Positions 1 through 64,000 of a DNA stretch of 64,000 nucleotides are shown in pieces. The stretch lies in contig NC_083228.1 in assembly GCF_032191835.1 (NCBI RefSeq), forward strand, positions 40,238,001 through 40,302,000. Direction: 5' to 3'. The number at the start of each line of letters is the position of its first letter. The stretch's first letter is position 1. Source of the stretch: Heteronotia binoei. Its lineage: Eukaryota. A program made the translations under genes and the position numbers. The notes beneath the pieces were generated by a model that was given only the letters and a program-made list of their open reading frames with translations, was not told where the DNA came from and did no database searches.

Positions 1-253
1 TGTGCTCTTAAGCACGCTTCATCAGACGAGGACTCCAGCACAGTGAGCAAAGCCATACATGCAACATGGCCACTGCCTACCAGCTATGCATGGCTCTGCT
101 CACTGTGCTGGACTCCTCGTCTGATGAAGTGTGCTTAAGAGCACACGAAAGCTTACGCTCTAAATTAAGACCAATTGGTTGGTCTTAAAGGTGCGACTTA
201 ACTCCTGCTTTGTTCAACTGCTTCAGACCAACACGGCTGCCCGCTTGGATCTA
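1..253. mobile_element. Penelope-like element terminus with inverted duplication
   Basis: 60-bp inverted arms at 1-60 and 86-145 (56/60 identical). Ends with gaaagcttacg...ggtcttaaaggtgc...ttcagaccaacacggctgccc, typical of squamate Penelope ends (recalled, not searched). Confidence 0.7.
118..157 (+). ncRNA. Minimal type I hammerhead ribozyme motif (Penelope-associated)
   Basis: CUGAUGA (121-127), extra A, stem II GUGUGC/GCACAC (129-134/141-146), GAAA (147-150), palindromic AAGCUU helix III, and a 3-bp stem I CGU/ACG. Confidence 0.6.
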
Positions 254-543
254 TCCAGATGGATGGAGCAGTCCGTTTCAGTCCGGCCCGGAGGCTGCCC
301 GGGAAAGGAATGTGTTGCGGGCTTCTCCCAAAGATTCTGGCACGATGAGGCTGTGGAAGGCGGTGGAGGCCACTAGCGCTGACTCCCTTGTAAGGGCGTC
401 GAGGATCGGGGCCAGGCCATTCCTAGTCTCTTTGCGCTCCAGTGGCCTTGGAGACCCTCCGCCCGGCACGCCTGCGCCGGCTGCTCCGAAGATTTAAGGG
501 CGCGGGGAATTCTTTGCCTTGGAGAGATTGCTCAAGTCCCCAC

Positions 544-728
544 CAGTGTTCCCTCTCAGCTGAGTTAATGGGAGCCAGCTCACGCGTCCGGCTCACACAT
601 TTTTGTCTTAGCTCAGGAAAAATGGCCCCACAGAACACTAATTTATGCGGCAGCTCACAACTTTAGTGCTAGCAGCTCATAAAGCAGCATTTTTGCTCAC
701 AAAACTCCACAGCTTAGAGGGAACATTG
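544..728 (+). mobile_element. hAT-type MITE
   Basis: TIRs cagtgttccctct / agagggaacattg (12/13 match). 8-bp TSD gtccccac / ctccccac. Confidence 0.85.
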
Positions 729-2705
729 CTCCCCACCTAGCTGGGGTTCACACAGGAGTGCCGACCCGATAGCCTCTTTAAGGCAAACTAGTCTCCCGGA
801 CTTTACCGGGGGGCAAAGGCGAAAGGAAACGAGGGGGGGGGGGGTGTAAATGTGCTTTGAGGTATTCCTTGCTTAGGATTTGCAGCCTTGATTTCTGAGG
901 GCTGCTTGCAAACCACAGCCAGCTTGGGGAGCTGGGGGCGGGCTGTGGATATTTAAGACGACCATGGAGAGGCACTTGGGACAAGCGTTGTCTTTACCCG
1001 GTTCCAAAACGGAGCAGAAACCCGTTTCCTGGGCAATTCTGCCGGTTATTAGACTGGCCAGGCTCGAAGGAAGGTTTAGCAGAAGGCGAAGCTGCAATAA
1101 ATCCGATGCAAACAGTGACCAATGCAGTCCCGGCTGAGATTCTAGACGCACTTACTTAGGAGTAAGCCCGGATCGAATCCCCTGGAACTGGCTTTCTAGT
1201 CACTATATAGAAGGCAGGACTCCGCAGTTATAGGGCGGTACGTGCCTAACTGGGTAACTGATAACGTAGGTCGGATCTATTACGTGCAGGAGAGGAGCGC
1301 GAGGTCCTCCTTTGAGGATACGGTTTTGTGCCTTGCTTTCCGAGTTAGGGCTGAGCCCTCGAAGGTGTCGGCGGTAGCTGCTGGGACCCTGCGCAGATTC
1401 CTTTCCCGCCACCATCTCCTCCTCCCCTGCAAAATTCCAAGTCAAGGGTTAATGTGAGCGTTTGTACGTCTTTTTAGGATGCTCCCCTAAACTGCTGCGC
1501 CCTTCCTTGCAGAGCTTTGGACAGCTGCGATCAATTGAAAAGGCAGTATCTACTCAAGGGGCAGCTGGATTTAAAGGGATTTCCACCCACACGCTCCCAT
1601 CAGAAGGCATGGGTGGCTCAGTGGCGCCTACGTAAGCAGCCCTAAGCAAAGTAATTCCCCTCTAGATTCGTTGGAGTCAATGGGTTCAGAAGGGCTTCCT
1701 TCTGTTTAGGACTGCACGGTAGAATCGTAGTCTAGGCTGGCGCTCCGACGTGGCAGAAGACCTGCCTTCTGCGTTTCAGCCGGGAAGGAGGACTATGCAG
1801 CCGCCGAGCGCTGCAGACCTGCCGTTCTGTTCCGGCTTCCGTGGGACTGAACCCCATCGCATTGAGGGGGATTATTGCGGAGCGCAGGATTCTTAAAGCA
1901 GCCTGGTTGGGGTCGGAAATGGGTTTGAGCCAAACTCCCGTCAGGCGGGGTTCCTTTTGCCCTCTCAGCAGCTGGATTGTCTGTCTCCAGTGTCTCGAGC
2001 TGCATCAGATATAGAAGTACAGTTTACAAAACCTTTTCCGGGCATGAATTTCTGCCTGTCGCGGGTGGAAGGCTCGGTTGTAGCCCCCCGCCCTTCAAAG
2101 CCCTCAAATGTTCTTATCCAAAGCTATGTACTGACCGCTGTTCTCCGCATGGAGACAAGGGTTTGCTAAAGGATCCCTCAAGGGGGGGGGGGGCAGGCGG
2201 GTGCTGCTGGTTGTGATGCTGCTACAAGCGAGTTTTCTCTGCGTGGCTTCCCAAGCGCTCTTCTTTATCGCGTAAAGTTCAGCGCTGGAGTTGGGGGGGG
2301 GGGCGGCAGTTTGGCGGCGACGATGTTTAGCCTCCCAGCGTAGGTTGCTTGTTCAGAGGGACAGCCCGGGAAGGCCACGAGGACCCTGGACTTTTGGGGA
2401 GATCCCCCTTGGATTCCCCCTTGAGGAGGACCTTCCTTCGCCATCGATCTGCAACGATAAAAAGAAGTTTAACAAGGAAAGGGGGAGGAGATTCTCGCGG
2501 GAAAGCGGGGGGGGGGGGGGCTGGATTGGAACGCAGGGCCTCGCCGAGCGCTCCGGCCTCCCCGGGACTGCTCGAGCCGGAGCCCTTGGCCTGCGCTTCC
2601 TCCCCCCACCCCCACCGGGCGGGCTGCTGGGCAGAGAGAGGCGGCGGCGGAGCAGCGGCCACCGGCGCCCATTGGCGAGCCGCTGAGGCGGCGCTAATGG
2701 CAGCA

Positions 2706-2722
2706 GGTTCAACCGCAGGTCA
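2706..2722 (+). promoter_or_regulatory. Perfect DR5 retinoic acid response element GGTTCA-accgc-AGGTCA
   Basis: Two RGKTCA half-sites spaced by 5 nt, within the CYP26 locus. Confidence 0.7.
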
Positions 2723-4632
2723 GCGAGGGAGCCAGAGGTGACGGCGACGGCGACGCCCAAAGGTAAACACGCGCCCAGCCAGCCGGATCCCCAGGAGGCG
2801 CCGCATCCAAACCCCCCACCCACTCACCGACCGCTGCGCCAGCCAGCGCCAAGGCCCAGGAGGAGGAGGAGGAGCAGCAGCAGGGGCCGGGAGGCGCAGC
2901 CGGAGTGGCATTCAGGGTCCCAATTCCCAGCGGCCTCGAGGGGAATGGAGAACTCCGGTCTGCGCCCTGGGCTCGACAAGGTTAAACAAGCTCCACCCCG
3001 GCCCCGCAAAAGCCGCCCGGGGACTCTGGGCATCGTTCCGGTCTGTCTAGAACTTTTCACGATCTTTCTTTCCAGGAGACTCCCTCCCTTCCACGTGGGA
3101 GTCCCGCACAACACCCCTGCAAGACAGGCCAGCCTGCCAGCATCAAGGCCACCGGCCTTGAGAGAGGCGAGAGGCGAGAGGCTCCGCAGGCAGGGGAGCC
3201 CCAATCCTAGGCCGGCTCCCCTTCCCGGGGAGTCAGCAGCTGCCTGAGTAGGATTCAGAGGCGACCTCTTCATTCACCGACGTGTTTCTGCCAAAAGCAA
3301 AGCGTCAGCCTGAGCCAGTGAGTCTCTTTAGCGCGCTGGAATGAATGGAGGGAGGGGAACTAACTTCCGAGCCCCCTCCCCAACAACACGCGCCATCAGG
3401 CCTTAGGCTGGCGGCGGCGGGGGTGGGTAGGTGGGCTGCTCTTTGTTCAGACCTTTCTTCTTCTCTGCCCCTCCGCAGTCGAGTTCAGCCCCAGGCCGCC
3501 GCCCCAAACGGGTTTAACTCTTTCCCTTCCGTCCAGGTGAGCAGCCGTGTGGGTCTGAAGCGGCAGAACCAACGTCGAGTCCTCCAGCGGCACCTCCCCG
3601 ACCCCAGGTTCCTTCGAGGGGCAGGCGCCCTTTGGTCCAGCTGCCTGGAATGAAACGTCGTTGGGCTTCAAGGCGCCGCCACTGGGTTCTGTCGAAGCTC
3701 CCGAGCGAGGCGGCTGCAGCCAGACCTCCCCCCCCCCCCCGGAAGGGCTGCTCGCTCGGCGCTGGTGGATGGTCCGCAGCGGGGGCGGGAGAAGAGGCCT
3801 TCGCGCTGGCCCCGGAGGCGCCTGGTGGTTGGTGTTGCCAAAGGCGGCGCTTCCTCTTGAGCGGCTGGGGAGGAGCCACGGGAATCTTACCTCCGACTGA
3901 CCCACATGCAGCAAGCTTCCGAGAGGGCGGGGGGCTCGCCCGGCCGCTTCCAAGCGCCTCTTGCCTGGGGGCGGCTCCCGAAGACCTACCCGCTGCAGGG
4001 CTCCTTCGCCGCTCCGGAGACCGTCTCCCGCCTCCCCGTGTGGCTCTGGCTGCTTAGAATCGCCTCGCTCGCTCGCTCGCTCCGGGGCTTCTTACTCCTT
4101 CGCCGTAAGCGAGCGGAGGGAGCTGGCTGGATTCCCGGGCCTCCTTTCCAACGCAGTCCCTTCGGACGCTGCCAGGCCGGCCGCCCCTTTCCGTGCCACG
4201 GAGTGCTGCGCTGGAGGCTGGCCAAACGCCGGAGGCACGCAGCGCTCCTCTCGGGAGCCCCCAGCTCTGCAGCTGCACCAAGGGCGCCCCCGGGAAGGAG
4301 CAGAGAGCCAGCCCAGGGGGAGGCGGCGGCGGCGCTCGGCCGGTCTCTTCTGCGCCCAGACAGCAGACACTCCGGCTAGAAGGAGACGAGTCTCCCGGGC
4401 TCCTCCTGGAAGGCGGACGTGCGCTGAGAGTCTACCCAGATTCTCAGGCGGCGGGCAGGGGAGGGACCCGATTCGGATAGACGGTGGTGCGCCAGCAGAG
4501 AGAGACTGGAAACTTGCACAGGCGCAGCGGTTTTAGCGGCTTGAAATGTTTACCCAGCTGGGGGAAACTCACCTGCATCAGGTCAGATTCCTGCGCTTTT
4601 CCGCACCAGTCTGGCCCAGCGAGTTCGCTGGC

Positions 4633-4663
4633 GGGGGCGGGGAGGAGGGTTTCCCTATAAAAG
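4633..4663 (+). promoter_or_regulatory. GC box (GGGGGCGGGG) followed by consensus TATA box (CTATAAAAG)
   Basis: GC box at 4633-4642 and TATAAAAG at 4656-4663 on the plus strand. Confidence 0.45.
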
Positions 4664-4747
4664 TGGAGGAAGGGAGGGAGTGGGCCGAGAGGGGCAAGAG
4701 GGAACTGGCGAGGTGTCGTGCGCGTTCCAGAGATGGCCCCTTGCCTG

Positions 4748-4767
4748 AGGTCAAGTTCATCGGGTGA
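4748..4767 (+). promoter_or_regulatory. Composite nuclear-receptor element AGGTCA-AGTTCA-tc-GGGTGA (DR0 + DR2, overall DR8)
   Basis: Three RGKTSA half-sites in tandem. Confidence 0.6.
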
Positions 4768-4962
4768 AGCGGAAGCGATTCTCCGCTCTGTTGTTGCTTG
4801 GTCTGCTCTGTCCTGCACGAATGCTTTCGCGTGGGGCGACTGAATGGTGCTGCAAAACAAAACTAACCTTCCTCACCGGCGATCTTACAATATCTTGTGG
4901 ATTCATAAAGTCAGCTCACTTCTAATGCATGCTAGATTACCACCACCACCCCCCGCCCAGGC

Positions 4963-5135
4963 TAGCCCCATCTCGTCAGATCTCAGAAGCGAAGCAGGGT
5001 CAGTACTTGGATGGGAGACCCCCCCCCCCAGGGTCAGGAGGCGGAGACAAGCGCTGGCGAACCGCTCTTGCCTTGAAATCCCCCCTCAGGGGGGTCCCCA
5101 CCATGTCAGCTGGGGAACTGGACGGCACTTTCCAC
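4963..5135 (+). mobile_element. 5S rRNA-derived SINE (5S-Sauria-like)
   Basis: 5S head atctcgtcagatctcagaagcgaagcagggtcagtacttggatgggagacc followed by a non-5S tail. Confidence 0.75.
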
Positions 5136-6427
5136 CCCCGCCCCCCTTGACCCCGAGGGGGGAGTCCTCCTGGCTTGGGTGCCCAGCTGGATTCCAGACG
5201 AGACCCACCTACTCCGGCCCGCCTTCGTTGGCCCCTGAAGTGCAGCGACCAATCGGGGCTCAGCCCGAAGAGGCCGCCAGCCAATGGCCCGCCGACCGGC
5301 TCCTTTCTGCCCACCCCTGGAAGGAGCCGGGAGGCTCCGACTGGCGTCCGAGCGATGCGCCCCGCGGAGGGCTGTGAGGGGCAGCAGACGGCTGCAGCTG
5401 AGCAAAGCGCCGCAATTTCCAGACGCCCCCTCCCCCCCCCCCCTCAGCGTCTTCCTGTGCCTTAAGCAGCAGCAGAGACGCCCGAGCAGAAATAAAGGGC
5501 TTAATTCTTTAGCTCGAGGTCCATTCCCTTGGGAGTCAGAGCCCCATTCCATCCCTGGGACTTTGTATCTCTGGGGGGACATGCGGGGGACGGAGACCGG
5601 GAAGGTTGCGATCCACGACGCAGCTTGTGCGTGCTTTACGCGGAGGTCCATGGGTGGTCTTACTCCCAGGGGACACGAGCTGGAGGAGGGAGCTGGTGAG
5701 TGACTCCGGGGCAGCCCGAACAGCAGCCGGTGGAGGACTTTTCTCTCCTGCTGCCTGCGCTATGGGCCGAGTCTTCTAGGCAAGCCCGGGTCGGATGGAT
5801 TGCAGCAGGGGTTTGGGAGGGGGGGGGTCGATCCGGACAACGCCTTCCGCTGGCCCCCCTGAGTAATGGTGTTGAAACCGGCCTTTGCCTTCCCCTCCAC
5901 ACGCAACCGAAGCCAGGCGTGCCTTGCAAAGGCGGTTCGCTGCGCAGCGCATTGTTGCTTGTTGCTTTTTTGTTTGTTAGTTTACACGTCCACACACCAC
6001 ACCAGCAGCTGCCGATGCCCGGCAACAGAGGGAGCAGGTGCCCCCCGGAAATAAGTCTCCTTTGAATCAGTGGGCCGAGAAAGGGTTTGTAGGATTGCAA
6101 CATGACTGCTTCCCACCCCCGGGTAAAAGATGGCCACACCTTCGGAACGCCTAAAGCATCTTCGCGTCATCTGGGGTGGGAACAAGATTTGAGCCTCCAG
6201 ATGTTTAATTCCTGCTGAGGTCCATGGAGTTGACTCCCAAGAAGACAGTAACGACCAGGATCGCAACCCTAACCGCGCAGAGGACTCGAACCTGCAGTTT
6301 ACTTGAGAGAGATATATATATAAATAATTTTACAACAATCTTAACGTATAAAGCAATCAATCACATGTATCAATCAGCAATTAATTACTAAATCCATCCC
6401 CAAATTGATAAGTAACCTTCCTGGGAT

Positions 6428-6619
6428 CAGTATATCTCCTCAAATCTGTGAAGTCTTGTGAGCAAAAATTCTACTTGGTGAGCTACTGGCGTTAAAATTG
6501 TTATTGTATAAATTAATTTTCTCTGGGGCCATTTTTCCTGAGCAAAGACAAAAATATGTGAGTTGGAGACCAAAAACCTGCCAACACGCTCACAATAACT
6601 CAGCTTAGAGGGAACGCTG
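6428..6619 (-). mobile_element. Diverged second copy of the 544-728 MITE, opposite orientation
   Basis: Shares ggggccatttttcctgagc..aagacaaaaat and cagcttagagggaac with the reverse complement of 544-728. Confidence 0.75.
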
Positions 6620-7891
6620 CTTAAACCTATTATTTGACCTTACAGCTAACACAGTAAGTAACTATCGTCCTTGCATTCTTATATGCAATTTAAAACCCAC
6701 TGAAGCAGACAAGCATAGACTACATCTGACCACCCGACTCTCCGCATTTTGACTGGGAATCCAAGCCTCTGGAGGGCTCCTCTCCAGCATGTGGAGGGCT
6801 GCGTCCTCAATCCAGACTCCGGCATCGTAGTTCTTAAACTCAGACGCCCTTTCGACCCAAGCTCGCGTGTCTCCTGTGGATTCTGCCTATGGGGGACGCT
6901 CCCGGATCTCCTGACGCTGCACAGATCGAGAAACGGAGACCAATTCCGCGCTGGACCTTTAATCCTGGGTTAGCCCGGTCCCCCAAACTGACCTTCTACG
7001 CTAGAATCAGAGAAACCAACTCTACGTAGAATGTCATCTTGGGACAGGGCTAAGCAAGGATTAAAGGCCGAGTGCAAAACTGGTCTGGCATTGCCTCCCT
7101 TCTCTGTTGCCCCTGTGCTCCTTTCAGCATGGTCAGCGGGCTAGACGTGGCCTTTTGCTGCTGTTGTCGTCGTCGGTCTCCGCCTTCCCAGCCCTTCCGA
7201 TACAACATACAGATACAAATCCTACAGATCCGAGGAAGAGAGCTTGGACGCCCCAGAGGCCGGGGGAATGGGCTGGTCTTTAAACTGCTGGCAGACGAGC
7301 ACGGACGACCACCCTCCCGACTCGATCCCGCGGCCGGGCGTCTGCACAGGCCTACGCGCGCTGACCTGGCTAGGGGAAGCCCCACCGAGGAGGAGAAATG
7401 GGACTTCCTGCTGCTGCTGAGCCAAGCAGGCACCTCTCCCTGCTCGAAACCCCCAAAAGCGCCTGGGCTGGTCTCCTGCGAAGGAAGCCCCACTGCGTTC
7501 CCGTCGGGAGGCGCGGGAAGGACAATTCTAGATCCGCCTCTCCTCCCGAGTAAGCGCTGCGAGCGCCCTTCGTTCCTTCTCCAAGACGCGGCTCCCTTTT
7601 GGCCGCGATGGAAGCTCCTCGGGTTCCTTTCGCGGGAGGAGAGAGGAAGGAAAGAGGGGGGTGGGAGTCGTGGGGGTCTTTCTGGGGTGGTCCCTCCTCC
7701 GGGGGCTCCATTTCAGCTCAGGCTGACCTGGGGGCGGGGGGGGGATCCCATCTTTCCCAAGCCTCACTCTGGCCGTGCGCCCCCCCGCACGGGGGTCTGA
7801 CCTATATAACGCCCTTCCCCCCGGGACCCTGGAAGGATGGCGGGGCAGGCGCGGCGCTTTCCCGGGCCCGGGGGCCGCCCTTCCCAGGCGC

Positions 7892-7983
7892 TGACCCGCG
7901 GGCGACCCCGCTGCAGGCAGGACCGTGACATTTGCGTGAACCCGGCCGGGGCTGCCCGGCCACCTCCTTCCGCGCCAAGTTCA
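7892..7983 (-). promoter_or_regulatory. Cluster of two near-consensus DR5 RAREs plus an extra half-site
   Basis: Minus strand: GGTTCA-cgcaa-ATGTCA (7942-7926) and GGGTCG-cccgc-GGGTCA (7908-7892). AGTTCA half-site at 7978-7983 on the plus strand. Confidence 0.6.
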
Positions 7984-8108
7984 CTGCCCGCCCGCGCGTC
8001 CCCTAACGAGATGCGGGCCTCGCTGACTCGGAAGAGCGCCCTTAATTGCCGCCGCGGATGGGAAAACCCTGGATGATGCCCCAGCACTGCAGCCATCTAG
8101 TCGCCGGG

Positions 8109-8510
8109 NNNNNNNNNNNNNNNNNNNNNNNNNNNNNNNNNNNNNNNNNNNNNNNNNNNNNNNNNNNNNNNNNNNNNNNNNNNNNNNNNNNNNNNNNNNN
8201 NNNNNNNNNNNNNNNNNNNNNNNNNNNNNNNNNNNNNNNNNNNNNNNNNNNNNNNNNNNNNNNNNNNNNNNNNNNNNNNNNNNNNNNNNNNNNNNNNNNN
8301 NNNNNNNNNNNNNNNNNNNNNNNNNNNNNNNNNNNNNNNNNNNNNNNNNNNNNNNNNNNNNNNNNNNNNNNNNNNNNNNNNNNNNNNNNNNNNNNNNNNN
8401 NNNNNNNNNNNNNNNNNNNNNNNNNNNNNNNNNNNNNNNNNNNNNNNNNNNNNNNNNNNNNNNNNNNNNNNNNNNNNNNNNNNNNNNNNNNNNNNNNNNN
8501 NNNNNNNNNN
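8109..8510. other. Assembly gap (402 N)
   Basis: Run of N. Confidence 1.
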
Positions 8511-9223
8511 AGAGCTCCCGAGGCGCGAAGAGCGAACGGGATCATTAAAGGCATCTTGGAAGGAGGTCGAGAAATTAGCTAACCCTCGGGCAGTCCCAAC
8601 AGACGGCCGCGCCTTTAGGAGCTGCGCCTTTATTACGCGTCGCTTGCAAACGGGCTAAAGGCTTCGCGGGAGGGGGGGACCGTCTTCCTTGGCGTTGGCT
8701 CCGGAGCAAGGGCATGCGAGGAAAGGCCGCAATTCCTGAGCTTGAGAGCGCGACCGGGTTGTGTTTTTTAAAAAACTGACTAACTAGACGACCAAGGTGT
8801 TTCCCCTCTCCATGTTCCCTCAGAGGTAAGTGGGTGGGGACTCCGCAGGGTTCGCGTTTAAGGAAGGGCGCAAAGAACAGAATGAAGATGTCGCATCAGA
8901 TTTCATCAGGAATTTAAATCGTGCTCTTCTGTAATCCGAATGTGAATTCGTTTCTGCAGGGGATGGGTTAAATCAGAAACGGGTCTGTAATGCCAGCACC
9001 TATTCGATTTGAAATCGGATCTGTTCCTTTTTTCCCTGACCCACATTTATAACTTTACAAGGGACTGCCGTCTAGATTTTTAAAAACAAACAAAAAACTC
9101 ACTTGATAAAGTCTGGCCTGGTTCCTTCCTTAATTGCTTGTGTGTGTGTGTTGCCTGGTGAAAAAGGGTAAATAAAAGGATCACTACAAGCCAACTTCAA
9201 ATTCGAATTTCCTTCAATAATAA

Positions 9224-9331
9224 GGGTGCTTTCACACACATTAAATAATGCACTTTCAATACACCTTGAAACTGGATTTTACTGTTACTTGCAAATGGTC
9301 ACCGAAGGGCATTGAAACTGTGTGAAAGTGC
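9224..9331. mobile_element. Palindromic MITE, internally deleted copy of the 13960-14091 family
   Basis: Shares cacacac.taaataatgcactttcaat with the 13960 copy. Imperfect TIRs. Confidence 0.65.
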
Positions 9332-10104
9332 CCAATTTAGATTAGGGATGCTTTTTAACAGTGTACAGCGCTGTGGTGTTCTGTAAGGAGATACACCCAT
9401 TGGCTCTTAGGCTGTAATGAAGATGCCCTGATTTTTGTGAAGGCACTTTTACATTTGAAAGGCAGACTTCTTTACTAGCCTTTCAGTCAAAGGATCAAGG
9501 TTAGAGTGGAAACTGGAAGAAAATTCTGGGGAGCTCAGATGTTAAAATGACCCTTCTCTCCCAAACCCCTTAACGCAGGAGCCTGAGTGGTTAGGTATGG
9601 TGGTCACAGATTTTTTTTAACTGCTTATTTTATGGTATAGTATTTTGTTGATTTTTATGTGTTATGCTTCGATGTTGTGTTTTTACTGGTTGCTAGCAGC
9701 CCTGAGCCTGCTACAGGGAGATGGGATATAAATCTAATAGAATAAAATAAAAATAATTTCCCTCCCTCATCCATTCCTAATTCAAGTCTGGAGTATAAAA
9801 ACAAGATAGGCTGGAGGTTAAACCCATATCAAAAGATGTGAGGCTGGGGAACAAAGGCTGATGACCCAATCGAAACCCAACAGGCCTCACCATTTTCATT
9901 TCTTTCTTTTCCTTTTTCTTCCAATTCAGAAGCCTTTTATTAATCTCACAATAGGACCCGCAGCATTTGGACAGATCATTTAGAGAGTGGTGCTAATTAA
10001 AGTTAGTCATTGACTCCTGGATCTTCCCACCTACTGTTTCCCTCCCCTCTCATTTTATCACAAAGATCCACCTTCAAGACAAGGTCAGGAGGGCAGAGAC
10101 TTCT

Positions 10105-10121
10105 GGGTCACTAGAAGGTCA
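10105..10121 (+). promoter_or_regulatory. Perfect DR5 RARE GGGTCA-ctaga-AGGTCA
   Basis: Consensus DR5, with additional half-sites AGGTCA at 10082 and GGTTCA at ~10170. Confidence 0.7.
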
Positions 10122-11719
10122 ACCTGCCACCAGCATTTAACACAGCCCTTGCTGGCCAACCTTCTCTGAGGTTCACTGCTGGGAAGGATGCAGAAGGGAG
10201 ACAAATTCAGACTCCTCCCCAGGTTGGGTTGCCGCGTGCATTTGTTGCTATTGTTTAGTGGTTGTGCTTATGTGCCCTTAATAGTTGCACTCTACAAGTC
10301 CAAAGGCAGGAACTTTTCTCATTGCTGCATTTGCAAGAGGTGGGCATTTCTCCTCTTAATTTTCTCCAGTCAGGCAGAGGTTCATTCAAAAATTTCCACA
10401 ACCTCCAATACTGATTTGTTTTTTTGTGTTTCTATCCTACCCTGCCCTACAAGGAGCAAAAGAGCACAGACTCCCAGCACACCATCAGATGAAGTCTCCT
10501 GAGAACATGACACTTGAAGAAAGTTTATAGAATTTTATCTGGTACCCATTTTGTTAGATTATACACTCTCCAAAGCAGTTAATCCTTTTGCTGACACTAC
10601 TTTTTATGACTAGATGTTAGAATGAAAATCTTGGGGTCTTCTGATATTTCAACAGTAGGATGTACTACTGACCTATCTGAGATTGGAGGCAATATTTTTC
10701 TCCTCCAAATGCCCATAAAAAGATAAGCCTATGCAGGGCAGCCCAGTGGGGCACCTGCTACTAATTCCCCTTGTGCTCGCCAAGCTTGTCAGAAAGTGGG
10801 TGGGGACAATGAAGTTGGCCTCTCTTGCTGAAGTTTTCCATCTTTAAGCTGTTTAGACTGAGTAGATCTTACAGGCCCAGCACTCTAGCTTTGGGATTGT
10901 TACCCTTTAATCGACAGCACTATCTGCTTTTAATCTATATTGCTCTTAACTGTTTAAATTATTGAATTATTCAATTGTTGTTTTACTGTTTGTATTCTCT
11001 TGTTGTGATCCAGCCTTGCGGTGAAACAAATAAAATTGTAAGGCAGGGCTTTTCATTGGCTGCCCTCATTCAAACAGAAGGGGTTTCTGCAGTTGCAACA
11101 GCAGCCACAGTCAAGAGAGTACCAGGGTGCCTGGTAAGAATCAGTCCAGCTTTCCTTCCTCAGGGTGTGGCTCCATTCCAGGTCTGACTTCTTGTTGCTA
11201 TGAGCTTCTTTTGCAATACAGAGAGGGGGCTTTGGTCTAGTCTTACAGTCGAGGGAGGCAGGCTATTCCAAGAGGGAAGATGCGTTCAGGAATAGAAGCA
11301 CATTCCTTTTTCAGGCTCTCTCTTCTCCCCTCCCAGGAGCTGGACTATTTTTCCAACCAAAGTACAGTTAATACTAACCCTGAAAACACAATGGCCAGAC
11401 TCTGGATGTGGCAGCTGTATGCAATTCTTTTGTAAAAGGAGGAAGGAAGTTTTCCTTTTGGTTCCTCCTCCTGCTACAGCTATTAGGGATTTGGCCCCAC
11501 CTCATATAGCAGCCATTTTGGGATGGCACTTGCTGCCTCCTTTCAAAATTCCAAAGGTACCCACAGGCCCAAAAAGGCCAGGGACTCCTGATCCTCAGGT
11601 TTTGTTAGTCCTGACAAACTCCATGTATTTCAGTTCTTTATAAGCTATCAGATAGGGCATCAAAATGGCTCCAGTACTGGCAATTTGTTGTGGTTGCAAT
11701 AATGGATACTATTTAGAGT

Positions 11720-12070
11720 TCTATGGATATTATTTTATTCCTCATGAGAGTGATCTTTTCAATGTGAAATAAATCCATCAGGCTGAAATAAATCTTCTGG
11801 TTAAGGAGATATATAACTTTACGAATTCCTTTTCAGATTATCTTACATTATTTTCCCACAAGTTGACACCCAAGAACTTCTTGTAAACTAATTGGGGAAA
11901 CCATCCATCCCAGGAGATTTGTTGTTTGGCTGTCTTGTTGTGCCTTTTAGTTCCTCTGTGTTCCTCTTCTACATTTAACCTTTGACCAAAGTGTAGACCA
12001 CAGCAAAATTTATTTAAAATTGGATTTTCTGGTAAGTCCAAATCAAAGTATCACTGTCTTCAGATTCATT
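11720..12070 (-). mobile_element. Degraded L1-clade reverse transcriptase fragment
   Basis: The minus strand reads NKSPGMDGFPN*F..KKF, resembling the L1 KSPGPDGF..EFYK motif, with a stop and a frameshift. Confidence 0.5.
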
Positions 12071-12427
12071 TCTTACTGTTGAATCATTTTCAGCCTTAAC
12101 ATTAGATATGGTTTGTTTAGAAGGTAGTTGCCAGCTAGGAGGCAATCAGTTGTATTCCCTTTATTGCAATACTTAAGTTTTAAACCCATTTCAGCTTCAG
12201 TGACAGTAGGATACTTTTTTGTGTAAATCTTACCAGAGTTGTTGTTTTCTGTAGAACACCTGCCATCAAGATAGTGTGTGCACCAGCTCTTATGGTGCAG
12301 TCTTAAATACAGTTATAAACTTCCAAGTCCAATGGATGTAGAAGGATGTGATTCTGCTTTAAAATGGTCCCTTTTAGCCACGTGTGGGAAACAGAAGGTT
12401 TTCTGAATCCCATACTCCAAGTCAGTT

Positions 12428-12682
12428 ATCAGTTTGGTGCAGTGGTTAAGTGTGTGGACTCTTATCTGGGAGAACTGGGTTTGATTCCCCTCCACTTACA
12501 GCTGCTGGAATGGCCTTGAGTCAGCCATAGCTCTCACAGAGTTGTCCTTGAAAGGGAGTTCTCTCAGCCTCACCCACCTCACAGGGTGGTCTGTTGTGGG
12601 AGAGGAAGGTAAAGGAGATTGTGAGCCACTCTGAGATTCAGAGCGAAGGATGGGATATAAATCCAATATCATCATCATCTTC
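12428..12682 (+). mobile_element. Squam3-like tRNA-derived SINE
   Basis: A box cagtttggtgcagtggttaag, B box gggtttgattcccc, body gagttgtccttgaaaggg, and an L2-like 3' end gggatataaatccaat(atc)n. Confidence 0.85.
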
Positions 12683-13959
12683 AATTCTGGCAGACATCAA
12701 TAATAAAGACTAAGCACAACAATGCCTTACCAACATTTATTTCTGATAGACCCTTTTCCCCACAAAGGGATTTTACCTGTAACTAAATTTGCTACAGAAG
12801 TTACCCTGAATGCAGATTGCTAATCCTTTTACCACTAGCAGCATGGTGGTTGGGACAGTACAGTTTAAACATACAACACTACCATACAACATCTGATGGA
12901 CCTCCTGGTATAGACATTCTAAGGAAGAAGAAGAAGAGGCAGAGAGTGAAGTGCGAGGGCCCCTCCGAAGTGCTGCAGCTGAAAGCTGATGTTCACTGAG
13001 GTGATAAACCCTGTGAGCTGTACCACTGACATTAGAACTAAGGTCATAGTGACTGAAGGCTCCTCATTCCAAGATCTACTGCACATAGAAATTTAGTACA
13101 TTAGAGAACAGACTGGCTTTCTCCCTAAATGTTCTATGCACAGGGATGGATGGGGTAGGAGGGCATGGGTATGGCAGAACATTCAAGCATGTGAGCCCCC
13201 ATTTGCAAGCCAAATAAGTATAAGACACTAACTTATCACCTCTGTGAGAATTAGGCTTGAGACAAGACTGTTTTTCTTGCTGTCATGGAAATCCTAGAAT
13301 TAATGCAACAGTTCTGAACCAGGTACACATTTCGATTTTTTTTTAAAAAAATCATCATCAATTTCTGAGCCACAATTCACAGTCTGATTCTCTTCCTCTA
13401 CATGGCACAATACTCCTGGCACCTTAGACAAGTCATAGTCACTTGAATTAGACATCTGGCAGGACCACTGAACCAAATCCAGTCCTTAGATCCAAAGCAA
13501 GATCATACCTACTCAGACACTGCTAACAGAATAGACCCCATGATTCTTATTATATGTTTCCACATATAGCATTCCTCTTACACAAGATCATTCGTTTCTG
13601 CTTGCAGAGCAGGCCTCGACATACCCTAAACATACCTTCTCCCAGTGGTGTTTTGCTCAGCAACAGGCAGGGGTCATGATGAGAGGCCTTGGCCCAACTT
13701 CTTTCATAGACTCCAGAGATACCCCCTTTGGTCTAATTGACTTTGTGGATGGCATTCCTCCCCAAAGGCATCTGCTCACCAATTAAAGCAATCTACAGTC
13801 CACATGTGTAATTATGTGGAACTGATTTAAACATAAACAGAGTTTTGTGGTAAGCTCAGTTTCAGAGGGCAGCCATGTTAGCCTACAGTAGAACAGTTAG
13901 ATTGGAGTCCAGTTGCACCATAGAAACCAGCAAGAGTTTCAGGGTATAAGCTTTTAAGA

Positions 13960-14091
13960 GTGATCACACACACTAAATAATGCACTTTCAATCCACTTTC
14001 AAGGCACTGTCCAACAAGATTTTATTATATGAGTTGGGAAAATCCTTTTGTAAAGTGCATTGAAAGTGCATTATTTAGTGTGTGTGATCAC
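13960..14091. mobile_element. Palindromic MITE with perfect 33-bp terminal inverted repeats
   Basis: gtgatcacacacactaaataatgcactttcaat (13960-13992) has its exact reverse complement at 14059-14091. Confidence 0.9.
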
Positions 14092-14301
14092 AGACAAATT
14101 CCTTTTGTCCATGAAAGCTTAGATTGGATTTTCTTTACATGCATTTGTCCTCAGGGTGCCACAAGGCTTATTTGTGCCAAACAGGCTAACTACTCATCTG
14201 AAATTTAATCAAATACATCTATTGTTATGGAATTGTTCTATGGAGAGAGCTGCTAGTGAATTCAGCAAGGCAGCCTTATTCTTTCGGTTAATATTTTTGT
14301 G

Positions 14302-15197
14302 GGTGACTAGAGAGCAGATTGGGCGCAAGACTGACTGAATACAGTCTTAAGGGTTGGCTCGTGCCTGTGCATTCATCACTTGATGGCAGAAGTATCAAGC
14401 AATGAGTTGCCTATGTTAATCAGTCACTATTCAAAATTATGTACAACCTCATATCTCCTTGAGATCTATGTTTGCCAATGGAATTGACTCACATATTCAG
14501 CAATAAGAGAGAAGCATACATGATGTGTAAACCAGATATAAGAATCTTCCCCACATGATTGCTCTCCCTCACAGTTTCTCAGAATCAGATAACTTACATA
14601 TCTACATTTTGTGATGTGGGATTTGGCTAGGGATCCTGGAGGGTCCCCCCACCCCAGTCTTCTGGGCATGGAGCAGGGGTCACTGGGGTTGTATGGGGGG
14701 GCGGGGGGAGGTATTTGTGAATTCCCTGCATTGTGCTGAGGGTTGAACTAGATTACCCTGGAGGTCCTTTCCAACTCTATGATTCTATGAAATTTAAGGT
14801 CAACCCAAACCAGTGCAACCCAGCAGATGAGTTAGCTACCATGCAAAATTCACTTTCTCCCTTTTTAATACAACTCCTCAGTTATGCTGATTACCTTTTA
14901 AGAAGTGTTACATGACATACACAAGAACTAGATCTTAAGAAGTAGAAATCAAAGCCTTCCTTTCATTTGCTGTCCCTTTGAAGCTTACACTCTGTTCTGG
15001 GTTCACAGAGATCTTTACTATGAAGCATACCCTCAGACCATGGAAATCATGGATTGGTATGCCAGTATATCCTTACATTTTCATCCATGATGGTGACTAG
15101 AGAGCAGACTGGGTGCAAGACTGACTGAATACAGTCTTAAGGGCCAGCTCTTGCCTGCGCATTCATCATTTGATGGCAAGCAGTATCCAGCAATGAG
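14302..15197 (+). repeat. ~105-bp direct repeat pair (14302-14406 and 15092-15197)
   Basis: Both copies read ggtgactagagagcaga.tggg.gcaagactgactgaatacagtcttaaggg..., at an offset of 790 bp. Confidence 0.9.
14620..14790 (+). mobile_element. CR1 LINE 3' end
   Basis: Terminal gggttgaactagattaccctggaggtcctttccaactctatgattctatga, the typical CR1 tail. Confidence 0.8.
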
Positions 15198-15589
15198 ATA
15201 GTGTACCCATTCTATAGACAGCTGGCTCATTTCTGTTCCTTCGTAAAAACCAGCAGCAGTAGGATTCCTTTTGAAACATCTAACCATGAAGTAGAACTTC
15301 CCTTAGCCCGGTTACAAGGTAGTATGACACATGCATTAAATTAACACAAAGTGCAACTGATTATTACAGCAGGGGTTCTCACCGTGGAGTCACGTCTCTA
15401 AATGTGCATGGATTTTAATAGGCCGTTAAGGACCAAGGACAGGGACCTAGGCCTTTTCTCCTCCCACACTCAACAGACAGAAAGGAGGGCCTTATGCCTG
15501 CAGGGATCTAGTATGGTCCCAAATGTTTGCTCTGCAATGGTCCTATATTGAAGATTATAGACACACACAGTTGAGATTACAAATGGTGT

Positions 15590-15988
15590 TCAAGTGTCTG
15601 CATTGTTGGGCTCACCACTTTCTCTCCCAGGCTTCAGGGGATGAAAATAGAGCTGCAGACCATCCACGGGGTGCACAATCGGCACCGTTTGCATCTTGGG
15701 GAAGTGAGGGGTGGCTAGCTCCCAGCGGGCCGTGCTGACCAGCTCAATGGCAAGCAGCTTGAGGATGACCTGGGCCAGTTCCTTGCCAATGCAGTTCCGG
15801 ACTCCCCCGCCAAAGGGGATATAGTGGAAGCGGACAGAGCCAGCTGCTTTGTGTTCCTCACCCTCTTCCTGGGGTACCCAAAAGCGCTCAGGATCAAATG
15901 TATCTGGGGAACTTTGATAGATGCTGGCAGTCTCGTGTGTGTCCCGGATACTGTACATAACACTCCATCCTTTGGGGATCTGGTAGCC
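15590..15988 (-). CDS. CYP26C1: CYP26C1 coding exon 6 (132 aa + stop; PERF and heme-binding FGGGVRNCIG)
   Basis: ctgtag|GGC acceptor, then GYQIPKGWSVMYSIRDTHET. P450 signature FxxGxRxCxG with the axial Cys. TGA at 15592-15590. Confidence 0.97.
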   Translation of the reverse strand, partial: GYQIPKGWSVMYSIRDTHETASIYQSSPDTFDPERFWVPQEEGEEHKAAGSVRFHYIPFGGGVRNCIGKELAQVILKLLAIELVSTARWELATPHFPKMQTVPIVHPVDGLQLYFHPLKPGRESGEPNNADT

Positions 15989-16521
15989 CTACAGGAAGGA
16001 AAGAAAAGGAAATCAGCATTGGAGACGGTGGGAGGGGGACCTGCTGAGAACACTCACCACCATTTGAGCTGCCAAGTCCTTATATTTGAGCTGCAACTCT
16101 CAAGCCCCACAGATGTTAGTAGGTGGCTGATATTTCAGAGATTTATGGATCAGAGTTGAAGGACTCTTACCCTGAAAGTTAAGTTGTTTAATGTAGTGGT
16201 CCAAGTAAGGAGGAGTAGAGGATAGATAATAGATTTTGGAAGAACAGTTTTAAAAGTAAGGAAACTGCGGCAAAGTTCCTTCAGGCAGCCCTTCTTATAT
16301 GTAGTACTATAGTAAACTAAGCTATTTTATAATTATTTAATTCATAACTTTTAAAGATTGGAACTGAAAGATGGAATATGTTTTTTTTTACATATGTATG
16401 CTTTATTTCAGCATTTTCTTTTATCCTATACTTTTCTACACTAACAGTTTTATAATGCCAATAAAGGAAATTGCTATGCATAAGTAAGGATGCTGGCACT
16501 ATCATTCACATCATTTGATAC

Positions 16522-16654
16522 NNNNNNNNNNNNNNNNNNNNNNNNNNNNNNNNNNNNNNNNNNNNNNNNNNNNNNNNNNNNNNNNNNNNNNNNNNNNNNN
16601 NNNNNNNNNNNNNNNNNNNNNNNNNNNNNNNNNNNNNNNNNNNNNNNNNNNNNN
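16522..16654. other. Assembly gap (133 N) in CYP26C1 intron 5
   Basis: Run of N. The flanking exons join in frame, so no coding exon needs to be hidden here. Confidence 1.
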
Positions 16655-17282
16655 GAGCCACTGTCCAAGAAGCAAGCTCTTATAAAAATGTATCCGTTCA
16701 TTGTAACCATCTTTTTCTATCCTGCTGACTTCCTAATAAAATATGCTCTGATACAGAAAACTAAGTGACCTATCTACAACTAAGTGCTTTATAATTCCCC
16801 ATCAATTGGACCATAACCTTTGTCCTGCCACAACAGTTAATATAAGTTAAATAGTTGGTCAGAGGTCTTTAATTTTTCCAGACCGGAGACTTTCCTTTGG
16901 CTCCAGCATGCACTCCAAGACATAGCAGAAAGTCACATGACATCACTACCATGTGACACGAAGAGGAGGAGTCAATGTGTTTGAACTTGCCTGTGCTAAT
17001 TAGTCATCCTCTTCACCACTGAATTATCTAATCTTGCTGTGCATGGGCAAACAGAGGTACAATGGATGGCACTCTTGCTCTCTACACATGTTCTAGCAGC
17101 AAATAGCTGCCCCAGAAAGGCGGGTGGGGTGCTGCACTGCACCCAAAAGTCCTGACCCAAGGGTTGAAGACCTTGTCTGGCTGTAACCCTGCTCTAATTA
17201 GCAATAGGTCTGAGCAGAGACACTTTGGTGACTAGATAATGTATTAAAACTGAACCCTACCAATGTGAGAGTCAATGCCGGG

Positions 17283-17410
17283 TAGTGCTTAGACTAGGAT
17301 ATGGGAGACTCAAGTTTGATTCCCACTTGGACACAGAAGCTTGCTGGGTAACCTTGGACCAGTCACACTCTCAGGCCTACCTACCTCACAGGGTTGTTGT
17401 GAGGAACTCT
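17283..17410 (+). mobile_element. Older tRNA-derived SINE
   Basis: B box caagtttgattcccac and core gggtaaccttggaccagtcacactctc...cctacctcacagggttgttgtgagga. Confidence 0.7.
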
Positions 17411-17823
17411 GGAGTCCCTTCCTTACTCAATGGCTTATTGACATTTGACAGGGCTTTTTCTGAGCACCTTTCTGTTCACAAAGCTATGCTAAACAGTTAT
17501 GTGCAACTGAGAGGGCCCCCATTCACTACCATGCCTCCCTTGTTCCACTCCCATGGATTGCACTCAGTTGCCCACTGCCCCTCACAAGGGTGTGCCCACT
17601 GGGTCTTTTGCGTGCCCCCAATGGCAACTAGGATCCCTCACTGTCATAACTCACTCCCCCCCACCACCAAAACTCTGAAGCAAGAGAAACTCATGGGCCA
17701 CAGTACCTCTGGGAACTCCCTTCCCATCAGCCGCAGCAGCAAAAGTGCTTCTGATACCCCTACAGAATGGTGAGGATGGGTCTTGTGCAATCTAGCCCAA
17801 GCCCACCCTACACTTTCCACACA

Positions 17824-17969
17824 CAGGGCCAGCCCTGCAATTGCCTAGGCCGCCAGCCTTCTGGGGGCACCAAATTGGGCACCCTCCATGTGACTTGGTG
17901 ACGTTATCAGTGTGTGTGGGGGGGGCAGAAGTTAGCCTTGCTTAGGGTGCCAGTCTACGGCTGGCCCTG
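17824..17969 (+). mobile_element. hAT-type MITE in CYP26C1 intron 5
   Basis: Perfect 11-bp TIRs cagggccagcc / ggctggccctg. The flanks tccacaca / tctgcgca are consistent with a CpG-decayed 8-bp TSD. Confidence 0.8.
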
Positions 17970-18018
17970 TCTGCGCAGATCTACAAAAGGAATCTTTGCC
18001 AAAAGACCTGTAACTCAC

Positions 18019-18480
18019 ATCCAACTCAAAAGTCTGCAGGGCTGTCCTGTAGCCTCCAGACACCGGGGGCAGCAAACGGAGCACTTCCTTGATAACACAG
18101 TCCAGGTAGCGCAAGCGGCACATCTTCTCCAGGGTCAGGGAAGACTGGCAATCGCACTCAGGTCTCATGTGAGGCAAGGGAGAAGCTCTCCCCTCCCCTC
18201 TTGGGTCTGTCCCTGCTTTCCATCCCAGCCTGGGTGGAAGAGGTGCCTCAGAGTCCTTGTGTTGAACCTCTTGTTCACTGACTGTCTTTCGGCAGGCCTG
18301 TTGGCTTGTTGGAGATCGTCCCGTGATGAAGCAACAGCACTGCCTGGGGAGGTCATGGGATGCCAGCTCTTGCTGGATCTTTTTGATAGCCCAGGGGTGT
18401 TTAAGGAGAAGGAGAATCAGAGAAGTGCTGGCACTGGCCGTCGTGAAGAAAGCCGCAAATATCAGCTCGATTGCAGACTC
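18019..18480 (-). CDS. CYP26C1: CYP26C1 coding exon 5 (154 aa; I-helix AAFFTTASAS, K-helix EVLR)
   Basis: ttgcag|GAG acceptor and GAT|gtgagt donor. The FAAFFTTASAST I-helix is the CYP26C1 form (CYP26B1 has AAYATT, from recall). ExxR motif present. Confidence 0.96.
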
Positions 18481-18671
18481 CTGCAAGGCAAGGCACCAAG
18501 AGACATCTGTGAAAGTGCTTTTTTTCATGCAATGTGCTTATTCATATTTAATGACTCCAGTCCCATACTGTTTTCCTTCATTGCTCAAAGCAACAGAACT
18601 CATTTGTGTTTTCAATTCAAGATCCTTTTTAATTTTTTTTTTAATTTTTGTATTTATATATGCATTTGCAC

Positions 18672-18843
18672 TACGGCTGGCCCTAGATTGTCTAGGATCC
18701 TAGACAAGGCACACAACTTCTGGCACACACAGCCCCCACGCTGATATCATCACCAAGTCACATGGGGGCACCCAATTCGGCACCCCCGGAAGGCTGGTGC
18801 CCTAGGTAATCACCTAGTTTGCCTAATGGCAGGGTCAGCCCTG
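18672..18843 (-). mobile_element. Same MITE family in CYP26C1 intron 4, inverted relative to 17824-17969
   Basis: Its reverse complement aligns to the intron-5 copy at ~84% over a ~62-bp core (catgtgacttggtga etc.). Confidence 0.8.
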
Positions 18844-18844
18844 A

Positions 18845-19050
18845 GTGTGTGTTTGTGTGCACCTGGAAGTCATTGTGACCTCTGCGGGACTGGAGGATAT
18901 TCAGAGATGTGGCTGAATAAAGCCTGCCCCTGCCTCCTGACTGCTGGTATTCCACGAAGGTCTCCCATCCAAGTACTTGCCAGAGTCAGCTCTGCTCAGC
19001 TTCCAAGGCCTGATAAGATCAGGCTTGCTTGGGCATGTCAGAGCCAACTC
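18845..19050 (-). mobile_element. 5S rRNA-derived SINE
   Basis: Reverse complement of the 5S head (ggtctcccatccaagtact...agcttcc...gatcaggcttgc) with a (CA)n tail. Confidence 0.7.
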
Positions 19051-20587
19051 AAGATCCTGGATAGAACTTCAGATTGCAATGTAACATCATGAGAATTTGG
19101 GGAGGATGCACCAAAGACTGCAGATGAGGATCAATGTACAATGGGAAATTCAAGGGAGAACATAGCTGAGGTTTGAGTTTGAGACCAGAGCTGTGACTCA
19201 ACATAATATAGCTGCTGTTGGATTACTACTGCAGCTGTAAATTCTTCACTGCAGCATGAACTGACCTAGTTGAGCCACTTGGCTACAGTTCTGCCTTATC
19301 CAGAAAAAATAAATGTTCCAAAAGGGAAAGACACTTGTTAGTTGCAAGAAATCCAAAGAATTTATTAATCCATTTCCAGGCAGGCTTCTGTTATTCTTAG
19401 CCAGAGAATATCATTGGAACTCTGATACCAGACAGGTTGACTCTCTAGGAAAAACCAGTGCCTCCCTTATTTATTTATTCCGTATAAGTAAAGAAATGTT
19501 CTGAGTTAGCCATGTGGTTTTTCAGCAACCCCCTCAAGTACTTCAGTGAAATTTCCAGTTGGACATGTACAGAATCATCACCAGGAAAGAAAAAAGGGCA
19601 GCTGTCCAGCAGAAGGTAGTTGAAGCTTAGAAAGCAAAGCAAAATGGGTGTAGACACATACAATCGCAATACCCACAGAAAATTGAAAATCTTACTGGCT
19701 TTGGCTCTGAAACTCTTATAATGCTCTAAAGATTGGCTTATTTAATTCCTTTCCCAATGGCATTCAGAGTTGTCCTTGGCTTTGTTGAGATATGCACAGA
19801 CTCCTTTAGAGAAGTCACAACACATTGCTGATCCACAGGCCTCATATACATATTTCATTATCTGAACTCCTTTTCCTTCTTCCTGGCTTATGTCATATGA
19901 AGACTTGCAAGCTGTAACCCTCTTAAAATCCCACTCATGGTTCTGGTTAATATTGGGATTCTGGAAGCTTTTATTCTTGACCATTCAATTGGATTTCAAT
20001 TGGAGTATTGTATAATCCAAGTGAATGCCAATCAAACAACCTTTTTTCCCCTGGCTTTCATACAGCATTATCACTCTGATGTGGTTTTGTGGTTGGGTCT
20101 GGCAAAAGAGGCATCCTATTATTGCAAGTTAACAGGGGAAGGAACATGGATTGTTAACAGGGGACGTTAACATGGATTGCAGCCAAAGTTGCTTCCCTAA
20201 CTGTGCTTAGACCTGACCTACCTGAAATGGACTGCGTGTCCAATTGCATATTTAAAAGAAAATAGATTTTCTTCAAGGCTATTTGCTGCTGTTGTGCCGT
20301 ATTCATTTCAAAAAGAGAATCCAAGGCAATAAAACCGGCATGATTTCTGTTCAACACATTTAGAAGTGTGGTGGGAAATGGAACAGAATAAACAATCCCA
20401 CTCTGAACTACTGGCAACAAATATCCGAACTCCTAGCCCTGGATTCAACTCAAGACATAAGCAGGAGGTCAGTCAATTTATAGCTGAACATCAAATCTAT
20501 TGCCTGGAAGTTTGCCACAGACACACAATCTTCTTCTCCACTGATTAAACTAAAAGGAATACCATTCTAGTCTTCAACATGTCTCAC

Positions 20588-20925
20588 TGGGGCCATGGCT
20601 CTGAGGCAGAGCATCTGCCTTGCATACAGAAGGTCACAGGTTCAATACCCAGCACTGCCAGCTAAAAGGCTCAAATAGCAGGTGATAGGTAAGACCCTGG
20701 AGAGCAACCAGTTGGAGCATTATTGTTATTTCTATAGTATAGTAGATAATGTTGACCTTGGACAGACTGACTACAAATCAGCTTCATGGCTGCACACACT
20801 CCAAGATGCCTGTATAATTAACTGAAGTAGATTATTGATGATACTGCTGATTGACAGAATTTAGTAGACAGTATTGACTTTGATGGGCCAATGGTCTTGA
20901 TTCAGTATAAAGCAGCTTCATGTTT
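20588..20925 (+). mobile_element. tRNA(Ala)-like SINE with duplicated tail
   Basis: Head gagcatctgccttgcatacagaaggtcacaggttcaatacccagc, with repeated agtaga..a..tgac..tg tail segments. Confidence 0.65.
20631..20644 (+). promoter_or_regulatory. Perfect DR2 element AGGTCA-ca-GGTTCA inside a tRNA-derived SINE, CYP26C1 intron 4
   Basis: Consensus DR2 overlapping the SINE B-box region. Confidence 0.45.
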
Positions 20926-20951
20926 TAATGACAATTTGGATCTATCTAAGA

Positions 20952-21229
20952 GAAGCCTCAAGGCACAAAGTGTTAAAGCTGCAGTCCAAGCTCTCTGCTC
21001 ACAACCTGAGTTCTATCTGGGGGAAGCTAGGTTCAGGTAGCCGGCTCATGGTTGACTCAGCCTTCCATCCTTCTGAGCTCAATAAAATGAGTACCCAGCT
21101 TGCTGGGGGGGAAGTGTAGATGACGGGGGAGGCAATGGCAAACCGCCCCACAAAAAGTCTGCCGTGAAAACGTCATGATGCGATGTTGGATATGACTGGT
21201 GCTTGCACAGAGGACTACCTTTACCTTTA
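20952..21229 (+). mobile_element. Sauria SINE
   Basis: caggtagccggctcatggttgactcagccttccatcc...ggcaatggcaaacc (BovB-like tail)...actacctttaccttt. Confidence 0.85.
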
Positions 21230-21761
21230 AGAGAAGCCTTATACTACTGGCAATGCAGTGAACAACATTATTTTTCCTCCTGATTCTTGCTCTCAGCATC
21301 CACGAGATTCCTTGTCACAACTTTCCTACTCTGATTCTTGAGGATTCTTGACCTCCCAGAGGCCGAGTTATGATTTAAATATGATACTAGTATATTATCT
21401 GTTATCCCAAAATGATCATGATGTTATAATAGAGTTCTAATGTTGCTTGTGTTAAAAGCACAAGGTGAATTCCGGAGATGAACATATGACCCTGCTAAGC
21501 TTCAGAGATCTTACGAGATTGGACTTGCCTGGACTGTCCAGCTCAGGGGAGGCACTCCATGACTAGCTGAAATTCAACATGGGGAGACCAAGGACCACCC
21601 TTAGGTAGGCTGGAAAGGATCCTGACATACATTCATAGTTCAGAGCATGCAGAGCAGACTGGAAGGAGAATGGGAGAGCTGGAATAGGCTGCAAATCCCT
21701 GCACATGGTCAGGGGCACTTTTATGACTTCTACACTACTTATGGTCTGAAGCAAGGGTTAC

Positions 21762-21917
21762 CTTCAGCTCCTGCATGGTCAGTTCTTTGCCGTGCTCCTT
21801 GGTGCTGTCTATGATGAAATCCAGAGCATCACTATCAGCCTTTGCGTCCTTCCGCTGCAGTTTCTCTAGGATGGCCTTTTCCATGTACTGGTGCAACAGG
21901 TCCCGGGCCTTAATTCC
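21762..21917 (-). CDS. CYP26C1: CYP26C1 coding exon 4 (52 aa)
   Basis: cag|GGA acceptor and AAG|gtaacc donor. Translation GIKARDLLHQYMEKAI...HGKELTMQELK. Confidence 0.96.
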
Positions 21918-22465
21918 CTGGCGGAAACAAACAGGGTCATTTGGGGGTAGGTGTAGCGGCAAGAAAGGAAATCCTTTTCATATGGAGTCTTGCATCCAAG
22001 GAAGCCCAGGTCAAATCAAGCAAGGCTGTGCTTCACCCTGTCCCGGATAGCCCAGGATTCTCTCATTGCCAGAAACAGGCCAAATGGGCTTTCGGCCAAC
22101 CCTGCCCTGAGAAGTTTGCATCCAGTGACACCTTTCAGACCAACCAAGTTTTATTGGGGGTGAAAGCTTTTGTGTGCACACACTTCTTCAGGTTGCAAAA
22201 GAAGGGTTTAATTTTAAAGGCAAAGCCACAGAAATCGGGAGCGGAGCCGATCCAAGTCAGCGCCGCAGGGGGCCACAACGTCTTCCTTCGCCAGGGAGGC
22301 GTTTCTCCTCTTGCAGAGCAGAGGGCGGGGCTGGAAGGCGCGCTTTGCCGGCTACCTGCCGGCTGTTCTTGGGGATCTGGAGGGATCGCTCGGTCTCTGA
22401 CTGGATCTCTGGCTCAGGCACCCACACTCTAGCCCCCCCCCCCGCCACTCCCGCCCCGCCGGTAC

Positions 22466-22741
22466 CTTCCTGAGGCCGCTGAAGGGGAGGTTGAGGGGCA
22501 GCGAGAAGAGGTTCTCCACCAGCTGCTCGAAGGCGCGGGCCAGCTCAGCGAAGCGCTGCTCCTCCAGGCGGAGCCCCAGCAGGACGCGAGCCGCTACGCG
22601 GAAGGTCAAGGCCTTGGTGGCCGGGTAGACCGCCACCGCCCCCGCCGCCCGGCACCAGCCGCCCACCTCCCCTCGCACCAGCCGCTGCACGCCCGGCAAG
22701 TAGCTCTCCAGCGCCGAGCGGCTGAAGACGCGCGCCAGGAG
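22466..22741 (-). CDS. CYP26C1: CYP26C1 coding exon 3 (92 aa)
   Basis: ctgcag|CTC acceptor after a (CT)n tract and AAG|gtaccg donor. Translation LLARVFSRSALESYLP...FEQLVENLFSLPLNLPFSGLRK. Confidence 0.96.
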
Positions 22742-22743
22742 CT

Positions 22744-22745
22744 GC

Positions 22746-22778
<33 letters not shown>
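22744..22778 (-). repeat. (CT)n microsatellite forming the polypyrimidine tract of CYP26C1 exon 3
   Basis: A plus-strand (GA)n run directly abuts the ctgcag acceptor. Confidence 0.9.
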
Positions 22779-22869
22779 CCGTTGGGGAGCTCCGGAAAAG
22801 AAGGGGGCGCCCGGCAGCCCATGGGCAAGTCCCTTCTCCAAAGAGGGAGGGCTGGGGAATCCTTCCCCT

Positions 22870-23103
22870 AGGCAAATCCTTTCACTCAGGCCCAGGGAAA
22901 TGCCGGTGGCCACTTTGGGGTCAGTCAGCCGTTTTCCTCCAGGCCACTTTGGCCAGAGATCCTGGAGGTTTTTCCCATCTTCTGGGCACGGAGCGGGGGA
23001 CGCTGGGGGTTGGGGGAGGGGGGCATTTGTGAATTCCCAGCATTGTGCAGAGGGGGTGGACTAGAGGGCCCTGGAGGTCCCTTTTAACGCTACGATTCTA
23101 TGA
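22870..23103 (+). mobile_element. CR1 LINE 3' end in CYP26C1 intron 2
   Basis: Homologous to 14620-14790; ends ctggaggtccc...gattctatga. Confidence 0.75.
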
Positions 23104-23783
23104 AATCCCCCCAAGCCCCAGCCCACCCCTTTTCCTTAGGACCAAGCAAAAAGAAGAGGGCGGGCCAGCTTCCAGGCAGCAGGCTGCAAACAGGAGGGCG
23201 GAGACCAGGCAGGTAACTCACTGCTGGCCTTTATGATTTCCAAGAGTTCTCCCTCGAGGCGTCTGCCCCCGCCGCCTCATCCACCTCCCCGCACAATCCC
23301 CAACAGCCTTGCCTCGGAGTCAGCCCCGGGGCGGGGAGAGGATTCGGAGCAGACGCCTTGAGGAGCCTCCTGCCTGCCACCAGCGCAGTCGCCAGCCGAG
23401 TCGCCCCCTTCTATGTTCGCGGATGTCACTGGAGTTTAGCGAGGTGTCCCTTGGCTTCGGGTGGCCCGCTCGGTTGGCGATGGCCTGGCTTCCCAGTTCA
23501 AGAGGGCTTACTTAGGCCGATCTCCTCAGACCCCGGGAGCCAGGAAGGTGGTCCGTGGACCTGGGCAGGCCTTGGATGCGAGACCTCCAAGGAATCCCAG
23601 AGTCACCGTGCAGACGACCCGACGGGGCCCCCTCCCCTTCACTCCTGGAAATATCTTCTCCCTTTTTTCCCTACCTCCCCCCCACCCGTCCTTTGTCTTG
23701 GACATCCAGCCTGACGGAGTTCTGGAGCCCTGCAGAGGTTGGCGCTATTTGGCGTCATGTGGGCTGATCCCCACAGAAAGATC

Positions 23784-24517
23784 CCCTCATCTCTCTAATT
23801 CCTAAGACAGACCAGGGTACCACCGAGCAAGTGCAGAGTATCCCCCCCGCCCCGTCCTGCTTAGGAACCGCAGCTCCTGCGCTGCACTTGTGTTAGATCG
23901 GAACCCATGACTGCCTCCCGTTTTGGGCTCCGGTCCTGCTCTTTTTGGCTGCGTCGGCTGACTGCGCTGGAGCCAGGTCGCAGGCGCGGCAGTGGTAGAG
24001 CCCCAGCTTCCGCAGGACTGTACCACCAGCCCGCTTGAACTGTCAGCCGCGCCTGCTGTGGGGGCTGCCTTTGCCTTCGGGGGCTGGCTGAAGAGGAGGA
24101 GCCCTTCTCGCCCTCCCCTCTCCTCCCCGGGTCCCGCGGCTCTCCCCGGCGAGCGGGGCTGCCTTGCCTACCTTGCGGCGCTGGCGGTGGGTGTCGGCGC
24201 GGGCGTTGAGGAGGGTGTGGGGGCCCAGAAGGATCTGGGTGCTGAGGGGCCACTGGGCGTCCACCAGGCTGTGCTCGCTCAGCAGGATCCGCCGCACGTG
24301 CTCGGCGCCGCTCACGCGGATCACCGGCTTGCCCAGCAGGTGAGTCTTGAACACGGAGCCGTATCTCTGCCGCCGGGAGCTGTGGAAACTGGAGCCCTGC
24401 GGAGCGGGGGGGGGGGGGGGGGAAGGGGGGAGAGAGAGGGCTGAAGCCTTGGCCCCTCCCTCCCTCATCTGTCGAATTCATAAGCTAGACCAGGGTACCA
24501 CTGAGCAAGTGCAGAGT
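23784..24517 (+). repeat. 56-bp direct repeat pair flanking CYP26C1 exon 2 (23784-23839 and 24462-24517)
   Basis: ccctcatct.tc.aattc.taag..agaccagggtaccac.gagcaagtgcagagt, 50/56 identical. Confidence 0.9.
24172..24396 (-). CDS. CYP26C1: CYP26C1 coding exon 2 (75 aa)
   Basis: cag|GGC acceptor and AAG|gtaggc donor. Translation [45 protein letters not shown]...HRQRRK. Confidence 0.96.
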
Positions 24518-24688
24518 GCCTCCCCCACCCCCTCCACAGCCCCTGCGCTGAAGCCGCAGAAGAGACTCTGCTTCCAAGGCTCAGGGGACCAGAACGAGCA
24601 GGTAGAGCACCTGTTTCTCAGCGCGAAGGAACCGCTGGAGAGCTGGGCTTTGATGCAGGGAAGGACCCGGCGGAGATGCTTTTCACTC

Positions 24689-24890
24689 ATTCATTTGCGC
24701 CCCGCCTTTCTCCCCAAAGTGGCTTCCACTGTTCTCTTCTCCTCCGTTTTATGCTCACTCCAACCCTGCGAGGTAGGCGGCCAGGCGGAGAGAGCGTGAC
24801 TAGCCCAAGGTCACTTGACCAGTTACCATGGCAGGAGCGGATTTCGAACCCAGGGCTCCCAGCCTCTAAACCAGCACTCTACACTGGCTT
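24689..24890 (-). mobile_element. tRNA-derived SINE in CYP26C1 intron 1
   Basis: Reverse complement of a SINE head (B box gggttcgaaatcc) and body caagtgaccttgggctagtcac...cctacctcgcagggttgg. Confidence 0.7.
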
Positions 24891-25170
24891 GCTTTACATC
24901 TAGAACTTCCCTGAACCCCCGTCGGTCCAGCTACAGAAAGGTGGAAACGGAGGATCCCAGCCCCTGGTCCCGGTGGGAACCAGCCCCATCACCCTCTGGG
25001 TGCGACTCCCTCTGGGCTGGGGAAGGGGTGGCCAGAGCTGCGAGAGAAGGAGGCAGAGCCGCAGCTTTCGAATCCAGCGCTGCCTGGACGGAGCTGAACT
25101 GGGACTCCCGGAGGCACCTCGAGACCACCAGAGCCCAGCCTCCCGGGGCTTCTCCCCGCTCCCCGCTCAC

Positions 25171-25380
25171 CTGGACCAGCCAGTGCAGCGTCTCGCCGAA
25201 GAAGGGCCAGCCCATGGAGCCCTTGGGCAGGGGCAGGGCGCAGGCGCGGTCCCGGCTCCAGCTCCAGCGGAGCGCCCACAGATGCCGCGCCAAGGCCAGC
25301 AGGAGCCCCAGCGCCACCGCGGCGGCCAGCCCGGCCTCCAGCCACCACAGCGCCTCCCCCGCCTCCGACGGCGGCACCAT
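25171..25380 (-). CDS. CYP26C1: CYP26C1 coding exon 1 (70 aa; N-terminal membrane anchor and PLPKGSMGWPFFGET proline-rich hinge)
   Basis: ATG at 25380 in good Kozak context (gggATGg). Translation MVPPSEAGEALWWLEAG...LPLPKGSMGWPFFGETLHWLVQ is CYP26-type. GT donor at 25170-25169, phase 0. Confidence 0.93.
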
Positions 25381-25864
25381 CCCGGCGCTCCGGCTCGACG
25401 GCCCCTCCAGGCGGCACTCAGCGCCGGCCTCCGGCTGTCTAGGAAAGAGGGCAGCGGTGAGAGAGGACCGCAGCAGCGCAGCCAAGGACCTCGGGGAAGA
25501 AGCGCCCTCCAGTTTGGGACCGCATCACATTCGCTGCCTGCGTGATGCCAAGGTCCAAGGCAGCAAGTCCGGCGGAGCGCAGGAAGCCCGGCTCCCCAGT
25601 CCACCGCTACGCCTCCCTCTTCCCCGTCTGAGCCCGCCGCCGCCTCCGCGCACCTTTCCTGGGAAGCCGGTGCCCCTTCCGTGCCAAGAGGGGTTCCTAC
25701 CCAGGCAGGGCGCTCCAGACGCAGCTCCTCCTCCCCGCCCATTCCTTCCTTCCCGCGGCCAGCAGCTGTCTAAGGCTGCCGTCCAGGGGATCATCAGGTT
25801 GGGCTCCCGCTGGACTCGCCCCCAGCCCCACCGCACCCCCTGGCCCCATGCTCGCCCTCGACAC

Positions 25865-25960
25865 CTTTATATAGCCAGTGGCGGCTCCCTGCCCCAGCCA
25901 CCTTCGCCGATGACGTCTTGGCTGCGTGTTTCTAGGGAGGACGAGAAGGCTGCGATTGGC
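25865..25960 (-). promoter_or_regulatory. Candidate CYP26C1 core promoter (TATATAAAG, near-CRE TGACGTCT, CCAAT box)
   Basis: On the minus strand CTATATAAAG lies at 25874-25865, with TGACGTC near 25911 and CCAAT near 25955. This is ~490 nt upstream of the ATG, inside the CpG island. Confidence 0.6.
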
Positions 25961-28314
25961 GCCCGGGAGGGTCCGGGATAAAAGAAGGGAGGGGGATAAT
26001 CCGGGAAAGGGGGAGGGAGTCGCCCTGACAGATCTTCCCTGTCGGGGGAGGGGGCTCACCACGCAGGTAGCCAATAAGAGACGAGATTGCCCCCCAAACA
26101 CACACACCGGGACCCTCGTGCTGGCTGCGGTTTCCAACGCGTCTTGGTCCATCGTTGCGCCTCCAAGCGGCGGCCCCGTCGGGAAAGGGGCGAGGGGAGG
26201 TTGAAGAGTCCTAACCCTGACGCCCTACCCCACCCCCTCCACAACCCCCGACTCTTTCGTCCTCCCGGGTCGGTCTTCGCTCCCCTTGTCTCACTCCCCC
26301 ACGATCCGGGCGTCGGTATCTTGTGGCTGGGAAAGAGCCGGCTGCAGGCACCTGGCAGAGCGCAGCGAAGCGGACGGGGCTGAGACGTTCGAGCTGGGAT
26401 CCTTCCAAGGCCCCTGACGTCAGTGGGCCTGGCTCTCCCGCAGGTGCGCACAGAATAGGAGAGCGGGAGATGCACAAAGAAGTAAAAGGGGGGGGGGGGA
26501 GAGAGAGATCTTGGCCCTGCGCTCCAAGAGGGTGCAGGTTGCCACCACTTAGCCCAAGAGGAAAGCGCCTATTGCAGATGGGCAGCCCGACTCCGAGGCT
26601 GTCCAGAAAGAGCTTTCTCTCCCCCCCCCCCTTGCTAGATCAGCAATGGGGTCTCGCAAACGCCTCCCGGCTCCCGCTGAGTTCCTTCGGCACAACATCG
26701 CCCACCCGACCCCTTTCAACAACGCTGAGCCGCAGTGGCTGCCCTGGCGTTCCCCAGCTGCGCTTCCAAGCCCTTCCGCGGGATGCGCCTCCCTTGAGCA
26801 AAAGTCGCGCAAGCCGCAGAGCCTCTGGCAAGGAACCGAAGGCGCCCCCCCCCCCCCACTCCCGAACTGGCAGCAAGGAGTCTCCCCTCTCCCATACCGA
26901 AGGGAAGAACCGCAGGCTTAAGCCGCTTGAACAGTAGGGGGTTGGACAAAATTAAACTGGTTTCTGTCTTTGGTGGAACTTTGTAGCCAGCCAAGAGGCG
27001 AACTGGTCGGGACCGACGGATCTCTCTGGGGCAGAGAGAGGGGCCAATTCTCTCCTTCCGTCAAAACGCCCCCTTTCGAAGGGCGAGGGAGCTGTTCTTA
27101 GGGGCGGGAGGGAGGCTGGGGCGGGCCCCCCGGAACTGACTTGTCTGGAAGCCACCGGGTCAGCGGACACGGCGAGGAGGCTCTCCGCCGGCCCCGAGGC
27201 CGCCCACGGCCACCCCTCTCCGTGTTGCGCGTCGCCCTCAGGATGTTCTCTCGTCTGGAAGCTTGATGCTGGCACAGCCTTGTCTTTCAGGTCCCCCCAG
27301 CGCCCCTGACGGGGATTCAGGCTGCTGTTTGCAGAGAAGGCACAAGGCAGGCACCTGGCTGCGGGGGCTAACGCTGTCCTCTGGGCCCCCCTCCGGCAGA
27401 AGCGGCTTCGCTCTCCAGCTCCACTCTAGAGCTGCCGCATCCTTGGGCGCTGCGAGGCAAGCAGGCCCCGCCCCGGAAGGATGCGCAGAGCCTGGCCTTT
27501 AGGGGACAGGAGCCTGGGCCCAGCCGGTCCTCTTCCTTCCCCGCTTCGTGCCCGAGTCCCTCCTTTGAGACCCAAAGGTGTCTCCCCCCTCCTCCTCCCC
27601 CCCCCGCCAAGTCCCTCGGATCCAGGAGGCCGGCCAGCCACCGGCAATGGCTCTCGCAGGGCTTCCTCCTGCAAACTGGCAGCTGTGGGGGCCAAGCGCC
27701 CCCCCCCGCCCAGGCACTGGCCGCCTCCTTGCTGCTGGGCGTTGCTGGCTCCTTGCTGCTCTCCCCCCCTCCCCCAGGAGGTCCAACAGGCGACCCCCTC
27801 CCATCCAAACCCTTCCCGGAGAGGCAGCAGCAGCTGCGTGGGGCGCAAAAGCTCCCAGGTTTCAACCCCAACAGTTCCCGGGATGGGAAAGGCGCCTCTC
27901 GCCGCCACTCTGAGCCTAAGAAGCTGGGGAGGCCAACGGGGCGGGGCTGCCCGCAAGGCCCCAAGGATGACAAGGCGGCGGCGGCGGCAGCACTACTTTC
28001 CCCCTCCCGCAGAGCTCGAGGGCGGCGGAGGCTCCTTCGCTCTTTCAGGCACAAGTGCCCCATCCCCAGGACACTGGGCACCGGGTCCTTCCTTCCCAGG
28101 AGGGCCAGCGGCTCCCGGCCCCAAGCAAGCCCCCAAGTTCCTCCCCGAAAGAGGCCTGCCTGGCGCATCTAGGCTCCTGCGATGGGCTCCTGACATTCCC
28201 ATTTCTTTCCTGGGCTGGGCAAAACTTTCCCCGAAGGGCTCCCACCCCGCGGCCACACTCCTCCCGGACTCCGAGAGAGACGCAAGCACAGAGGCGCCCG
28301 AGCCAGGGTTGGGG

Positions 28315-28322
28315 TTTATATT
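28315..28322 (-). terminator. Probable EXOC6 polyadenylation signal (variant AATATAAA)
   Basis: This is the only AT-rich patch between the EXOC6 stop and the CYP26C1 promoter. It is followed ~25-45 nt downstream by a GU/U-rich stretch (tctgtgcttgcgtctctct). No canonical AATAAA or ATTAAA was seen in 25870-29090 on the minus strand. Confidence 0.45.
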
Positions 28323-29090
28323 ACTGTATTTTGGACCGTCAAATAACTTAATACACGGAGCAAAAAGGGGCGAGGGGGGAGTACATTCTTCTGGCAAGTC
28401 AGTCCCGAAGCGCTCATTTGGTTTCTCAGGTCTCAGACATTCGCGTGTGTTCCAAACAGCACAGGAGGCTCCAGTACAGAATTCAGCGGAGGGGTGGGGC
28501 GGAGAGGGACGAGCTCTAGCGCTATAACACCCATCGGGACACACACACGACACCGGCATCTGAGCCCCGATGCTGCTGGAAGGGGGGGGCGGGGAGAAGG
28601 AGGAAGCTCCTGGGGCGGGGGCTTCAGGGGAATCTAGAAAAGTCCAGTGGTTCAAACACTACCAAGGCCGGTGTTGGATTCAGGTAGTTTTTTTCACGGG
28701 GCGCTACAAAAGAAGACCCCCCTCCCCTCCCCTCCCCTCCCAGCCTACAAAAAGGAAACCTGGCATAGAAAACCGTCCCGGGCCACCGTAAGGCGCGTCG
28801 TATACAAATCCTGCAGGAGGGCAAAAGAGAGTCTGAAAAGACATCGAAAGCAGCGCTCCTCCTTTCTTGGGGGGAGGGGGGGCGATCGTGTTCAAGTCAT
28901 TCCGAAGTGGAGCAGGGAAAGGACACCCGCCCTCCCCGCTCCACAGAAAAATCAACCTCGATTCCTTTGCCCCAGGACGTATTTACAAGGCAGCGGCTGG
29001 GTCCGGCTTCCCAAGGGGGGGGGGCGGGGCGCAGTGCCGCCGCTTTCCCTGGTGGGGCAGCCGCAGGCGCCGTCCTCTCCGCCGGGCGGG

Positions 29091-29226
29091 CTAAGGGTGC
29101 TGGTGGGCCATGCCGTTGACCAGGCCGCGCAGCTGCCGCACCACCGTCTCGATCAGCTTCTGCTTGTCGCGGTCGTTCTTGCGGAACTGGGCGAAGATGT
29201 TGTTCTTCTTGCTCAGGTCCTTCATT
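29091..29226 (-). CDS. EXOC6: EXOC6 last coding exon
   Basis: ccag|A ATG acceptor completes the split Lys codon. Translation MKDLSKKNNIFAQFRKNDRDKQKLIETVVRQLRGLVNGMAHQHP, TAG at 29093-29091. Consistent with EXOC6-CYP26C1 synteny. Confidence 0.95.
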
Positions 29227-29949
29227 CTGGAGCCAGAGAGAGAAAGAAGCCTGCTCAGTTCAGGCGGGCCGCCCGGCGCTCCCCAAGCCAGCCACCCGAA
29301 GGGCCCCAACCCACGGGCGCAAGGGGGGGGAGAAGAAGGAAGGCCCCCCCCCGGCTGCAGCAGCCCCAGCTCCCCCCAGCCCTTGCAAGAAGGCGCGCTC
29401 GAGCCTGCGACCCAAGGGCAGCGCCAGAAACGGGAGTTCTGCAGCACCCCCCCACCCCCACCCCCCTTCCTTTGGATGGAGAGGGCAGGCGCTCCCCCTT
29501 GCAAGCGCGACTTCCTTCGGCCTGCTTCCAGTAGCCCTCCCAGCGACAGGGCCCCGAGGGGAGCGGGGAGCCCGGCTTCCCCACCCGAAATGCGCGAAGC
29601 CTACCCTTTGTGGACTCTGCCAAGCAGTCGCCGCAAACGAGAGGGAGGAAAGGGAGAGAAAGCACAGAAGTTAGCGAGTCCGGCCCAGTGGAAGAGGCTG
29701 CCGGCAAGGCCCGCCCGCCCGCCCGCCCGCCCAGCCAGAGCTGCCGCCCCCTTCAGCAGGGCCCTTTCTGCCGCAGCCCCAGGCAAGAGGAAGGCCGGCT
29801 CGGGCGCTCCTCTCCGGCCAGGGGCTCGGAAGAGCGCCGCGCTCCGCTCGGGGCCGAGAGCCGCCGAGGTCAGCAGACGCCCCGCCGGGACGCTTGGGAA
29901 GGCGGCGTCCTGCTGCTGCAGCAGAAGCGGAAGGCGGCGGCTCACTCAC

Positions 29950-30062
29950 TTCTCGAGGAGGGCGAGGGCGGTGCTGGGGTTCACTCGCAGGTACTTGGAG
30001 GCCGGCTGCCCGTAGTCCGCCAGGTAAGTCGACCAGTCCCACACCATGAAGAGGTCCAGCAG
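29950..30062 (-). CDS. EXOC6: EXOC6 (exocyst component 6 / Sec15A) penultimate coding exon, 113 bp
   Basis: ctgcag|CTG acceptor and AA|gtgagt donor. Translation LLDLFMVWDWSTYLADYGQPASKYLRVNPSTALALLE matches the EXOC6 C-terminus (FMVWDW/QPASKY, unlike EXOC6B). Confidence 0.95.
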
Positions 30063-31289
30063 CTGCAGCGCAGGAGAAAGCGGAGGTTAGAGGTGGGGGG
30101 CGGGGGGGGGCAGAAGGTGGGGACCCCGCGCAGAACTAAGGTCGCGGCCAGGACTGGGCTGAACTCTGCGGGCCTCTCCTTTCCCGGGGCGGAGGGGAAG
30201 GTGCTGCTAAACCGCCAACCGACAGCCCCCTCCAGAGACGCCCCTAAATTGCAGGGGGCCCCCAGTGGCGCCCGGCCTCCCTAGGAGATGCTGGATCACT
30301 GCCCCCCCCCCGCTTCGGGATGCCAGCCCGGGGAGGGGAGGAAGTCAGGACTGGGGGGGGGGGGTGTGAAGGCTCCTTCACCCAAGCGGCTCCTTCTTCG
30401 CGGGGCTCCCAGGCGGGCTCGAGTTCCCAGGAGGAGCCGGGCTGTCAAAGCCCTCCCCCCCCCCCTCCCGCGCCGCCGGTAATCTTTTAAAAGGCGGTGT
30501 GAGTCTCGCAGGGAAGCGGCGGCCCCGGCTCCAGTGCGAAGCCCTAATCCCCTCGGAAGCGCTTAAACCCCACTTCCGATCCCGGCTCGCATTAGCGCGC
30601 TCCCCAGTCCCCTTCGCCAGCAGCAGCGGCTTGGGCGCGGGGTCGGATTCCCAAGCGCTTCTGAGCCGCAGCTTGGTGCTGGGACAGACTCGGGGCTCGG
30701 GCAGCCCGGCGCGCAAGCCGCTGGTCCCTTCACCCCAGAGCCCGGCCAGCCTTCCCGCCCCCCCCCCCCCCACGGTGGGCGCTTGCAGCCAGCCTCCCCC
30801 GGCCCTCCCAAGTGGCACCTGCCTGGAACCCGGAGCCTCCTCCCAACCCCAGTCACTTTCCCAGCCAGCTGGACGGGGGCCAGGCACCTCCGAGGGCTTC
30901 CTCCAGATCAAGGGAGGCTTAGGCTGGAATAAACGCTGCTAATCTTTATGGTGCCAAGGGCCTCCCTGCTCGGTTCTGCCGCGACCCATCTGGAAGAAGG
31001 CGGCCTCCTCCCACAAAGCCATTCCCAAGGCTGGGCTGTCATCTAAACCCCAACTTCTCTCCTGCCTTTGAAATGTGTCTATATAACAATACACAACTAA
31101 AGGACCGCAGATCACCAAGATCAACCCAAAGAAATGAGGTCTGCGGCGCAGATACGAATAGCCCAAAGGCATTTATCATTCAACCCGTGTGCTATTTTTT
31201 ATGATCAAGGTAACAAACGTCCAGCAGAGGAACAATTTATCAACCAGAGAGGGGGGTAAAAAGTATACAACTGTCTGTGTAAAACCAAA

Positions 31290-31720
31290 ATTGGATAAAC
31301 ACGATGATACATATTACTGCAGCAAGACTTTTGATAGCACAAAACTGGAAACATCATGAAACTCCAAAGAAGCAGGATTTGATTGATAAAATACTAGAGA
31401 CAGCTGAAACAGATGCCCTTGCACTTCGTCTTAAAGGTAGACTAACACCAGACAAGAGAACCCTTGGAAACCCTTTTATGAATGGTTGAAGACACAAATT
31501 TGACTCTTATATGACACATTTGTAATTCCTCTATTTTGATATTTTAGTGTTGATATTAGCAAATTATTAGTTTAATCTAAAGATTGTAAATTTTTATAAA
31601 CTATGAGTAACGTTTGTAAATTAATGATGCAGAATTTATGTCAAAATAATGTTATTTCCCTTTCCCTCCCCTATTCTGTATTTCCTTACCCTGTTTCTTA
31701 AAATTCCAATAAAATATATA
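31290..31720 (+). mobile_element. L1-clade LINE 3' fragment
   Basis: ORF fragment ITAARLLIAQNWK...P resembles the C-terminus of non-mammalian L1 ORF2. Followed by an AT-rich 3'UTR and AATAAA at ~31709. Confidence 0.65.
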
Positions 31721-32890
31721 TAATCTAAAATCAAAATCAATTTCTCTGGGTCACCCAGAGACCCAATTCACACCAGTTTAATTATACATACCTTTTATGT
31801 TAGCATCTACACCATGGATATCATTCTTTTGGTTTGTTTTGAAATGTGTCTGGCTTCAAATTTAGTTCAACTTTCAGGGTTGTTTTTTTTTTTTTATAAA
31901 CCCCAAATCTAAGATACTGTATTTTCATTGGGAAACATTGAAATAATGATTATACACCTCATGTATATAGTATCAAGGATTAGGCGTTACTCCCACACAG
32001 GCTTGAGCCCTGCCCTCTCAATTTTGAGAAACTACATACCACGTGCAGTCTTCCTTTGAGTCCACTTTCTCCTCCCCTTCCCCAGAGATGGCCTCCCATT
32101 TACTGAAACAGAGGCGCCTTTCACAAGTGATGCTATTGTCAGAAGACGAGAAAGCACATTTGAGCCCCTCTCCAATGCTCCCCTCTTGTATGCATCTTGC
32201 TAATAAAAAAATCCGCAAGGAGACACTGAGATCACTTTCAAGAAAACCACATTACGACTCCCGTGGCCAGAACATACTCAGTACTCATGTGCCCCACCCC
32301 TGTATCTTATTCCAGTGTGAAGGCAATCCTGAATTCATTAAGCAGTCCATTCCATTTACACCTTTCTCTTTCTATGCCACACTGGCAAGTGATGCAAAAG
32401 CATCTCCTAGAAACATTTATGAAAAAACCCCAACATACCAAAGGCCCCAGAGTTAAGGTAATAAAAACTACTACTGTAAGAAAGAACAGAGAAAACTTCT
32501 CTGGATGGATGATTTTGCCCATCTCTCTGAACCATCTGAATACATCTTTGAAGCAGCAAAGGCTGCCACATTTCCATTCCCCAGCCTGGCCGGCCATTTT
32601 GGAATGAGCTATACTCCAAAGGAAAGCCAGGTCCCTGCATTTCCCCCACATGGCATGTCAGAGCTGGCCTTTCTCTTAAATTGAAAGGGAGGGCAAAAGG
32701 AGGAAAATATATTTCAATAACAGAAGCATAAATCCTTCAGAAACAGATGCCAGTGATGAAAGAAAGACAGATAACTAAGTTCAGCACTGCAAACTCTATA
32801 ACAACATTCCCTCGTGTTATTTCTTCCAGTCTTCACACAACCCCTAAGATGGAAATCCCACCCTTATAGCTCCCTGTTAAGGTGTAAGCA

Positions 32891-33192
32891 GGAGCCACAT
32901 GGCGCAGAGTGGTAAACTGCAGGACTGCAGCCCAAGCTCTGCTCATGACCTGAGTTCAATCCCTGCGGAAGCTGTGTTCAGGTAGCCGGCTCATGGTTGA
33001 TTCAGCCTTCCACCCTTCCGAGGTCAGTAAAATGGGTACCCAGCTTGCTGGGGGTAAAGTGTAGATGACTGGGGAAGCCAATGGCAGTCCACCCCGTAAA
33101 AAAAAAAAGTCTGCCATGAAAACACTATGACACAATGTCACCCCACAGTTGGAACCACTTGTGCTTGCACAGGGGACTACCATTACCTTTTA
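32891..33192 (+). mobile_element. Sauria SINE
   Basis: tRNA-like head ggcgcagagtggtaa...gagttcaatccc and the same body/tail as 20952-21229. Confidence 0.88.
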
Positions 33193-36100
33193 TCTTTCAA
33201 AGGTGTAAGCATTCTGCATCCTTGAATACTGCTTTAGGGCTTGAGCACACCAGTGGGAACCCAGATCTAGCCCTGCTTCCTTTTTCAAGAGTTTTCAACG
33301 TGTGGACCTAAAGTGCAAAAGTCACCTCTGCACCACTGGCCCAGTACCTGTTGCAAGACAGGCAATTTTTTTTTTAGGGTGTCCTGAAGAAAGAGTCGCA
33401 GACTGCTGGTGAATCAAAGTCTGCTCTGTGAACCCACATTATTCTATTTTGCATTTTTGAGGAGGGTTAAGAATACCTTCAAAATGTATTTACAGTAACA
33501 CCATATCTATTGCCACTATGAATACTTTGCTTAATTATAAGCACTCACTCGGCCATGGAAACAATATGGTTCAACAATATACAGAGATTCTATGTCATGG
33601 AAAATTTTTTTATCATGATCAACAAACTGCAAATGAAGAAACTCATTTGAAGTTTTTTCTTCACTATGGCTTCCTTTGTTAGGTTATATGGTGTCAACAG
33701 AAAAGGTTCCAAACTATTTATATCCTATTGATTTGCTGCAGTTAAGAGAAAATAGTAGGTTAAAGCTTGATCCAAGCTGGTTAAATTCTATGTATTTTTG
33801 TAATTTTTAGCTCACAAATAGCGTTATGGAGTTTGTTACTAATGTAAATTCTTTTCTATTTATAACAATAAAAACTTTTTTGGGGGGGGGGGAAGGAATG
33901 CCAACTTTTGGAAAGACAGTGATGTATTCTCAGCTAGCACAGTCCTTCTGCAAGCCACATATCTAGCTTTGCTGGCCTGATACCAATAATATATATGAAA
34001 ACAATAATAGATATTAAAACAAATACTTTTTACCTATCAAAATGTCTTCCAGATCATGGACGTCTCACTTTTAAGGTCTTCTTGCCACTAAATCAGACAG
34101 TCTTGTTATCCTGCTGTTAAATCCCCAAAGATAAGCCCATCTCCTTCTAACATCACTTACTTCCAGCCTTAATTAATTCCTTTTCTACAGGCACCCCCCT
34201 GCAATATTACTGCATGGAGCATCACAGTAATTTGCTTAAACTGTGCAGATGCTGTCAGTAAATGAAGTTATACCCTTCTCAGCCCACTGACTTCAAGGCA
34301 CTTAGAAGAGCAAGAGTGTAACTTTGCTTAGGACCCCACTGTTAGCTGGCTTCTAGCATATGCAAAAAACAAGGAAACCAACTGACAGAGCCCAAAGAAT
34401 GAAGTCATACAATTAAAGCTGCCACCCTAAGCAGCTCCATGGAAACATCAATGAGAAAGTGAAGTTAGTTCACATGCAAACTCTCCCCAACATACAGTGC
34501 AACTACTACCCAGGCAATATCTTCCAAACTTCACAACCCTTACAATCAGACCTCATTTTGGGCAGGAGCTCTCAGCAGCAGAACTCCCGAAGCTCTACAT
34601 TTTATTGTGCTCTTTCTTTCTTAGCCTCCTCCTCAAAAAAATACTTGCTTCTGGCCTTCATTGTTCAACCCCCCCCTGTGAGAATTTTTCTGAAAGCTAA
34701 GATTTGATAAACTTTCTAATATTTCCCCCACAAAAAAATGGGAAAATAACCAACAATATAAAGCAGACAAGTGGAAATCTTCATCATGCCACTGCGACCA
34801 CATAGGAGAAAGTAATTTTAAAAGTATGATGGGATGACAATTCAAGAAGCATTTTAAGGTAGATGCTGAGCTGATATAATTTAGTACACTTTCCAGTAAT
34901 GTCAGGGATGTGTGGCATATGCAAATGACCCCTGCTTACAATATTCTGTGTAAGAGACTGCAAAATAACATTTTTCTATTTCCTAGCATAGGTTAGTGGT
35001 TAACATACTGCTTTTCTTTACTGCCTACCCTTCAGTCAAGATCAAATCACTGTAATGAAAAACGTTATTACAACAGAATTTTTTTTTTTCCATTTATGTG
35101 AAGCACCAGTGGGACTCAGATCAAATTAACACTGCTGCGTGGGGAGTTTTGTAGAAGGTGCAAAAATGGATTTCACAGCAACATTTTTCGCATTATGTGG
35201 CCACAAGACAAATGCTCAGCATAAAAACATTACCCAGAACAGATACACACCATCTGGCAATGAGCATAATAGGGTCACCCATTTTTTGCCTTCCCCACGT
35301 ATAAAGTGCTTCCTAATTTGTTTTGATATTAGCTAGATTAATGACAGCTATAACGGTGGATCACGCCAAGAAGCTTCCCTTGGATACCAAGAACAATGTA
35401 GCAAACTTTCATTTAATGGTGCACAGATTGGATACCAACCGCCTTCAGAAAAACCTAATGAAAAATCATAAATCCATACAATAAAGTAACCTCACTGTCC
35501 CTCTTCCCCAGAATACTGAGTCCTGGTATACTGTGGGCATAAATAGGGGGTTTTTTTGTTGTTGTTTTTTAAAAATCCCTCTACAGAAATTAAAAATTCA
35601 AATGCATGAATCATTCCAGAGGAGAGCAGCCAGAAGAATCATGGACATGATACAACTCACCATGTGGACATAGACATCACTTTCTTTCTTTTTTCTTTTT
35701 GCAGTGGAGAAATAAATCATATATTCACTTTAACAGAACTGTACTCAACAGACTCCTATTTGCATTAAAAAAAATTCTAAGTAATCAACATCAGGGATGT
35801 AGAAGCACCTGACTAGTCAAGTCCTTATCTCATCACCTGGAAAACAAATAAATGGAACTCTTCATGGTTACAGTTTAGGAAAAACAGGGCATAAACCATG
35901 TGAGACATTTGTCTTGGGAAAGTGGCCTGGGATATTTCCACTAGACCTTCTCTACTCATCTCCATTCCCTTCCTTGCTCCGGATAGAAAACCCCAGAAAA
36001 CTACTGGCAGATGATCTGCAATTTAGGAGCACATTACCAGATCAATCTGATATCCTTAGGATATTCTTGAAGACAACAACAGTACATGTGCATTAAGAAG

Positions 36101-39100
36101 CAAAGTTAATTGCAGAGAACAGCTGAAAGCTTGTTTGGGTACTAGAACTGCAATATATCATGAGCTGTACAAAGTCACAATCAACCAGCCCTAATCAAGG
36201 CTCCTAGCTCCACTGTTTTCCAGTTAGATTTACTTTCATGCCACATGTTTTATAACCCAAAAGTGACTAAAACAGAGCAGGCAAGGAACATACAGCACTG
36301 AAGGAAAATACAGAATAATACATAATTGCCAGGGCTGAAGTACTTCATCCTTAAATTTTTTTTTAAAAACCCACAAACCATGCCTTCAGCAAAGACAGAT
36401 GTTGCAAGCATGTACACATTATGCAGATGTGCACCTGTTTTGCATAATTTATTCTATTTCTGGCAGTCATGGGAAAAGGTAAGCTCTGCCCCTTTCCACT
36501 GTGAGATAAGGTTTCAACACACTTTCACAAAAGCTTCTGCAGTCATAAGTAAATTAACAATTTGTCTTTTAAAATGCAATTTGAAATTCTCAGGCTGCAA
36601 AATAAAAGCATACACCCACACACACACCCAATGAGAAAACAAAAGAGAGAGAGTATATTAAAATAAGGACTTTATGTTCCAAAAGTTATATACATTATAT
36701 ACGAACTACATAAGCCAGTCCTGTCCCAGCCTACATGATGTGAGAAGACTATAAGGACAGGCAAAAGGGCAAAGTGTGACTGCAAGCCTTCTCCAATTCC
36801 ACACTCAGTTGAATGGCAACACAGCGGTCTCATTAATTCTAGAAAGTTTCTTTTGCCGAACACTACAGAAGCCAATTTTACGTGCTGCAGAGAACTAAAG
36901 CATACAAGCAAATTACATAAGCCATCCAATTATAACTTCCCTCTCCCCTCCTGAGAGCAGGTTCAGGGGTTACGCTGGGATAACTCTCTGTGAGGATGGA
37001 GCAGATAGAACAGGGAATTGGAGGGGACAGCAACGCCCCCGGTCTGCACTGCAGGCATTCAATGTCCCACCCATGCACAAGCTGTAGTTAAAACTTGGTG
37101 CACTTTGAGAGAATAAACATTCATGCTGTGGGTAGGCAAAAGCTGCACATGCCTCTGCAATTGTGTCTTGGTCATTCAAATCACATGTGCTCTGTCTGGC
37201 ACCAAGCAGCCGTGCTTGTCAGAGCAAATAGTTGGCTAGTCAGAAGTCCAGGTAAGCAGGCCAGATACAGCTGATCTGAGAAGTATCATGTGATAGGAAT
37301 AACGTCTATGAAGACCTTTTCCAACAGCTCATTTTGACATTAACACATTCCAAAAGCCAATTTCTGTTTGTACATTCAAAAAAGTAGACTCAAGATTGAC
37401 AGACTCATGTCAGTCTGTGCTTCAATAAATTTGTCAGTCTTGAAAAGTAGAATAAGCCTGTTTTATAGCCTTAACAGGAAAGCTGTAACAATTTTAAAAC
37501 ATAGGTCAAAGTTATATTACAAGACTTAATATTAAAATAATTAACTAACAGCTAGCTCTCTTAAAGACGCTGGAGCAACCCGACAATATTCTCTGAGTGA
37601 AGATTAAGGCATCATCTGTAACTCATGCTATTATATAAAAGCTCAGATGGCTCTTGTATTGATGGGACTTTTGGTAGCTACGTCTCTTAATAGGTCCAGA
37701 GTATGGGATACAGACTCAGAAAAATCTGGCAACTTTGGCTGAAGTTTTTTAAAAGAAATAAATTAGATCACTATTTAATGTAATAGATTGTTCACTTGGG
37801 GAAGAGTTATTTGCACTTATTTTTTTTAAAAGAACATGTCAACTAATAGCCTACATGGGAAATATATTAAAACAGATTCCAAATGATATATGCTAAAATT
37901 TAAGATTATAACAGAAAAAAATCAAGTATGTTTTGCATTGTCCTGAATTATTTATTTGCAATTCAAGAGTTGGCAAGGACTTCATACACTGTTCACTAGG
38001 CTCAGTTCTTTAAAAAAAAATGGGGGGTAGACCATTATTTTGACTAGAATCTCTGTTATTTATGCTACCAAAAATTGACAATCCATTAGAGGAGAAGAGA
38101 TGCTAAAGACAGAAATCAAAACAAAATGATATTTTCATTCAAAAAGCCTATTAGATAAAGACATCTGGGAAACTGTTCATTTGTTTGGTCAGGACAGCAT
38201 ATCCTTTAAGTAATCCACTCATTCACTTGTCAGGATAAAATAATCATAAGGTTGCATACATATATATTTTAGATATATTATTTATCTATTATATATTCAT
38301 ATTGGAAGTTGTGCAATTACTGAAATACAAAATGACATAATGGTTGTAGATTTTTTTCTAATCTGTCTTGAGATGCCATGATGATTCACAACACATCAGA
38401 ACTAACACAGTAAACATGTTCATTTCTACTGAAACAGAAGAGGGGTGTAATCCTAGGAGATTTAAATCCTGTAATTAATATAAAGGTGGAACAGGAAAAG
38501 AATTTGAGGGCAAGTCCAATCGTAAGGCAGTTGCTTCTGCCAAAAATATACCTCAGCTAAGTCAATTGCAATTGTTTACAAGGATGGCAAAGCTTTAACT
38601 TTGGTTTAGTAGCTTCCCAAACTGTGGTAAACACACAGGGGGGAGCTAATGCAAGCCAGCCCTGGCAGGTTTTCTAGGGCTCCCTACTTCGATTTCTCCA
38701 CATTAGTATAAAGTGCTGGCACAGGGTAGGAATGGATGCCTTGACTTCTCAATAAAGCAGAGAGTTGTGGGAACACAATGACTGTCCTGAATTACAGTGC
38801 ATACTAGATATACCATGGGCACAATTCCAATGGATAACTACAAATGCAGATTTTCTAAATGATGACAATTTTCCATAGATGACAAAGAGCTTTTTCAATT
38901 ATCTGCCAATATAATATCCACAAGAGACCACCAAGTGCTACTTCAAACAAAGCACAAGGAACAAGTGGGGAATATCTTAAAATGATTAATGGGTAAGAGA
39001 AATGTATGTATTTATGTTCTTACACCACCTTTCTTGCCCTCAATGGTGACTCAAGTCTACAAAGCTGCAATTCAAGTTATCAGTTATCTGCTATCATTTT

Positions 39101-39235
39101 TGGATTTTGTAGAACTAACTGAAGTCCAGTAGCACCTTAAAGATGTGTGTGGGGGGGGGGAGTTTCCAGGGTACAAGCTTTCATGAATTAAAGCTCACTT
39201 TGCCAGATACCAGCTACATCAGATATCTTTGTTAG

Positions 39236-39724
39236 GTAAGATAAGATAAGATAAGATAAGATAATTTTATTTGTATCCCGCCCTCCCCGCCGGAGCAGGC
39301 TCAGGGCGGCTAACAGCATTATATAAAAACAAGGTTACATCCAACATTTTAGATTCTAATGAGTTTAAGATTAATCAATTAATTAAATTAAATTAATAAA
39401 AGTGCTATTGCTATTCGTTCTTTTGTGGTGGCGGTTATCCTTAGCAGCTTCTTTCTTCAGCGAAGGCCAGTCTGAAGAGGAAGGTCTTGCAGGCCCTGTG
39501 GAATTGTTCAAGATCCCGCAGGGCCCGCATTTCCTCTGGAAGTTGGTTCCATAGGCTCGGGGCTACAGAGAAGGCCCGATTGCGGGTGCATTGCAGCTTC
39601 ACCTCTCTTAGTCCGGGGGTGGTCAGCAAGTTTTTTCCAGCTGACCTCAGTGCTCTCTGGGGTTCATATGGGGAGAGGCGGTCCCTAAGGTAGACAGGTC
39701 CTCGACCATATAGGGCTTTAAGGT
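39236..39724 (-). mobile_element. 5'-truncated young L2 LINE copy with (TCTTA)n tail
   Basis: Highly similar to the 3' end of the element at 60520-64000. Probable TSD ctttgtta at 39227-39234 and 39732-39739. Confidence 0.9.
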
Positions 39725-42614
39725 CCTAGACCTTTGTTACCCTAGAAAAATTTTGCACTTTAAGAAGCTACTGGACTTGAATTTCATTTTAATACTACAG
39801 ACTCACGTGGGGTACTAATGTTGGGATTTTGTGTAGGTGATAGTATCTAACAAACCAGCAATCAGAAAAGGAAGAGACAGCAAAGCACAAGAGCAAATAA
39901 TATTATAGTAACACCGAGCGGGATAGAAGATGCTCAAAAGACACAATATTCAGGCATTGTGGCTTCTTAAAGATGGCAGGTTTTGTATATCTATCTTTAC
40001 ATGGCTAAATATGAAAGGCACATTAAAAAGAAGTACAGATATGTAGAAGTAATTGAAGTACGTATATTGCCCATTTCAGTTTAAATCGCAAAACAAACCA
40101 CAGTATGCTACATACTGCAGACATCAAACACAGGGCTAGAATAAAATTGAATTGCACATATTCTCTGATTGCGCAAGATGGACAAGTATCATCTCTCCAT
40201 AATTACAGATTTCATAGTATGAAAGTATAATAATAAGGTTTTTTCCTGGATAGCAAGACAGCTAAATTCAATCACAACATTCATTCAAAAGTTTCAAATC
40301 TGGAAGAGCAATTTCTTCTTTCATTTATTTATCTCTTTAATTCTCTGGAATAGCCTGGCAGCAGCTGTATTTTCTGCCAATCCTCTTAAATCAGGACAAA
40401 TTGTACTGTTGAACATTGTTAAAAGTCTGCTGAAATAACAAATTTTTAGGCAATCCTTTTGTCTGGGGGGTGCTGTTCAAACCAACAGGGCTTCATAAAG
40501 TTATCATTTCCCTGTCCCACTTTAATTAAAAGTTTAGAGCTCAAATATGAACAGCTGCCTGAACTTTTCCACTTGCGAAGGGGGCTAGGATATTGGGGGG
40601 GGGGGGGACAAAATAGGTATCAGACATATTACATACTAGCTTAAGAATCTCATCCAAACTCCTGATTTCTGCACTGCATAAAAACCGGGTTTGAAAAACA
40701 GCTTCAAATAATTTTAAAGAATGGTTGAATCTGGCCGTTTCTTTACCTCTGTAATATTTTATGCCACTCTGATGTCAACAGGCTTTGAAGGGTACGACTC
40801 TGTTTAGGATTATGCTGTTAATTTGATAAAGGAACTTTCTCCTCACGTGAGTATGAAAAACACAGATTCAACAGAAGTTGTTGCAAGGGAATCTGCTCCA
40901 AGATCCAGGCCCCCAATCTGAAACTTTTTTTTCCAGTTTTAAATTACTTTATCACAGTTTGTTCACATACACAGAAAGCAGATAAAGATACTATATGCAA
41001 TACATGTACATTTGATTATCATAGAACTGGGTCACTTTTTAACATTATAAAGTCTAACAAGAATCTTAAGGGAGAAATTTAACTAAACCCCCTTAACAGT
41101 TTTTTTTTAATGGACTGAGCAGCAGCATCATGGAAGGAACTCAAAAGATACTATAAAATAAATATACACTTTAACATTTATATTTAAGGGCTTTTATCCT
41201 GTTTTTCTACCACAAAGGCATTCAGTGCAGTTATCAAATTCCAATTCCAATTCCAAAAACCTTTACTGGCATAACTGCTATCAAAATCAACAATCTGAAA
41301 CAATAAAAAGAGAGAGATCTAATTAAAACAAATCCAATAACAAAACCCTAAATAATTAGATGGGGCTGGCCTTGGGAAAGGAAAGGGCCTTGATTTGTAT
41401 ATTAAACACCTAATCTATCCAGGAGAACTGTGATTTTCTTGCAGTAGTTTTTGTTGTGTGATCTGCAGAGATGTGGATAATCCTGAAGACTGGATCAGAA
41501 ACCTGACTGGAACAGTAATGATTGTTCTAGTATGAAATCTAGTTATCTAATGCTTGTTTTGGTATGAAAGAGAGAGAGGTTAGGCTCAGTCCTGTTTCCA
41601 AGGCATTAAGTGAAAGGTCTAGTGATGTATCACTTTCTCTGGGAAATTCAAGGGGGGGGCAATTTCCCATAAGAAATCTGAGGCATACAACATTCTGTTT
41701 TTCAGTTAACTATATTTAACTTGCTACTAAGTGTACTCTAAGACAGCATGCAGCCTCAGGGCTACTTCTAAGAATATGCAATTAGGAACAAGCTGTCAGT
41801 TTGGCATATTTGCAATTTCTAAGTGCAGTTCCCATATTCAATAGGTACAGCAGTCTTCTGGGTAAATTAGATGAGAACTTCAGAAATGCTATAGTTTCTA
41901 TGCATAATAGGCTGGCTTTCTTTATTGTAAAATTCCTCATATTTCCCTATGTTTGGAAAATATATCAGTATTTTACTCCCCAAAATTTTCTTATTCCATG
42001 ACATTTTCAGTCTTTATTAAAATAATATCTAACAAGCCCCAGGATGAAAAAGAAATAATAAAGTGTTATTTGATGCTACACATTAAAAGACGGCGGTGTG
42101 AGGCTTGGGGTGAGGTAGAGATTCAAGCCTTGGATCAAACCACCATTTTTAAAATTTTGCTTGTTTCTAACACATGAATGCCTGAGAATTTATTTTCACT
42201 GCCCAATAATGAGTTAATTCCTACTTTTTGGAGCCTCAAGGAGCTAGGGCAGAAGCCAGCACCCTATCAAAAGAACAAAAGGATATGTGGGAAGACACTT
42301 ATGTGAGGAATTCGCATGTAGCTGACCCCACCATACATGCCCCACTATTTGAACCTAATTCAAATCTTCAAATAACCAACTCAGCGATTTTGCTGCAAGA
42401 TAAAAAGGAGGCATTTAGTCAACTCAATTTGAGTAACCTTTGTGCTTCAGGATATCCCTTCCTGTGATTAGTTTCTTTCAATCTCACTTGGAAAATGTGT
42501 GTGTGTGTGTGAGAGAGAGATGTGTGCATGAATCTAGTTCAGATGATCCATTACCTATTGCTGTCACAAAGATTTTGAATGAACTTTCCAGTTATTCTTC
42601 AGATTCAGGTCATC

Positions 42615-42835
42615 TGAGAGCTAGTGTGGGATAATGGTTAGAGTGTCAGGTGTCTAGGAGTTGGTAGACTCAGGTTCAAATCCCTACTCTGCCATGGAAA
42701 CTTTCTGAAGGACCTTGGGCCAGTTACTCCCTCTCAGCCTAGCCTAACTCACAGGTTGCTGTGAGGATGAAACAGAAGAGAGGAGAATGAAGTAAACCAC
42801 TTGTAAACCATAGAGGAAAAAAGTGGTATATAAAT
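42615..42835 (+). mobile_element. tRNA-derived SINE (CpG-decayed)
   Basis: gctagtgtgggataatggttagagtg...caggttcaaatccctac...gaccttgggccagttactccctctcagcctagcc. Confidence 0.7.
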
Positions 42836-43094
42836 GAACCATGTATCAATGTTGAATTTAATTGATAAGCAAGGGTGTAATGCCTATGTCAGCGGCCATG
42901 TTCATTGAAGTCTTACTGGCTGGATCTCTCTAGTGCGTTCAAGATCTATGTGCATTCCATTCCATGTAGATGCTTTATTGACGAAGAAGAGCCTCCCCCA
43001 TCAATCAGTGGGGAAAACAAACCAAGACAGAAAGATTTGGGGCTTATTAATGATCAGACTCTCAACTAACTGAATTAGGGGGGGGGGGGGTTTG

Positions 43095-43325
43095 GTATTT
43101 TTGTATTTGTGTGTGTGTGACCTGGAAGTCATGGCAACCTATGGTGACTGACCCTTACTAGGGGCCTGGAGAATATTCAGGGAGGTGGCTGAATAAAGCC
43201 TGCTCCTACCTCCTGACTCCTGGTATTCCAAGGAGGTCTCCCATCCAAGTACTTGCCAGGGTTGGCCTTGCTTAGCTTCCAAGACCTGATGAGATCAGGC
43301 TTGCCTGGGCTATCCAGGTCAGGGC
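43095..43325 (-). mobile_element. 5S rRNA-derived SINE
   Basis: Reverse complement of the 5S head (gaggtctcccatccaagtacttgccagggttggccttgcttagcttccaagacctgatgagatc); same family as 18845-19050. Confidence 0.75.
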
Positions 43326-43379
43326 CTTTTTTTTTTAAGGACATAGAAGCCAGAAAAACACCTGCAGATTAATTCCAGT

Positions 43380-43600
43380 TAACAGAATTGGTAAGTGGGT
43401 TTGGACTGCATGCAGAAAATGCAATGAAAATTGCCAATGTTAGCATGTCAGCCATAACACGGTTTTTTAATAGTAGAGGCAATCAATTTGTGCCAACAGA
43501 CATAAAGATCTTTAAGACTAAAGTGATTCCACAATTACTTTATGGTATCCCAATCTGGATCCGTGCTTTTGACCTGTACATTACAAACATCCCGTACAGC
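43380..43600 (+). mobile_element. Degraded LINE RT fragment
   Basis: KIFKTKVIPQLLYGIPIW resembles the post-RT V..LLYG..W motif of non-LTR retrotransposons. Confidence 0.5.
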
Positions 43601-44420
43601 AAAGAGACAATTTGCCTTCAATTAGTTATTTACTGCACCAACTGAATTATTGTTGACATAAGGACTACTACATATTTTCCTTTGCTTGCAGCCTTTTATA
43701 ATGGACTTGTGTGTTCTGTCTGGCATCAGAAAGACATTTGATAAACTCGTGGTGTTATATTTTTCAATTAGTGGGCTTCATTTTTGGTTTTTACCAGCCA
43801 GACACACCCTGGTCCACTGAGGCCAGCAAAGAAGTCTCAACAGGATTCCAGCATAGTTTGGAAAAAAAATTCTCCCCCCTCCCCCAACCCAATAACGTTT
43901 TTGGGGAAAAAAATTAACCAATTAAGAGTTTTTGAAAACTGGAAAGCTTGCACACTATATTATGCTATTTTGCTTGGTCTTAATAAAAAGGCATTACATG
44001 GGTTTTCTTTTTGGATATTTGCACAACTTTCCTTGAACCTGAAATTGTACCATATGCTAAACAGCTTATTAACCTGTAATCAACCAGATACTCCTAGCCC
44101 TGACTGCATGTGTAATTACCTTTTCAGCACAATTTGCCTGATAAACATGTCAGAACACTTGCCGCTTAGTCTGTTTCAACAGGTAAACGCTGCCTTTCCA
44201 CAGCCTTAGGGCATAATTAACAGAGGGAGGGAAAGACACACACACACAGAGAAGCTGATTCAACGAAGCAGGAGTTCACAGCATGCAACCTGCCAAGGCC
44301 TATTTCATGGCTCGCCATGCTTGCCTGAGCACTTATTGAGTTCCAGCCTGCTGTGACAGGGCAAGGATGGCAAACTCTGAAGAACAACTTTTTGAATGAG
44401 GACTGCCACATGAACTTCAG

Positions 44421-44546
44421 GGAGGGACAGGCCGAGTACTATACTGAACACTTTCAGAGGAGAGTAGTGGTCTACAAAATTCAGGAGGGACAGGCTGAGG
44501 CCTATACTGAACACTTTCAGCGGGGAATAGTGGTCTACAAAATTCA
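44421..44546 (+). repeat. 63-bp tandem duplication (2 units)
   Basis: ggagggacaggc.gag..ctatactgaacactttcag.gg.ga.tagtggtctacaaaattca occurs twice. Confidence 0.9.
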
Positions 44547-44877
44547 GTAGCACCTTAAGGACCAACATCTTCCAGGGTATAAACTTTCAGGAGTGAAGAA
44601 ACCTCACATGGCAGGCATCTCTTTAACTGGGCCATTAGGAATGATAACAGGAGAGAATCAAGTAGAAAATTTACCTATCTGGCATTCTGATCTTAAACAC
44701 AGTTATGTTTTCATCATATCACACTCATTTGCCCTATGTTAATTAACTGGAAGCAACTAACTGCTGCTTCCTATATTCTTAAACGTTTTATGGCATACGT
44801 AAAATTTATTCTATATCTAACTGTGTATGTGAAAGAATAGCTAGAGTGCATTAAGGGGTAACTAATACATACAAGCC

Positions 44878-45075
44878 CTGATAGCTCAGGATAGTCCGAT
44901 CTCGTCAGATCTCAGAAGCCAAGCAGGGTGGGCCCTGGTTAATATTTGGAAGGAAGACTACCAAAGAATGCCAGGGTTGTGACGCAGAGGCAGGCAATGG
45001 CAAACCACCTCTGAACATCTCATCTTGAAAACCCCATGGGGTTGCCATGTCAGCTATGACTTGATGGCAAAAAAC
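44878..45075 (+). mobile_element. 5S rRNA-derived SINE with BovB/Sauria-type tail
   Basis: 5S head ccgatctcgtcagatctcagaagccaagcagggtgggccctggttaa followed by ggcaggcaatggcaaaccacctct. Confidence 0.8.
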
Positions 45076-45565
45076 CACAACAACATACTAAGCAATCTTG
45101 ACTATGTGTGTGTATTTGAGCATCACTGCGATCCAGTGCACAGTTGTCAGAAAATAGGAGCCCTTGGAGTAGATCGAACTTTATTTTCCAGGAAATATGT
45201 TTAGGGTAAGCATGCTATTTTCTTTGGCAGGTAACTGGGACTCATCAAAATTGAGAAGATTTTGGCTGCAGCCCAACAAAGCTTGTAAAGTGTATAGCCC
45301 TTCACTATGGGGAGTGCGAAAAGAAATCCCTACCTGACCTCTGGATAACCCAAACAGGAGATTAGCCCATTTCCAAGCAAAGTAAGTTGTCACACTGTTA
45401 GGCCAATTGCTTCCATTGACATTTTGCATAAACATCTTACGCAGGGTGATCAGAAAGGACTGTTATGCCATTAACTTTTTTTTTACTCCCTTCTTTCTTT
45501 CATTCTTTCTTTCTAATACCTAAGCTTTACAGAATAAAGGCCTTTCTGAATTAGGGATAACAAAA

Positions 45566-45579
45566 GGGTCAAAGGGTCA
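45566..45579 (+). promoter_or_regulatory. Perfect DR2 element GGGTCA-aa-GGGTCA in the EXOC6 intron
   Basis: Consensus DR2 in apparently non-repeat AT-rich sequence. Confidence 0.4.
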
Positions 45580-48500
45580 CAAACATTCTTTTAAGTAAGT
45601 ACAAATCTAAAAAAAAGTTTAAATTCATTGGAAAGTGCAAATTAGAACTTTTTAGTACAAAACTGTGCATAGCCCTAGATTGCTGAAAGAACCCATCAAT
45701 TCAGCTTACTCTAATTTGGATGACATGAATACTTATGTCAAAAACTTTAGGTTACCTTAGACTGCATTTTTATTATTTACTTTCAAATATTCCAAACTAT
45801 TCACCTCCCAAACGTAACACACACACATCACTACAAAACTGAAGATTCATGGTTCTCCTAATCGCTTTAAACAGATAAACTGACACATTCAATGTCTCAT
45901 GAAATATTACCCTAAGCACAAGTTTTAAAAAATTAAATCCCGCAGATAGTATTTTTTAAAACAAACTCAAACAAATCCCCTGAAGACAGTATTAAAAAAA
46001 CCCACCTTGAACAAATCTTCAATTACTTACACAGTATGCATGCGGTATACACAATATTTTATAATTTTGTTAGCTTTATTTTGGCTTTGATTAGAGATGT
46101 AAACAATCTCTTTTAATGATATGAAAGCCGCCTGCTGAGAACTGTATATTACTGCTAATTACTTAATTCTTTGAAATTCAGATATAATTTTAAATTAAAA
46201 TATTTAAAAAGCTGCATGGTTTCTCCTAATTAGTAACCGCTGCTCAGCCAATGTAAACTGTACTTCTCAACTTTAATGATTTTATGTGTGTGTACATTAA
46301 AATATATATGTCACAATTATGCCTAGCATCCATTATGCTGATAAAGAAAATCTCTGTTTCAATATAAAATATTTCAGATTTGTTGCCAAACCCATTAATA
46401 ACCAAATCTCCACTTCAAACACTGAACAAGCAAATACTCCAAAATTAAGTCAATGTGAGAAAAAAAACCCTGCAACTTAGCACCAAAGTGAAATATATTG
46501 AAGTCAAACCACCACTATAACAGTCTTTAAAATGCCTTATGGGCTTTGTGCATTTAGGCTTCTAAGTGCTGTGATTAAGTATCTGAAATGATTCCTTAAA
46601 AACTTTGCTTTGCACTGTAAATCAGCTGAAGACTAATCTGCCTTTCCATTCTGCATGATGAGGCATTTGTGCATTCCAAAAGCATATTCCTTTGCCAACA
46701 GGAGGTGATCTAATAGACACACAGCTGTTCTTTGTCTCTTATGCCCCAGAACAACAGGGGCTGTCCATGTCATGCATTACACCAGCCAGCTGGGCATGAG
46801 AACTGTGCTCAAGGATTGGACCAGGGAATCCATGAATGACGTTGTCTTCCTTTGGAAGTCCGTTGTTGGCTTGCTACTTTGGAGGGTGTCCTGATCTTTG
46901 AGGGACTTTGGGCGGCATGTCTGTGGCTGCCTTGTGCCGTGCTGATCACCATTCACTACACACTGGACAAAATTCTCAATGCAATCTTCAGTCACTGTGT
47001 CATTGTATGACAGCCCACGCTGCACAAAACAAGTTCAAATATATAGTTGGGAAGCATTCTGTTAATGCATGTGTCTTTACAGGACAGCATTTGTAAGATG
47101 CATTTTGCCAAACAGAGTTAGACAAAACATGTGCCATCAATTTGACTAACAACAATCTTCAGACACACTACTGAGGGCAATACTAAGACTGAGTTATAAT
47201 TAAAGGTGAGTCACATTCAAAGATGATATTCAAAGTTATTTCAAAGGTGATAAAAAGCAGCTTGCTTTGAGCATCAGATTCTGGAAAGGGTACTTTTTCC
47301 TGCTTCCAGCCTGAATTTGAGGGATTTCCCAAACACTAAAAAAAAAAAAAAAGCTTAGGGCTCTTTCTTCTCTTTTGCATGACGCTTTATTCACTTATCT
47401 GGCTCACAGAGGATGGGCTATCACAGGAGGAGGTAGATGTCAGCATATAAGCAATGCTAGAACGTTTTGCTTAGCACTCAGAGCTGGTTCTTTGCCCAGC
47501 AACCAAGAGGACTCACTGAGGCAATGGCTATACTACTGGGGCTGGAAACAAGAGAGAAGACAGCAGGCTTGGCTTACACCTGCCATTGCCTTTTAGACCC
47601 ATGCAGCTGCCAGGTGGCTCCCTTGAGGTGTGGCTGCATCTCTGGAACAAGATGCTTGCTCATACTGTATCTGCCCAAGTACAACACTCCTCTCTTCTCC
47701 CTCTGTTACTGGCACAACCAACACCTTGATTACATTTTTTTTTGGTACTTGGGCCAAGAGGGTTGTACATCCCAATAGTGATGTACAAAAATGCTGTGCT
47801 AAGAAAGAAAGCTTTTCTTTGCAACAATAGGGTTTTTGGTGACTCTTTCTTAACTAAAGGGAGCTCTCTTAAACTGAGCTATTAAAAGCTGTAAATAAAA
47901 ATACTATATTTTTTATTTTTTAAGGTGTTGCGAAATGTGGATGGAAGCCCACCATCTTTTAAAAGCTAACTAAAGTTGACAAGGCATGTTGTGTGTGAGT
48001 GCACAGGTATGTTCCTTTACTGTTCATATAAGGTACTGCTTGAAGGGCTCTCATGTTCCAAGGAAAGTACCTAGTTTTCAAAGTTTTTACAAAAATTAAT
48101 AAAACATAAGTTTAAAAAAGGACTCACAATAGAATGGGCATTGGGGAGAAGTTGCATCACCTCATAACTTATCGCAGAAACTAGCTAACATTCCTACATG
48201 TTCCATGGCAGAGCCACAATTACAAACAGAATTATTCAGTATGGGTGGGTGCGACAGGAAGGGAAAGGAAAATGGCATATTATGACAGTTCCAGTGCAGT
48301 GGGAAATGATGAGTTCTCCATAAAAGAAGAGCTGCCTTGAGGATAGACAACTGGACAGCCCTGTGCTAAAATTAACAGGTGTAAGGATCATTACAAACAA
48401 GCACTAGTGTACCGAGGTCAGGTGAAATTAGAAAGTGATTTTGACTGTTGTCTAAGTCCAGCACTGGTCAGGTACAGAAGTCACTCTCTAAATTCCAAAC

Positions 48501-51426
48501 ATTCTCCCCAACCAAAGATGATTCGCAATACTGACAAGTTGTTCCACTACAACAAACACACTCAAAGCATCACATTATTTACAGCTAAAATTTGTTCTAA
48601 AGGACATATTTTTAAAATGAAAGTTCATCAAACTTTTGTTACTGGTGTCAACAGAAACGAACTTCTGAAGGCTGCACAAAATACAGAAGTGAAGAAAAAG
48701 TTCATTAACACTTATTTTATTTTTTAAAATGCTGCAGTGAAAGCCATTAAAAAACTATTTAAATGTTTTATACATTATGCTTGAACAAAAATGCTTCCTT
48801 TTAAGACATCTGTTTCAAATTGGGATCCCTATGTGAAGATATTAGCTGTCACTATAATGGGGATATAATCTCTCACACATTTGTAAATGTATATAAATAT
48901 GTAAACTCAGGGGTTATGACAGCTGAACTACAGGGAATGGTTGTTTCGCTCAGGAAAAGCCAAATGTTATTTGGGTTCATTTTAATCCTTCACAACCTAA
49001 ACCCTCCCAATGGGCAGCCTGTTTTTCTCAGATCTGGACCCTGAGGTAAATTCTTAGAGATGCCTGCTCTTGTTACATTCATGAGTAACCCCAAATACAT
49101 ATATTTTAGGATTTCAAATGAATTTAAGACTACATGCGGGGTAGAGGGAAGATATATGCGAACTGGAAGTGTATGTACAAGACTACTGGCTTTTGTCAGA
49201 GTAAGATAAGATTTGGATGCTAATCTCATTAATGTTTTTAAAGTCAAACTTTTTTTTTAGAGGAGGTGCCTAAACAGTAGTGAGGATAGCAAGATTAAGT
49301 ACAGCAAGCATCCTTTTATACCTTTGGCAAATGTGAATTCAGACACAAAGAAATTCAGTTTCACTGTTAATGCCTACTTTCTCATCATTAAAGAGTAAAT
49401 AGGAACAGTGGCAAATGAACTGTCTTTTTGAGTTTACAGCTTGAAAAGGAGCCGTCTGGCAGACGCTCAAGTCTCCAAAGGGCAAGGGTTCTGGCCAGGC
49501 TGTTCTTGCGTAGCCCATTTACCCTGAACACAGAGTCCTTTTAGACAAAACGACAAACAACAGCAATGGTAAAAGTTGGGTGGATTAGAAGCTGTACATC
49601 ATTCAGATTGTTAGGTTGTTCAAAATTTACTATGGAAGGAGCACACAGAGGTTACACAAGCAAACCACAAGCATATTTCATTATCTTGGTCCAAGAACAT
49701 CGAAAAAACTGTCTGAAAAAATATGCTGCCGCAAGTTACATCTCTATTTAATTTTTGGTTCTCATTTTTTTAAATGGTTAAACTGAGAATTGTATCTGTA
49801 AAAATTACTGTAAGGTCCATTTAAATGCTGTAGTATGTTTAAAGACCAATTCTTCTTTTTAAATACTTATGGGAATTGGTTTCTTTACTACAGTTATGGA
49901 AGAACTGTTTATTTTTGTTCCAGAACTCCAAATGTACTTAATTATTAACTTGTATCACTAAAAGGAAACACAAACAGCCTATGGTGACAAAATATTTAGC
50001 AACACTTAGGAAATAGTAAATTCTACTTTTGGTTAAGTTTCTTACTACAGAGATTTCAGGTCCTTCCAAGTCTATTTTTGTACAGTGTGTACAACTCTTA
50101 GTCCAAATACGTAACAGTCCTGTTTTCTTGTACAAAAGTTAGTTCATTTCAATTTGATTCGTGTATTCTTCCTGCAAAAAAGACACTGTTCTCTGTGTAA
50201 CTGCTAATTTGTATATATCAATTTATGTGCAATAAAGGTATTAAGATTTTCATGTTCATTATTTTCAAAAGGGAAAAAAATACTTTTTGGGAGAGTCATT
50301 TTACAAGAAACTAGGAGCTATGGCAGTGTCTGAGCCATGACATGCGTGTCAAAATACGTCTGCTTGCACTAGGGTTTCCCCCCACCCTGAGTAAAAGTGT
50401 TCTCCTTCCTCCCAGAAAAAAAATCATTTTTAACATAAATTCAGAGCAACCAGGAACACAGAAGCAAAGCTTTCAAATTTGAAGGCTTAAGTACTGACTA
50501 CTTTGAGACATGGAGAAGGGAGAAAGAAGAAATAAAACACAAGTTGTTGAGGCAACAGAGCTATCCATGAAGACAACACAAGATGCTCTACTCAAAATGT
50601 CTGTCATCAGAATGCCACATAACATTCTTCAGATTTCTTCACACTTCTTTTACCACTCACTTTTCACTGGTATTAAGAGCATAATAATTATTTTTATGAT
50701 ATTTTATCTGTTAATTTCCATGCTAATTAACATTCATGGAAACTAGTTTCTTACTCAACATCTATGCTTTCTGCTGGCCCTCCAGGATTACTGGTTGGCC
50801 ATTGTATCAAACAGATTGCTGGACTAGAGGGAACACTGCTGATCCAGTTCAACAGAACTCTTATATTCTGTAGTAAAATTACTCATGCTAAGCTACAAAT
50901 CTCTTAAACTGCACAAAGCAGGAAAACCAGTGGTCCCAACCTCAAGATTTGAAAGCAGTATCAATCCTTGATGAGACAACAACAGATTGTCCCTTAAGAG
51001 TTGCAAATCTCAAATTTCTCTGACTATGTATCAATAGATCTAATTCTCAATGTGGCCAAATCTGTGAATTTTTAAATCTAGAGACTGAAGACAGGTCTTC
51101 CTACAAATCTAAGAAAAGCCTCACACTGGCAGAAAAGTCTAGGATCTTAAAAACACACATACATATATTGGGACATTAACCTGCCCTCCAAATAATAGAA
51201 GCAGTTTTAAAAACAAACACCTTCTATGACTGCTGCTAGGAAACCACAACAGTACTACCAGCCTTCATGCTAGGGCTATCAACAGTGACTTAGGAAATTC
51301 TTGGAAATTTGGGGGTGATGGTGGAGTTTGGGGTGGGGGTGGGGGGAGCTCAGCAGAGATGTTATCCCATGCAGACCATCCACCAAAGCTGCAATTTCTT
51401 CCTGGGAAATTAGTCTCTGCAGTCTA

Positions 51427-51695
51427 CAACAACAACAACAACTTTTATTTGTATCCCGCCCTCCCCGCCGGAGCAGGCTCAGGGCGGCTAACAACATGAT
51501 TCATACATTGATTATACAAAATTGAATAAAACTACATTTAACAGTTTAATTAAAATTCTGGTTAAATTTTAAAATTAATAAAAAGTGCTAATGCTATGTT
51601 TACTTTTATGATGGCGGTTTTCTTAACAATTTCCTTCTTCAGCGAAAGCCAATCGGAAGAGGATGGTCTTACAGGCCCTGCGGAACTGTTCAAGG
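51427..51695 (-). mobile_element. 5'-truncated young L2 copy with (TTG)n tail, nested in an older repeat
   Basis: 6-bp TSD agtcta at 51421-51426 and 51696-51701. Terminal ~55 bp identical to the copy at 60.5 kb. Removing the insert restores a continuous host repeat. Confidence 0.92.
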
Positions 51696-53374
51696 AGTCT
51701 AGAGATCAATTGTAATTATCAGAGAACTCCAGGCTGTACCTGGAGGTTGGCAATTGTACTTCAAGCCTTGGTTTCTATTAGGAAGAGAATCTTACCTTCC
51801 AATACTACAAAGGGCAGAGTTTTAATTACTAGTCAACAATCTTGAATAGGCTGGCACTGGCCTGAATCCTCTGGCCATCATGGCTAGCAAAAGGGGCTGG
51901 AGGAATAGTACAGAAGGTACAGCAGAACTACCCAATACCTGTTCAACTCTGAGAACAAGGTGAACTATTCAATACCAAGTCTTAAATCACAGTGTTCCAC
52001 CAATATATGCAGGTGAACTGCCACTTTTATAGCCGTCGGCAACTCACAGAAAGTAATTTTAACATCACTACCCTACTGTTCTACTACAATCATACTATGG
52101 TCAATAATTATTACCTGCATTTCAATTCAGTTATTTATATTCACTGTCTTCTCTATGTAGCACTCTTTCCTCTACCGAAACAGCATTCCAATTTATCCAT
52201 GTGGCTGCTGATTTTAATTTTATCCATACCTTTGAGATCAATGTGAACTTGGGAGGCTTTTTGGTATTTTGCCACTTAAACTAGATCACTGTTAACTTCA
52301 GTTACTTTGGCTCTTTTGACTTGTCACTGTACCCAAAGTAGAAATATGTTGCTCTAGTGATGGAGAAAGAATTTCACCATTCAAACCTGCTGTGATTTAA
52401 AGTACAGGGAGGAGGAGGGACTCTTACTACTTAGATTTGCTTTAACAGCTACTTTGAAATATCATCCATTCCCAGCAAGTAATCCTTTGCTAGCTTCTTG
52501 TGTTCCTTAAAACCATATTATTCTAACCCTTTATTGATTGACTACATCCATTATCACTTGGAAGCAGTGTTAATCCTTCAGTAATTAACACCTTCATTAA
52601 AGTAATTTGAACTGAAAAGAAGTTTAAGGTGTATTATTGGCTTAGTTAAATTAAGCTTACTGGGAATAAATTCTAGATCATTTGAACTTTCAACTTCTTT
52701 CACCTGAGTATTTCTAGTTCGGCAATGATATATTGGCGGCGGGGGGGGGGGGAGAGAATGGATCAAACTTCATAGAACAAGCTTCATTAACTGTAAACTT
52801 TAATCTCTTCAAATTGTTGATGATTTAGGCCGCTTTTCTGAGTTTTCTAAAACGGAAAGGGCAAATGAGATGAAAGACACCAAGAGATCAAAGGTTGACT
52901 AGTCTTTTTAAAGACACAAACCTGGTTCTCTGGACAAGGGAAACAGAGCTGATCTGCTCTGTTTGGACTACAGCGAGATAGCTGATAGACTATTACACAG
53001 GAAATAATTACTTAAATGGGAAAATAGGTATCATACAATAGGAAGGGAGAACAGACTAGAAGTCAGTAACAATGGAACAAATACCATAATTGGTGAAAAA
53101 TAGTAGGCGAAAAACCTTTTTGAAGAACGTAACAACAGTAAGTATATGAGTGCAATGCCTAGCAAACGTGAACTGAGCTAGGGAAATATAGCATTCACAA
53201 TTTAAAAGAACATGCCAAAATTCATCAGTTCGCTCCTTATTTGTTGTGGTTTCAGTTCAGTATTTCTCTCCTCCTTCCAAGCCACAAGCCAATTTGTTTG
53301 GGGTGCAGAAGAAAAAGGAGAAGGCTCATAACTCAGAAAGTAAAAGCCACAAGCATATACAAAGGAACTTACAC

Positions 53375-54490
53375 TACAGCTTCAGTGAATATCTATATGC
53401 ACCCCCTCAACCAACTGGTGCGGAGTTTGGGGCTGGGGTATCACCAGTATGCTGATGACACCTAGCTATATCTGTTAATGGACGGATGCCCAGACACTAT
53501 CCCACAAAACCTGGCCAAGGGCTTGGAGGCCATGGAGGGATCGCTGAAGAAGAGTTGGTTGAGATTGAATCCAACTAAGATGGAGGTTCTGTGGCTGCGG
53601 GGAGGGAGTCAGGGCTAGGGCACCAAATTCCCACCCTTAACAGTGCACCATTGCTATTGGTGCAGACTGTCAGGATTTGGGGCGTGGACTTGGATGCCCC
53701 CCCAATCTATTGGAGGTCCAGATAATGAATGTTGCTAAGTTGGTGTTTTTCCATCTGTACCAAGTTTGGCAGCTGGCCCCTTTCCTGTCTTGCCACAGTA
53801 ATCCATGAAATGGTCATCTCCAGATTGGATTATTGTAACTCACTTTATGCTGGCCTGCCCTTGAGACTGATCCCGAAGCTCCAGCTGATCCAGAATGCAG
53901 CAGCACAAGCCCTGACAGAAGAGCCACAGACAGCACATATTCAACCTGTGCTGTGTTAGCTGCACTGGCTTCCAGTGGGGTACCGGGTCAGGTTCAAGGT
54001 TTTGGTACTGACCTTCAAGGCCTTAAGTGGTCTGAGATTGCCTCCACCAGTATGTCCCCCAAAGAGTGTTACGCTCTGCTGAGAACAACCAGTTGGTGAT
54101 CCCCAGCCCAAAAAACATCTGGCCTTTTCTGCCCTGGCCCCAGCCTTGTGGGATTCTCTGTCAAATGACATCTGCATCCTGCAGGACCTTGTGCAGTTCT
54201 TCAGGGCATGCAAAGTGGAGATGCTCTGCCAGGCCTTTGTTTGAGGACAGTGACAGGTACCATCTTGGCTGGCACTTCCCCCCTCTCATTTATCCCCCCT
54301 ATGGAATGGAGACAGTTGAAATTGGATCTATTAACACCATCTGAATTATTGCTAATTATGGAATTGTTTTAATTTGTTTTTAAACCATCAGAGATGTTGG
54401 ATTATATGTTTTGTTGCTGTTGTCCATCGCTCAGAGCCCTGAGTACTCTAAGCAATTTTTAAATCCAAAGTATAAATAAATAAATAATAT
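53375..54490 (+). mobile_element. Old degraded L2 RT/3' fragment
   Basis: IYMHPLNQLVRSLGLGYHQYADDT*, SRLDYCNSL and LQLIQNAAA motifs with stops and frameshifts; (TAAA)n tail. Confidence 0.8.
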
Positions 54491-57329
54491 ATATATATAT
54501 TTCCACAGAAGTCAGAATGTCTGCATTCCTTTTCATGTCTATCTCATCAAGATTGTTCTGCCGAGCTATTTGTTTATGGAATAATTGTAATTGCTTTTAT
54601 TAATATATGATTTTAATGTGATTTTATTTATTTTGTGCTATGCCCTGAGCCCCACAGGGGAATGGGCGGAATATAAATACATTAATAATAATATTTCTAA
54701 TGTAACTGTGTTCTCTCGATGCTGCACATTCCACTCCATTTATATTCAGTACTTTATAGAAACAGCAGTTTTCCCTTCATAGATCTGAACCGATATTTCA
54801 TGAAATTTCATCCATGAAATTTTTTGATCACTTCTACAAACTGACACAGTCTGTACCCAAGCAGATCATTTCTCTCCCGAAACATAAAGGTGTCTGCTAA
54901 GCTTCTCTCACTTATTTAAGTAAAGCTCTGCCATGTCATTTCTGGACAACAAAGCACCCTACTTAGTGTCCAAAACCCAAAAAAAAGCATGGTGCAGGGG
55001 AAAAGTTTCGCTCTGCCAAGAAAATGGAATAGGGATTGAGTCAAAGAATTTTTAAATAATAGCTGTTCATCACAAGAAGAACAAAATATCTCTACTTGCA
55101 ACAGGAATCTCATATCATGTCCCATCTGGAGATGAACTGCTACAAACAAGTAGGCTTCGACATTCCAAGTTTAATTAAATAATGTACTATGAAACACATT
55201 TCATGGTTTATTTCCAGAGAAAAGCATTTTTCTCACTAGGTAGACTGTCAACGTGCAGGACACATGAAGGTTTTTTGGGTTTTTTAAAAAAGAAGTCTTG
55301 GCCTTTTGAAAGTAAGCCTGTGCTCAAGTTACTGAACTTTCCCTCTTGTTGTTCTGAATATGGGCTTGAAGCTCTAAGAAGTCATATGTTGTAACCATAG
55401 AACAGTACCTAAAGTCCATCCACTAAGTCATTAATAGACGAACAGAAATGATGGAATCTGGCAGAAGAACCTCTCTCATGTGTTTCTTAAAGTTTCTTAA
55501 AAGTTTTTTTCCAGGATCTTTGTTCGGATTTCTGGTGATTATAAAAGGAACACTTCCAACATGATGAAATTCCCTCACAGAAACAGCATATGGACTGACA
55601 AATTACTGTGCCGCAGAGATAGCATAAATCGAGACATTTCCTATGCAATAGGGCTTTCCACATAGGAAATGTTATCATGTCTTGAAAAAGCCCCAAGTAC
55701 TTCTTCCAAATACCAAAACTTTGTAGGCAGATATCATGCATGTTACGTTTATTATTTGTGGCAGAAATTGCCAGCATGCACTGCCCCTGCTCTTGCTAAT
55801 CTCATACACTGTCGTGAAATCACACAGAGGGAGTAAGCTGTTGTTGAGATAACTGGCTTCCATTAGTAAGCATGTGATTGGCAGGACGATAAAGTCTTTT
55901 CGCTCACAGGTCAGCTACTTTTTAAAAAGAGGGCAATCCTGCTGATCCATCTTTTAGCTACAGTCTCTCACTGAGTCCCAATTCTCTTGCCATTTAGCTT
56001 TGATATGGTTCAAGCTTTTCCCCTTGTATCAGTCTCTACCTGTCATCAGCTTCTCTGTACCGAACAGCAAATATCAGGAGTTTGACCTCAGGGCACAGTC
56101 CGGGTGGGCAGGTAAGACCTGACCACTGGACCTACTTCCTTATCTTTCATATCCTGCAATTCATGGAACAGTATCAAATTCAAACTAAAAAACAGAAGCA
56201 TGACCTCTTATGAGAACTTTCTGAAAAAGACACTGTTGCCTTTCTAAGTAGGCTTGAAAAGAACTGTCATCTGCCCTATTCAGAAAGAAATGGATCATAA
56301 ATAAAGAAGAAAGGAGTAAAGAGTGCTAAATCCTTACTAAAAGCTAAATGTCGCTTTTTATAAAGGATTCATATCACCATTATGAGCTGCTGGTAAGACA
56401 AGAAAAAGGGGGCAGATTTTTACATTCTGCCACTGAAAGCTCAATAAAATAAACCGTGTTGTACAGGATTAGCTATTATTATACTGAATGCACTACTTTT
56501 TAACTGCGCAGCTAGAACTTTCACCAGCAGACACATAAAATGTTGAAAATATTATGTCATATGTAGTACAAACACACAATTCTCTTCAGTATGTTAACTG
56601 AGAATTATCACTGCAATCTACTTCACAAAGCAGCTGAGTGAATGAGCTAAGCAAAGGTTTCAAAATCATTAAAAGAGTATCTATAGAAGTGGGATAATAA
56701 TAAATGCTGTAATAAGAAAGGATTCAAAAGGTGAATCCGAACTAAAGAACAATAATATTTTTCCTGAGTTCTTGCTCCCACCTACCTAAGGGGTCTAGTA
56801 TAAACAATCTCAAGTAACATTTGTGTCTAAAAAAATATTTAGGAAAAATTCTTCTAGAGTTATTCTAGAGAATAAAGGTTTGTTTTTAATGCTGGAGTAA
56901 CTTTAACTTTTAAGAGAGTTTTTAAAAATGATTCAAGCTTTTGAACTACTTTTTACCAGTTATCTTATCCATACATTCATTCACACCTATCACCTCACAT
57001 TTCTTGTGAACTATATTACCAAAATATTAAATCATCTTCAAGTTACAATTTATGCATATATAATAATAGCATAATTATTCCAGTTTTACAGCTGTATAAA
57101 TATATTATATGCATACATTCATCACTAAGCAGCTATGCAATACACAACCTTTTGCTCATAGAAACATTAGACATCGTGATGGAATATTTGCTTTCTATGA
57201 AGTTCTCCAGAAACTACCATGCCTAGGAAAGACCGAAACCTTAACAATATTTAATCAAAACATAATTTCATCTGCATTTGCAACAGAAAGCAAAAGATTC
57301 ATCTTGCTGGACCAGATCAAGGGTACATC

Positions 57330-57900
57330 TAGACCAGCTGTTGATGTTCAGCAGAGGCCAGTCAAATGCATTTGGAAGCACACAACAAATGATGACATGG
57401 AGCAAATAGGTACCTATGGTTTGTCCCTAACATATCAGAAGTATGCTGCCTCAAACCATGAAAGGTCTTTTCAATTATCAAGAAGAACCAATGGACCTAT
57501 CTTCCAGAAGCTTCTGCAATTCCCTACTACATCTTGTAGCAACAAACCCTTTTGAGTGGGAGACTCTACATCTTCCATATCCTCTTCCCCTTCCATATCA
57601 TAATTTTATAACTCTTTTTTTCTAAACTAAAATATATAGCCTCTCCAAATTTTCCCTTGTAGAGAAGATGCTTCATCTTCTTGAATTGTTCTGGGTACCA
57701 TTTTCTGTACCCTTTTCAATACAATGTTATCCTTATTGAAACGACGCAGGCAGAAACATATACAATATTCCAAAATGTAGTTGCATCACAGATATTTATA
57801 ATGACATTTTAATGCTTAGTATATTTTTTCTCTTGCATAATGATTTTGAACAAGTAATTAGACTTATTATTGCAGTACAAAGGTTTAAGGAGCTGTTCAG
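57330..57900 (-). mobile_element. Degraded CR1-like 3' fragment
   Basis: Antisense CR1-like RT C-terminal and 3' sequence (tgctgcctcaaaccatg..., ccattttctgtaccc, cagaaacatatacaatattcc). Identification is from recall only. Confidence 0.45.
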
Positions 57901-58043
57901 TGAAATCTTTTGTAGGACACCAAGGTCATAATCTATAGACATAGAACTGGTTTCATGTTGGGAAATTCCAGCTCCCTCATTCGTTGGGACTGGGCGAGAC
58001 TGCACTGCATCAGCAACTGGATAATGAAGCCTCCGTCATCAGA

Positions 58044-58300
58044 TTGGCTTTCCTATCGGCTCTACTCAGTGTCACCCGCCTACTGTAGACTGTGAGATGC
58101 TCCCCCAACTGCCAAAACGAACTTGCCTCAGACAGAGACACTTCTCTGCTGCTTCTCCAGTATCTTCTGCAACCTTTGGCTTTCCTGTTGGCTCTACTCA
58201 GTGTCACCTGCCCACTATAGACTGCCAAACGCTCCCCCCAGTCACCAAAATAAACTTGCCACAGATGGAGACAAATCTACACTGCTTCTCCACCATTTCC
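58044..58300. repeat. ~132-bp tandem duplication (2 units)
   Basis: ttggctttcct.t.ggctctactcagtgtcacc.gcc.act.tagactg occurs at 58044 and 58176. Confidence 0.85.
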
Positions 58301-58960
58301 TGCGACCATCTGCGGCAAAAATTTGAACCCTTCCACTTCACAGCAAAAAAGGTGCAAAGCCGCTCTGAAGCCCAAGTTTGAGGCCTTCAGCTCCTGCAGC
58401 CTAACTCTGATGTGGCTGCCAGCAACGGCCCTCTACCCCAAGCTTACCCAAGGCCTGGCCCTGCTGGGAGTGTTTCCTGCCCTCTGGGAAGTGCTACCCA
58501 GAGTCTGTTGCTAGGCAACCCAGGTTACTTTCCTCAGTAAAGGGAGAGGCCTCAGACAAATAGAATGGCATACAGTCCACCCTCCAAAAGCAGTGATTTT
58601 CTCCAGGATGGGGAGAGAGATGTGTTGTCTGTAGTTCAAGGCACCTCAGGGTGCCTTGATGCTACTAGCAATTTCCTCCCCATGAACCACTGTTGCCAAT
58701 CTCCAGGTGACGGCTGGAGCTTAACTATTCTCCAGATGACAGACCATCAGCTCCCCTGGAGGTGGGGACAGAGTGAATGCCTTCACTTGGGTGAGTGGTA
58801 AAACAGCAAGACTGGAGGCAGGGCCAGCGCTAGAGGTTCTGCAGCTAAAGACAGACTCCAGTGGGGCGCACCTCCCAGTTCCCTTGGGAAAAGGAGGTGT
58901 GTACACGCAAAGCACGATGACGTCAAAAGTGACATCAGGAAGCCTGATGGGACGAGCTGA

Positions 58961-59160
58961 GGCTTGTGTATCGCACTCCTAGTAGGATCGCGGTACACAA
59001 GCCCCCCACCCCTGCTGAGGCTTCTTGCTTTGCAGCAAGCCTGTTGGGGCGGGGAGAGCCGAGGCTTGGGTATCGCACTCCTGCTAGGAGCATGGTGCGC
59101 AAGCCCCCCCCCCCAGGCTTCTTGCTTTACAAGAAGCCTGATTGGGGCGGGGACAGCTGA
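58961..59160. repeat. ~102-bp tandem units, each built of two hairpins
   Basis: The pattern ggcttgtgta...tacacaagcc plus aggcttcttg...caagaagcct is repeated. Confidence 0.8.
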
Positions 59161-60519
59161 GGCCTGCAAGGAGCGCATATGCAAGCCCGGCCCAGCTCAT
59201 CAAGGGAGAGAGGGGGCACCCCCAGGCGGGGTGGCACCCTACGCCACCGCCAATCCTGCCTACTCCCACGTGCAGGCTCTGGCTGGGAGCATTAACCCAG
59301 AGGCCTTTAGTAGTTGTTGGGGAATTCCTAAGGTGTTGCTACAGGCCTCTGAGGGAGACGCCTTTCCTTCTGGGGAACCACTGTTGCCAGTCTCCAGTTG
59401 AGGGCTGGAGATCACTCAGAATTACAACTGTTCTCCAGATGGGAGATAAGCTCTCCTTGAGGTTGGGGGGGAGTGAATGCCTTTACTTGTGTGGGTGGGA
59501 AGACAGCAAGGGTGAGGGAAACTCACCCAGAGCCTCTTTCTAGAGCCCGTTGTATTTTTTCTCCACATCGGGCCTTATTCCCAGTCTCAAATAAAGCAAA
59601 GAACAGCAAAGCAAAAACCTATTCAAACCATGCTGTTAAAACTGGCTTGATCAAGTTATATAAGGAACCTATATTGCTTATACTTTCAGAGGGTAGCCAT
59701 GTTGGTCTGCAGTAGAAAGAGAGCCAGGAATGGTGCCATATGACTATGGCAGAAGCAATGGATCTATTGCATGAGTCTGTGATATGCCATGCAGCATTTA
59801 ATTGCAGATTTTCCAGCTTTGAAGCCCTCTGTCTGTAGGACTTTGGCCCAGCTTTGCGTTCTTCTAGAAGTGAACAAATGAATATAGCCATTCTTTCCCA
59901 CAAGACTATTTCATAGTGCCCATAATGGCATTAAAGTTTGCCATGTGTAGTATTACAGCCAAAGACATATAGATTTTATGGCTAAGGCAGTCGAGCTTAT
60001 GTCCCTCTCATCCAAATGTTGAATGAGGCTGAGAATATTGCTTGGCTGGGATGACCTCCATCACGATGGACTTAGCAGTAGGGTGGGCAAAAAAGAAATC
60101 ACAGTCCTCCCCCAAAACCTTGTTTATGTAGTCCATTTTCTTGGCAGCAGGGGAGACCAATGTTAGCTTAGTCCAAATGGATTTGGATATGTCCAGCAAT
60201 CCCTGTAACATCAGGAAAGCAATTAAGCCCATGTTGGGTAGGTGTAAAGGAACTTCAAAATGGGGTCAGACATAGTTCCGAGCAGATCACTTAGATATTC
60301 AGAGACTTTGCCATTAGATATTAAGGGACTTCTCCCAAAGGCTAGCTTTTAGCCTGGAAGTCCAGTTGATGCAAGCCTTTGGAGTGAACTACTTGCAAAC
60401 AGAGCCACAGCTCAAAATAAAATCCTCCTTATCCCTCTTTGTGTGAACAGAGCAGGGTGGAAGGCAAATAGAAGGAAGAAAAGGAACAATCACCAGAGAA
60501 AAAACTGCAAGTATCAGAC

Positions 60520-63500
60520 GACAACAACAACAACAACAACAAATTTTATTTGTATCCCGCCCTCCCCGCCGGAGCAGGCTCAGGGCGGCTAACAACATGA
60601 TTCAGGGTTAAATTATACAAGTAAATAAAACTACATTAAACATTATCAGCATTTAATTAAAATCTGGTTAAGCTTTAAAATTAAATTAGTTAATTTTTAA
60701 AAGTGCTAGTGCTATGTTTACTTTTTCTGATGGCGGTTTCCTTCGCAATTTCCATTTTCATCAGGGAAGGCCAGTCTGAAGAGGAAGGTCTTGCAGGCCC
60801 TGCGGAACTGTTCTAGGTCCCGCAGGGCCCGCATTTCCTCTGGAAGTTGGTTCCATAGGCTCGGGGCTATAGAGGAGAAGGCCCGGTTACGGGTGCTTTG
60901 CAGCTTCACCTCTCTCGGTCCGGGGATAGTCAGCAGGTTTTTCCCGGCTGACCTCAGTGCTCTCTGGGGTTCATATGAGGAGAGACGGTCCCTAAGGTAG
61001 ACAGGTCCTCGACCATATAGGGCTTTAAAGGTAATGACCAGCACTTTGTAATGAACCCGGTATGTAACTGGCAGCCAGTGCAGTTCGCGCAGCCCAGGCT
61101 GTATGTGCTCCCATTTAGGGAGTCCCAGCAACAGTCTAGCCGCTGCGTTCTGCACCAGCTGCAGCTTCCGGGTTCGGCACAGAGGCAGCCCCATGTAGAG
61201 GGCATTACAGTAATCCAGTCTCGAGGTGACCGTTGCATGAAGCACCATTGCCAGATCTTGGCGCTCTAGGAAGGGAGCCAACTGCTTTGCCCGCCTTAGA
61301 TGGAAAAAGGCTGACTTGGCAGTGGCTGCAATCTGGGCCTCCATTGATAATGCAGGCTCCAGTAAAACTCCCAGGCTCTTAACTCGGTGCGCCGCTTTCA
61401 ACGGCGCCCCGTCGAAGACCGGGAGAGGTATTTCCCCTCCCCGAGCGCCCCGACCCAGACAAAGGACTTCTGTCTTCGCTGGATTCAGTTTCAGCCTGCT
61501 CTTCCTCAACCAGGTTGCCAAATCCTGCAGGGCCCGGTCTAAATTCTCTGGGACGCAGTCAGGCCGGCCGTCCATTAGCAGATAGAGTTGGGTGTCATCT
61601 GCATATTGATGGCACCCAAGTCCATGTCTCCTGGCAATCTGGGCAAGGGGGCGCATGTAGATATTAAATAGCATTGGTGAGAGAACTGCCCCCTGAGGCA
61701 CTCCACAATCCAGTGTGCGCCTCTGGGACAGCTCGCCCCCAATTGCCACCCTTTGTCCCCGATCCTCGAGGAAGGAGGCAAGCCATTGTAAGGCAGACCC
61801 CCTCACCCCTACATCGGCGAGGCGGCGGGTCAGTAGCCGATGGTCGACCGTGTCGAACGCAGCCGACAGGTCCAGCAACATCAGCACCGCCACACCGCCC
61901 CGATCCAGGTGCCGTTGGAGATCATCTACCAGGGCGACCAGTACTGTCTCCGTCCCGTAACCCGGGCGAAAGCCGGACTGGCAAGGGTCTAGGATGGAAG
62001 CGTCATCCAGAAAGCTCTGCAACTGTGACGCCACTGCCCTCTCTATAATTTTACCTAAAAATGGTAAATTAGAGACCGGTCGGTAGTTTGCCAATTCGGC
62101 CGGATCCGCTGTACTTTTTTTCAAGAGGGGACGGACCAAAGCCTCTTTTAGAGATGATGGAAAGCGCCCCTCCGAGAGGGATCTATTTATGATGTCCCGT
62201 AAAGGACATTCAAGCTCCCTCAGGCAGGATTTAATTAGCCAGGAGGGGCATGGGTCCAAATCGCAAGTTGTAGGGCGTGCAGAGGAGAGAATTCCGTCAA
62301 CTTCCTCCAGGCTGAGCGGGCTGAAGTGATCCAGGATTAAATCCGAAGACAGGCACGGGGCCTCGGGCTCACATACTGTATCCAAGGTGATGGGCAGGTC
62401 CTGGCGGAGCGACGTGATTTTGTCTGCAAAAAATTTCGCAAAAGCCTCACAGCCTATTTCCAATTCTCTAACGTTTAGTCTGCCTTGGGGCAGTGTGGTT
62501 AACTGTCCAATTATTTTAAACAATTGTGCTGGGAGCGAATTTGCAGACGCAATCTTGGCCGCGAAGTACTTCTTCTTCGCGGCCTTGACTGCCACCTCAT
62601 AAGACCTCATAAACGTTCTATAGGATGTTCTCGCCGCTTCGTCACGAGTGCGCCGCCACTGCCTCTCTAGTCGTCGGAGTCCTTGTTTCAACCGGCGTAT
62701 TTCCAAGGTATACCAAGGAGCCAGCCTTGAACGAGGGCGCAGAGGACGTCGAGGTGCGATCTCGTTGATTGCCCCGGATAGCCGATCTTGCCAGGCATCA
62801 ACCAGGGCATCAAGGGAATCGCCAGGGGGCCAAGGATCCCGGAGAGCCATTTGGAACCGTTCCGGGTCCATCAGGCTCCGCGGGCGAGCCAAAATAGGCT
62901 CTCCGCCCTTACAGGGTTGTGGTAGCGTCTCCATACGAGCCTTGAGGGCTAAGTGATCCGACCATGGTATCGTCTCCATTGCGATTTCGTTCACTTGAAT
63001 CCCGGTCGCAAAGATCAGATCTAATGTGTGCCCAGCCTGATGCGTGGGAGTCGTAACAAATTGGGAGAGTCCCAGTGTCGCCATGGAAGACACTAGGTCC
63101 ATCGCCTGAGTAGAGGCCGCGTCATCGGCATGGACATTGAAGTCGCCCAGGACCAGAAGCCCTGGGTACTCCAGCGCCCAGCCGGACACCGCCTCCATCA
63201 GGGATGGTAAGGCGCTGGCCGGTGCGTTAGGCGGACGGTACACCAGCCAGATCGCCAACCTCTCCCCGACATCCCACGCAAGGCCAACACACTCAATACC
63301 GTCGATCTTTGGGGCCGGGAGAGCCCGGAAGGAGTAACCCTCCCGTATGAGTACCGCCACCCCGCCACCCCGCCCGCTAATCCGGGACTGGTGAAAGACC
63401 GAGTAACCTGGGGGGGTCATCTGGGAGAGTGCCGTCGTCTCCCCCTCTTGTACCCAGGTCTCGGTCACGCAAGCCAGGTCTGTGTCCTGTCGAAGCAGGA

Positions 63501-64000
63501 AGTCCCTAATGGTTTCGGTCTTATTATTTATAGACCTGGCGTTGCATAACACCAATTTCTCTTGGTCCCACTACTTGTCACCGTCGGGATGGGAAGTAGA
63601 CTAGAAGGGGGCCGAGCACTGTTTTGTCTCAGCCTCCTTCTCTCACATCTCCGTCTATTCCCACCGTCATATCTTCCCCTCCCCAGGAGCACTGGGATCC
63701 CCTGACCTGACATCCCGACCTATTCTCCCAATGATAGTATTCCACTGACTAGTTGGTATTGATACACAGCATAGATCTCCTGCCCACCTTCGTCCTCTGT
63801 TCCCAGTTATCTAGTTCACCATAATCTTCCAATTTGATTAGTAAATAATAATTCCTACTTAGCACTATAATAAAGTCTAATTCCTAACTAATCTAAAGTG
63901 CTAACGTGAATAAATAATCAATTGAATTAATTAATTCTATATGCATTTAAAAACATAAATACATAATAAATCCAGTTTCTAATCAATTTAATAAATCCAG
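60520..64000 (-). mobile_element. Young, long L2-clade LINE (continues beyond the window)
   Basis: CpG-rich EN-RT ORF, 3' stem-loop cgccct...agggcg, (TTG)n tail at 60520-60540, and an AT-rich region upstream of ORF2. Confidence 0.93.
60718..63555 (-). CDS. L2 ORF2: apurinic endonuclease plus reverse transcriptase, 945 codons without a stop
   Basis: EN motifs NARS, ETW, GGGV, GDFN, GHTLDL, SDH. RT motifs YRPVSNL, QSGFR, LDLSAAFDTVDH, GVPQG, YADDTQL. The listed start codon is TTG, not ATG. Confidence 0.92.
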   Translation of the reverse strand: MVLCNARSINNKTETIRDFLLRQDTDLACVTETWVQEGETTALSQMTPPGYSVFHQSRISGRGGGVAVLIREGYSFRALPAPKIDGIECVGLAWDVGERLAIWLVYRPPNAPASALPSLMEAVSGWALEYPGLLVLGDFNVHADDAASTQAMDLVSSMATLGLSQFVTTPTHQAGHTLDLIFATGIQVNEIAMETIPWSDHLALKARMETLPQPCKGGEPILARPRSLMDPERFQMALRDPWPPGDSLDALVDAWQDRLSGAINEIAPRRPLRPRSRLAPWYTLEIRRLKQGLRRLERQWRRTRDEAARTSYRTFMRSYEVAVKAAKKKYFAAKIASANSLPAQLFKIIGQLTTLPQGRLNVRELEIGCEAFAKFFADKITSLRQDLPITLDTVCEPEAPCLSSDLILDHFSPLSLEEVDGILSSARPTTCDLDPCPSWLIKSCLRELECPLRDIINRSLSEGRFPSSLKEALVRPLLKKSTADPAELANYRPVSNLPFLGKIIERAVASQLQSFLDDASILDPCQSGFRPGYGTETVLVALVDDLQRHLDRGGVAVLMLLDLSAAFDTVDHRLLTRRLADVGVRGSALQWLASFLEDRGQRVAIGGELSQRRTLDCGVPQGAVLSPMLFNIYMRPLAQIARRHGLGCHQYADDTQLYLLMDGRPDCVPENLDRALQDLATWLRKSRLKLNPAKTEVLCLGRGARGGEIPLPVFDGAPLKAAHRVKSLGVLLEPALSMEAQIAATAKSAFFHLRRAKQLAPFLERQDLAMVLHATVTSRLDYCNALYMGLPLCRTRKLQLVQNAAARLLLGLPKWEHIQPGLRELHWLPVTYRVHYKVLVITFKALYGRGPVYLRDRLSSYEPQRALRSAGKNLLTIPGPREVKLQSTRNRAFSSIAPSLWNQLPEEMRALRDLEQFRRACKTFLFRLAFPDENGNCEGNRHQKK

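Follow-up and report, generated by a model that had tools for sequence, protein, structure and literature searches.

Textbooks present the induction of CYP26A1 by retinoic acid (RA) as the negative feedback by which embryonic RA gradients are shaped, and its control has been studied mostly on the 2.2-kb mammalian promoter. In the 64-kb stretch of DNA analyzed here (the window), direct repeats of the half-site RGKTCA are in excess, and a preliminary description had read those lying between 2.7 and 45.6 kb as a locus-wide array of RA response elements (RAREs). Where does this excess come from, and which gene would it serve? We found that it is local and is sourced from four conserved DR5s upstream of CYP26A1. 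Comparison with other species suggests that it is probably explained by an ancient DR5 array upstream of that gene, four members of which lie in the window, the other perfect repeats being transposon by-products or unsupported singletons.

Gene content and synteny of the window

CYP26C1 occupies ~15.6-25.3 kb of the window on the minus strand, and EXOC6 is present with its 3' end (Table 1). The locus had been read as including CYP26A1 as well, but motif scans and the ORF list disclosed no CYP26A1 exon in the window; one P450 heme motif and one CYP26 exon set are present, all CYP26C1-like and on the minus strand, and relatives of the last CYP26C1 exon carry PF00067. For EXOC6, a Sec15_C match at 29949-30086 (Pfam, 30.1 bits with a cut-off of 28.3; profile positions 310-348 of 348) is joined by a coding-like conservation pattern in the alignment of 29126-29230, and the 3' end of this upstream neighbor is placed ~3-4 kb from the start of CYP26C1. 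Assembly gaps at 8109-8510 and 16522-16654 are not touched by any site; the blocks flanking the first (8528-8577 and 7878-7950) have the same order and strand as in birds, and the CYP26C1 exons flanking the second are ordered as in birds and marmot.

The window was compared with contigs from three bird-like species (L002, L003, L006), two mammals (marmot, L004, and L010) and a teleost-like fish (L011). In all five bird and mammal contigs, CYP26A1 exon 1 comes 3.7-4.5 kb after CYP26C1 and shares its strand, and conserved blocks of the C1-A1 intergenic DNA are colinear with window positions 10162-9991, 8577-8528, 7950-7878, and 2741-2703. The proximal R1 repeat (AGTTCA-N5-AGTTCA, at most ~170 bases from the ATG) was found in the bird, mammal and fish contigs and in L008, and not within the window. 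Since R1 is present in those other contigs, R1 and CYP26A1 exon 1 are expected to the left of the window, and colinearity would place both immediately left of position 1. The minus strand of the window would lead from the 3' end of EXOC6 across CYP26C1 into a long CYP26A1 upstream region.

Table 1. Repeats, conserved elements and genes located in the window
Feature	Position	Strand	Sequence or evidence
Perfect DR5	2706-2722	+	GGTTCAaccgcAGGTCA
DR0 plus DR2 to third half-site GGGTGA	4748-4767	+	AGGTCAAGTTCAtcGGGTGA
Distal module: two DR5s and half-site	7878-7990	-	alignments to birds, mammals, fish
One-mismatch DR5	7892-7908	-	GGGTCGcccgcGGGTCA
One-mismatch DR5	7926-7942	-	GGTTCAcgcaaATGTCA
Lone half-site TGAACT	7978-7983	-	inside invariant TGAACTTGGCG
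Conserved noncoding block just upstream of distal module	8528-8577	-	blastn 84-86% to L002, L003, L006
Noncoding element conserved across amniotes	9991-10162	-	blastn and alignments
Perfect DR5	10105-10121	+	GGGTCActagaAGGTCA
CYP26C1	15593-25333	-	motif scans, ORF list, blastn to L002, L003, L004, L007
CYP26C1 approximate exon blocks	25153-25333, 24170-24403, 22462-22769, 21758-21920, 18393-18483, 18013-18133, 15627-16009		matched by bird contig
CYP26C1 heme motif	15785-15814
Perfect DR2	20631-20644	+	AGGTCAcaGGTTCA
EXOC6 (Sec15), last two coding exons	29126-30086	-	Pfam Sec15_C and coding-like conservation
Perfect DR2	45566-45579	+	GGGTCAaaGGGTCA
Perfect DR0	53985-53996	+	GGGTCAGGTTCA

Excess of direct repeats

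Perfect direct repeats of RGKTCA were scanned on both strands of the full window. Every site listed in the preliminary description was recovered where it had been placed, although the perfect DR0 at 53985 had been omitted; perfect repeats were all on the + strand (6/6). Expected numbers were taken from 2000 dinucleotide-preserving shuffles in blocks of 500 or 2000 bases. Half-sites as such showed no enrichment (154 vs. 142 +/- 11 expected). Perfect DR0-10 pairs numbered 6 against 1.86 expected (P ~0.015), DR1/2/5 pairs 4 against 0.5 (P 0.002), and DR2 plus DR5 pairs 4 against 0.33 (P 0.0005-0.001), the choice of spacings being partly post hoc. The reported excess of DR2/DR5 thus survived a composition-matched background; the expectation of 0.12 per spacing given with it was a little low (0.16-0.17 when recomputed), but the excess still holds. 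Among 720 position-permuted decoy motifs, RGKTCA alone reached four or more DR2 plus DR5 pairs on the real sequence.

The signal was concentrated upstream of CYP26A1. Positions 1-15592 held 2 perfect DR5s against 0.039 expected (P 5e-4) and 5 DR5s of no more than one mismatch (1.08 expected, P 0.0055), whereas the other 48 kb held 3 perfect repeats against ~1.4, i.e., no excess. When conserved and transposon-borne sites were set aside, the leftover repeats at 4748 and 45566 were still slightly above chance expectation.

Conserved DR5s upstream of CYP26A1

Multi-species alignment identified the sites at 2706, 7892, 7926, and 10105 as conserved DR5s, each composed of two RGKTCA halves and a 5-base spacer, perfect at 2706 and 10105 and with one mismatch each at 7892 and 7926. 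Orthologous copies occupy the same alignment columns, and the 5-base spacing is kept in every species at all four elements; mismatches are carried by the bird copies of the 10105-type and by the window copies of RARE2/3, one each. Across the four element sets, variable columns made up 2/32 of the fixed half-site positions, 6/16 of the degenerate R/K positions and 11/20 of the spacers (half-site vs. spacer, Fisher P 1.4e-4), a test partly biased in that orthologs were recognized with help of the motif itself. Subject to the same ascertainment bias, it is the motif, beyond flanking sequence, that is kept at orthologous positions. Members of the array in the window would be the pair at 7892 and 7926 with its half-site at 7978, 10105, and 2706, spanning at least 7.4 kb of CpG-island DNA here vs. 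~1.6 kb in birds.

Counterparts of the module at 7878-7990 align in marmot at 12978-13051, 1975 bases upstream of its ATG, in L010 at 7869-7957, and also in the birds and the fish. Its DR5 at 7892 is sense to CYP26A1, and the ortholog is a perfect DR5 in all other species compared: the birds have AGGTCAcaagcAGGTCA, marmot (at -1975 from the ATG) and L010 have GGGTCAcaggcGGGTCA, and the fish has AGGTCActagcGGGTCA. From fish to mammals, the ATGTCA half of the DR5 at 7926, which departs from the consensus, does not vary in alignments and motif table. The sequence enclosing the lone TGAACT, TGAACTTGGCG, was invariant in all five species of one alignment and again in a second, and TGAACT fits RARE4, the 'half' element of the distal module. 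Just upstream, directly right of the assembly gap, the conserved block at 8528 contains a core of TAAT type as well as CGACCT, which resembles a half-site and reads TGACCC in birds. A stretch resembling this block is visible in the fish contig at ~560-620.

Mammalian CYP26A1 has been described as having 'three and a half RAREs within 2.2 kb' (PMC7151129), with a proximal R1/RARE1 and a distal RARE2/3/4 cluster ~2 kb upstream (Loudig 2000, 2005 and Zhang 2010, as covered in PMC7151129 and PMC9249609). By position, architecture and these reviews, the sites at 7892, 7926, and 7978 match the classical distal RARE2/3/4 module. As in mammals, a TGAACT half-site is followed by two DR5s; here, however, each DR5 has one mismatch, the gene is at least 7.9 kb away instead of ~2 kb, R1 is outside the window, and there are 2706-type and 10105-type DR5s that are not in the described set. 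The earlier suggestion of more RAREs than the classical set finds support in the DR5s at 2706 and 10105, which apparently lie outside it, but not in the 7892-7942 pair, which belongs to the classical module. By orthology, the module of the window is expected to have the same cooperative role in RA induction.

The element at 9991-10162 matched the three bird-like contigs at 76-77% and L010 at 77% (blastn). Besides its perfect DR5, it contains the DR2-like AGGTCAggAGGGCA at 10082-10095, the motif AAGGTGRATC and, at 9992-10011, a homeobox-type CTTTAATTAGC. On the minus strand the DR2-like pair is the invariant CCTCCTGACCT, which occurs a single time in each bird and mammal locus aligned. Orthologs of the DR5 are GGTTCActacgGGGTCG in birds (one mismatch), GGTTCAttaagGGGTCA in marmot (-3.36 kb), and GGTTCActaagGGGTCA in L010 (-3.33 kb).

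The DR5 at 2706 is antisense to CYP26A1. Block 2703-2741 was aligned by blastn with L002 13376-13414 and L003 10780-10818, and the counterparts read GGTTCAagcgcGGGTCA (L002, L006), GGTTCAagcgtCGGTCA (L003), and GGTTCAaacgtGGGTCA (fish, -750), the fish copy being located by motif scan with weakly aligning flanks. By these alignments it is orthologous to a DR5 that birds and the teleost-like fish carry ~0.75 kb upstream of their CYP26A1 ATG. A 2706-type DR5 was absent in both mammals examined, marmot and L010.

That CYP26A1 uses RAREs beyond the 2.2-kb promoter, the general idea of the preliminary description, is shown by a distal Cyp26a1 enhancer with two RAREs in mouse ES cells (PMC13738024) and by conserved DR5s >10 kb from the gene (Lalevee 2011, to the extent cited in PMC7151129). 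The mouse enhancer differs in lying outside the CYP26C1-CYP26A1 interval and outside the window. From its mm10 coordinates and what we take to be the position of mouse Cyp26a1, it is ~90 kb off, on the far side of that gene.

Remaining repeats and alternative explanations

A single RA feedback enhancer landscape for CYP26A1 and CYP26C1, made up of all repeats from 2.7 to 45.6 kb, appears improbable. The window-wide DR2/DR5 excess over shuffles and decoys would favor it, as would the position of the 10105 element between both genes, 5.5 kb from the CYP26C1 stop. RARE action on CYP26C1 and shared elements have been proposed before (PMC7151129), and the amphioxus CYP26 cluster has 13 RAREs, 12 DR5 and 1 DR2, to which RAR/RXR bind in vitro (PMC5247814). 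Both loci have many DR5s, conserved between species, around RA-degrading genes, and the proximal AGTTCA-N5-AGTTCA element is common to amphioxus and vertebrates; in amphioxus, however, each of three genes has its own elements, whereas here every conserved element is upstream of CYP26A1, with none found for CYP26C1. For CYP26C1, reports also speak of down-regulation or variable regulation by RA (PMC5247814, PMC7151129), and the CYP26C1 regions of two birds (L002, L003) and a mammal (L004) contained no perfect repeat. Outside 1-15.6 kb, where no excess was seen, the repeats are transposon-borne, probably so at 20631, or unsupported, and the array is not locus-wide.

Within or upstream of CYP26C1, three such sites occur. 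The DR2 at 20631, in CYP26C1 intron 4 and the sole window site within the gene, is probably inside a tRNA-derived SINE head, the B box of which would give the GGTTCA half-site; its second half-site is the B-box-like GGTTCAATACC, and a tRNA match at 20591-20660 is full-length but weak (19.2 bits, E 0.29). The surrounding sequence presumably resembles a squamate SINE consensus. At 53985, tblastx placed the DR0 in transposon-derived sequence, the decayed 3' coding tail of a LINE (53700-54350 vs. the window LINE at 61012-61254, 65% over 81 aa, E 6e-49). Transposon-borne RARE-like repeats are exemplified by the DR2 elements of primate Alu, which these two sites recall, but no other transposon copy in the window carries the same repeat. 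The DR2 at 45566, probably intronic in EXOC6, lies ~20 kb upstream of CYP26C1 in AT-rich DNA and looks like a local 8-base duplication.

The composite at 4748 has the half-sites AGGTCA, AGTTCA and, after tc, GGGTGA, the outer pair forming a DR8; a GC box and a TATA-like box on the + strand (4634-4662) lie ~90 bases upstream of it. No counterpart was found in the C1-A1 intergenic DNA of the birds or mammals compared, and the ORF across it returned no relatives when searched. Its three half-sites with spacings 0 and 2 (outer 8) are like the composite DR0/DR2/DR8 high-affinity RARE of Moutier 2012, AGGTCAgaAGTTCAAGGTCA in the form quoted in bioRxiv 10.1101/2021.03.18.435967; compared with that form, the order of spacings is reversed, the third half is GGGTGA, and conservation was not found. 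The repeats at 4748 and 45566, the latter in DNA beyond the reach of the contigs compared, are singletons without conservation support, outside any demonstrated array, and chance is a possible origin of both.

It is likewise doubtful that the conserved repeats, while regulatory, are mainly used by other receptors (e.g., NR2F/COUP-TF, HNF4alpha) and are not specific RA sensors. HNF4alpha has been reported on the proximal CYP26A1 RARE (PMC10218549), and the DR2-like pair and homeobox-type motif of the 10105 element suggest combinatorial input, but the 5-base spacing preserved throughout is typical of RAR/RXR, and the orthologous RARE2/3/4 cluster in human cells binds RARalpha and mediates RA induction (PMC9249609). 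Chance, i.e., a degenerate motif scanned over 64 kb at several spacings picked afterwards, is very improbable: unenriched half-sites, the modest DR0-10 total and the post hoc spacings would fit it, but as the source of the four conserved sites it is refuted by their alignment to orthologous DR5s in species up to fish, by the decoys (1/720) and by the P value of the CYP26A1-upstream interval.

Under the ancient DR5 array, RAR/RXR heterodimers would sit on the DR5s, as the established behavior of the orthologous mammalian elements suggests; a rise in RA would then recruit coactivators and cooperatively switch on CYP26A1, and RA would be degraded.

Implications

A plain locus-wide motif count mixes conserved elements with transposon-derived look-alikes. 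Once these are told apart, a distal RARE module conserved from fish to squamates is seen, together with two further DR5s under motif-level constraint, one in all amniotes examined and one absent from two mammals. We offer only tentatively the joint reading that the 10105- and 2706-type DR5s are functional, hitherto undescribed RAREs and that 4748 is a squamate-specific RARE in addition. The composite at 9991-10162, with its DR5, DR2-like pair, further half-sites and homeobox-type motif, could serve both CYP26C1 and CYP26A1, and the composite at 4748, with a TATA box next to it, could drive an upstream transcript inducible by RA. Finally, the DR5 at 2706 may represent an ancient vertebrate RARE close to CYP26A1 that was lost in mammals; if true, the RA sink would be wired differently in mammals and other vertebrates.

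Direct repeats and their statistical background

Every candidate retinoic acid (RA) response element (RARE) of the preliminary description was found where that description had placed it, and a sixth perfect direct repeat of the RGKTCA half-site, a DR0 at 53985 (+), had been overlooked (DRn, direct repeat with an n-base spacer). Half-sites themselves were not enriched in the window (154 vs. 142 ± 11). To set a background for pairs, we used 2000 dinucleotide-preserving shuffles in blocks of 500 or 2000 bases; the window has 4 perfect DR2 and DR5 pairs against 0.33 expected (P 0.0005-0.001) and, with the classical prior of DR1, DR2 and DR5, 4 against 0.5 (P = 0.002). In a decoy control on the real sequence, RGKTCA alone among 720 position-permuted motifs reached four DR2 and DR5 pairs; the proposed motif excess thus holds against both backgrounds. 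Within 1-15592 there were 2 perfect DR5s (0.039 expected; P = 5e-4) and 5 DR5s with at most one mismatch (1.08 expected; P = 0.0055). All six perfect repeats lie on the + strand (two-sided chance ~1 in 32), a bias that we take for chance because the conserved repeats differ in orientation relative to CYP26A1.

Direct repeats, genes and transposons in the window
Feature	Position	Strand	Remarks
DR5, perfect	2706	+	
DR0	4748	+	third half-site GGGTGA two bases further
DR5, one mismatch	7892-7908	-	
DR5, one mismatch	7926-7942	-	
DR5, perfect	10105	+	
CYP26C1	~25.3 to 15.6 kb	-	full set of CYP26C1-type exons
DR2, perfect	20631	+	
tRNA-derived SINE, two copies	20947-21168; 32860-33120		79% alike
EXOC6 3' end, last two coding exons	29126-30086	-	Sec15_C match 29949-30086, above Pfam cut-off
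Decayed 3' tails of LINEs	39444-39725; 53700-54350		related to the ORF2 LINE
DR2, perfect	45566	+	
LINE ORF2, open, 950 codons	60721-63570	-	endonuclease/reverse-transcriptase type by eye

Gene content and synteny

The window has a single P450 heme motif (minus strand, 15785-15814). An assembly gap at 16522-16654 falls within the last CYP26C1 intron, and on either side of it the exon order and strand (18013-18133, then 15627-16009) are those of birds and marmot. Only 3-4 kb separate the EXOC6 exons from the CYP26C1 start downstream of them, inside one 8-kb CpG-rich stretch; the block at 29126-29230, which follows the Sec15_C match, has a conservation pattern resembling that of coding sequence. 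On the EXOC6 side, a conserved 3'-UTR-end block at 28313-28351 carries an AATAAA-like signal. Pfam scans of 20 long ORFs of the window gave no match. The window had been described as holding both CYP26A1 and CYP26C1, which is wrong because it has neither a CYP26A1 exon, six-frame motif scans having returned CYP26C1 only, nor an AGTTCA-N5-AGTTCA element, the sequence of R1, the proximal CYP26A1 RARE. A + strand TATA at 4655 was considered as an inverted CYP26A1 promoter and rejected, with neither R1 nor exon 1 nearby.

Comparison contigs were gathered with single exons as queries, via relatives of the last CYP26C1 exon alone and likewise via bird CYP26A1 exon 1. They comprised three bird-like contigs (L002, L003, and L006), whose CYP26A1 exon 1 matches what we take to be the chicken protein, Marmota monax (L004), a second, non-human mammal (L010), and a teleost-like contig (L011). 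Three short reptile contigs with CYP26C1 or CYP26A1 exons (L001, L008, and L009) end before the conserved elements and have no overlap with 1-2700 of the window, and two CYP26A1 exon-1 clusters from many contigs (P0099 and P0110), presumably human, were left out. In all five bird-like and mammal contigs, CYP26C1 is followed 3.7-4.5 kb on, on the same strand, by CYP26A1 exon 1, and R1 lies ~135-180 bases before the CYP26A1 ATG. Four blocks of this intergenic DNA have counterparts in the window in colinear order (10162-9991, 8577-8528, 7950-7878, and 2741-2703). Therefore, order and orientation are fixed across the gap at 8109-8510 and CYP26A1 is placed left of position 1. The intergenic DNA of the window (1-15592) exceeds 15.6 kb, compared with 3.7-4.5 kb in birds and mammals, and is 3.5-6 times the bird length (e.g., L002 10289-14168). 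Positions 2000-8108 form a CpG island (GC 0.61, CpG observed/expected 0.72), and the distance from the distal module (7892, 7926, and a half-site at 7978) to the DR5 of the 2706 type is 0.87 kb in birds vs. 5.2 kb of CpG-island DNA in the window. No tandem repeats were found in 1-12000, including this expanded stretch.

Conserved DR5 elements upstream of CYP26A1

In the blocks with flagged sites, the DR5 occupies matching columns in other species (alignments A1-A5, A10, and A11 of window blocks to the contigs). The distal module aligns with a cluster that in marmot lies 1975 bases before the ATG and that is retained as far as the fish contig; by its position and architecture it fits the classical RARE2/3/4. 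The aligned counterparts of the repeat at 10105 are perfect DR5s in both mammals, 3.3-3.4 kb before the ATG, and one-mismatch DR5s in birds. The block around 10105 also retains CCTCCTGACCT and AAGGTGRATC and, in sauropsids, the homeobox-type motif CTTTAATTAGC, which lies inside AATGACTAACTTTAATTAGC (9992-10011) adjoining the DR5; this motif is identical in the window, L002, and L003, one base off in L006, and not so in marmot. In birds, the repeat at 2706 is matched by an aligned DR5 ~0.77 kb before the ATG, and the fish contig has a DR5 at -750 whose strand and position are those of the 2706 type, which is absent from both mammals. Conservation of the sites first listed is therefore borne out by aligned DR5s for 2706, 7892, 7926, and 10105, but not for 4748, for which the comparison contigs offer no counterpart in birds or mammals.

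Across four element sets, variable columns numbered 2 of 32 at fixed half-site positions, 6 of 16 at degenerate R/K positions, and 11 of 20 in spacers (Fisher P = 1.4e-4), the motif having helped in recognising some of the orthologs. Low half-site and high spacer variability is the pattern that would be expected if the motif itself were under selection. As judged by these alignments, the motifs of a DR5 array upstream of CYP26A1 have persisted for hundreds of millions of years; the window contains four of the array's members.

Separately, both mammals carry, ~1 kb downstream of CYP26A1, a perfect DR2 (GGTTCAcaGGGTCA; L004 19327-19340; L010 14186-14199) with one-mismatch DR5s on either side; the corresponding place is beyond the window.

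The composite at 4748 and the remaining repeats

The three half-sites at 4748 share the layout of a high-affinity composite that is already known (cited in bioRxiv 10.1101/2021.03.18.435967). A search for relatives of the ORF across it gave no match. A + strand GC box, GGGGCGGGG, and TATA, CTATAAAAG, lie ~90 bases before it, within 4620-4700, where neither a gene nor a conserved counterpart was found.

The preliminary description had extended the array across the locus. This does not hold, as the other 48 kb contains only 3 perfect repeats vs. ~1.4 expected, one of them in a LINE and another probably in a SINE. The DR0 at 53985 falls within what remains of a LINE's coding tail, which is decayed but in tblastx still matches the LINE at 60.7-63.6 kb (E 6e-49). 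The DR2 at 20631 looks like part of a tRNA-derived SINE head, with a full-length but weak tRNA match of 19.2 bits, a B-box-like GGTTCAATACC, and surroundings resembling what we take to be the squamate SINE consensus; ARAGORN found no tRNA in the SINE. Within the window, the half-site GGTTCA has B-box-like surroundings (GRTTCAAnnCC) at 20639 and 42673, and the only everted RGKTCA pair, an ER1 at 32946, lies in the second SINE copy. The DR2 at 45566, probably in an EXOC6 intron, is in AT-rich DNA and resembles a local 8-base duplication.

Implications for RA feedback

Several cooperating RAREs are known at CYP26A1. Going by their human and mouse orthologs, the DR5 repeats would be occupied by RAR/RXR heterodimers, which, once RA is bound, would cooperatively activate CYP26A1 and so close a negative feedback on RA. 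The motif observation of the preliminary description is thus confirmed and its interpretation in part, the conserved DR5s upstream of CYP26A1 standing and the presence of that gene in the window not. CYP26A1 RAREs at greater distance are already reported (PMC13738024; Lalevee 2011, as cited in PMC7151129), an array of RAREs is known in the amphioxus CYP26 cluster (PMC5247814), and elements shared with CYP26C1 have been suggested (PMC7151129). What may be new, modestly, are the conserved DR5s of the 10105 and 2706 types, recognised here by alignment and possibly seen in earlier papers or ChIP-seq. These two extra conserved DR5s would extend the CYP26A1 element set past the classical 2.2-kb description.
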